Assembly (NCBI GenBank): GCA_963749455.1
Contig: CAVVMX010000006.1
Span: 125,769-157,768, forward strand
Length of the DNA stretch: 32,000 nt
Origin: an uncultured Chloroflexia bacterium
GTDB lineage: Bacteria > Chloroflexota > Anaerolineae > JAAYZQ01
Direction of reading: 5' to 3'
In this document: positions 1-32,000 of the stretch, in pieces
Position numbering within the stretch: the first letter of the stretch is position 1
Layout of the letters: each line of letters begins with the position of its first letter
Notes under the pieces: model-generated
What the model was told of the DNA's origin: nothing
The model's input: only the letters and a program-made list of their open reading frames with translations
The model's database searches: none
Made by a program: the position numbers and the translations under genes

Positions 1-766
1 GAGTTGCCGGGGTTGATCGGTGCGTCGGTCTGGATGATGTCGGGGATGGTATACGACCCTATGAGGGAGGTAGAGTCAACCGGCAGCGACCGGCCCAGGG
101 CGCTGACAAAGCCGACCGTCATCGTCCCTTCCAGGCCAAATGGGTTGCCGATGGCCACGGCGAGCTGCCCGACCTTGAGCCCGGTCGAATCGGCCACCTG
201 CACCGGATGCAACTGATCGGCCGGCACGTCGACCTTGATCACTGCCAGGTCGCTGTTCGGATCGGTGCCTACCACCTCGGCCGGGACGGTCGTGCCGTCG
301 TAGAAGGTGACGGTGATCTCGCTGGCGTCCGTCCACGACGTGGTTATTGGTCACGATGTGCCCCTCTGTGTCCCACACAAAGCCCGAGGCCAGACCCTGC
401 TTGCTGGGGTGTCTGTTCTGGCAGCGAGGGCATGCCGGGAAACGACGGCATCTCAAAACTCTGACTGCTGCTCTTTACGGTCATCTGGATATTGACCACC
501 GACGGGTTGACCTGATCGTAGATCTGCGTCAGCGTGTTCTGCAGCACATCCAGTACATCACCGGCGTCTAGCTGCTGCCCGGCTGCTGACACCTGCCTGA
601 CCTCTGATACCTGAGTGGCCTGCGAGGTCGTTTCCTGGGCACTGGCCTCAGCCGCCGTCGGCTCGGCCAATACCCCCTTGAGATATTGGGACGGCTGACT
701 ACACCCGGCCAACATCAGGGCAGGAAGCAACAACAACACGACGACTAGAGCGAATTTACCTTTCAC
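1..766 (-). CDS. Trypsin-like serine protease, HtrA/DegP family lipoprotein, partial at window edge; at least 2 apparent frameshifts
   Basis: ORF 344..766 has signal/lipobox (LMLAGCS) and SVVNIQ; ORF 76..456 has SGFVWDTEGHIVTNNHVV; third frame reads EITVTFYDGTTVPAEVVGTDPNSDLAVIK...GQLAVAIGNPFGLEGTMTVGFVSALGR, typical of HtrA. Confidence 0.9.
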
Positions 767-1100
767 TTTTGTTTTCTCCGTACTCTTGTTTTACATTTTC
801 TTGGGCCAATGAGCCCTGGCCTACATGGGTGAGAAACACCTCTTTCTCGTTCTCACCAATCCTACGTCTTGAATCCACCCCAGCACCTGCGGGGGGCTAG
901 CTCAGTCCCAATCAACTCTGCCTAGCTAACGACAACCGGTCGATCCCTCCTTCTACAAGATGTTTGCTACACTAACTGATCATGAGCATAGCACAAAGTT
1001 GTGCAGATCTTATGGAGAACCGGTGGAGATTTCGCGCAATTCTCCTGGGGACCCTGCATCCGGTTGGACAGCACCAAGGAAACCTCAAGATGGAAGTGTT

Positions 1101-1129
1101 TTGACATTTCTCCGGCGCTATGCTACACT
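1101..1129 (+). promoter_or_regulatory. Sigma70-type promoter, TTGACA (1101-1106), 17-nt spacer, TACACT (1124-1129)
   Basis: Near-consensus hexamers with optimal spacing, upstream of a long structured leader. Confidence 0.8.
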
Positions 1130-1181
1130 GTCGATAACTTAACAACCGAGCTTGCAGCATCTTCGAGCCTCGCCGCCTAAA

Positions 1182-1312
1182 GGCCTGCGCCCCTTGTCAG
1201 TGTTAGCAAGGGAACAGGGCAGGCCCATGGTACGAGGCCGGTAGGGTATCGCTGGAAACGGCGATGCCTCCCATGCTTGGAAAGGAGATGCGCCGATCAG
1301 GACCGTGGGCGC
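1182..1312 (+). ncRNA. Structured 5' leader / candidate riboswitch aptamer (class not assigned; molybdenum/tungsten cofactor riboswitch is a hypothesis)
   Basis: GGCCTGC (1182-1188) pairs GCAGGCC (1219-1225), enclosing CCCTTG/CAAGGG. GGTATCGCTG-GAAA-CGGCGATGCC (1245-1268) forms a long stem capped by a GNRA tetraloop. Followed by CTCC/GGAG and GCGCC/GGCGC pairings. Lies between a strong promoter and terminators, no coding signal. Confidence 0.55.
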
Positions 1313-1335
1313 GGCGTCTCCAAGACGCCGTTTTT
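1313..1335 (+). terminator. Intrinsic terminator 1 in leader
   Basis: GGCGTCT-CCA-AGACGCC-G-TTTTT. Confidence 0.85.
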
Positions 1336-1394
1336 CTTGCCCCGACAGGCCTGCCCGTGGAGATCCCCTTTTGGGATGAGTGTCACCGGCAGAA

Positions 1395-1424
1395 ACGGCG
1401 TCTCCCTTCCGAGACGCCGTTTTT
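1395..1424 (+). terminator. Intrinsic terminator 2 in leader, same stem core as terminator 1
   Basis: ACGGCGTCTC-CCTTCC-GAGACGCCGT followed by TTTT. Confidence 0.85.
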
Positions 1425-1447
1425 ATTTGTGCCCGAGGGGGAGCTGG

Positions 1448-2021
1448 ATGGGGCAGAGACGCACCTACTTTTCTACTCGCGACCTGTTGATGATGGCCGC
1501 GCTGGCCGCCTTGGGTGGGGTGGTCAGTACCTATATCAACGCCATCGGCGACTTCTTCCAGTCGATCTTGGGCTTTGCCGGGACCACCCAGTGGGCGGCC
1601 GGCCTGCACGTGTTGTGGCTCACCCTGGCCGTGGGGCTGACCCGCAAGCAGGGGGCCGGGACCGTCACCGGCATCCTGAAGGGCGGCGTCGAGCTGCTCA
1701 CCGGCAATACCCACGGCCTGCTGATCGTGCTGGTCGACGTGGTGGCCGGGCTGCTGGTCGACCTGGGCTTTCTTCCCTTCAGGAACAAGGACTCGCTGCC
1801 CGCCTACTGCCTGGCCGGCGGGCTGGCTTCGGCCTCCAACGTCTTTGTCTTTCAGCTCTTCGCCTCGCTGCCCGCCGACACGCTGGCCTACGGGGTGATG
1901 CTGCTGGTGGGAGGCGTCGCCTTTCTGTCGGGCGTCGTCTTTGCCGGGGTCCTGGGCTGGGTCGCTGCTCAATGCTCTGCGCCGGGCCGGGGTGGTCAAA
2001 GATCGCTCGCCGGTCCCCATG
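1448..2021 (+). CDS. ECF transporter S component, YkoE-like membrane protein (C-terminus disrupted by apparent frameshift)
   Basis: Translated MGQRRTYFSTRDLLMMAALAALGGVVSTYINAIGDFFQSILG...hydrophobic helices; followed by tandem ATPase and T component. Confidence 0.75.
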
Positions 2022-2812
2022 AGCCGCCGGGTGTACCCCATCTTCCTGGTCGTCGCCGTGCTGCTCACCGTGGCTCTGACCCTCTATCTGCGTGTGGCCC
2101 TGCGCGGCCCGGCGACCGTCCACATCGGCGGCGCAGTGGCGGCCGCCTACGACTATCCCAAGGAGCATGGCGACATCGCCGCGATCACGCGCCGAAGGCA
2201 CTCTGCGCGAGGTGACCGGCCGCTACAACGGCATCCCGGTGCAGGAGCTGCTCGCCCGCGCCCAGCCCCAGGCCGGCGCCTCGCTGCTCCTCGTCCGGGG
2301 CTCTGACGGCTATGCCTTCTTTATCAGCATGGACGAGGTGCGCGACAACAGCGGCCTGCTGCTCTCCCCGCAGGGGCAAGGCGACGACGCGGCCTACAAC
2401 CTCGTCGGCGCCAAGAACTCCAAGGCCTGGGTGCGAGGCGTGAGTGAGCTGGTCGTCGTCGGCTCGGCGACGCTCGAGGTGAGCGGCGCGCTGGACAAGC
2501 CTGTCGCTCTACGATCCTGACGACTGGCAGTTCGAGATGGACAGCACCCGCCTGGACGTGGGCGACGGCCCGCACAAGTACCAGGGCGTGCCCCTGGGCC
2601 AGGTGCTCCAGGCGATGGAACCACAGGCCGGGGCGACGACGGTGGTGGTCTACACCGGCGGCGAGCCGGTGTCGCACCCCTTGGCCGAAGTGCTGGGCGA
2701 CAACGACCTGCGCCTCTTTACGATCATCGGCGAGTCGGACGTGACCTTTGCCCTGGCCCGCATGGACGGCCAGGTGCTTGCCGCCCGAGTGACGCGCATC
2801 GAGGTCCGCTAG
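2019..2812 (+). CDS. Membrane-anchored protein with two sulfite-oxidase/molybdopterin-binding-like domains; frameshifted
   Basis: MSRRVYPIFLVVAVLLTVALTLYLRVALRG anchor, then GTLREVTGRYNGIPVQELLARAQP...GSDGYAFFISMDEV and a second copy YQGVPLGQVLQAMEPQAGATTVVVYTGG (ORFs 1941..2306, 2092..2520, 2537..2812). Confidence 0.6.
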
Positions 2813-2818
2813 CCGCAG

Positions 2819-4318
2819 ATGATCGCCATCGAGGGGTTGAGCTTCCGCTTCCAGGGCAGCCACCGCTATGCCCTGCGCGACGTGAACCTGACGATCCAGG
2901 CCGGCGAGTTCCTGGTCATCACCGGGCCGTCGGGCTGCGGCAAGTCCACCCTGGCGCTGGCCATCGGCGGCTATCTGTTCCGGCAGTACGACGGTGAGGC
3001 CGAGGGCACTGTGACCGTGGCCGGGATCGACGTGCGCCGCCAGCCGATCTACGACGTGGCCGAGATGGTCGGGCTGGTGCAGCAGAACCCGGAGGCCCAG
3101 TTCTGCACCCTCACCGTGCAGGACGAGGTGGCCTTTGGCCTGGAGAACCGCTGCCTGCCCCCCGCCGAGATCCGGGAGCGGGTCGCCTGGGCGCTGGGCA
3201 TCGTCGGCGCGGAGCACCTGGCCGACCGCTCTCTGGCTACCCTGTCCGGCGGAGAGAAGCAGAAGGTGGCCATCGCGGCGATGATGGCCGCCAGGCCGCA
3301 GGTGCTCATCTTTGACGAGCCGACCTCCAACCTGGACCCGACGGCGACGGCCGAGGTGTTCAGGGTGATCGAGCAGATCCGGGCCGAGGCCGGCATCACC
3401 GTCGTCGTCATCGAGCACAAGGTGGACTATTTGCTGCCGTTTGCGCCGCGCCTGGTGGCGATGGACGGCGGGCGGATCGTCTACGATGGGCCGCTGAACA
3501 CAGCTATCGGCCGTCAGCCGTCAGCCGCCAGCAACAAGGGCGCACGGCGCGCAACAGCTCCCACGGAGCGACGGGCGCAACACGCCCACAGGGTGCGCCC
3601 TGCGTTCGCGTCGAGGACCTGCACATCGGCTACGACGGCCAGCCGGTGCTGCCGGGCGTTTCCCTGGAGGTCTATTCCGGCGAATTCGTGGCGGTGATGG
3701 GCGACAACGGCTGCGGCAAGACCACCCTCCTGCTACAGCCTGCTGGGCCTGATCAAGCCGGACCAGGGCCGGGTCGAGGTCCTGGGCCAGGACACCCGCC
3801 AGGTGCCGGTCTCGCACCTGGCCCGCCAGGTGGGGTTTGTCTTTCAGAACCCGGACCACCAGCTCTTCGCCGACAGCGTCTGGGACGAGGCCACGTTCGC
3901 CTCCTCCAACTTTCAGACTGCTTGACGGCGCGACCGAGGCGCGGGTGGGCGAGCTCCTGGCGCGCTGTGGGCTGGGCGACCGTCGCGATGACCATCCCTA
4001 CCGGCTCAGCTACGGCGAAAAGCGCCGCCTGAACCTGATCTCGGTGCTGGCCCATGGCCCCAAGCTCGATCCTGCTGGACGAGCTGCTCATCGGCCAGGA
4101 CGCCGGCAACGCCGCCTTTCTCCTGGACCTGCTGCGCGAGCGGGTGGAGCAGGGCGACGTGGTGATCATGGTCAACCACGCCCCCGAGGTCACGCGCTCG
4201 CTACGCCAGCCGGCTGATCTTCTTGGACGGCGGCCGGGTCGCCGTCGACGCGCCGCCCGAGCTTGCCTTTGAGCAGTTGGCGGCGATGGGCAGAGAGGCC
4301 TATGTCCCCCATGCGTAG
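2819..4318 (+). CDS. ECF/YkoD-like transporter ATPase with two tandem ABC ATPase domains; frameshifted
   Basis: Domain 1: GPSGCGKSTLALAIGG, LVQQNPEAQFCTLTVQDEVAFGLEN, LSGGEKQKVAIA, LIFDEPTSNLD. Domain 2: GDNGCGKTTLL, VFQNPDHQLFADSVWDEATF, LSYGEKRRL, ILLDELLIGQD. Overlaps the next gene start at 4311. Confidence 0.9.
3501..3601. repeat. Interdomain repeat island: imperfect heptamer repeats followed by nested inverted repeats
   Basis: cagctat-cggccgt-cagccgt-cagccgc-cagcaac (3501-3535), then AGGGCGCAC (3537-3545)/GTGCGCCCT (3593-3601) flanking GGGCG (3573-3577)/CGCCC (3583-3587). Confidence 0.6.
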
Positions 4319-5078
4319 CAGGGCGCAGCGCATCACCTATCAGCCCGGCCACTCGGTCCTCCACCGCCTGCACCCGCTGGTCAAGATGGCCTGGCTGCTC
4401 TTCGGGACCGTCCTGGTTTTTGTCGTCCGCAGCCCGTGGGTGGTCTTGGCTGCGGTGGCCCTGTTGGTGCTGGCTTTTCCCCTGGCCGGGCTGCGCCTGG
4501 GCCGCGTGCGCGGGACGCGGCTGTTCGTCACTACCGCCCTGCTGCTGGGGCTGCTGCAGATCCTCTTTGTCCACGAAGGGGAGACGCTCTTGCAGATCGG
4601 GCCGCTGGCCATCACCGTGGGTGGGCTGCAGGCCGCGGTCTATGTCGCCGGGCGCTTCCTGAGCGTCATCCTGCTGAGCTACCTCTTTGTCCTGACCACC
4701 GAGCCCAACGACCTGGCCTACGCGCTGATGCGCGCCGGCGTGCCCTACCGCTACGGCTTTGCCCTGATCACGGCCCTGCGCCTGGTGCCGGTCTTTGAGC
4801 AGGAAGGGCAGACCGTCTACCACGCCCAGCTGGCGCGCGGGGTGCAGTATGACGTCCGCAGCCCGCGCCGCTTTGTGACCCTGGCCCGCCAGTTCTTCCT
4901 GCCGCTGCTGGTCTCGGCGCTGGGCAAGGTGGATGCCCTGGCCGTGTCGATGGAAGGCCGCTGCTTTGGCAAGTACCCCACCCGCACCTTTCTGCGCGAG
5001 GTGCACGCCACCCGGCTGGATGGGCTGGCCCTTGGCCTGCTGCTGGCCGCTGCTGTGGCTGCGGCTCTGATTGGATAG
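4311..5078 (+). CDS. ECF transporter T component (EcfT/CbiQ/YkoC-like)
   Basis: HPLVKMAWLLFGTVLVFV... AGRFLSVILLSYLFVLTTEPNDLAYALMRAGVPYRYGFALITALRLVPVFEQEGQTVYHAQLARGV, EcfT signature. Confidence 0.92.
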   Translation: MRSRAQRITYQPGHSVLHRLHPLVKMAWLLFGTVLVFVVRSPWVVLAAVALLVLAFPLAGLRLGRVRGTRLFVTTALLLGLLQILFVHEGETLLQIGPLAITVGGLQAAVYVAGRFLSVILLSYLFVLTTEPNDLAYALMRAGVPYRYGFALITALRLVPVFEQEGQTVYHAQLARGVQYDVRSPRRFVTLARQFFLPLLVSALGKVDALAVSMEGRCFGKYPTRTFLREVHATRLDGLALGLLLAAAVAAALIG

Positions 5079-5121
5079 ATCGTAGGGCAGCTTCGGAGGT
5101 GGCTGCCAGGAGGTTTGCGAA

Positions 5122-6026
5122 TGTCGATGGTGGCTGGTTCTGATCGTCGTGGTGGCGCTGATAGTGGGCGGCGCGGCTGTGGCGGTGGCCATGGGCGCCC
5201 GAGCCCTGGCGCCGGCGCGGGCGGTCCTTCACTTTCCGTGGACCATGCTGGCCGACGAGGCAGCGACGATGAACGACTGCGTCGAATGCCACGAGCCGGA
5301 CAAGTTCCATAGCTGCGCCACCTGCCACGACGAGCACGGCTCGGCCGAGATGGCCAAGGTGCCCTTTAACCAGTTGGTGCTGCTGGCCGGCGATCTGCCC
5401 GAGCCGGGCTATATCGCGGTCAACGACATCCTGCCCTACCGCGACCAGCCCGGCACCCAGGTGGCCCTGCTCGACCTGTCTGGCAGAGCAGGGCGTGACC
5501 GATTTCGAGCGCGTGACCCTGGCCTCCAGCGACGGCGGCGTTGTGACGATCGAGCAGCCCAACCTGACCCAGTCGGCCCTGCTCATGCCCCACGTCGACG
5601 GGATGCGCTTTGCCGACGAGAGCCTGCACGTCTCCACCTGGCTGAAGGGCATCTCGCGCATCGTCGTCGTCGGCGTGGACAAGCCGCTGACCATCGACGG
5701 CCAGTCCACCTCCATCGGGCGGCTCCTGCTGCGGGCCACCCGCTCGGCCATCACCGGGCAGACCGAGGTGATGTTCAAGAGCGAGGACGACGGGCAGGTC
5801 CGCAAGGCCAAGACGGCCTCGCGCATCGAGGGCGCGCCGATAGAGGACCTGGTCGGGTTTTAACGCGATCCTGGTGCGCGATGCCCAGGGACAGGAGCAC
5901 GCCCTATCTGCCGACGAGGCTGAGGGGGCGATCCTGGCCCAGATCGATGGGCGGATTGTCCTGGTCCTGCCGGGGCGAGGGCAGCCGCAGTGGATTCTTG
6001 ACGTCGTCGAGATTACCTCTCGCTGA
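5122..6026 (+). CDS. Membrane-anchored protein with two CXXCH motifs and molybdopterin-binding-like domains; frameshifted
   Basis: ORF 5149..6090 contains ATMNDCVECHEPDKFHSCATCHDEHG; ORF 5495..5863 continues MTDFERVTLASSDGG...STWLKGISRIVVVGVDKPLTIDG; one-base shift extends to TGA at 6024. Confidence 0.6.
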
Positions 6027-6052
6027 CAGAGTAGGCCCGATTGAGGGAAATC

Positions 6053-7227
6053 ATGCTCAAGCGACAGATTCAGAGGACGAGGGCTGCTGATCATAGCCCT
6101 GGCGCTGCTGGCCGTGGCCCTGGTGCTGCTGGTCGCCCTGGTAGTCTTGGGGCGGTCCTGGCAGGCCGAGGTCATCGGGCCGGATGGCGTTCCCTTTCCG
6201 GTGGATGCCAAGGTCCTGGAAAGCCTGGACGACCCGGACGAGGAGGACCTGGGGGTCCCCGTGGACCAGCTACTGTGGGCAGCCGGGCTACCAGGCCGTC
6301 GAGCGGGTGATCGCGACCGGCCCTGACGGAACGCGCCGCGAGTTCGAGTGGCCCGCCGTGGCCGACGATGCCTGGTGGCTGGAAAACGGCAAGCTGTCTA
6401 TCGCCGGGGAGACGTTCGCCGTCTCCCGCCTGGAGGCCGAGCCGTCGCCTCTGCTCGGCCAGGTCCAGGCCCGCATCACCGACATTGCGCCGACGGCCGC
6501 GGCTGCCCTGGGGCTGCCGGCCCTGGCCCAGGCCACCGGACAGCCGCTGCAAGACCTCTCGGCCCGCCACGTGCTGATCCTGCTGCTGGACGGCCTGGGC
6601 TACCAGCACTACGTCGAGGCCCGGCAGGAGGGGCTGACTCCCAATCTGGCCGCCCTCGGCGAGCCGCTGCTGGGCCTGACCACCTACCCGCCCGTCACCA
6701 GCGTCTCGATGGCCTCGCTCCTGACCGGCGCGCCGCCGCAGGTGCACGGCGCTTGTCGCCGTGGCATACGCCAGACCGAGGCCGAGACCCTCTTTGATGC
6801 GGCCAGCGCCGCCGGCCTGTACGTCGTGGCCGTCGAAGGCGAGTCGCTGCCCTTCAACCTGCGCAACGCCGAGATCCGGCTCTCGGGCGACCGGGATGGG
6901 AACGGCAGCACCGACGACAATGTCCTGGCCAACGCCCTGGCCGCGCTGGATGCGGGGATGCCGGACCTGCTGTACGTCCATTTTCACGGCATCGACGACG
7001 CCGAGCACACCTACGGCCCCGGCGCCCCGGAGGAATTGGCGGCCGTCCGCGAGGTGGACTCGGCCGTCGGCCAGATAATCGAAGCGCTTCCAGAGGACAC
7101 ACTGATCCTTATCCTGGCCGACCATGGCCAGCACCTGGTCGAAGCGGATGAAGAAGGGAGGGTTGGCAATCACGGATCTCTGATCGAGTCAGATATGTTC
7201 ATTCCCATCTGGGTCGTAAAAAAGTAG
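6053..7227 (+). CDS. Type I phosphodiesterase/nucleotide pyrophosphatase (alkaline phosphatase superfamily) with N-terminal TM and molybdopterin-like region; frameshifted
   Basis: HVLILLLDGLGYQHYVEA, TTYPPVTSVSMASLLTGAPPQVHG, YVHFHGIDDAEHTYGP, LILADHGQHL, GNHGSL metal-binding motifs. Confidence 0.85.
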
Positions 7228-7253
7228 ACCAATCGCCAAAAAAGGAGGAGGCT

Positions 7254-8104
7254 ATGTTGAGAAAAGCTGGTATGATTCTAGTGTTGCTCACGCTCGTGAG
7301 CCTGGTCGGCTGTGGCAGCTCGGCTCCGAAAGTGGACTGGACGCTCAAGGTCGGCGGCGCGGTGAGCTCGCCGCTGTCTGTGACCTTTGCCGATCTGGCC
7401 AAGATGCCCCAGACCGATCTGAAGGACATCCTCATGGAGAAAGTCGCGGGGCGAGGATACTACCGGCTCCTGGAGCGGCGTGCTGTTGACCGATCTCCTG
7501 ACCAAGGCCGGCGCCGGGGAGTATGCCACCATCACCGCCGTAGCCGGCGACGGCTATGCCATCGAGGTCAACAAGGACGAGCTGGAGAACGCCATCGTCG
7601 CTCTGAAAGAGAACGGCAAGTGGATCGCCGAGACCGACCCGGATCACGGCCCCATCCGCCTGGTCACCCCCAAGACCCCGGCCAACCGCTGGGTGTTCCA
7701 GCTCCAGGAGATCCAGGTCAACCAGGAGGGCGGCAGCGGCGTCCCGGCCAACGCCGCGCTCAAGGTCACCGGCAACGTAAAGGTCGAGGTCGGCTGGACC
7801 GAGGAGAAGGTCCGCTCCATGGACACCATCCAGGCCGAGTCCACCAACAAGCAGGGCGAGACCAAGACCTACACCGGCGTCCTGCATCAGCGACCTGCTG
7901 GGCAAGGCCGATCCCAAGGACGACGCGACGACGCTGGTCTTTGTCGCCGACGATGGCTTTACCGCCGAGGTGCCCCTGGCCGATGTCGAGGCGTGCCAGG
8001 ACTGCATCGTCTCGTTCCGCGACGGGGGCGGCTTTAGCACGGTCCTGCCCGGCTTTGCCAGCGGCGTCCAGGTCAAGGGCGTGGTCGAGATCCAGGTCAA
8101 GTAA
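7254..8104 (+). CDS. Lipoprotein with two molybdopterin-binding-like domains; frameshifted
   Basis: MLRKAGMILVLLTLVSLVGCG lipobox; VDWTLKVGGAVSSPLSVTFADLAKMPQ; ITAVAGDGYAIEVNKDEL; second copy EEKVRSMDTIQAESTNKQGETKTYTGV ... CQDCIV. Confidence 0.7.
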
Positions 8105-8131
8105 GAGGGAGGTCCAACTATCGACGAGTTT

Positions 8132-8834
8132 GTGCGTGGCCTGGCCGAGGCCTTTCGCCTGATCGGTACCCTCGACCCGGCTCTGCTCGAGATCGTGGCG
8201 CTGTCGCTGCGGGTGTCGGGCATAGCGCTGCTGATCAGTGCCCTCATCGGCATCCCCCTGGGTGCCCTGATGGGCCTGAGCCGCTTCCGTGGGCGCAAGC
8301 TGCTCATCGCCCTGCTCTACACCGGCATGGGCTTTCCGCCGGTGGTGGTCGGGCTGTTCGTCTACCTGATGCTGTCCCGCAGCGGTCCTTTCGGCCAGCT
8401 CAACTCGCCGCTCATCCCCGACGCTGTTCACCCCCGGGGCAATGGTTGTCGCCCAGACGATCATCTCCTTTCCCCTGGTGGCCGGCTTTACCATGGCTGC
8501 CGTGATGGGCGTCGATCCCTACCTCCGCCAGCAGGTCCAGGCGCTGGGCGCCACCCGCTGGCAGACCGTGCTGTCGGTGTTGGCCGAGGCCCGGATAGGG
8601 GTGATCGTGTCGATCATCGCCGGCTTTGGCAGCATCATCTCTGAGGTGGGCGCGGTGATGCTGGTCGGTGGCAACATCGAGGACTCGACCCGGGTGCTGA
8701 CCACCGCCATCGTGCTCGAGACCCGCCAGGGGGACTTTGACCTGGCGATGGCCCTGGGCGTCATCCTGCTGAGCATCTCCTTTCTGACCAACGTGGTGAT
8801 GCTCCGCTTGCAGGGGAGGACCTTCGACGAATGA
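8132..8834 (+). CDS. tupB: Tungstate/molybdate-type ABC transporter permease (TupB-like); frameshifted
   Basis: ORFs 8132..8644 and 8442..8834: ALSLRVSGIALLISALIGIPLGALMGLSRFRGRKLLIALLYTGMGFPPVVVGLFVYLMLSRSGP; QQVQALGATRWQTVLSVLAEARIGVIVSIIAGFGSIISEVGAVMLVGGNI. Confidence 0.8.
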
Positions 8835-9563
8835 GCGACATCGTCTACCACCTCGAGCAGGTCACCAAATCGTACAATGGCCGCCGTGTGCTGCAGGTCG
8901 ATTCCCTCGACATCCGGCGGGGGGAGATCCTGGCCGTGGTCGGCCCCAGCGGCGCCGGCAAGAGCACCTTGCTGCGCCTCCTCAACTTCCTGGAACCGCC
9001 CACCAGCGGCTCCATCCGCTTCCTGGACTCTGAGTTCAGCCCCAATCGGACGCCGCCTCTCGATCTGCGCCGCCGGGTGACCACCGTCTTCCAGCGGCCC
9101 ATCCTGCTCAACCGGACTGTGTGGGCCAACGTCGCTTATGGGCTGCAAGCTGCGCCGCCAGCGGCAGTTCGACGGCCAGGTACAGGCGGCGCTGGAGCAG
9201 GTCGGCCTGACCTCCATGGCCCGCCAAAGGGCGCGCACCCTGTCGGGGGGCGAGGCCCAACGGGTGGCTCTGGCCCGGGCGATGGTCCTCCAGCCTGATG
9301 TGCTGCTGCTGGACGAGCCGACGGCCAACCTGGACCCCTACAATGTGGGGCTGATCGAAGAGATCGTGCACACGCTGAACGCCGAGCAGGGTACCAGTCT
9401 GGTCCTGGTGACCCACAATGTGTTCCAGGCCAAGCGGCTGGCCCACCGGGTTGCCCTGTTCCTGGAGGGTCAGATCGCCGAGATCGCCGATGCAGAGACG
9501 TTCTTTGGATCGCCGCGCGATCCACGCACCGCCGCCTTTGTGCGGGGTGAAATGGTGTACTAG
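8831..9563 (+). CDS. tupC: Tungstate/molybdate-type ABC transporter ATPase (TupC-like); frameshifted
   Basis: GPSGAGKSTLLRLLNFLEPPTSG; TVFQRPILLNRTVWANVAYGL; LSGGEAQRVALARAMVLQPDVLLLDEPTANLDP. Overlaps tupB-like gene (ATGA). Confidence 0.85.
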
Positions 9564-9593
9564 AAGAAGCAAACACAAAAAAGAGGAGGAAAA

Positions 9594-11279
9594 ATGTCCA
9601 AGAAACTGATTTCCGTGTTGCTCATGTCGGCCCTGCTGGTTGGCCTGTTGGCCACGCTCGGTGGCTGCGGAGCCACCCCAGCGCCGACCAAGGTGCCCGA
9701 GCAGCCGACGGTCGCGCCGACGACCGCGCCGACGACCGCCGCCGAGGCGGCAAAGCTGATCCTGGCCACCACCACCAGCACCGCCGACTCGGGCCTGCTC
9801 GATTTCATCCTGCCTGACTTTGAGCAGGCCAACAACGTCAACGTAGAAGTGATCGCCGTCGGCACCGGCCAGGCGATTGAGATCGGCAGCAAGGGCGACG
9901 CCGACGTTCTGCTCGTCCACAGCCGCAAGTCCGAGGACAAGTTCGTCGCCGACGGATATGCCAAAGAGCGCTTTGACGTGATGTACAACGACTTTGTCAT
10001 CGTCGGCCCCACGAGCGATCCGGCCAAGATCGGCGGCATGACCATCTGCAGTCGACGCCCTCAAGGCGATTGCCGGCGCGGAGGCCACCTTTGTCAGCCG
10101 GGGCGACAAGTCGGGCACCAACACCAAGGAGCTGAGCCTGTGGAGCTCGGCGGGCATCACCCCGACGACCGACATGCCCTGGTACCAGTCGATCGGCCAG
10201 GGCATGGGCGACACGCTGCTCTTCTCGCAATGAGCAGCAGGGCTACACCCTCACCGATCGGGGCACCTACCTGTCGATGCGGGACAAGCTGCCCGATCTG
10301 CCGATCCTGGTCGGCGGACAGACGCTGACCGACAACGTAGACAAGAAACTGCTCAATCCCTACGGCGTGATGGCGGTCAACCCCGACAAGCTCCCTGTGA
10401 CCAAGTATGACCTGGCCATAAAGTTCGTGGAGTGGATCCTGTCGCCCGAGGTCCAGGCCAAGATCGGCGGCTATGGCGTGGACAAGTTCGGCCAGCCGCT
10501 GTTCTACCCCGGCGCGCCGCCCAGCACTCCGGCGCCCGCTGCTCGCCGCCCTCAAGATGACCGGCCCTGCCCTGGAAGTGAGCTGGACTGAGGAGCAGCT
10601 CAAGGCCCTGGGCACCATCGACGTCGACTATACCGGCAAGGACGGCACGACGACGACATACACCGGCGTGCTCATCACCAAGCTGCTCGAAGAGGCCAAG
10701 GCCCCGGCCGACGCCGCCGGCCTGGTCCTGGTAGCCAGCGATGCCTACACCGCTGACGTGGCCATGGCCGACGTACAGGGCTGCGCCGATTGCATCGTCG
10801 CCTTTGACCCGAACGGCGGCCTGCGATCCGTCCTGCCCAGCCTGTCGGGCAAGGCCCAGGTCAAGAACCTGGTCGAGATCCAGGTCCAGGGCGGCGCCGC
10901 CGCGGCGGCCGGCGGAATCCCGGACAACGCCGCGCTCAAGATCACCGGCAAGGTGGCCACGCCGATCGGCTGGACCGAGGAAGTGGTGCGGGCGATGAAG
11001 ACCATCGACGCCCAGTCCACCAACAAGGACGGCCAGACCGAGACCTACACCGGCGTCCTGATCACAGACCTGCTGGCCCTGGCCGGCCCGGCGAGCGACG
11101 CGACGACGCTGGTCTTTGTCGCCGATGACGGCTTTACCGCCGAGGTGCCCCTGGCCGACGTGCTGGCCTGCGCGGATTGCATCGTCTCCTTCCGCAGCAA
11201 GGGCGGCTTTAGCACGGTGCTGCCCGGCTTCTCCGGCAACGCCCAGGTCAAGGGCGTAGTCGAGATCCAGGTGAAATAG
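9594..11279 (+). CDS. tupA: Tungstate-binding-like lipoprotein (TupA-like) fused to two C-terminal molybdopterin-like domains; frameshifted
   Basis: LATLGGCG lipobox; KLILATTTSTADSGLLDFILPDFEQANNVNVEVIAVGTGQAIEIGSKGDADVLLVHSRKSEDKFVADGYAKERFDVMYNDFVIVGP; C-terminal ORF 10473..11279 has two copies of YTGVLITxLL...CADCIV. Confidence 0.85.
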
Positions 11280-11294
11280 CAGCCGAAAACCTGC

Positions 11295-11330
11295 CCGGCC
11301 CAGCACTCAGCCCATTGGGTGCTGGGCCGG
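11295..11330. repeat. Perfect 12-bp inverted repeat after tupA-like gene (possible transcript-end hairpin, no U-tract)
   Basis: CCGGCCCAGCAC (11295-11306), 12-nt loop, GTGCTGGGCCGG (11319-11330). Confidence 0.7.
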
Positions 11331-11412
11331 CAACTACAAAAGATCCTTCGCCGTCGGCTTGCAGGTTCTGATCAACCCGGCTCCGTAGAACGCAAATCGG
11401 ACTCCCCACCAT

Positions 11413-11441
11413 TTGACAGCTTCACAGTTCTTTGCTAGAAT
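11413..11441 (+). promoter_or_regulatory. Sigma70-type promoter of the yhf-like operon
   Basis: TTGACA (11413-11418), 17-nt spacer, TAGAAT (11436-11441). Confidence 0.85.
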
Positions 11442-11460
11442 ATACAATGTACTATATTCT
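11437..11460. promoter_or_regulatory. Candidate operator overlapping -10/+1
   Basis: Perfect inverted repeat AGAATATA-caatgtac-TATATTCT centred just downstream of the -10. Confidence 0.65.
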
Positions 11461-11490
11461 GCATTTTGTATGACCGGTCGAGCGAGGGCG

Positions 11491-12429
11491 ATGATTACAG
11501 ATCTGCTCCTGCCTCTTGTGTCGAAACAGGGAGTGGCCGTCATGAAACTGGCCACACTGCTCCTCATTCACCAGCGAGGAGACCGAATCCAGCCTGTCCA
11601 ACAGTACGCTGAGGAGCTGGGAACAGGAGTGGGCACGATCCAGGCAGCCCTGGCCTACCTCCAGGAAATCGGGGCGGTCGACCTCGAGAGCCGGGGGCAC
11701 CTGGGTACATTCATCCGTGAGATCGACTACCCTCTCATCTGGTCCCTCACCGGACAAAACCAGATCGTGGGTGGCATGCCGCTGCCCTATTCCCGCCGAT
11801 ATGAGGGTCTGGCCACCGCACTCCACGAGGCATTTCGCCGGGCCGAAATCACCCTGAACCTCGTCTACACGCGCGGCGCCCTGAACCGCCTGCGTGCCTT
11901 GGAGGGAGGCAAGTTCGACTTTATCGTCCTATCGCGTTTCGCGCTGAGCAACGCTATCGAGCGAGAGTTGGCGGTCGAGGAAGTGCTGGGCCTCGGCGGC
12001 GAGTCTTACGTGGGGCAGCACGTTATTCTACTAAGAGACCGGGACCAGCAGGAGATCGTGGATGGAATGAGGGTTGGCATCGACCCGTCGTCCATCGATC
12101 AGGTCCTCCTGGCCAAGGAAGCCTGCCGTGGCAAGGACGTCGAGTTTGTCGAGGTTGGCTACATGAACCTGATGGCAGCTCTGGGCAAGGGACAGATCGA
12201 CGCCACCGTCTGGAATCAGGATGACTTTAGCACCTCGGCTCACCCATTCAAGGCGGTGCCCCTTGCGTTGCGCGACCTTGACCAGGCGCACGACAACACA
12301 GAGGCGGTCATTGCCGTGCAGAAGGGCAACCGGCTGGCCCTTCAAACCCTGAGGGTGATCATCGAACCGGAGACGATCCGCGACATCCAGCGGCAGGTGA
12401 TGGAAAACCGGCTCGTGCCGGCCTATTGA
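11491..12429 (+). CDS. yhfZ: YhfZ-like regulator: GntR-type N-terminus with a substrate-binding-like C-terminal domain
   Basis: ORF 11413..12429 (start revised to 11491). GDRIQPVQQYAEELGTGVGTIQAALAYLQEIGAVDLESRGHLGTFI; C-terminal VGIDPSSIDQVLL...EVGYMNLMAALGKGQIDATVWN. Confidence 0.8.
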   Translation: MITDLLLPLVSKQGVAVMKLATLLLIHQRGDRIQPVQQYAEELGTGVGTIQAALAYLQEIGAVDLESRGHLGTFIREIDYPLIWSLTGQNQIVGGMPLPYSRRYEGLATALHEAFRRAEITLNLVYTRGALNRLRALEGGKFDFIVLSRFALSNAIERELAVEEVLGLGGESYVGQHVILLRDRDQQEIVDGMRVGIDPSSIDQVLLAKEACRGKDVEFVEVGYMNLMAALGKGQIDATVWNQDDFSTSAHPFKAVPLALRDLDQAHDNTEAVIAVQKGNRLALQTLRVIIEPETIRDIQRQVMENRLVPAY

Positions 12430-12469
12430 AGGTCCAAGTCCGGACTTGTTGCTTCCGCAGAGGACAGAA

Positions 12470-13681
12470 ATGCGTGCATCGAGCCAGGCACCGAAACCCA
12501 GCAAAATCCTGCTACGCGCCCATGAGCTCGCGCCGGCGCTGGTCGACATCCGCCGCACGCTGCACCGCCACCCTGAGCTCGGCTTCGAAGAGCGCTGCAC
12601 CGCGGCCCTCGTCGCCTCCAAGTTGCACTCGCTGGGCATCCGTGTCGAGACGAACGTCGGTATAACGGGCGTGGTGGGTCACATCGGCACGGGGGGCCCT
12701 ATTGTCGCCCTGCGGGCCGACATGGACGCTCTCCCTATCCAAGAGCTGAACCAAACGCCGTATGCCTCTGAGGTGCCTGGGATCATGCACGCCTGTGGTC
12801 ACGACGCCCACACGGCCTGTTTGCTGGGGGCCGCCACCATCCTCCAGGAGATCAAGCTCGACGGACAGGTGCGCCTGATTTTCCAGCCCTCAGAAGAAGG
12901 CATGGACAAAGAGGGCAAGAGCGGGGCCATGCGCATGGTCGAGGAGGGGGTCGCGGACGGCGTGCAGGCCTTTTTCGCCCTGCACGTGGACAGCGACTAC
13001 CACTCCGGCACGCTGGCGTGCTCACCGGGCTATGTGCTGGCTGCCATGGACACCCTTGTCATACAGGTCATGGGTACGGCGGCACACGGTGCCCAGGCCT
13101 ATCTGGGGGTAGATGCAGTGCTGCTGGCATCCCAGGTAATCGGCGCGCTGCACACAGTGGTCTCGCGGCGCATTTCGCCCCTGGACAGCGGCGTCATATC
13201 GATCGGCCTGATCCACGGCGGGACAAAGGAGAACATTCTGGCCGAACAGGTAGAGCTGCGCGGCACGGTTCGCAGCTTCAAGCCCGAGGTGCGCCAGGCG
13301 CTGCTCCGCGAAATCGACCGCGTGTGTGGGATAACCCGTGCTGTGGGGGGCGACTATCGCCTCTCCATCTGGCACGGGTACCCCGCACTGCACAACGATC
13401 CGAGCCTGACGGCGTTTGCCGTGGAGGCTCTGACCGGCCTGATCGGAAGCGAGGCGCTACTTCCCCTGGAACCCGAGATGGGCTCCGAGGATTTCAGTTT
13501 CTTTGCGCAGCGGGCGCCGGCATGCTACATGTCGCTCGGCGTCCGGTCCCCAGGACAGCCCATGCGCCCGGCGCACCATCCCGGCTTTGACATTGACGAA
13601 TCGGCCCTGCCGCTGGGAGCCGCCAGCCTGGCCCACCTTGCCGTCGGCTACCTGAATGCTCGGCCGCACGAGGGACAGTAG
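12470..13681 (+). CDS. M20 family amidohydrolase/peptidase (IAA-amino acid hydrolase/hippuricase-like)
   Basis: IRRTLHRHPELGFEE, VALRADMDALPIQE, PGIMHACGHDAHTACLLGAATIL, LIFQPSEEG, EPEMGSEDFSFFAQRAP. Confidence 0.95.
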   Translation: MRASSQAPKPSKILLRAHELAPALVDIRRTLHRHPELGFEERCTAALVASKLHSLGIRVETNVGITGVVGHIGTGGPIVALRADMDALPIQELNQTPYASEVPGIMHACGHDAHTACLLGAATILQEIKLDGQVRLIFQPSEEGMDKEGKSGAMRMVEEGVADGVQAFFALHVDSDYHSGTLACSPGYVLAAMDTLVIQVMGTAAHGAQAYLGVDAVLLASQVIGALHTVVSRRISPLDSGVISIGLIHGGTKENILAEQVELRGTVRSFKPEVRQALLREIDRVCGITRAVGGDYRLSIWHGYPALHNDPSLTAFAVEALTGLIGSEALLPLEPEMGSEDFSFFAQRAPACYMSLGVRSPGQPMRPAHHPGFDIDESALPLGAASLAHLAVGYLNARPHEGQ

Positions 13682-13689
13682 AGGAAACC

Positions 13690-14103
13690 ATGGCCTTTGA
13701 GGAACGGTTCCGGCTTCTGATCGCGAGTGGGCAGGCCAGCGAGCGGACCGTCGCAGCTGCCCGCGCTGCCCTTGGGGAGGTGGAGGCGCACTACCAGATC
13801 CTTCTCTGCGAACAAGTGGGTGCCTCGCTGGCCACGCACATCGCGGTCACCATGAAGCGCCTGTTGGACGGGGAAGCGTTGACCCAGGCCCCCGACACCG
13901 TCTGGAGCGAGCTCACGGCCTGGCCCGAGGAGGTGGCGCTGGCTACCTCCGTCGTGCACGGGCTGTGCAGAAGGCTGCGCCACTCCATCGCGCGGGACGA
14001 GGTCGGGTTTATCGCCCTGCATCTGTGCCGGATCCGGGCTGCAACCCTGCTGGCAGCCGAGGAGCCCGGCACAGCGGGGACTGCCGGTGAGGTGAGTGCA
14101 TGA
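13690..14103 (+). CDS. yhfY: Small PRD-domain protein (YhfY-like)
   Basis: THIAVTMKRLLDGEAL and DEVGFIALHLCRIR match the PRD pattern with regulatory histidines; position between yhfZ and yhfU. Confidence 0.75.
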   Translation: MAFEERFRLLIASGQASERTVAAARAALGEVEAHYQILLCEQVGASLATHIAVTMKRLLDGEALTQAPDTVWSELTAWPEEVALATSVVHGLCRRLRHSIARDEVGFIALHLCRIRAATLLAAEEPGTAGTAGEVSA

Positions 14104-14474
14104 TACGCATCAACGTCGGGGGACTGGCAGCCAAAGAGATCGCTGCCCTGGCTGCTCAGGTCGGAGGAGGCCAGGTCGAGGTGCAGGTAGGGACCGACAT
14201 TGTCGGGGCGCAGCAGGTCGCCATGGGAATGGCCGACTACTATTTCGGCGCCTGCGCCACCGGCCGGGGAGGTGCTCTGGCGATGGCCATGGCCCTCCTG
14301 GGCGTTTCGAAATGCTTCACTGCCAGCACGACCGGCCGGCCGCCCAAGGAGCAAGAGGTCCGGGAAGCCGTCGCTGCCGGCAAGAAGGCGTTCGGTTTCA
14401 CCACCGATCACGTGGATGTGGCTGTGCCTATGATCGTCAAGGCCATCCTGGCCGGGCGCCGCCACGAGGCCTAG
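14100..14474 (+). CDS. yhfU: DUF2620 family, YhfU-like glycine-rich small protein
   Basis: MIRINVGGLAAKEIAALAAQVGGGQVEVQVGTDIVGAQQVAMGMADYYFGACATGRGGALAMAMALLG; 4-nt ATGA overlap with upstream gene; synteny. Confidence 0.8.
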   Translation: MIRINVGGLAAKEIAALAAQVGGGQVEVQVGTDIVGAQQVAMGMADYYFGACATGRGGALAMAMALLGVSKCFTASTTGRPPKEQEVREAVAAGKKAFGFTTDHVDVAVPMIVKAILAGRRHEA

Positions 14475-14519
14475 CGCGCTGCGCCGGCGTCTGCGGGCCG
14501 AGTTCGAGGGGACCAAGCA

Positions 14520-15803
14520 ATGTCATCGACAACCATCGTGCTGATGGCTGTTGCGGGTGCCATAGGGGCCGCCCTGGCCAATCGGGGCGTTGCCGTGTTC
14601 CACGACGGACTCCGCGCCCTCGTACCAGAGCTGCTCGAGGGTCGCCTGCAGCGTAAGGAGTTTGGCGCCCTCGCCTCTAGCATGAGCTTTGGGTTGCTCG
14701 TCGGCTATGGCCTGCCGTTCTCGGTCGTGTCGGGGGTGGTCCTCTATCACAGCCTTTGGCTCGGAACAGATATCATCGGCGCACGGTTTCCCGGCCCGAC
14801 TGGATCTGGCCGGCAAGATCACAGCAGGGAGCTTCTAGGTCTGATCGGCGCCGCGCTCGCCGGTTGTCTCTACGGGGCCCTGCTGGCGGCAGGGCTGGCG
14901 GGCGTGCGCTGGCTCTTCTCGCACCTCCCCATCCCGATCCAGGGTTCCCTTCAGGAGATGGGGGCGCCGATCGTCCTGGCCTTTGCCATGTTCCCTGCCG
15001 TTGCTGTGGCCTGCCAGCACGGCGCCAGACACGGGGTGCTTGTGTTCCTTCTTACGCTGTTGGCACGGCATATCGCGAGCAGCCTGGGATTGGCCGGGCC
15101 CGACGCCTGGGCACTGGGCGTGGGCATGGCTACGTTGGTGATCTATGCCCTTCTGGCTCAGAAGCGCAGCCGGCCGGCCCAGGGCATGGTGCCGATTCCG
15201 ACCCAGGGCGCGGCTCGAATCCGCCGCCATCTGCCCTCGATCGTGCTGCTGGGTGCGGTCTATGGCCTAATCTGCAGCCAGGCGGTCATGATGGAGAGCC
15301 CACAGTCACTGCTTGCCCTCGGCCAGGGGGATCGGGCGACCGCGATCGGCGTCACAATCGCGCGTGGGTTGTGCTTTACCCCTCAAAAGACGATGTCGGC
15401 TGCGGCTACTGGCGTGTTCGCCCTCGACGGCTTTGGCTTTGTGGCGGCGGCAGGATTGCTCGCCCCAAATGCGTGGAGCGCGGCTCTGGCCGGAGCGATC
15501 GTCATGGGCCTCGAGGCGCTGAGCTTGGTCGCACTGTCTCGGCTGCTGTGCCGCTGGCCGGTTCTGTCCCAGACGGCCGACGCCATGCGCACCGCCATGA
15601 CTAAACTGCTCGAGATCGCCTCGATGGTGGGCGGTATGCTTGCGGCGAACAGCCTGAAGCCTGGCCTGGGGTTTGCAGCGGTGGCCGGCCTGTATGCGCT
15701 CAACGAGGTGTCCGGCTTGCCCATCACGCGTGCTGCCGCCGGCCCGGTGGCCATCCTCCTGTTTGGCCTGGGGCTTAACCTGTTCGCATGGATCACGGGA
15801 TAG
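14520..15803 (+). CDS. yhfT: YhfT-like multi-pass membrane protein (putative transporter)
   Basis: ALANRGVAVFHDGLRALVPELLEG and about 10 or more hydrophobic segments; syntenic between yhfU and yhfS. Confidence 0.85.
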   Translation: MSSTTIVLMAVAGAIGAALANRGVAVFHDGLRALVPELLEGRLQRKEFGALASSMSFGLLVGYGLPFSVVSGVVLYHSLWLGTDIIGARFPGPTGSGRQDHSRELLGLIGAALAGCLYGALLAAGLAGVRWLFSHLPIPIQGSLQEMGAPIVLAFAMFPAVAVACQHGARHGVLVFLLTLLARHIASSLGLAGPDAWALGVGMATLVIYALLAQKRSRPAQGMVPIPTQGAARIRRHLPSIVLLGAVYGLICSQAVMMESPQSLLALGQGDRATAIGVTIARGLCFTPQKTMSAAATGVFALDGFGFVAAAGLLAPNAWSAALAGAIVMGLEALSLVALSRLLCRWPVLSQTADAMRTAMTKLLEIASMVGGMLAANSLKPGLGFAAVAGLYALNEVSGLPITRAAAGPVAILLFGLGLNLFAWITG

Positions 15804-15805
15804 CG

Positions 15806-16900
15806 ATGCAGACCTACCCTTTAGAGCAATTGGATCTGGACGGCGCGATGGAGCTGCAATTCCGCTTGGTGGAGGCCATCGCGCGCCACTTTGACGGGCA
15901 TGCGATCCTCGAGGCCGGGGATTACGGACTGTGGGCAGACACGGGGCGGCCCCACCATACCGCGCGGGTCGAGGCTACGCTCGCCGACCTGTTCGGCGCC
16001 GAGGCCGCCTGCCTGGTTCGTGGGGCAGGCACGGGGGCAGTTCGCTCCACCATCATGGCTGCCGTGAAGCCGGGGCAGGAGCTGCTGCTGCATCAGGCGC
16101 CTCTCTACCCCACGACCCACGTGACTCTCGAAGCCATGGGCCTGCGGCCGGTGTTCGTCGATCTGAACGACCCGAGCGCGCTCGGAGAGTTCCCGCCCAC
16201 CGTGTCGTGCGCGCTGCTGCAACACACTCGCCAGCGGATGGACGACCGATACCAGTTGGCCGAAGTGATCCGGGCGCTGAAGGCGAGCCGCCCGAATCTG
16301 ATGGTGATCGTGGACGATAACTATGCGGCCATGCGCGTGCCCAAGATCGGGATCGAATTGGGTGCTGACGTCTCCACCTTCTCGCTGTTCAAGCTACTCG
16401 GCCCCGAAGGGGTGGGGTGCGTGCTGGCGGGTCACGATCTGGCTGCCAAGATCCACAGGCAGAACTACTCGGGAGGCACCCAAGTCCAGGGGGTCGAAGC
16501 TCTGGAAGCGCTGCGGGCCCTGACCTACGCGCCGGTGGCCTGGGCCGTTCAGAGCCAAGTTGTCGAGGAAGTGACGCGCCGCCTGAACTCTGGCGAGGTG
16601 GTGGGCGTGGAGCAGGCCTACGTGGCCAACGCCCAGTCACGGGTCATCCTGGTCAAGCTCGACAAACCGCTTGCCAAAGGGGTGGTGGCCGCCAGTGTTC
16701 AGTTTGGAGCTGCCGACCGTCCGGTCGGGGCGGAATCGCGTTACGAGGTCGCTCCGCTCTTCTACCGCATCTCGGGCACGTTCCGTGCAGAGAATCCCGA
16801 CCTGGCGGAACGGATGATCCGGATCAATCCGATGCGAGCCGGAGCCAATCTCGTCATCAGGATCCTCGACAAAGCCTTGGAGGCGTGTCAGGGAGGATGA
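15806..16900 (+). CDS. yhfS: YhfS-like PLP-dependent aminotransferase-fold enzyme
   Basis: FGAEAACLVRGAGTGAVRSTIMAAVKPGQELLLHQAPLYPTTHVTLEAMGL; VDDNYAAMRVPKIGIELGADVSTFSLFKLLGPEGVG; RVSGTFR-like region ISGTFRAENPDLAERMIRINP. Confidence 0.9.
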   Translation: MQTYPLEQLDLDGAMELQFRLVEAIARHFDGHAILEAGDYGLWADTGRPHHTARVEATLADLFGAEAACLVRGAGTGAVRSTIMAAVKPGQELLLHQAPLYPTTHVTLEAMGLRPVFVDLNDPSALGEFPPTVSCALLQHTRQRMDDRYQLAEVIRALKASRPNLMVIVDDNYAAMRVPKIGIELGADVSTFSLFKLLGPEGVGCVLAGHDLAAKIHRQNYSGGTQVQGVEALEALRALTYAPVAWAVQSQVVEEVTRRLNSGEVVGVEQAYVANAQSRVILVKLDKPLAKGVVAASVQFGAADRPVGAESRYEVAPLFYRISGTFRAENPDLAERMIRINPMRAGANLVIRILDKALEACQGG

Positions 16901-16901
16901 G

Positions 16902-18083
16902 ATGTTCCTAGACGTTACACTCCAACGAAATCCCAGGCTGATCGAAACCGCGCTGGCATTTCACCGCGCGGGGATCATCCCTCCCAATTGCTTCGTCATC
17001 GACTCGGACATTGTGGCAGAGAACGCCGCACTGCTCCACCAGGCCGCACATCGGGCCGGGCTGGACCTGTACTTCACTACCAAGCAGATCGGGTTCAACC
17101 CTCTGCTCGCCCGGCGCATCGTCGAGGCGGGCATCTCCAGAGCCATTGCCATCGATGCCCGGGAGGTCTCGGTCCTGGCGCGCAACCAGATCCCCATCGG
17201 TCATGTCGGTCACCTGGTGCAGATTCCCTATCACCTGATCGGCCCGGTGCTGAGACTGGAGCCGGAAGTTGTCACGGTCTTTAGCGTAGACAAGGCGAAG
17301 CAGATCTCCCAGGTGGCCGTGCAGGAGCAGCGTCAGGTCCGGCTCTTGCTCCGCGTCGTTGCTGACGGCGATTTCGTCTATCCCGGCCAGGCAGGCGGGC
17401 TGCAACTGGACACCCTGGTGTCACAGGCCATGCTCATTCAAGAGCTGCCCAACCTCCGGATCGTCGGCGTCACCTCCTACCCTTGTCTTCAGCTCGACGC
17501 AGCAACCCAGACTCTGATACCCACTCAGAACCTGTCCACCATCCTTCAGGCGGCGCGTGCTCTGCAAGAAGAGTTGGGCATTGTCGTCGAGCAGATCAAC
17601 GCGCCGGGAAACACGTGCGTTGGCGTCATGGACCTTTTGGCTCAGGCGGGCGCCACCCACGGTGAGCCCGGCCATGCCCTGACCGGGACTACATACCTGC
17701 ATACGCGCACCGATCAGGCAGAAAGACCGGCCATGGTCTATGTGAGCGAGGTCTCGCACCTCCACGGGAACCAGGCCCATCTCTTCGGCGGCGGAACATA
17801 TCGCCGGGCGGGGGTTCACAACGCCCTGGTCGGATCTGGCGCTGACAGTCTGGCGCGCACCGAGATTCTGCCGCTCGATCCCACCGCCATAGATTATTAC
17901 GTCGCGTTGGCGCTGCCTTCTGATCATACCGTGCAGGTGGGAGACACTGTGATCCTTGCTTCGCGGGCACAGGTCTTTGTCAGCCGCAGCTACGTGGCGG
18001 TCGCCCAGGGGATTCAGGCCGGGCATCCTACCCTGGCAGGTCTGTTTGATTCCTGGGGCGGGGCTGTGGAGAGGGTCGTCTAG
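16902..18083 (+). CDS. yhfX: YhfX-like alanine-racemase-fold PLP enzyme
   Basis: FVIDSDIVAENAALLHQAAHRAGLDLYFTTKQIGFNPLLARRIVEAG; GATHGEPGHALTGTTYLH. Confidence 0.9.
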   Translation: MFLDVTLQRNPRLIETALAFHRAGIIPPNCFVIDSDIVAENAALLHQAAHRAGLDLYFTTKQIGFNPLLARRIVEAGISRAIAIDAREVSVLARNQIPIGHVGHLVQIPYHLIGPVLRLEPEVVTVFSVDKAKQISQVAVQEQRQVRLLLRVVADGDFVYPGQAGGLQLDTLVSQAMLIQELPNLRIVGVTSYPCLQLDAATQTLIPTQNLSTILQAARALQEELGIVVEQINAPGNTCVGVMDLLAQAGATHGEPGHALTGTTYLHTRTDQAERPAMVYVSEVSHLHGNQAHLFGGGTYRRAGVHNALVGSGADSLARTEILPLDPTAIDYYVALALPSDHTVQVGDTVILASRAQVFVSRSYVAVAQGIQAGHPTLAGLFDSWGGAVERVV

Positions 18084-19294
18084 TGTCCCCTCGAGTGATC
18101 CTGCTGGTTATCGACGCGTTGGGCATTGGCGAGATGCCCGACGTCGCGCGGAACAGGCCCCAGGATGCCGGTGCCCATACGCTGGGCAGTGTCCTGCAAG
18201 ATGTGGGCCGCCTGGATCTTCCTGCCATGGCCGAGCTAGGCCTGGGCTGCGTCGATCCCTTGCCCGGCCTCGACCTCCCTGCGTCGGAGCCGCTCGCCAG
18301 CTACGGCCGATGCCGGCTTGCCCACACAGGTGCCGACAGTTACCTGGGACACCAGGAGATCATGGGTGCGATCCCCAAGCCCCCTGTGCTGACCCTCATG
18401 GCGCAGGCAGCCGGCCTGCTGGAGCAGCAGCTCGCTGCACACGGTCATATAGTCAAAAGGCCGCTGGATGGAAAGGGCCTGTTACTGGTCGATGAAGCGC
18501 TCGTGATCGGCGACAACCTGGAGGCCGATCCTGGACTGAATATCAACCTGACCGTCGCCACCGACGAGATCGACTTTGGCCGGGCCCTCGCGATCGGCAA
18601 GATCGTCCGGGAGCTGGTGAGCGTCGCCCGTGTGATCGTCTTTGGAGGGCCCGGCATTACGACCGGCAGCATCCTGGACCACGTGGAGCAGCGAGACAAT
18701 GGACAGCTCGGCGTCAACAGCCCTGCTCTGGGGGTCTACGATGAGCATCTGTTTGTCCAGCACCTGGGCTATGGGGTCGATCCCGAGCGGCAGGCAGCAT
18801 CTATCCTATGCCGGGCTGGCATCCCGGTGGTTCTGCTCGGCAAAATGGCCGATCTGGTCGTCTGCCCCTGCGCCCGCCAGGATTCGGTGGTCCCCACGCC
18901 GCAGCTGATGCGCACGTTGCGCGATTGCTACCGGAGTGCGCTTGGAGGCCTGATCGCAGCCACGGTGCAGGAAACCGACCTGGCCGCTCACGAAGGCGAC
19001 TGTGCGCGATTTGCCCACGTGCTTGGCGACGTAGACCGTGGCTTGCAGGCGCTGCTGCCGGACATGGCCGCAGGCGATCTTCTGATCCTCTGCGCTGACC
19101 ATGGCAACGATCCGCGTGTGAACGTCGGGCTCCACACCAGGGAAGAGACGCCCCTGCTGATCTACCAGAAAGATAGGGCCGCTGTGCCCTTGGGAGTTCG
19201 CAGCACGCTCGCGGATATTGGCGCGACTATCACCCATATGTTCAGTGCACCGCCGACACAGGATGGTGTCACCCTATTGGATCGGAGGAATTGA
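18083..19294 (+). CDS. yhfW: YhfW-like phosphopentomutase/metalloenzyme-superfamily protein
   Basis: GTG start overlapping upstream TAG; VILLVIDALGIGEMPDV ... ADSYLGHQEIMG ... LLILCADHGNDP ... HTREETPLLIY, alkaline-phosphatase superfamily metal sites. Confidence 0.9.
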   Translation: MSPRVILLVIDALGIGEMPDVARNRPQDAGAHTLGSVLQDVGRLDLPAMAELGLGCVDPLPGLDLPASEPLASYGRCRLAHTGADSYLGHQEIMGAIPKPPVLTLMAQAAGLLEQQLAAHGHIVKRPLDGKGLLLVDEALVIGDNLEADPGLNINLTVATDEIDFGRALAIGKIVRELVSVARVIVFGGPGITTGSILDHVEQRDNGQLGVNSPALGVYDEHLFVQHLGYGVDPERQAASILCRAGIPVVLLGKMADLVVCPCARQDSVVPTPQLMRTLRDCYRSALGGLIAATVQETDLAAHEGDCARFAHVLGDVDRGLQALLPDMAAGDLLILCADHGNDPRVNVGLHTREETPLLIYQKDRAAVPLGVRSTLADIGATITHMFSAPPTQDGVTLLDRRN

Positions 19295-20700
19295 TGCAAC
19301 TGGAGCTTCTCACGCCGGAGGATGTGGCGAGTGTTCATGCCGCCTCTATCCGCCTACTCGCCGAGATGGGGGTTCGATTCGGCAGCCGAAAGGCGCTGGA
19401 GATCCTGGCTGCTGCGGGCGCCCGCGTCGACCTGGACCGGAAAATGGTCTGGATGCCGGAGACGCTCGTCGAGGACGCCTTGCGTACCACCTCCGGCCAT
19501 TTCCGGCTGTGGAGCCGGGATGGCAGCCAGGTAGTGGACCTGCAGGATGGCCAGATCCGGGGCCATAACGTCGGCGGGTGCGTGCGGATCTTTGATTTCC
19601 TCAAGGGCGAGGCGCGAGACGCAACGCAGGGCGACCTAGTGCAGCTGACTGTTCTCCTGGATGCCCTCGAGAATATCCACGTCTGCCGGCCCATGGTCTA
19701 TCCCCGCGACTTTCCCACCATGCTGCGCGACATCTTTATTCTCGGCACCATGCTCCGGCACACCACCAAGCCGTACGGAGTCACCGCCTACAGCCCGGAG
19801 AACCTCGTCTATATTCTCGAGCTGGCCGGCGTCATCGCCGGCAACCTGGAGAATCTGAGGAGCAGGCCGTTCCTCTGGGGCAGCGTCTGCCCAGACAGCC
19901 CTCTCTCTTACTCTGAGAGCACCTCGAACATCCTGATGCGATACGCCGAGCTTGGGTTGCCGGTTGCCATTGCGCCCTGCCCAATCTGCGGGGGAACAAG
20001 CCCCGTCACCCTGGCCGGAACGCTGGCCCAGCTGAATGCCGAGTTCCTGGCCGGCCTGGTCCTGGTGCAGGTCATCCAGCCTGGAATCGACGCCAAGTAC
20101 ACCGGCCGGCCCATACCCATGGACATGAGGACCGGCAATGCCACATTTGGCGCCGTTGAGGCGGGCATGATGTCCGCCGGAATTGTCCAGTTGGCCAGGC
20201 GCTACCGAGTCTGTTCTGACGTGTACGGCCTGGGTACTCGCTCCAGAGCGCTGGACGAACAGTCGGCGTACGAGAAAGCGATAAACGGCCTGCTGGTGGC
20301 GCTGGCCGGGGCCGATCTGGTAGCGGCTGCGGGGCTGCTTGAGGATGCGCTTACTTCTAGCGCAGAGCAGCTGGTGATCGACAATGACATCCTGGGTATG
20401 ATTTTCCGCGCTGTGCGCGGAATTGGGGTCACGCCCGAAAGCCTGGCCGTCGAAACGATCATGAAGGCGGGCATCGGCGGCAGTTTTCTGACCGAGCCGC
20501 ACACCCTGGCCCATATGCGAAAAGAGCTGTACCTGCCCAAGCTTGCCTCACGCCCAGCTTCCCAGGCGCTCCTGGAGGCAGCTGCTGACAGGGTCCAGAC
20601 CATTCTGGCGTCCCACCAACCCAAGCCGCTCGAGGCGGCGATGGTCGCCGAGATCGAGCGCATCCTGGACCGGGCGACCCGAACGCTGAGGGCACAGTGA
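19294..20700 (+). CDS. MttB/trimethylamine-methyltransferase family protein (non-pyrrolysine type, by absence of in-frame amber)
   Basis: VHAASIRLLAEMGVRFGS; RGHNVGG-like GHNVGGCVRIFD; YGVTAYSPENL; PIAIAP-like VAIAPCPICGGTSPVTLAGTLAQLNAEFLAGLVLVQ; SDVYGLGTRSRALDEQSAYEKAINGLLVALAGADLV. ATG overlaps yhfW stop. Confidence 0.9.
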   Translation: MQLELLTPEDVASVHAASIRLLAEMGVRFGSRKALEILAAAGARVDLDRKMVWMPETLVEDALRTTSGHFRLWSRDGSQVVDLQDGQIRGHNVGGCVRIFDFLKGEARDATQGDLVQLTVLLDALENIHVCRPMVYPRDFPTMLRDIFILGTMLRHTTKPYGVTAYSPENLVYILELAGVIAGNLENLRSRPFLWGSVCPDSPLSYSESTSNILMRYAELGLPVAIAPCPICGGTSPVTLAGTLAQLNAEFLAGLVLVQVIQPGIDAKYTGRPIPMDMRTGNATFGAVEAGMMSAGIVQLARRYRVCSDVYGLGTRSRALDEQSAYEKAINGLLVALAGADLVAAAGLLEDALTSSAEQLVIDNDILGMIFRAVRGIGVTPESLAVETIMKAGIGGSFLTEPHTLAHMRKELYLPKLASRPASQALLEAAADRVQTILASHQPKPLEAAMVAEIERILDRATRTLRAQ

Positions 20701-21023
20701 GCGACTTGGACAACAGCGACATCTGTGGACCTCGATGGTCACCCGTGACGGCGACCGAGATCACCGTCACCCTCTCCAGCAGGGCGAGCCTGCACGCCCG
20801 TCCGGCAGCGCTGCTGGTACAAGTGGCGAATGGATTTGCCTGTGATGTGCGCGTGTTCAAGGCCGGTGGTGGCTCGGCGAGTGGCAAGAGCATCCTGGGG
20901 ATCCTGAGTCTGGACGTAGGCCCCAGAGACACGATCACCGTTCGAACGGAAGGAGACGATGCTCAGCAGGCGCTCGCTCGCATCCGGGCGCTTGTGGAGA
21001 GCGATTTCGTAGAAGTGGAGTGA
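20697..21023 (+). CDS. ptsH: HPr-family phosphocarrier
   Basis: SRASLHARPAALLVQVA (phosphorylatable His in LHARPAA) and SASGKSILGILSLDVGPRDTI; GTG start overlaps upstream TGA. Confidence 0.9.
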   Translation: MSDLDNSDICGPRWSPVTATEITVTLSSRASLHARPAALLVQVANGFACDVRVFKAGGGSASGKSILGILSLDVGPRDTITVRTEGDDAQQALARIRALVESDFVEVE

Positions 21024-21182
21024 GGAAGGTTCCGGAAAGGGAAACGATCTGTCGAAATGGAGGTGAAAGGCGGCATATTCCAATGCGGGGCCCGCATGAC
21101 CTTGGCCAGGTCAGGTCGGCAGAATTCGGAAGCCCGCAGAAGCTTCCACTCTTGGTAACCAAACAATAAAGGAGAGAGGATC

Positions 21183-22868
21183 ATGAAACGCTTGAACCTA
21201 GTCGTATGCGTGTTGATGGTCGCCACCTTGGCCCTTAGCGCCTGCGGGGCGACGCCTACACCTCAGGTCATCAAGGAGACGGTGCAGGTCAAGGAGACGG
21301 TGCAGGTCAAGGAGACCGTCGAGGTCAAAGAGACCGTGCAGGTCAAAGAGACGGTGCAGGTCAAGGAGACCGTCGAGGTGGTCGTGACCGCCACCCCCGA
21401 GCCGACGCCTGCCCCGAAGAAGGGGGGGGTGCTGATCGCCGCGTATGCAACCGACGCCAAAGGCGTGGACCCGCACACGGCCACCAACTTCTCTGCCTTC
21501 CGCATCCTGGAGCTGACGTACGACTCACTGCTGGCATTCGACAAAGATCTGGCTGTGATTCCGAACCTTGCCGAGTCGTGGAGCTGGTCGGATGATGGGC
21601 TCGCGCTCACCCTGAAACTGCGCCAGGACGTCAAGTTCCATAGCGGCAACCCGCTCACATCAGCGGATGTCAAGTTCTCATTCGAGCGGATCCTGGACGA
21701 AGCTACCGGGGCCGCCGCGCGCTCCTACTTTACCAATATCACCAGCATCGATACGCCCGATGACTATACCGTCGTTCTGCACCTTGCTGAGCCGCAGGTC
21801 TCCCTTCTGGCGGCTATGACGAACGCAAACTCGGCGATCGTGGACTCCAAGGCGGTTCAGGCCGGCGCGGACCCGACCAAGACCGAAGTCGGCTCGGGTC
21901 CATTCAAGCTGGAGAGCTGGGAGCCTGACGTCAAGCTGGTCCTTACTGCCAACGAGGACTACTGGATGCCCGGCCTGCCATACCTGGACGGCATCGAATT
22001 CCGGACGATTCCAGACGAGAGCTCTATCCTGGCTGCGCTGCGCACCAAGCAGATCGATTGGGGCATCATCGCCGACCCGCGGGTGGCTATTGCCGCCGGA
22101 GCGGCCGGCAGCACGCTGGTGATCGACCGGGCGCCCGCGCTGTCGTACCACGTGATGCAGCTCAACGACAAAAAGCCGATCTTCCAGGATGTGCGCGTGC
22201 GGCAGGCCCTGTCATGCGCCATCGACCGGCAGCAGGTTCTGGACACCGCCTCGCTCGGCGAAGGCCAGGTAATCGGTCCGGTGACACCCCCCTACTATCG
22301 CCCCACCGACGCGGAGAGCCTCTACTGCTACACCCAGGATCTGGAGAAGGCCAAGCAGCTGCTGGCGGAGGCCGGCGTGACCACCCTCAAGTTCGCGATG
22401 ATGGCCACCACCGAGGAAATGCCCGTGACCGTCGCCGAGGCGCAGAACATCCAGGCGCAGCTCACCCAGCTGGGTATCGAGACGACCATCGACACAGTCG
22501 AGCTGGGTGTCTTTGTGGACCGCTGGTTCGCGACGGACTTTGACGCCGTGCTCACCGAGAACGGCGGCAACCCCGATCCCGACGTGATGCTCTATCGCTA
22601 TTGGCACAGCACCGGTAACCTGAACTCCATCGCGACCTATAACGCGCCCGAGATCGACGAGCTGCTGACCCAGGGCCGCACCACGGCCGATCCCGAGCAG
22701 CGCAAGGCCATCTACGCCGACGTCTCTCAGAAGCTGACCGAGGCGGCGCCCTGGATCTGGCTGTACGTGGGATACCAGTACCGCGTGATGCAGCCCTACG
22801 TCACGGGCTATACTTCGCTGGCGAATGGCTCTGCCATGTACTTGCGCGAGACGTGGCTCAACAAGTAG
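21183..22868 (+). CDS. Peptide/nickel-type ABC transporter substrate-binding lipoprotein (SBP family 5)
   Basis: Lipobox LALSACG; LAESWSWSDDGLALTLKLRQDVKFHSGNPLTSADVKFSFERI; VRQALSCAIDRQQVL; RBS ggagag upstream. Confidence 0.95.
   Translation: MKRLNLVVCVLMVATLALSACGATPTPQVIKETVQVKETVQVKETVEVKETVQVKETVQVKETVEVVVTATPEPTPAPKKGGVLIAAYATDAKGVDPHTATNFSAFRILELTYDSLLAFDKDLAVIPNLAESWSWSDDGLALTLKLRQDVKFHSGNPLTSADVKFSFERILDEATGAAARSYFTNITSIDTPDDYTVVLHLAEPQVSLLAAMTNANSAIVDSKAVQAGADPTKTEVGSGPFKLESWEPDVKLVLTANEDYWMPGLPYLDGIEFRTIPDESSILAALRTKQIDWGIIADPRVAIAAGAAGSTLVIDRAPALSYHVMQLNDKKPIFQDVRVRQALSCAIDRQQVLDTASLGEGQVIGPVTPPYYRPTDAESLYCYTQDLEKAKQLLAEAGVTTLKFAMMATTEEMPVTVAEAQNIQAQLTQLGIETTIDTVELGVFVDRWFATDFDAVLTENGGNPDPDVMLYRYWHSTGNLNSIATYNAPEIDELLTQGRTTADPEQRKAIYADVSQKLTEAAPWIWLYVGYQYRVMQPYVTGYTSLANGSAMYLRETWLNK
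21273..21380 (+). repeat. Six tandem 18-nt units encoding KETV(Q/E)V in the lipoprotein linker
   Basis: aaggagacggtgcaggtc-type unit repeated six times with synonymous changes. Confidence 0.9.
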
Positions 22869-22880
22869 GATAGAAACTAC

Positions 22881-22924
22881 GGGAAGTGGTCGGCGGTCAA
22901 AATGCCAGCCGCCGTCCACTTCCC
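22881..22924 (+). promoter_or_regulatory. Intercistronic mRNA hairpin between SBP and permease genes
   Basis: GGGAAGTGG-tc-GGCGG ... CCGCC-gt-CCACTTCCC, no U-tract. Confidence 0.75.
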
Positions 22925-22945
22925 AACGCGCAGAGTGAGACGGTC

Positions 22946-23899
22946 ATGCAGAGTTTCCTGTCCCGGCGGCTGATCGCATTCATACCCACCCTGTTGGGCA
23001 TCACGATCATCATCTTTATCGTGATGCACCTCATCCCGGGTGATACCATCGATGCCATGATCGGCACCGAGTTCAAGCTGACCGAAGTGCAGGCGCAGGC
23101 CCTCCGCGAATACTTTGGGCTGGATAAACCGCTGCCCGAGCAGTATGCGCGCTGGCTCCTGGCCGCCGCGCGCGGCGATTTTGGTTACTCTGTCCGCAAG
23201 GGAGAGCCTGTGCTGCCGCTGATCCTGCGCCACTTTCCTCTCACCCTCGAATTGGCGGTTCTGGGCATGGCAGTCGCCCTATTGCTGGGCATCCCGCTGG
23301 GTGTGCTGTCGGCCGTCAAACGCGATTCGCTGATCGACCTGATCGGACGCCTCTTTGCGCTGATCGGGCTGGCCGTGCCCGCATTCTGGCTGGGCACGCT
23401 GATCATCCTCGTCCTATCGCTGCGTTTCAATATCATGCTCAATGCCGGAAACTATGTCGACCTGTTCGAGGACCCCGTGGGGAATCTAAAACAGATGCTC
23501 TTTCCTGCTCTCGCCCTGGGCTTTGCGGCAAGCGCAGATGTGATGCGCACCATGCGCTCGGCCATGTTGGAGGAGCTGGGGCAAGACTATGCTCGAACGG
23601 CGCGCAGCAAGGGGTTGAGTGAGCGGGCGGTGATCTACAGACATTGCCTCAAGAATGCATTGATCCCCGTCATCACCATTGTTGGCCTTGAAACCGGCTA
23701 CCTTTTCGGCGGCGCCGTCATCGTCGAATCGGTCTTTGCCCTGCCGGGCGTCGGACGGCTCCTTCTGGATGCCATCGGCCAGCGAGACTATGCCGTGGTT
23801 CAGGGGACCATCTTGCTGATCGCCTTCAGTTTTGTCTTGGTGAACCTGTTGACCGATCTGGCCTATGCTTGGGTCAACCCGCGGATTCGCTATGATTGA
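22946..23899 (+). CDS. Peptide/nickel-type ABC transporter permease (DppB-like)
   Basis: MQSFLSRRLIAFIPTLLGITIIIFIVMHLIPGD; QDYARTARSKGLSERAVIYRHCLKNALIPVITIVGLETGYLFGGAVIVE. Confidence 0.95.
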   Translation: MQSFLSRRLIAFIPTLLGITIIIFIVMHLIPGDTIDAMIGTEFKLTEVQAQALREYFGLDKPLPEQYARWLLAAARGDFGYSVRKGEPVLPLILRHFPLTLELAVLGMAVALLLGIPLGVLSAVKRDSLIDLIGRLFALIGLAVPAFWLGTLIILVLSLRFNIMLNAGNYVDLFEDPVGNLKQMLFPALALGFAASADVMRTMRSAMLEELGQDYARTARSKGLSERAVIYRHCLKNALIPVITIVGLETGYLFGGAVIVESVFALPGVGRLLLDAIGQRDYAVVQGTILLIAFSFVLVNLLTDLAYAWVNPRIRYD

Positions 23900-24782
23900 G
23901 AGCGGCAGCGCGCGTCTTCGTGTTCCTCAATCGGGAGCTCTCCACTCGCGGCGTGCCCGCGGCGTTCTGCGGCTGTTCCGCAGCGGCAGCACCGTGATCG
24001 GATTGATCCTGGTCACCATCTATGTCGTCGTGGCGCTCTTTGCTTCGACGCTGGACGCCTACTCGCCGATCGAGCAGCATCCAAAGGACCGACTACAGCC
24101 ACCCTCCGCCAAGTACCTGCTGGGCACAGACGAGTTCGGGCGTGATATCCTAAGCCGGCTGATGCACGGCGCTACCAACTCCTTGCGTGTTGCCGTCCTG
24201 TCGGTGGCGATTGCGTGCCTGGTGGGAGCCAGCCTCGGCATATTGGCAGGCTACGCCGGAGGGCTGGTGGACAACGTCATCATGCGCGTGATGGACCTTT
24301 TCTTCGCCTTCCCTGCCATGCTGCTGGCGCTTTCAATTGTGACTGCCCTGGGACCGGGGATGAAGAACACCATCCTGGCCATTGCACTCGTCTACATGCC
24401 GATTTTCGCGCGTGTGGCACGCGGCCCCGTCCTTGCCGTCAAGACCATGGAGTTTGTGGATGCGGCGCGGTCAATCGGCGCGCAGCACTTACGCATCGTG
24501 GGGCGTCACATCCTGCCAAACATCACCGCCCCAATCCTCGTTCAGGTCAGCCTTGCACTGTCCTGGGCCATGCTCACCGAGGCCGGCCTCAGTTTCCTGG
24601 GGCTGGGGACCATCCCTCCAACGCCGTCGTGGGGAAGCATGTTGGCTGACAGCCGCAGACTGATGGAGCTCGCCCCCTGGACCGCCGTCTTTCCCGGTCT
24701 GGCGATCATGGTCGGCGTGTTGGGCTTTAACTTGTTGGGCGATGGCCTGCGCGACGTGCTCGACCCGCATCTACGGAACTAG
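23892..24782 (+). CDS. Peptide/nickel-type ABC transporter permease (DppC-like)
   Basis: HPKDRLQPPSAKYLLGTDEFGRDILSRLMHGATNSLRVAV; FVDAARSIGAQHLRIVGRHILPNITAPILVQ. Start overlaps the upstream stop. Confidence 0.95.
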   Translation: MIESGSARLRVPQSGALHSRRARGVLRLFRSGSTVIGLILVTIYVVVALFASTLDAYSPIEQHPKDRLQPPSAKYLLGTDEFGRDILSRLMHGATNSLRVAVLSVAIACLVGASLGILAGYAGGLVDNVIMRVMDLFFAFPAMLLALSIVTALGPGMKNTILAIALVYMPIFARVARGPVLAVKTMEFVDAARSIGAQHLRIVGRHILPNITAPILVQVSLALSWAMLTEAGLSFLGLGTIPPTPSWGSMLADSRRLMELAPWTAVFPGLAIMVGVLGFNLLGDGLRDVLDPHLRN

Positions 24783-24853
24783 CCCAGGCAACCCAATGGC
24801 GCAGCTCTCTTGCAGTTCTCGGAGATCGGTCGCCGGTGCAGATGGAGGAAGGC

Positions 24854-26569
24854 ATGCGGTGGCTTGAAGGTATCTTTGCCTCGGAGGGCGTGGCGATAGG
24901 CGCTGTCTGGATCTATCGCCCCCGTGCTATCGTAGCCGTTGAGCGCACAGTAGCCGCCCCGGAAGCCGAGTCCGCGCGCCTGGGGGCCGCTCTGGCGCGC
25001 GCCAAGGAAGAGTTGGATGCGCTGTACCACAATACCGCCGAGGTAGTGGGCGTCAGGACCGCCGGCATCTTCCAGGCACAACGGTTGATTCTGGAGGATC
25101 CGGAGCTACTCCACGCTGTCGAAGCTCATCTCCGCGCGGGAGCGAATGCGGAAACCGCGCTCGCCACAGAGGTCGAGCGGTTTGCTTCCATGCTGGCCGG
25201 CCTACAAGAACCCACCCTTCGGCAGCGTGCCGCCGACGTGCGGGATGTGGGCCAGCGCGTGCTGCACGTGTTGGCAGGAGCGGAGAGGATCTTGTCGGCT
25301 GCCCCTGGCGCGCCTGCCATCGTCGTCGCCCAAGATCTGAACCCCTCTGAGGTGGCGCAGTTGAACAGGTCTGAGACGCTTGGCATAGCCCTCGCGCGGG
25401 GCGGAAGCACTTCTCACGCGGCTATCCTGGCACGCGGCCTGGGGTTTCCGACCGTCGTCGGCCTCGGCGACCGGCTGCTCGACGCGGTTCAGAACGGCAT
25501 GTTCGTCATCCTTGACGGGCACGCAGGGCTTCTGATCGTGAGTCCGGAAGAAGCCCTGTTGCAGGACTATGGGACACGGCGGGCGCTCTGGCGTTCCGCG
25601 TGCGAAGCGGCGCGTGCCACTGCCCTGGACCCGGCGATCACACTGGACGGCCGCCGGGTAGAGGTTGTAGCCAACCTGGGCGATGGCACGTCGGCACAAG
25701 CCGCGCTGGCCTTCGGCGCGGAAGGGGTGGGCGTGCTGCGCACCGAGTTTCTCTTCCTCCAGCGCGGGGCGATGCCCGACGAGGAGGAGCAGTACATCGC
25801 CTACCGCGCCCTCGCCACGGCGATGGGCTCGCGGCCGCTGATTATCCGGACCCTGGACATTGGGGGTGACAAGGACATTCCCTATCTGGACTTGGGCCAG
25901 GAGCGCAATCCGTTCCTGGGCTACCGCGCGATCCGCATCTCGCTCACCCATCCCGAAATGCTCAAGACGCAGTTGCGAGCGATCCTCCGCGCGGCAGAGG
26001 GCTGCAATGTCAAAGTGATGTTTCCCATGATCGCGACACTCGACGAACTGCGCGCTGCGCGGCGTCTCCTGGAAGAAGCGCGGACGGAGCTGTGCGCGCG
26101 TCTCGGGGCATCTGTTCCCGGCATCGAGGTGGGGATCATGGTCGAAGTACCTTCGGCTGCCGTCTGCGCACCTGTCTTGGCGCGCGAAGTAGACTTTGTC
26201 AGCCTGGGTACGAACGATCTAATCCAGTATACGCTGGCCGCAGACCGCACGAATGAGCGTGTGCGGACCCTCTACGATCCCCTCCAACCGGCTGTCCTCC
26301 ACCTGGTCAAGAAGGTGATCGACGATGCGCATGCCGCCGGCATCTGGGCCGGCGTGTGCGGCGAGATGGCCGCCGACCTCGATGCTGTGCCGCTCCTGCT
26401 TGGCATGGGCCTGGATGAGTTCAGCATGAACGCGGCCACGATCCCCGAGGTCAAGGCCCTGATCCGTTCCCTCCGCTCTGATGCGATGCAAGACCTGGTT
26501 GCGCGCGCTCTGAAATTGCCCACCGCAGTGGAGATCCGTGCGCTGGTCCGCGGGCGGTCTGCGGTCTGA
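24854..26569 (+). CDS. ptsI: PTS Enzyme I (phosphoenolpyruvate-protein phosphotransferase)
   Basis: Active-site ALARGGSTSHAAILARGLGFPTVVGLG; GVGVLRTEFLFL; RTLDIGGDKDIPYL; NPFLGYRAIR; FVSLGTNDLIQYTLAADR; GVCGEMAAD. Start revised to ATG 24854 (gaggaagg RBS). Confidence 0.95.
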   Translation: MRWLEGIFASEGVAIGAVWIYRPRAIVAVERTVAAPEAESARLGAALARAKEELDALYHNTAEVVGVRTAGIFQAQRLILEDPELLHAVEAHLRAGANAETALATEVERFASMLAGLQEPTLRQRAADVRDVGQRVLHVLAGAERILSAAPGAPAIVVAQDLNPSEVAQLNRSETLGIALARGGSTSHAAILARGLGFPTVVGLGDRLLDAVQNGMFVILDGHAGLLIVSPEEALLQDYGTRRALWRSACEAARATALDPAITLDGRRVEVVANLGDGTSAQAALAFGAEGVGVLRTEFLFLQRGAMPDEEEQYIAYRALATAMGSRPLIIRTLDIGGDKDIPYLDLGQERNPFLGYRAIRISLTHPEMLKTQLRAILRAAEGCNVKVMFPMIATLDELRAARRLLEEARTELCARLGASVPGIEVGIMVEVPSAAVCAPVLAREVDFVSLGTNDLIQYTLAADRTNERVRTLYDPLQPAVLHLVKKVIDDAHAAGIWAGVCGEMAADLDAVPLLLGMGLDEFSMNAATIPEVKALIRSLRSDAMQDLVARALKLPTAVEIRALVRGRSAV

Positions 26570-26736
26570 CACCCGCTTCTGTTCGACACCGGCCTTCATC
26601 TCGACGACGGGTTTGCACATGCGCCCGGACGATCGAGTTCTGGGCCGCGCCTCTAGACATCCGCGTCGGACCTGCAGCGGCGATTTGACGAACCGGTCAA
26701 CAGCCGCTACACTGTGCGCGGCAAGATGGGGTGTGG

Positions 26737-26985
26737 CTACTCCTTGGACTGCTTGCGGCGGTGACGCCCAGGTTCGCCTTTATCGTCTGGTTCACCGCCG
26801 TGCTCGCCACGGGGCAGGTCGACGATCTCGGCGCCGACCTCGGCTGCGAGCTTTTCCAGTTCGGCCCGGCGGAACCGTACCTGGAACAGCTCCAGGTCGA
26901 GGTCCTCGATAGCGACGATGGCAAAGCGGGGCCGGCCTGTGCCCCGGCCGGCGCGACGCCGGCATCGGACAAAGATCTTGCTCAT
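26737..26985 (-). CDS. Small basic protein of unknown function
   Basis: ORF MSKIFVRCRRRAGRGTGRPRFAIVAIEDLDLELFQVRFRRAELEKLAAEVGAEIVDLPRGEHGGEPDDKG; divergent from 27093 gene. Confidence 0.5.
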   Translation of the reverse strand: MSKIFVRCRRRAGRGTGRPRFAIVAIEDLDLELFQVRFRRAELEKLAAEVGAEIVDLPRGEHGGEPDDKGEPGRHRRKQSKE

Positions 26986-27040
26986 ATGGCTCCTTTCTGG
27001 CCGGACCTGCCCGAGCCTGTCCGGCTGATCGTGGACAGTT

Positions 27041-27056
27041 TTGGGCAGATGCCCAA
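27041..27056. promoter_or_regulatory. Palindrome in the divergent intergenic region, candidate operator
   Basis: TTGGGCA-ga-TGCCCAA. Confidence 0.4.
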
Positions 27057-27092
27057 CAGTACAATACTCTGAGAAGGCAGGTTTGTCAAGTT

Positions 27093-27779
27093 ATGATCTT
27101 TATCGGTCTCGACGACACCGACACCCTGGAATCGCGGGGCACCGGCCACCTGGCGCGGCAGATCGCTGCCGCCCTGGCTGCCGACTATGCCGTGCTGGGC
27201 GTGGTCCGCCACCAGCTGCTGCGAGACCCGCGCGTGCCGTGCACCAAGAACAACAGCAGCGCGGCCATCCTGCTCGACGGCGACCGCACGGCGACCTCCG
27301 CCGAGCTGACCGAGCGGCTGCGGGCCATGATGCTGGACGACTTTCAGCCCGGCAGCGACCCCGGCCTGTGCGTCGCCAGCCTGGTGCCCCAGGCCGTGGT
27401 CGAGTTTGGCCGCCGCACACAGCGCGAGCTGGTCACCCAGGATGAGGCGCGTGCGCTCGCCGCTGCCCACGCGATCCCGCTGCTGGGCCTGGGCGGCGAC
27501 GAAGACGGGGTGATCGGCGCGCTGGCCGCCGTCGGGCTGGCTGCCAGCGGCGAGGATGGCCGCTACGTCCTGGTCGGCCGGCTGCGCGAGCTGGCCGGGC
27601 TTCAGCCGGTGCCGGCGCTGCTGGAGGCCGGCATCGCCGCCGTGCAGACCCTCGACGGCCAGCCGGTGACGACCGGCCTGGTGCAGACCGACAAGCTGCG
27701 CCCTGCCCGTCGCAGCGGCCGTCCCATCGCCGTCGTCGAGTGGGCCGGCGACTGCTGGCAACCGCTCAAGCTCGACTGA
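27093..27779 (+). CDS. TiaS-like (tRNA-Ile2 agmatinylcytidine synthetase family-like) protein
   Basis: MIFIGLDDTDTLESRGTGHLARQIAAAL ... RDPRVPCTKNNSSAAILL ... GLGGDEDGVIGALAAVGLA. Confidence 0.65.
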   Translation: MIFIGLDDTDTLESRGTGHLARQIAAALAADYAVLGVVRHQLLRDPRVPCTKNNSSAAILLDGDRTATSAELTERLRAMMLDDFQPGSDPGLCVASLVPQAVVEFGRRTQRELVTQDEARALAAAHAIPLLGLGGDEDGVIGALAAVGLAASGEDGRYVLVGRLRELAGLQPVPALLEAGIAAVQTLDGQPVTTGLVQTDKLRPARRSGRPIAVVEWAGDCWQPLKLD

Positions 27780-27802
27780 CCGAGAGATCTGGGGACAGAG
27801 CC

Positions 27803-29234
27803 GTGACCGGCATCCTCCAGGCCGAGGCAGTCGCCTACCGCTATCCCCAGAACGGCTACGGTCTGGCGCCCATCTCCCTGGCCGTCGCAGCCGGGTGAGC
27901 GGCTGCTCATCGCCGGACCGTCGGGCTGCGGCAAGAGCACGCTGGCCCGCTGCCTGACCGGGCTGATCCCCCACCTGTACCGGGGCACCCTCGAAGGCGA
28001 CGTCTGGCTCGACGGCCTGCACACCGCCGCCACCCCGCTGTGGCGCTTGGCCGAGCGCGCCGGGCTGGTCTTTCAGAATCCGGCGGCGCAGATGCTCGGC
28101 CAGTCGGTGGAAGAAGAGATCGTCTTTGGCCTGGAGAACCTGGGCCTGCCGCCGCGCGGCCATCGGCGAGTCGCTGGAGGCGACCCTGGACCGCTTTGGC
28201 CTGGAACCGCTGCGCAACCGGTCGCCCCAGACCCTGTCCGGCGGCGAGCAGCAAAAGCTGGCCCTGGCCGCGATCATGGCCAGGCAGCCTCCCGTCCTGA
28301 TGCTCGATGAGCCGCTGTCGATGCTCGACACCACGGCCGCCGCCGAGCTGGTCGCCCACCTGGCGGATCTGGCCGATTCTGGCACGGCCCTCGTCATCTG
28401 CGAGCACCGCCACGAGATGGTCCACACCATCCCCGGGCTGCGCACGATCTCCCTGCCCGGCCATGCCCGGGAAGAGACGCAGACCAGTCCTGCCTCACCT
28501 CCCGTGCCGACTGGCGTCGACCGCCGGCCTTGGAGGTCTCCGGTCTCACCGTCCACCTGGGCGGCCGGCCCGTCCTGCACGACCTGAGCTTCTCCGCGTC
28601 CGGCGGCGAGGTCGTGGCCGTGGTCGGCCGCAACGGCGTCGGCAAGACGACGCTGCTGCGCGCCCTGGCCGGCCTGCAGAAACACGAGGGCGCCGTGACC
28701 GTCGACGGCCGGCCGCCCGACCTGGGCATGGTCTTTCAGAACGCCGACCTGCAGCTCTTCAACGCGACCGTCCGCGACGAGATCCTCTACCGCGTGCCCG
28801 ATCCCGACCTGGCGCTCTACGCCTGGCTGCTCGAGGCGCTGGGCCTGGCCCGCTACGAGCAGGTGCCGCCCCTGCTGTTGAGCGAGGGCGAAAAGAAACG
28901 GGTGGCTCTGGCTACCGTGTTGATGCGCCAGCCACGCCATGGCCTGTTGCTCGACGAGCCGGCCGTTGGCCAGGACAGCAGCCACAAGGCGATGCTGATC
29001 CACCTGGCCCGGGCGTTGGCCCATGCCGGCAAGCTGGTGATCATGACCACCCACGACCTGGCCCTGGCCGCCCAGGCCGACCGGCTGCTGCTGCTTGGCC
29101 CCGACGGTTTTGTCGCCGACGGGCCGCCGGCCGTCGTCCTGCATGACCAGGCGGCGTGGGCCCGCCTCGGCCTGCTGGTGCCGGACTGGGTGCATGCCAC
29201 GCCGCCGGGCATCCCCGGCAGAGGAGGAGCCATG
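27803..29234 (+). CDS. Second ECF/YkoD-like tandem ABC ATPase; frameshifted
   Basis: GPSGCGKSTLARCLTGLIPH; LVFQNPAAQMLGQSVEEEIVFGLENLGLP; LSGGEQQKLALAAIMA; second domain GRNGVGKTTLLRALAGL ... LLSEGEKKRVALATVLMRQPRHGLLLDEPAVGQD. Confidence 0.9.
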
Positions 29235-29961
29235 ATCAGGCTCGGCGGTGCCGGCCGGCCGCGCAGGCTGGCCCTGGTAGAAGCCTCGCCGCTGCGCCGC
29301 GCCGACCCTCGCACCAAGCTGGCCCTGAGCCTGGCCGTCTCGCTGGCGGTCATGCTGCCGGTGGAGCGGCTGGCCCTGTTCATGGTCGCTCTATGCCGCC
29401 CTGCTTCTCTGGGCGCGCCTGCTGCCCGAGGCGGCCCGCCAGGTGTGGCGCCTCAAGTGGGTGCTGGTCATCCTCTTTGTCGTCGATTGGCTCGTCGTCG
29501 ACCTCGACCTGGCTGTGGTCGTTACCCTGCGGCTGATCCTGCTGGCCGGCGCCTTTGCCCTCTTTTTCGCCACCACCACGCCGGGCGAGATGCGACTGGC
29601 CCTGGAATGGCTGCGGGTGCCCTACCGCTATGCCTTTAGCGTGAGCCTGGCCTTCCAGAGCGTGGGCCTGCTCGACGACGAGTGGCGCGCCATCCGCGAG
29701 GCGCAGCAGGCGCGCGGCGCATGGGCGCCCGCGTCCGGCTGGCGGGAGCTGCTGGGGCGGGTGCGCGACCTGGTGGCCCTGGCCGTGCCGGCCGTGGTGC
29801 TGACCACCAAGCGGGCCTGGGCCATGACCGAGGCCGCCTATGCCCGCGGCTTTGATTCGCCGCACCGCCGGCCCTACCGGCGCCTGGCCATGGGCCGGCT
29901 GGATTGGGCGCTGCTGGCCGGCGCGGCCATCGTCATCCTGCTGTTACTATTGTGGAGATAA
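29232..29961 (+). CDS. Second ECF transporter T component; frameshifted
   Basis: DPRTKLALSLAVSLAVMLPVERLALF; ORF 29443..29961 ATTTPGEMRLALEWLRVPYRYAFSVSLAFQSVGLLDDEWRAIREAQQARGA. Confidence 0.88.
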
Positions 29962-29975
29962 CGGAGGTAAGGATC

Positions 29976-30481
29976 ATGACCCAACGAACTCGCATCCTGA
30001 TCGCCGCCGGCGTCCTGATCGTCCTGGTCGCCGTCGTCCTGGGCATCGACGCCTTGCAGCGTGCCTCGGGCGAGCCGGCTGCCGCAGGCGAGCCCACCGT
30101 GGCGCCCGGCACCATCCCGATCCACCTGGACGGCAAGCTGGTGGGCAGCTTTACCCCTGCCGACCTGGAGCGGCTGGAGAAGGTGAGCTTTGTCGAGCCC
30201 GAAGAGGGCAAGACGCAGGAGGGCTGGCTGCTGCGTGACGTGATCCTGCTCTACGTCGAGCCCGAGAAGCTCGGGGCCGGCACGCTCGTCACGGTGAGCA
30301 GCAGCAGCCGGGACAAGTCGGCGCAGCTGACCTGGGCCGAGGTGGACAACCGGCGGACAATTGCGTCATGTTCGACCTGTCGAACCGGGGCACGCTCAAG
30401 CTGGTGTCGGTGCTGCAGAAGCTGGACACGCGCGACGAGTGGGTGCAGGACGTGGACAGCATCGAGGTCGTCAATCCATGA
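29976..30481 (+). CDS. Membrane-anchored protein with one molybdopterin-binding-like domain; frameshifted
   Basis: MTQRTRILIAAGVLIVLVAVVLGIDAL anchor; GTIPIHLDGKLVGSFTPADLERLEKVSFVEPEEGKTQEGWLLRDVILLYVEPEKLGAGTLVTVSSSSRDKSAQLTWAEV. Confidence 0.6.
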
Positions 30482-31023
30482 AGGAGCGCTACTTCTCCAC
30501 CTTCCAGCTCATCCTGCTGGCCCTGTTTGCGGCGCTGATCGTCGTGGCCAAGATCGCGCTGCGCCTGCCGCTGCAGATGCCCGGCCATTCGGGCATCTTC
30601 TGGATGGCGATCGTCGTCGTCGCCGCCGGCGTGGTGCCCAAGCGGGGCGCGGCCAGCCTGGTCGGCCTCACCTCGGGCATCATGGCCGCCTTCCTGGGGC
30701 TGGGCGATTTTGGCGCACTCGACACGCTGCTGTCCTACACCGCCGTCGGCGTAGGCACCGACCTGGCCCTGCTGCTGCTGCGCAACCCGGAGAACCTGGT
30801 CGTCGCCACGCTGGTCGGCGCCCTCGGTCACATGGGCAAGTTCCTGGTCAAGTGGGCCATCGCCGGCGTGGCCGGAGCGCCGGCCGGTTTCGTCGCCCTG
30901 GGCCTGGCCCGGTCGCTGATCGGCTACATCATCTTTGGCGCATTGGGTGGCCTGCTCGGCGGATTGACTCTGGCCGCACTGCGCAAGGCCGGCTTCTTTG
31001 CCTACCTGGCCGAGAAAAGATGA
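30478..31023 (+). CDS. Second ECF transporter S component
   Basis: MKERYFSTFQLILLALFAALIVVAKIALRLPLQMPGHSGIFWMAIVVVAAGVVPKRGAASLVGLTSGIMAAFLG; ATGA overlap with previous gene. Confidence 0.85.
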   Translation: MKERYFSTFQLILLALFAALIVVAKIALRLPLQMPGHSGIFWMAIVVVAAGVVPKRGAASLVGLTSGIMAAFLGLGDFGALDTLLSYTAVGVGTDLALLLLRNPENLVVATLVGALGHMGKFLVKWAIAGVAGAPAGFVALGLARSLIGYIIFGALGGLLGGLTLAALRKAGFFAYLAEKR

Positions 31024-31162
31024 TCTTTTCCATTCACCTGGCGATGGAAGTTGCCTTATTGAGCAAAAAGGACTAGCATAGGTGAGCCACTTTGCCGATG
31101 CGCGGCAGACCAGGAATGGGCTATAGGTGAGCACATTACAGCTTGGAGTAAAGGAGGTATCA

Positions 31163-32000
31163 ATGGACAAGTCCGGTGTTGGCAGTTTTCACCCGATCCA
31201 GTGCATCTTGCCGCCTCACATGGTCGATGCCATCAAGAAGCGTGGCGACGAGAGCCAACGGAAAATGGCCGAGCAGATCGAAAAGCTCGCTGCCGCGGTC
31301 CGGGTCGAGCGTGAAGCGGCCGCGCCGGCCGGCGCTTTTCTGGGTGTGCCGTCCATACGGAAGGGCCTGACGGCGCAGGTCAAGCGCGAGGTGTACGACG
31401 GCAAGTCCAAAGTGGGCTTGCCCGGCGACTTGGTCCGGCAAGAAGGCGATCCCCCGGTCGCCGACGCGACCGTAAACGAGGTCTACGACGCTGCCGGCGA
31501 CGTCTTTGGCCTCTACTATGACAACTGGCGCCGCAACTCCCTCGACGGCAACGGCATGACCCTCGTCCAGACCGTCCATCACCGCAAGCACTTCAATAAC
31601 GCCTCCTGGAACGGCGCCCAGATGGCCTATGGTGATGGGGATGCGGTCCTCTTTAGGGGTTTTGCCGTTCTGTCTGTGGTCGGCCACGAGCTGTCCCATG
31701 GAGTTGTGCAGTACTCTGGCGGATTGGAATATCGCGATCAGGCTGGGGCACTCAACGAGAGCTTTGCCGACGTGTTCGGTGCGCTGTCGGAGCAGTACAA
31801 GCACAAACAGCGGCCTGCCGACGCCTCCTGGCTGATAGGAGCCGGCATCTTGGGGCCCGACATCCAGGGGACTGCCCTGCGCTCGATGAAGGCGCCGGGT
31901 ATGGCCTACAACGATCCTATCCTTGGCCAGGATCCGCAGCCATTCCACATGGATCTGTATGTCAACACTTCATCCGACAACGGCGGCGTCCACATCAACT
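31163..32000 (+). CDS. M4 family metalloprotease (protealysin/thermolysin-like), truncated by window end
   Basis: Open frame from ATG 31163 with aaaggaggt RBS; short propeptide motif IQCILPPHMVDAIKKRG, zinc motif VVGHELSHGVVQYSGGLEYRDQAGALNESFADVFG. Confidence 0.93.
   Translation, partial: MDKSGVGSFHPIQCILPPHMVDAIKKRGDESQRKMAEQIEKLAAAVRVEREAAAPAGAFLGVPSIRKGLTAQVKREVYDGKSKVGLPGDLVRQEGDPPVADATVNEVYDAAGDVFGLYYDNWRRNSLDGNGMTLVQTVHHRKHFNNASWNGAQMAYGDGDAVLFRGFAVLSVVGHELSHGVVQYSGGLEYRDQAGALNESFADVFGALSEQYKHKQRPADASWLIGAGILGPDIQGTALRSMKAPGMAYNDPILGQDPQPFHMDLYVNTSSDNGGVHIN

Follow-up and report, generated by a model that had tools for sequence, protein, structure and literature searches.

A new arrangement of genes around the uncharacterised yhf cassette in a Chloroflexota bacterium, with a possible role in PTS-linked catabolism

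Fourteen intact genes, all on the forward strand, occupy positions 11491-26569 of the window (the whole stretch of 32,000 nucleotides that was analysed) behind one strong promoter. Their order is YhfZ, M20D amidohydrolase, YhfY, YhfU, YhfT, YhfS, YhfX, YhfW, MttB homologue, HPr, binding protein, DppB, DppC and Enzyme I (Table 1). Assignment of every gene with Pfam and NCBIfam profiles upheld the gene identities, and the 14-gene set stands with the coordinates and strand given in the initial annotation.

Table 1. Genes and other features of the yhf locus, in window coordinates.
Feature	Position	Strand	Assignment and details
GC-rich perfect 12-bp hairpin, 12-nt loop	11295..11330	+	CCGGCCCAGCAC / GTGCTGGGCCGG; read directly from sequence
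Sigma-70-type promoter	11413..11441	+	TTGACA, 17 nt, TAGAAT, extended -10 TG; 11/12 consensus positions matched
yhfZ, regulator, 312 aa	11491..12429	+	HTH_41 domain and YhfZ_C (binding-protein-like) domain; PF14503/PF14502
M20D-type amidohydrolase (N-acyl-amino-acid/carboxypeptidase class)	12446..13681	+	Peptidase_M20, M20_dimer
yhfY-type PRD-only protein, 137 aa	13690..14103	+	PF00874
yhfU (DUF2620), 124 aa	14100..14474	+	PF10941, E = 9e-38
yhfT, polytopic membrane protein, 427 aa	14520..15803	+	PF10797, E = 5e-100
yhfS, fold-type I PLP enzyme	15806..16900	+	PF22475 (YhfS-like_C), Cys_Met_Meta_PP
yhfX, fold-type III (alanine-racemase-like) PLP enzyme	16902..18083	+	PF21279 (YhfX-like_C), PF01168
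yhfW, phosphopentomutase-like metalloenzyme, alkaline-phosphatase superfamily	18083..19294	+	PRK12383, 451 bits; PF01676
MttB-superfamily methyltransferase homologue, without pyrrolysine	19294..20700	+	PF06253, 283 bits
HPr phosphocarrier	20697..21023	+	PF00381, E = 1e-24; TIGR01003
Conserved 159-nt spacer ahead of binding-protein gene	21024..21182	+	Alignment with L001 and L023
Family-5 (Dpp/Opp-type) solute-binding lipoprotein	21183..22868	+	PF00496 (SBP_bac_5), E = 6e-96
DppB-type permease	22946..23899	+	PF19300, PF00528 (BPD_transp_1)
DppC-type permease	23865..24782	+	PF12911, PF00528 (BPD_transp_1)
Enzyme I (PtsI), 571 aa, three domains	24854..26569	+	PF05524, PF00391, PF02896

Neighbouring reading frames overlap at 14100/14103, 18083, 19294, 20697/20700 and 23865-23899 (ORF coordinates) or are separated by 3 nt (15803/15806) or 1 nt (16900/16902), and the larger gaps measure 45 nt (yhfU-yhfT), 159 nt (HPr-binding protein) and 53-71 nt (dppC-ptsI). 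The promoter was the sole strong forward-strand promoter-like site ahead of the operon and the best of 7 found, against 2.5 expected from shuffles, and terminator-like sites were not above expectation in a terminator scan. Because a single strand, tight junctions and one strong promoter are combined with no excess of terminators, the 14 genes look like one transcription unit, as had been proposed from their junctions. The hairpin directly 3' of the upstream gene was not listed by the scan, as it lacks a T tract; the upstream transcription unit probably ends there. The annotated yhfZ start at 11491 was retained; a mechanical ORF starting at TTG 11413 was rejected, since 11413 belongs to the -35 box of the promoter. 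For yhfS, Met1 of the E. coli protein lines up with the ATG at 15806 (alternative ORF start, 15788), and ATG 22946 of DppB fits the domain start (mechanical ORF from 22886). The starts of the M20 gene (TTG at 12446) and of HPr (GTG 20697, or GTG 20745 for a 92-aa product like that of L001) are uncertain.

The recognition of seven yhf genes (Z, Y, U, T, S, X and W) was borne out by family profiles and, for six of them, by BLASTP against E. coli K-12, with identities of 32% (YhfZ), 36% (YhfU), 31% (YhfT), 50% (YhfS), 41% (YhfX) and 42% (YhfW). YhfZ also matched the NF041241 (YhfZ_full) equivalog at 350 bits (cut-off 260), and its L001 orthologue likewise has 312 aa. The top PDB matches of YhfS and YhfX were the crystal-structure sequences of their E. 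coli namesakes (4J8L, 355 bits; 4KBX, 306 bits), and the nearest match of YhfW was phosphopentomutase (95 bits). YhfY is identified by a PRD-only architecture, gene position and a conserved histidine, whereas BLAST finds no similarity to E. coli YhfY; in an alignment of 12 homologues His50 is invariant and His111 is kept in all but the E. coli protein. Seven of the eight gene families of the E. coli yhfZ-yhfY-yhfX-yhfW-php-yhfU-yhfT-yhfS operon (b3376-b3383) are thus common to both loci, six as clear orthologues (31-50% identity), and both pair YhfU with YhfT and the PRD-only protein with YhfZ. In contrast, the gene order here is Z-Y-U-T-S-X-W, php is lacking, and seven genes are additional, namely those for M20D, the MttB-like protein, HPr, the binding protein, both permeases and Enzyme I. 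RefSeq still labels the E. coli operon putative or uncharacterised, and our literature search found no functional study of yhf and no substrate for any yhf protein.

The absence of a php-like phosphotriesterase was confirmed by tblastn of the whole window. The M20 enzyme (TIGR01891, 364 bits, cut-off 154) had ILL2 (1XMB), 4EWT and YxeP (1YSJ) as its best PDB matches and is closest to N-acyl-amino-acid hydrolases. The initial annotation had suggested that it stands in for php. However, M20 and PTE/php occur together in five relatives (L023, L024, L032, L035 and a JGI contig), and the Bacillota isolates Hungatella hathewayi and Maledivibacter halophilus have the yhf core with neither gene, so M20 does not replace php.

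A resemblance missed earlier concerns YhfU, whose AlphaFold model (pLDDT 95) has an RpiB-like alpha/beta fold; in a Foldseek search RpiB gave the best matches (TM 0.58-0.67, probability 1.0). The motif GACATGGGG after strand 3 contains an invariant Cys52-x-Thr54, which hhalign placed in register with the catalytic Cys66/Thr68 of E. coli RpiB. As modelled, YhfU is therefore RpiB-like, superposing on RpiB of the RpiB/LacAB sugar-phosphate isomerases with Cys-x-Thr aligned; a canonical EIIB was rejected, as the model fits RpiB far better (TM 0.65 vs 0.38). Unlike RpiB, YhfU has 124 rather than 149 aa, its homologues do not match PF02502 (except 1 of 34, at E = 0.19), and Gly-Gly replaces the N-terminal Asp-His pair of RpiB. 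YhfT, presumably the permease of the yhf core, was modelled as all-helical (pLDDT 83); it matched no solved structure, EIIC included (best TM 0.25), and no Pfam family besides PF10797 even at E <= 10. The YhfU gene invariably adjoins that of YhfT, and in L018 both YhfT copies have their own adjoining YhfU gene, as expected of a working pair.

The combination with MttB, HPr and Enzyme I is not unique to this contig, since our neighbourhood survey found these genes beside yhf in independent, diverged contigs. L001 (82%) keeps the operon order to its contig end, and a distant relative (L023/L026; YhfT 52% and Enzyme I 62% identity) has the whole order through Enzyme I, plus php. The order YhfZ-M20-PRD-PTE-U-T-S-X-W-MttB-binding protein was found in L024, L032, L035 and a JGI contig, and the arrangement from YhfZ-M20 to MttB-binding protein is common to five metagenomic contigs besides L023/L026. 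By gene content and order, the operon is a new arrangement around a known, uncharacterised yhf cassette. If M20, MttB, HPr, Dpp and Enzyme I were functionally unrelated to the adjoining yhf genes, one could understand why the yhf clusters of Anaerolineae and Bacillota lack HPr, Enzyme I, M20 and Dpp, and the G+C of the operon (60-66%, flanks 68-71%) could indicate a mosaic. The survey already disfavours such a chance neighbourhood, which we consider highly unlikely: the order is conserved across contigs diverged to 52-67% protein identity, stops and starts overlap at yhfW/mttB and mttB/HPr, the M20 gene sits inside the yhf set between yhfZ and yhfY, and the yhf-linked MttB is distinctive.

That MttB homologue shares the full-length MttB-superfamily TIM-barrel fold (PF06253) with the MttB/MttC, MtgB/MtgC, MtcB, MtpB and MtyB systems; it scored 415 bits with TIGR02369, under the 525 cut-off, and matched 7XCL (236 bits) and MtgB (200 bits) in the PDB. 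Its identity to MtgB and MttB is merely 30-33%, Gly stands in place of pyrrolysine, and none of the four MtgB residues that bind glycine betaine (Y97, R312, H348, F356) is kept, the positions being G, D, a gap and A here (PMC13080624). The gene follows YhfW in 9/9 Chloroflexota loci, across which five active-site positions carry the same residues, unlike those of MtgB and MttB. Judged by these residues, the yhf-linked proteins are a distinct, conserved subgroup and a new MttB-family type. The window encodes neither a corrinoid protein nor a corrinoid:THF methyltransferase or an activase, in contrast to known corrinoid-dependent systems, but in three Anaerolineae genomes (L003, L004, L005) a two-domain B12-binding corrinoid protein directly follows MttB, which makes a methyl-transfer step credible. 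Corrinoid methyltransferases are reversible in principle, and PLP enzymes and mutases occur in biosynthesis as well, so the operon might instead build an N-methylated amino compound, with MttB methylating. We regard this as very unlikely, because an importer, a substrate-sensing YhfZ with a binding-protein-like domain, PTS proteins and an amidohydrolase are the make-up of a catabolic operon, and the MttB-family members characterised so far are catabolic demethylases (PMC13080624).

The annotated DppABC-like transporter stood as regards the binding protein and two permeases, while the absence of ATPase genes had been overlooked: Pfam profiles found no ABC ATPase gene in the window. A family-5 binding protein with DppB/DppC-type permeases is common to Dpp/Opp-type importers, including that of Agrobacterium AgaA, whereas DppD and DppF are absent both here and in L026. 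The binding protein, which carries a (KETVQV)x6 linker, had the agropinic-acid binding protein AgaA (6HLX, 176 bits, a modest similarity) as its best PDB match, followed by peptide- and haem-binding proteins. Its identities in relatives (94%, 83% and 67-72%) place it in the top two or three operon proteins by conservation. YhfT and the ABC system would be two uptake systems in one operon, and the need for both is not obvious.

The PTS proteins retain their motifs, namely His15 (LHARPA) and Ser46 (GKSILG) in HPr and the active-site histidine motif GGSTSHAAILAR in Enzyme I, which lacks a GAF domain and has an identical 571-aa counterpart in public data (P0157). Outside yhf clusters, the closest Enzyme I (63% identity) lies with an HPr (45%) in classical EIIC-EIIB-EIIA ... 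HPr-EI operons (L028-L030; metagenomic, probably Chloroflexota), suggesting that general PTS genes travel with PTS-dependent systems in this group. Here too the HPr and Enzyme I genes lie within a catabolic operon for a particular substrate, not in a ptsHI locus of their own, but Pfam and NCBIfam profiles of the operon proteins found no EIIA, canonical EIIB or canonical EIIC, and YhfT, YhfU and YhfY are present instead.

A comparable cassette in Enterococcus (SFCGS/DUF4312/DUF4311/DUF4310; PMC11934601, Fig. 2) also combines integral membrane proteins with a small, glycine-rich protein that has a conserved Cys. Both cassettes include a PLP enzyme and a metal-dependent hydrolase and list no recognisable kinase; the enterococcal one, uncharacterised too, encodes a DgaE-type PLP ammonia-lyase and a KDPG-type aldolase besides its metallohydrolase (PMC11934601). 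PF14272 (Gly_rich_SFCGS) was weakly matched by 12 of 34 YhfU homologues (best E = 0.001). A PRD-only protein is presumably also present in the SFCGS type. The sequence link to YhfU is weak, however, the membrane proteins and enzymes differ, and MttB, M20 and Dpp are not reported there.

We tentatively read the locus, at somewhat less than even confidence, as a PTS-linked operon for the breakdown of an N-methylated amino compound that is N-acylated or peptide-linked. The yhf core (Z, Y, U, T, S, X, W) would be joined to a feeder module (binding protein and two permeases, M20D and a dedicated MttB-type enzyme) and to the general HPr and Enzyme I of the cell. The binding-protein system, with ATPases encoded elsewhere, would import the compound, M20D would cleave its amide bond, and the MttB-like enzyme would pass the N-methyl group to a corrinoid protein, encoded elsewhere in the genome but adjoining in Anaerolineae. 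PEP-derived phosphoryl groups would reach the conserved histidine of YhfY through Enzyme I and HPr, for control, and probably also the substrate, through YhfT/YhfU. YhfW would then shift the phosphoryl group on a phosphorylated intermediate, YhfU would perform an isomerase-like step, and the PLP enzymes YhfS and YhfX would remove or rearrange the amino group. The substrate class, direction of flow and phosphoryl route are our inferences; what we observed are the genes themselves, their order and conservation, and the folds and motifs of their products. An N-acyl or peptide substrate is suggested by the nearest relatives of M20 (N-acyl-amino-acid hydrolases) and of the binding protein (opine- and peptide-binding proteins), and a PTS link by the histidines retained in YhfY, HPr and Enzyme I and by the lack of a recognisable kinase domain in any yhf cluster annotated here, although YhfW is phosphopentomutase-like. 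Against it stand the missing EIIA, canonical EIIB and canonical EIIC, the RpiB-like YhfU and the lack of a corrinoid protein or ATPase in the window; in four relatives, moreover, no HPr gene separates MttB from the binding protein.

PRD domains are known HPr targets, and the invariant YhfY histidine also fits a purely regulatory PTS, in which Enzyme I and HPr phosphorylate YhfY and so gate transcription with YhfZ (catabolite control). YhfT would then be an ordinary secondary carrier and YhfU a cytoplasmic RpiB-like isomerase, the substrate never being phosphorylated by the PTS. The catalytic Cys-x-Thr motif of YhfU, the absent EII proteins and the lack of general PTS genes in most Bacillota yhf clusters and in that of E. 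coli favour this account, yet it leaves a phosphomutase-like YhfW without a recognisable kinase, and the constant YhfU-YhfT pairing, twofold in L018, also speaks against it. Phosphorylated sugar lactones are the substrates of php relatives (PMC10971088), which is a further point against it. The DgaE- and DgaF-type enzymes downstream in the related SFCGS cassette require a phosphorylated substrate, yet no kinase is listed there, which counts against it as well. Overall, we consider a solely regulatory role rather unlikely.

The joining of the yhf cassette to an amide hydrolase, a methyltransferase, an importer and PTS proteins offers testable clues to yhf function. The conserved spacer, another feature missed by the initial annotation, contains the palindrome TGACCTTGGCCAGGTCA at 21097-21113 (arms TGATC...GATCA in L023) and gave no significant RNA fold (z-score -1.09). 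It may be an operator, an internal promoter or another internal control site, and may divide the operon into two transcripts.

Fourteen plus-strand open reading frames (ORFs) with a third-position G+C bias of coding type lie within 11491-26569, and Pfam and NCBIfam profile searches assigned a family to all 14 proteins. The window contains the features of the yhf cassette, namely YhfZ, a PRD-only YhfY, adjacent YhfU and YhfT, and YhfS together with YhfX and YhfW. YhfZ (HTH_41 plus YhfZ_C) matched the NCBIfam equivalog NF041241 with 350 bits against a cut-off of 260, with 32% identity to E. coli YhfZ. The YhfY position, adjoining YhfZ, is taken by a 137-aa protein made of a PRD domain alone (PF00874, 29 bits against a cut-off of 23); it had no BLASTP similarity to E. 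coli YhfY, and it resembles its namesake in architecture, position and the invariant PRD histidine, the first PRD histidine being kept in all 12 aligned sequences. YhfU (DUF2620) and YhfT (PF10797) are 36% and 31% identical to their E. coli K-12 counterparts. The top PDB matches of YhfS and YhfX (50% and 41% identity to E. coli K-12) were the sequences of the E. coli YhfS and YhfX crystal structures, 4J8L (355 bits) and 4KBX (306 bits), and YhfW (PRK12383, 451 bits) was 42% identical to the K-12 protein. The seven yhf genes named in the initial annotation were thus confirmed, by profile assignments for all and for YhfY by architecture, position and histidine, and so was the lack of a php-like gene, as tblastn with E. 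coli Php and a phosphotriesterase (PTE)-family protein of a related locus (L023) gave no match anywhere in the window. The observation as reported is confirmed; its earlier interpretation is partly supported.

A single transcriptional unit, as had been proposed, is supported by one near-consensus promoter, seven junctions at which stop and start codons overlap or abut, and the lack of terminator-like sites in intergenic gaps, with a 159-nt spacer upstream of the binding-protein gene as the one caveat. Terminator-like sites were not commoner than in shuffled sequence. The promoter lies a short way after a GC-rich hairpin that closes the upstream gene, and the mechanical ORF start at 11413 is its -35 box; the yhfZ start given earlier, 11491, yields a 312-aa YhfZ as in the relatives and was retained. 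The spacer is conserved in a metagenomic relative (L001) and partly in L023. It holds a palindrome, both arms of which have changed together in L023 and which may be an operator; an internal operator or promoter in the spacer is possible. A riboswitch or other structured RNA at this place was rejected (no Rfam match, fold z-score -1.09).

Features of the window located by coordinate
Feature	Position	Strand	Remarks
Moco riboswitch (RF01055)	1149-1303	+	67.6 bits against a gathering score of 36
ECF-type transporter gene set	1277-5078		directly 3' of the Moco riboswitch
Flanking genes split between frames (at least five)	3646-4217; 8132-9563; 9594-10591; about 27800-29640		ModB-, ModC- and ModA-like and two ECF ATPase genes
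Diverged copies of a segment of about 310 nt	7790-8103; 10579-10891; 10966-11278	+	67-83% identity
Promoter	11413-11441	+	near-consensus TTGACA, 17 nt, TAGAAT; extended -10 TG
Palindrome TGACCTTGGCCAGGTCA	21097-21113	+	in the conserved spacer between the HPr and binding-protein genes; L023 counterpart TGATCCTGGCCAGATCA
Six tandem 18-nt units	21253-21396	+	encode (K-E-T-V-Q/E-V)x6
Small ORF, 82 aa	26737-26985	-	convergent with ptsI; good ribosome-binding site
Promoter-like site of the small ORF	27089-27061		TTGACA-17-TATTGT

The initial annotation had named a neighbourhood survey of the MttB/HPr/Enzyme I adjacency as a refuting test, and the survey found this adjacency in other, diverged contigs. 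L001 is 82% identical and has the same order up to the contig end inside the binding-protein gene. A more distant contig, JAGVRI010000006.1 of GCA_018606645.1 (L023/L026; 52% identity for YhfT and 62% for Enzyme I), has the order YhfZ-M20-PRD-PTE-YhfU-YhfT-YhfS-YhfX-YhfW-MttB-HPr-binding protein-DppB-DppC-Enzyme I, which is that of the window plus php. Three further loci (L024, L032 and L035) and one JGI contig run YhfZ-M20-PRD-PTE-U-T-S-X-W-MttB-binding protein, and in these no HPr gene separates MttB from the binding-protein gene. The three loci continue into permease genes, L024 and L035 being cut within the second of these; the JGI contig stops shortly past the binding-protein gene, before any Enzyme I position. 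In three Anaerolineae genomes (L003-L005) the order is Z-Y-U-T-S-X-W-MttB, the very next gene encodes a two-domain corrinoid protein of 211 aa, and none of M20, Dpp, HPr or Enzyme I is present in these loci. A heliorhodopsin gene lies about 2.5 kb 3' of the cluster in L003 (15627-16550) and L005 (18808-19593), with a DegV gene in between. On this survey, the adjacency is a recurrent variant and no accident of a single contig, and it is probably specific to Chloroflexota. The nearest named relatives of the window are Chloroflexota and Anaerolineae, and its taxonomic placement rests on them.

The Bacillota and Atopobiaceae loci carry the yhf core only, with php in some. The exception is L008 (Candidatus Allofournierella, Bacillota), where an Enzyme I gene (3745-5430, 40% identity) lies between yhfZ and yhfX; this makes two independent instances of yhf clusters that include a general PTS gene. 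The cultured isolates Hungatella hathewayi DSM 13479 and Maledivibacter halophilus both carry the bare seven-gene core and lack php as well as M20. Because tblastn found no php in the window, L001, L003-L005 or L007-L014, and ORF annotation showed none in L014 and L021, php is not an obligatory member of the cassette. Conservation of the yhf/php operon extends from E. coli to Bacillota, Actinomycetota and Chloroflexota, and the expanded operon is a new, recurrent version of this already known cassette.

The M20 enzyme had been suggested to play the hydrolytic role of php. This did not hold, as M20 and php co-occur in five relatives and the two isolates have neither, and M20 as a php replacement was rejected. 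The protein is an M20D amidohydrolase (TIGR01891, 364 bits against a cut-off of 154) with catalytic and dimerisation domains (PF01546 and PF07687); it fell under the cut-offs of the CpsA and DoeB2 equivalogs and was closest to the N-acyl-amino-acid hydrolases ILL2, 4EWT and YxeP. Part of a Dpp/Opp importer is also present, as a family-5 binding protein and two permeases (PF00496, PF00528 twice, PF19300 and PF12911). No DppD or DppF ATPase gene was found in the operon, Enzyme I following directly on DppC, and L026 likewise lacks them; the ABC_tran matches of the window come from ECF-type and molybdate-type genes of the flanks. The best match of the binding protein was the agropinic-acid binding protein AgaA, and after it came peptide- and haem-binding proteins. 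In conservation it ranks within the first two or three of the operon's proteins, with identities of 94% to L001, 83% to L023 and 67-72% to the other loci. The linker after its lipoprotein signal contains the repeats encoded by six tandem 18-nt units. In all expanded-type loci that extend far enough, M20 is accompanied by the binding-protein gene, and permease genes were seen wherever the contig goes on (L023, L024, L032 and L035); this co-occurrence fits import and hydrolysis of an amide-linked precursor.

The MttB homologue matched PF06253 over its full length (283 bits, profile positions 30-495 of 500) and aligned end to end with the pyrrolysine MttB structure 7XCL (236 bits) and with the glycine betaine methyltransferase MtgB (200 bits); against TIGR02369 it scored 415 bits, under the cut-off of 525. 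Its ORF is uninterrupted, with no in-frame UAG, and a glycine is aligned to the pyrrolysine of 7XCL. In MtgB, Y97, R312, H348 and F356 hold glycine betaine, according to mutagenesis and a ligand-bound structure (PMC13080624). These positions read G, D, a gap and A in the window protein (by an alignment with a two-residue numbering offset), and all five active-site positions are identical in the nine yhf-linked copies compared, which share 55-87% identity with the window protein versus 30-33% for MtgB and MttB. On these residues, a function as a glycine-betaine or trimethylamine enzyme was rejected. Judged by their sequences, the yhf-linked MttB proteins form a separate, conserved subgroup that presumably acts on a substrate of its own. 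A corrinoid protein was not found in the window by tblastn, and in L003, L004 and L005, where it adjoins MttB, this partner argues for a real corrinoid-dependent methyltransferase.

Of the general PTS proteins, Enzyme I has the N-terminal, mobile His and PEP-binding domains (PF05524, PF00391 and PF02896) and the motif GGSTSHAAILAR, and HPr (PF00381 and TIGR01003) has LHARPA, the His15 motif, and GKSILG. None of the 14 operon proteins matched a known EIIA, EIIB or EIIC family among the PTS EII profiles of Pfam and NCBIfam. Outside yhf clusters, the closest Enzyme I (63% identity) is encoded together with HPr in a classical EIIC-EIIB-EIIA operon, and many other close matches were DhaM-HPr-Enzyme I fusions, several of them in named Chloroflexi; general PTS proteins therefore sit with their user system in this group. 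No recognisable kinase was found in any yhf cluster annotated here, yet YhfW resembles phosphomutases, and the php family has relatives that act on phosphorylated sugar lactones as hydrolases (review PMC10971088). Together with the universal PRD protein, these points make PEP-driven phosphoryl input the most economical reading. Its destination is the main fork: phosphate could pass via YhfT and YhfU to the substrate, as in the PTS-linked catabolic operon that we prefer and infer from gene content and conservation, or reach YhfY only, in which case the PTS would serve YhfY regulation and the substrate would never be PTS-phosphorylated.

The predicted YhfU model (pLDDT 95) had its best solved-structure matches by Foldseek in RpiB isomerases (3S5P and 5IFZ; TM 0.58-0.67, probability 1.0) and matched an EIIB-Lac domain poorly (TM 0.38). 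Cys52 and Thr54 of YhfU were aligned with Cys66 and Thr68, the catalytic residues in E. coli RpiB, by an hhalign profile alignment of weak E-value (0.01), and the motif GAC(A)TGGGG after strand 3 is invariant. YhfU thus has the fold and the Cys-x-Thr after strand 3 in common with RpiB/LacAB proteins, but it fails membership of their profile PF02502, matched by just one of 34 YhfU homologues (E = 0.19). A weak match to PF14272, 'glycine-rich SFCGS', was given by 12 of the 34; a PF14272 protein heads a second cassette with membrane proteins, a metallohydrolase, a DgaE-type PLP lyase and a KDPG-type aldolase (PMC11934601). YhfT was modelled as an all-helical membrane protein (pLDDT 83) with no solved-structure match, and permissive scans of all its homologues returned only PF10797, with no second Pfam family even at E <= 10. 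Some Bacillota clusters (L018, L019 and L020) contain two YhfT paralogues, and in L018 a YhfU gene adjoins each copy, which suggests that the two proteins work as a pair.

A bolder reading, which we consider less likely than not, goes further. YhfT and YhfU, perhaps with YhfY as an EIIA-like relay, would form an unrecognised class of PTS permease, in which phosphate from Enzyme I and HPr would pass to the invariant Cys52 of YhfU, or to His50 of YhfY, and then to the incoming compound. DUF2620 and 'glycine-rich SFCGS' would represent a new EIIB type on an RpiB-like fold, and the yhf-linked MttB proteins a new substrate class of corrinoid-dependent N-demethylases feeding the pathway.

The searchable literature yielded no work on the function of the yhf genes, DUF2620, PF10797, Php or the SFCGS cassette and no substrate or pathway assigned to the yhf/php operon; RefSeq labels the E. 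coli yhf genes putative, and the YhfS and YhfX structures have been solved. The Chloroflexota version adds four handles on yhf function, each of which turns an open annotation problem into an experiment: general PTS proteins, suggestive of PEP-driven phosphoryl transfer; a dedicated MttB-type enzyme, partnered in Anaerolineae by a corrinoid protein and suggestive of an N-methyl group on the substrate; an amidohydrolase of the N-acyl-amino-acid type; and a well-conserved binding protein, which can serve directly as bait for the ligand. If YhfT/YhfU proved to be a PTS permease, it would be a new EII type; if it did not, the yhf-linked MttB subgroup would still probably widen the substrate range of its methyltransferase superfamily, which matters for quaternary-amine turnover.

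The G+C content is about 65% over the window, 60-66% in the operon and 68-71% in the flanks, and the segment 11001-27000 is about 5 percentage points lower than 2001-7000 and 27001-31000. The lower value of the operon could reflect horizontal acquisition; the operon is not flanked by long terminal repeats, tRNA genes were not found, and the scanned ORFs included nothing integrase-like. The 14 genes of the operon are all intact, unlike at least five flanking genes in which the two halves of one Pfam domain lie in different frames; these split genes mean either genuine pseudogenes or errors of assembly restricted to the G+C-richer flanks. The small ORF beyond the operon had no Pfam match and has its own promoter-like site. 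Upstream, the ECF-type set is followed by a phosphodiesterase-like gene, Oxidored_molyb genes and a ModABC-like set. The three copies of the segment of about 310 nt lie inside Oxidored_molyb-like genes just 5' of the operon and are paralogous domains.

Follow-up and report, generated by a model that had tools for sequence, protein, structure and literature searches.

Several functions of the PTS depend on Enzyme I (EI) and HPr and proceed without a canonical EII permease, including regulation by PTS-Ntr and phosphorylation of a cytoplasmic substrate by DhaKLM, in which the acceptors, EIIA-Ntr and DhaM, are of the EIIA type. PRD-containing regulators of the BglG/LicT type work together with EII sensors (BglF, BglP), and in LicT, the cognate EII acts on His100 of PRD1 and HPr acts on PRD2 (PMC12591593). 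The yhf genes of E. coli K-12 (yhfZ-yhfY-yhfX-yhfW-php-yhfU-yhfT-yhfS, b3376-b3383) rely on the general ptsHI genes, which are located elsewhere. The window that we analyzed, a 32,000-nt stretch of DNA from an uncultured Chloroflexia bacterium, contains the Chloroflexota version of this conserved, uncharacterized catabolic operon, together with its own EI and HPr (Table 1). YhfZ, Y, U, T, S, X and W all match specific Pfam or NCBIfam models as well as the E. coli proteins, such that orthologues of seven yhf proteins are common to both operons, and the U-T, X-W and Z-Y pairs are kept. Compared with the E. coli operon, the window lacks php (PTE-family) and has in addition an M20 amidohydrolase gene, an MttB-like gene, Opp-type ABC genes, HPr and EI. 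Acquisition of its own EI and HPr would make the yhf module self-sufficient for PEP-dependent phosphotransfer, and the combination of these genes with no normal sugar-specific permease makes it possible to test the idea of orphan PTS partners.

The 14 genes form a single plus-strand array at ~11.4-26.6 kb of the window, in the order yhfZ, M20 amidohydrolase, yhfY, yhfU, yhfT, yhfS, yhfX, yhfW, MttB-like, HPr, binding protein, two permeases and EI, with -16 to +159 bp between genes. The initial annotation of this DNA gave the span as 13690-26569; every element that it named is present there, but the start is too late, as the unit begins upstream with yhfZ and the M20 gene. The promoter-like site ahead of yhfZ is the best of seven sigma-70-like sites in 11000-27200, matching at 11 of 12 positions (a consensus match only). 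Translation of yhfZ probably starts at the ATG at 11491 or 11542 rather than at the TTG at 11413, based on the lengths of the gene calls in two relatives (312 aa in L085 and 295 aa in L084), and the yhfS start was set by a 364-aa gene call in L084. The MttB-like protein scores 415 bits against TIGR02369, under the cut-off of 525, and no corrinoid protein gene adjoins it.

Table 1. Features of the yhf operon in the window, with the basis for each assignment.
Feature	Position	Strand	Basis
Promoter-like site (TTGACA, 17 nt, TAGAAT, with TG)	11413..11441	+	upstream of yhfZ; consensus match only
yhfZ, GntR-type HTH regulator with YhfZ_C domain	11491..12429	+	NF041241 YhfZ_full 7.6e-105; HTH_41, YhfZ_C
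M20 amidohydrolase, CpsA/hippuricase-like	12446..13681	+	Peptidase_M20 1.9e-41; TIGR01891 1e-108
yhfY, stand-alone PRD protein, 137 aa	13690..14103	+	PF00874, single domain
yhfU, DUF2620, RpiB-like alpha/beta fold (predicted)	14100..14474	+	PF10941 8.6e-38; AF2 model pLDDT 95
yhfT, polytopic membrane protein	14520..15803	+	PF10797 4.5e-100; AF2 model pLDDT 85, all-helical
yhfS, fold-type I PLP enzyme	15806..16900	+	YhfS-like_C 1.4e-42, Cys_Met_Meta_PP
yhfX, alanine-racemase-fold PLP protein	16902..18083	+	YhfX-like_C, Ala_racemase_N
yhfW, phosphopentomutase-like metalloenzyme (phosphomutase)	18083..19294	+	NF009049 4.3e-135; Metalloenzyme family
MttB-superfamily methyltransferase-like gene	19291..20700	+	PF06253 2.9e-84
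HPr	20697..21023	+	PF00381 1.3e-24; TIGR01003
Family-5 (Opp/Dpp-type) solute-binding lipoprotein	21183..22868	+	SBP_bac_5 5.7e-96
ABC permease, DppB/OppB-like	22886..23899	+	BPD_transp_1, BPD_transp_1_N
ABC permease, DppC/OppC-like	23865..24782	+	BPD_transp_1, OppC_N
PTS Enzyme I (His194, Cys508)	24836..26569	+	three EI Pfam domains; 44% identity to E. coli PtsI

HPr and EI flank the ABC genes, as had been noticed at the outset, and both keep their catalytic residues. EI contains the HPr-binding N-terminal, swivelling His and PEP-binding domains (PEP-utilisers_N 8e-25, PEP-utilizers 9e-21 and PEP-utilizers_C 1e-114) and aligns end to end with E. coli PtsI, with the His of its GGSTSH motif and its Cys corresponding to E. 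coli H189 and C502. HPr scores 86 bits against PF00381 (cut-off 23) and 68.8 against TIGR01003 (cut-off 47.9), and its His33 and Ser65 align with His15 and Ser46 of E. coli HPr. The order HPr-SBP5-permease-permease-EI following yhf genes recurs in a locus whose YhfT is 52% identical (L090), and HPr comes after the MttB-like gene in an 82% relative as well (L088). EI and HPr are also found inside yhf clusters of one genome each from Oscillospiraceae (L006), Anaerolineaceae (L023) and Treponema (L074), representing three phyla, and the EIs of these clusters are 35-45% identical to one another. The intact proteins, their position in a tight array, the recurring order and the repeated recruitment all count in favor of the reading that we tentatively prefer, in which a dedicated EI/HPr relay supplies two modules, the regulators YhfY and YhfZ and a non-canonical unit of YhfU and YhfT; one locus that keeps the ABC importer and the yhf genes with no EI or HPr in the 15 kb read (L091) counts against it.

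Alternatively, EI and HPr could be general PTS genes, the only ones that the organism has, working for canonical EIIs encoded elsewhere and placed beside the yhf genes by coincidence, with YhfY responding to those distant EIIs. Consistent with this possibility, neither EI nor HPr is encoded within the yhf cluster in E. coli and in most of the 81 loci, and a fruB-type HPr fusion lies near the yhf cluster of Photorhabdus, apparently by chance. We consider coincidence unlikely, however, as the HPr-ABC-EI arrangement is kept with yhf genes at ~50% protein identity, the clusters of the three phyla acquired EI and HPr in differing gene orders, and the flanks vary among relatives while the block from yhfZ to EI holds together.

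The only recognizable acceptor domain in the operon, unlike in PTS-Ntr and DhaKLM, is a PRD. YhfY, correctly described in the initial annotation as a single-PRD protein upstream of the transporter genes, scores 29.3 bits against PF00874 (cut-off 23) and aligns to PRD1, not PRD2, of LicT, GlcT and BglG, with both histidines aligned to those of LicT and GlcT. The first of these, His50, is equivalent to the EII-phosphorylated His100 of LicT and is invariant in the family (74 of 74); the second, His111, occurs in this protein as well, but just 27 of the 74 keep it and most relatives have Asn. A PRD protein is found in 72/81 YhfT loci and co-occurs with YhfU in every evaluable locus (the four YhfU-only loci are contigs cut right at YhfU), and a DUF2620-PRD fusion protein exists (P0205). 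These associations, the PRD1-like character of YhfY and the invariance of His50 link the yhf module to phosphotransfer by the PTS. YhfY itself does not fit the BglG/LicT type of antiterminator: it has neither a CAT RNA-binding domain nor a second PRD, it matches only residues 65-161 of the GlcT model (41 bits versus a cut-off of 320), and no Rfam RNA family reached the gathering score in 10500-27500. DNA binding would reside instead in the separate GntR-type protein YhfZ, the gene for which adjoins yhfY in 31 of 37 loci.

The main rival to our preferred reading, offered as the alternative in the initial annotation and still live, is that the relay serves regulation only. EI would then pass phosphate to HPr and on to His50 of YhfY, and YhfY would modulate YhfZ, tying expression to PEP/pyruvate or carbon state as in PTS-Ntr; YhfU would act after YhfW as a thiol enzyme, either an RpiB-like isomerase or one of another kind, YhfT would be a secondary carrier, and import would depend mainly on the ABC system. 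This is possible, although we give it less weight than a relay that also feeds YhfU and YhfT. The adjacency of yhfY and yhfZ, the presence of an ABC importer and the precedent of PTS chains with regulatory roles alone favor it, whereas the PRD1-like type of domain is normally charged by an EIIB, not by HPr. It also leaves the source of the phosphate on the YhfW substrate unexplained. A family scan of the cluster genes revealed a phosphomutase homologue but no kinase, and a phosphorylated intermediate therefore needs a source, which counts in favor of a phosphotransferase function within the module.

No recognizable EIIA, EIIB or EIIC had been seen in the window, and family scans bear this out: none matched among the 14 cluster genes or in the 15 ORFs scanned on the flanks, and YhfU, YhfT and YhfY did not match PTS EII families even at E<=10. 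EIIA families were absent from the window ORFs, including those in and beside the cluster, and from the gene tables of relatives. Among 150 otherwise unannotated neighbor ORFs from 27 diverse loci, only two match PTS_EIIC, and no EIIA or EIIB family is included in the 25 most frequent of the 178 families matched. Canonical EII genes are not linked to yhf clusters. The presence of EI and HPr with no normal permease suggests that two orphan yhf proteins, YhfU and YhfT, act as a phosphotransferase partner of an unrecognized kind. The lack of an EIIA weighs on the other side, since we know of no PTS in which phosphate passes from HPr to a Cys-type IIB with no EIIA in between.

The proposal that YhfU and YhfT form a divergent B-like/C-like pair survives in part. 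Their genes do form a paired unit, the most conserved adjacency in the cluster (41 of 46 dereplicated loci; yhfX and yhfW adjoin in 36 of 38), and in one locus (L020) two U-T pairs have co-diverged, being 36% and 33% identical. YhfU has an invariant Cys52-x-Thr54-Gly in a glycine-rich loop (Cys52 and Thr54 conserved in 78/78). YhfU resembles the EIIB proteins of the Lac/Chb, Gat and Asc types (PF02302) in its small size and alpha/beta structure, in having a seemingly essential Cys ahead of a glycine-rich loop, and in its gene context, next to the gene for a polytopic membrane protein and in one operon with a PRD gene, to which EI and HPr are added in this window. The resemblance to EIIB and EIIC at the family and fold level, however, did not hold up when compared by AF2 modeling, Foldseek and hhalign. 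As an EIIB of PF02302, YhfU was rejected: it has no PTS_IIB match at E<=10, and in the model Cys52 follows strand 3 (residues 47-52), not strand 1. Its structural similarity to Lac IIB is weak (3nbm, E 0.035, TM 0.39-0.45), and only 17 columns align with UlaB (E 0.11). YhfT was rejected as an EIIC of the Glc/Fru/Lac, Gut, Gat/Asc or Man types, as it resembles no solved EIIC in sequence or fold; searches of the PDB by sequence and by Foldseek yielded no solved relative, and a profile comparison with UlaA indicated no relationship. In Erysipelotrichaceae and Synergistaceae, moreover, YhfT is encoded in loci that lack YhfU or YhfY, where its neighbors are peptidases or a PTE-family gene, indicating that it can serve as an ordinary carrier, as the regulation-only alternative would have it.

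The fold that the YhfU model most closely resembles is that of RpiB/LacAB isomerases, not that of PTS IIB. RpiB provides the top Foldseek matches (E 1e-3, TM 0.58-0.67), and hhalign produced a colinear alignment of 109 columns with the same order of beta-alpha units, in which Cys52 and Thr54 correspond to Cys66 and Thr68, the catalytic Cys-x-Thr of RpiB/LacAB, with the Cys-x-Thr-Gly at the end of strand 3. The placement of its Cys and Thr, at positions that are catalytic in the isomerases, makes an enzymatic role for YhfU equally natural, and YhfU and the phosphopentomutase-like YhfW, a conserved partner, would form a coherent mutase-plus-isomerase pair, as expected if the relay only regulates. 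The family-level match is incomplete, however. Against the LacAB_rpiB model (PF02502), E. coli YhfU scores a sub-threshold 13.6 bits (cut-off 24.7), and YhfU from the window is unmatched. A four-residue gap lies opposite the 'CDHV' of RpiB (Asp9, His10), His99 is not kept, and YhfU, which is 25 residues shorter, ends ahead of the C-terminal helix (before RpiB residue 127 or later). Asp9/His10, His99 and the Arg/His residues of that helix are catalytic and phosphate-binding elements of the isomerase, and their absence argues against a plain RpiB-type isomerase. HMMER profile searches with YhfU did not reach RpiB either: among 1.84 billion proteins, 171 matched at E<=0.001, and the 150 matches listed include no series of proteins of RpiB length (~150 aa), and a profile search of PDB sequences did not find RpiB. 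YhfU also pairs, and in L020 is duplicated, with the membrane protein YhfT rather than with YhfW or YhfX, which counts against regulation alone.

Gene content, conserved residues, conserved gene pairs and the repeated recruitment of EI and HPr are observed; each phosphotransfer step after HPr, the substrate and the direction in which it is transported are inferred. In the scheme that we propose, a dedicated relay would run from PEP through EI (His194) and HPr (His33) to two yhf-specific acceptors. The first would be a split PRD regulator, YhfY (His50) working with the adjacent DNA-binding YhfZ. The second would be an uptake and phosphorylation unit composed of YhfT and YhfU, with Cys52 of the RpiB-like fold placed before the glycine-rich loop at a helix N-terminus. 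With EIIA absent, YhfU would be charged either by YhfY~P or by HPr~P directly. From YhfU~P, phosphate would pass to the substrate being transported, and YhfU would also exchange phosphate with YhfY, such that transport activity would set operon expression by draining phosphate from the regulator, as in BglF/BglG-type systems; the putative sensor would be an RpiB-fold protein plus YhfT, unlike the EIIBCA of BglF and BglP. The phosphorylated product would then enter steps catalyzed by YhfW and by the PLP enzymes YhfX and YhfS.

The precursor is probably a larger, peptide-like molecule, which the Opp-type importer would bring in and the M20 enzyme would trim. In Chloroflexota, yhf genes and ABC genes are kept together, and the presence of an importer there counts against uptake through YhfU and YhfT. 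A further explanation is that the ABC system or YhfT imports an unphosphorylated compound that YhfU~P, charged by EI and HPr (perhaps via YhfY), phosphorylates in the cytoplasm with no group translocation, similar to DhaKLM. The bracketing of the ABC genes by EI and HPr here and in L090, the phosphomutase without a kinase, the solubility and invariant Cys of YhfU and the precedent of DhaM all fit such a soluble kinase. We nevertheless regard it as rather improbable, given that the strong U-T adjacency points to a membrane partner, that the clusters of enterobacteria and Firmicutes lack an ABC system, and that an ADP- or substrate-binding kinase-like subunit was not found. A full importer of this type has a binding protein, two permeases and two ATPases, and no ATPase gene for it is present in the cluster; the ABC_tran genes that the window has outside the cluster are parts of ECF-type and PBP_like_2 systems, and the same binding protein and permeases occur without an ATPase gene in L090 and L023. 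The linker of the binding protein is encoded by an 18-bp tandem repeat, present in 5.6 copies at 21271-21370.

All real genes between ~11.4 and 26.6 kb lie on the + strand with spacings of -16 to +159 bp, and Pfam and NCBIfam assignments identify them as the array tabulated below. The initial annotation, which described an EI/HPr/PRD relay without a classical EII, was correct in gene content, and no PTS EII family match was obtained among the flanking ORFs scanned, but the unit opens two genes earlier than was proposed, at yhfZ. The best promoter-like site of the region (11413-11441) is directly 5' of yhfZ, terminator-like sites within the array are not in excess (9, versus 8.2 expected from shuffled sequence), and no RNA family reached its Rfam gathering score in the region; the G+C content of the window is 60-71%, and the names of its homologues assign it to Chloroflexota, near Anaerolineae-type MAGs. 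EI is 44% identical to E. coli PtsI and retains the catalytic His and Cys, and HPr retains the equivalents of His15 and Ser46.

Genes of the yhfZ-to-EI array, in window coordinates
Gene	Position	Strand	Assignment
yhfZ	~11491-12429	+	GntR-type HTH + YhfZ_C; NF041241, 7.6e-105
M20 amidohydrolase	12446-13681	+	Pfam/NCBIfam
yhfY	13690-14103	+	one PRD domain, 137 aa
yhfU	14100-14474	+	DUF2620
yhfT	14520-15803	+	PF10797 membrane protein
yhfS	15806-16900	+	PLP enzyme
yhfX	16902-18083	+	alanine-racemase-fold PLP protein
yhfW	18083-19294	+	phosphopentomutase-like
MttB-like	19291-20700	+	methyltransferase superfamily
HPr	20697-21023	+	PTS phosphocarrier
SBP	21183-22868	+	family-5 solute-binding protein
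two Opp/Dpp-type permeases	22886-24782	+	Pfam/NCBIfam
EI	24836-26569	+	PTS Enzyme I

The flanks contain ECF-type transporter modules, a PBP_like_2 ABC system, a phosphodiesterase/sulfatase-like gene, a TiaS-like gene encoding a TCKD-like domain protein just 3' of EI (27093-27779), and a thermolysin-type M4 peptidase fragment at the window end (31127-31999). Upstream, the reading frames of an ABC ATPase (8831-9298/9138-9563) and of a PBP_like_2 + Oxidored_molyb binding protein (9594-10328/10473-11279) are broken; the latter is intact, as one gene of 560 aa, on a second contig from this organism (L084, 774-2456), which suggests that the broken frames at 8831-11279 are assembly indel errors or pseudogenes. 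The ECF-type modules (ABC_cobalt, ABC_tran, CbiQ) stand on both sides of the operon (1277-5078 and 27800-31023), with frames also broken in the downstream one, and an ECF ATPase + CbiQ pair lies immediately 5' of the yhf cluster in an Oscillospiraceae locus (L006, 2-2279).

The array corresponds to the E. coli yhf operon with extra genes. In E. coli K-12 this operon spans b3376-b3383 (YhfS, YhfT, YhfU, Php, YhfW, YhfX, YhfY and YhfZ, all annotated as putative or uncharacterised), whereas ptsHI is encoded away from it. Neither the literature searched nor the family descriptions assign a function to this conserved E. coli operon, and no functional study of the cluster was found in that literature. 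Genes of the same names in B. subtilis are unrelated to the yhf cluster.

When one genome per species was scanned by pattern, 80 loci with YhfT relatives emerged, or 81 with the E. coli locus, spread across Chloroflexota, many Bacillota, Atopobiaceae, Fusobacteria, Treponema, Synergistaceae, Pasteurellaceae and Enterobacterales. By iterative searching of the ORFs at these 81 loci, YhfU was recovered from 76 and the PRD protein YhfY from 72. The two occur together in every evaluable locus (72/72), and each of the four loci with YhfU only is a contig that starts at YhfU. After dereplication to 51 loci, three gene pairs stood out: YhfU-YhfT (41/46), YhfX-YhfW (36/38) and YhfY-YhfZ (31/37). A Solobacterium locus contains two YhfU-YhfT pairs that are merely 36% and 33% identical, indicating that the pair was duplicated and diverged as a unit.

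We know of no partner for the PRD protein of the yhf operon. YhfY aligns with PRD1, not PRD2, of LicT, GlcT and BglG, and its His50, the equivalent of LicT His100, is kept in 74 of 74 family members; a second histidine, His111, is present in the window protein and replaced by Asn in 46 of the 74. In LicT, His100 of PRD1 is targeted by the cognate EII (BglP), while PRD2 receives its phosphate from HPr (PMC12591593). No RNA- or DNA-binding domain is present in YhfY, and its constant neighbor YhfZ supplies an HTH, such that the pair resembles a PRD-containing regulator split into two proteins.

EI and HPr do not normally belong to yhf clusters, yet they recur, in differing arrangements. The order is yhfZ-HPr-EI-yhfX in the Oscillospiraceae locus L006 and yhfW-HPr-EI in a Treponema locus (L074), while in an Anaerolineaceae locus (L023) EI and HPr are on the opposite strand and are followed by SBP5 and two permease genes and then the yhf genes. 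An 82% relative of the window (L088) has the MttB-like gene followed by HPr, and L090, whose YhfT is just 52% identical, has exactly the gene order of the window through EI; the yhfZ-to-EI block is kept together in the window, L088 and L090, and their flanks are unrelated. In L091 the ABC genes are kept with the yhf genes, and no EI or HPr was found within the 15 kb read. The EIs of the window, L006, L023 and L074 share 35-45% identity, a divergence that fits long residence or independent recruitment rather than recent transfer of one cassette. HPr matches in Photorhabdus were rejected as cluster members, since they are ORFs of ~380 aa that lie about 6 kb upstream and fit a fruB-type fusion. 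That general PTS genes merely happen to be placed beside yhf genes is, in our judgment, improbable, and less likely than either a permease-like or a purely regulatory role for the relay. Given a near-universal PRD protein, the invariance of its histidine and the repeated recruitment of EI and HPr, PEP-dependent phosphotransfer appears to be an integral part of the yhf module.

The yhf cluster shows no linkage to canonical EII genes. When 150 otherwise unannotated neighbor ORFs from 27 diverse loci were scanned, PTE (17/150) and Amidase (6/150) families recurred, PTS_EIIC matched two of the 150, and the 25 most frequent families shown included neither an EIIA nor an EIIB family. The candidate phosphate acceptors are His50 of YhfY and Cys52 of YhfU.

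YhfU belongs to a small family: a DUF2620 HMMER profile search retrieved 171 proteins at E<=0.001 among 1.84 billion, with no link to any other family and no sign of RpiB or PTS_IIB relatives. Its invariant residues in a 37-sequence alignment include G8, D33, Y48, G50, C52, T54, G55, G57, G58 and K95, and Cys52 and Thr54 are present in 78 of 78 sequences. The AlphaFold model (pLDDT 95) is a five-stranded beta-alpha fold in which Cys52 closes strand 3 and precedes a glycine-rich loop and then a helix. Sequence searches of the PDB, with a single sequence and with a profile, returned nothing meaningful for YhfU; in Foldseek searches of the PDB, RpiB structures (5ifz, 3qd5) matched the model at E 1e-3 to 4e-3 and TM 0.58-0.67, a lactose-type IIB (3nbm) at E 0.035 and TM 0.39-0.45, and CheY-like receivers at higher E values. 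Profile comparison with E. coli RpiB (hhalign) gave a colinear alignment of 109 columns (E 0.005 for a single comparison, at low probability) that places Cys52/Thr54 on RpiB Cys66/Thr68, removes RpiB 'CDHV' in a 4-residue gap and ends short of the last RpiB helix. This better result came from widening the DUF2620 side; the proteins listed in a homologue search with E. coli RpiB were all at least 80% identical, so the RpiB profile was no better. E. coli YhfU has a sub-threshold LacAB_rpiB Pfam match at the Cys52/Thr54 loop, and just 17 residues of YhfU align with UlaB. The other residues essential for RpiB catalysis and phosphate binding are missing from YhfU. From the fold, alignment and profile results, therefore, YhfU is an RpiB-fold protein outside the known IIB families, and the earlier suggestion of a divergent EIIB/EIIC pair is only partly supported.

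These fold data favor a relay whose role is purely regulatory, with YhfU working downstream of YhfW as an RpiB-like enzyme; the gene-pair data argue against it, and we regard it as possible but doubtful, though it is the main rival to the reading preferred below. One polypeptide, P0205 (267 aa), joins DUF2620, with its Cys, through a Pro/Ser/Ala-rich linker to a PRD with both histidines, and looks like the sole true fusion among the candidates. The PTE-DUF2620 (P0176) and DUF2620-YhfT (P0209) fusions resemble read-through or frameshift products of adjacent genes and were given no weight.

The reading we prefer, tentatively, is that YhfU and YhfT form a non-canonical IIB/IIC-like unit and that YhfY/YhfZ regulate in response to its phosphorylation state, which the regulator would sense. 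We prefer it because the PRD is of the EII-targeted type, canonical EIIs are not linked to the cluster, YhfU-YhfT is the tightest gene pair and was duplicated as a pair, a YhfU-PRD fusion is known, and the pathway includes a phosphomutase while a kinase is missing. A DhaM-like role, in which the relay serves a soluble kinase, is also improbable, less likely than either the IIB/IIC-like unit or regulation only. Since EIIA is absent, YhfU of the IIB/IIC-like unit would be charged by YhfY~P or HPr~P. In BglG/BglF, phosphate passes in both directions between the histidine of a PRD and the cysteine of an EIIB, making charging by YhfY~P chemically plausible. That YhfT, YhfU and YhfY constitute a new type of PTS permease we consider rather unlikely; in such a permease, YhfT would be a membrane carrier of new fold, YhfU a Cys phosphocarrier on the RpiB/LacAB isomerase fold and not on any known IIB fold, and the stand-alone PRD would replace EIIA between HPr and the Cys carrier as well as signal to YhfZ.

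Seven families of PTS permeases are recognized, and a new type, if true, would add one more and provide a mechanism for an orphan E. coli operon. The parts belong to known families or known orphan families, so the system does not open a new category. Its novelty lies in how the parts are combined, with a PTS relay placed inside an operon that offers no candidate acceptors other than a stand-alone PRD and a cysteine protein of RpiB fold, the latter paired with an unclassified membrane protein. Self-contained versions equipped with EI and HPr occur in phyla that have little exchange with enterobacteria. They argue that PEP-dependent phosphotransfer is part of the working of the module, and they narrow the acceptors to two small proteins, one with an invariant His and one with an invariant Cys, thereby reducing the annotation problem of the yhf operon to a four-protein in-vitro question. 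If YhfU is phosphorylated, it would be a PTS phosphocarrier built in a structurally new way and would connect sugar-phosphate isomerases with PTS components in evolution; otherwise, the module would be a clean case of a PTS relay kept solely to regulate one catabolic operon via a split PRD regulator.

For YhfT, PDB sequence searches (single sequence and profile) gave nothing meaningful, and neither hhalign comparison, with UlaA or of its N-half with its C-half, was significant. Three Erysipelotrichaceae loci (L015, L016, L018; about 5400-11250) carry YhfT without other yhf genes, behind beta-lactamase-family, M24 and M20 peptidase genes in L016, the one of the three scanned, and in a Synergistaceae locus (L070, 9938-12161) YhfT is followed by a PTE-family gene. 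YhfU and YhfY are in none of these four loci, indicating that YhfT can act without YhfU. Peptidases and amidohydrolases are the recurring company of YhfT, and the stretch of L023 that separates the ABC genes from yhfZ (5280-8183) encodes a GNAT acetyltransferase, a beta-lactamase-family hydrolase and anhydro-N-acetylmuramic acid kinase (AnmK). These neighbors hint at peptide-like or cell-wall-derived substrates, with a possible link of the AnmK set to cell-wall fragment recycling.

Several further features of the neighborhoods were observed. The Opp/Dpp-type importer consists of a binding protein and two permeases without ATPase genes (window 21183-24782; L090 16830-20417; L023 1708-5283), and EI occupies the usual place of the ATPase genes after the permeases in the window and L090. 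The binding-protein gene contains an 18-bp tandem repeat (21271-21379; 5.6 copies, 90% matches) coding for a KETVQV-type repeat linker placed after the lipoprotein signal. A short Amidase-family (PF01425) gene recurs within yhf clusters of several lineages (L074 1353-2534; L020 12554-13522), and the php-like PTE gene, commoner than Amidase in yhf neighborhoods, is absent from the window. The MttB-superfamily gene is a conserved member of Chloroflexota yhf clusters and hints at an N-methylated substrate. In two loci, an ORF immediately follows it (L001 13285-13920; L003 16276-16911), and these ORFs are taken to be the two B12-binding matches that the pooled neighbor scan left unnamed; in the window, HPr follows the MttB-superfamily gene in place of such an ORF.
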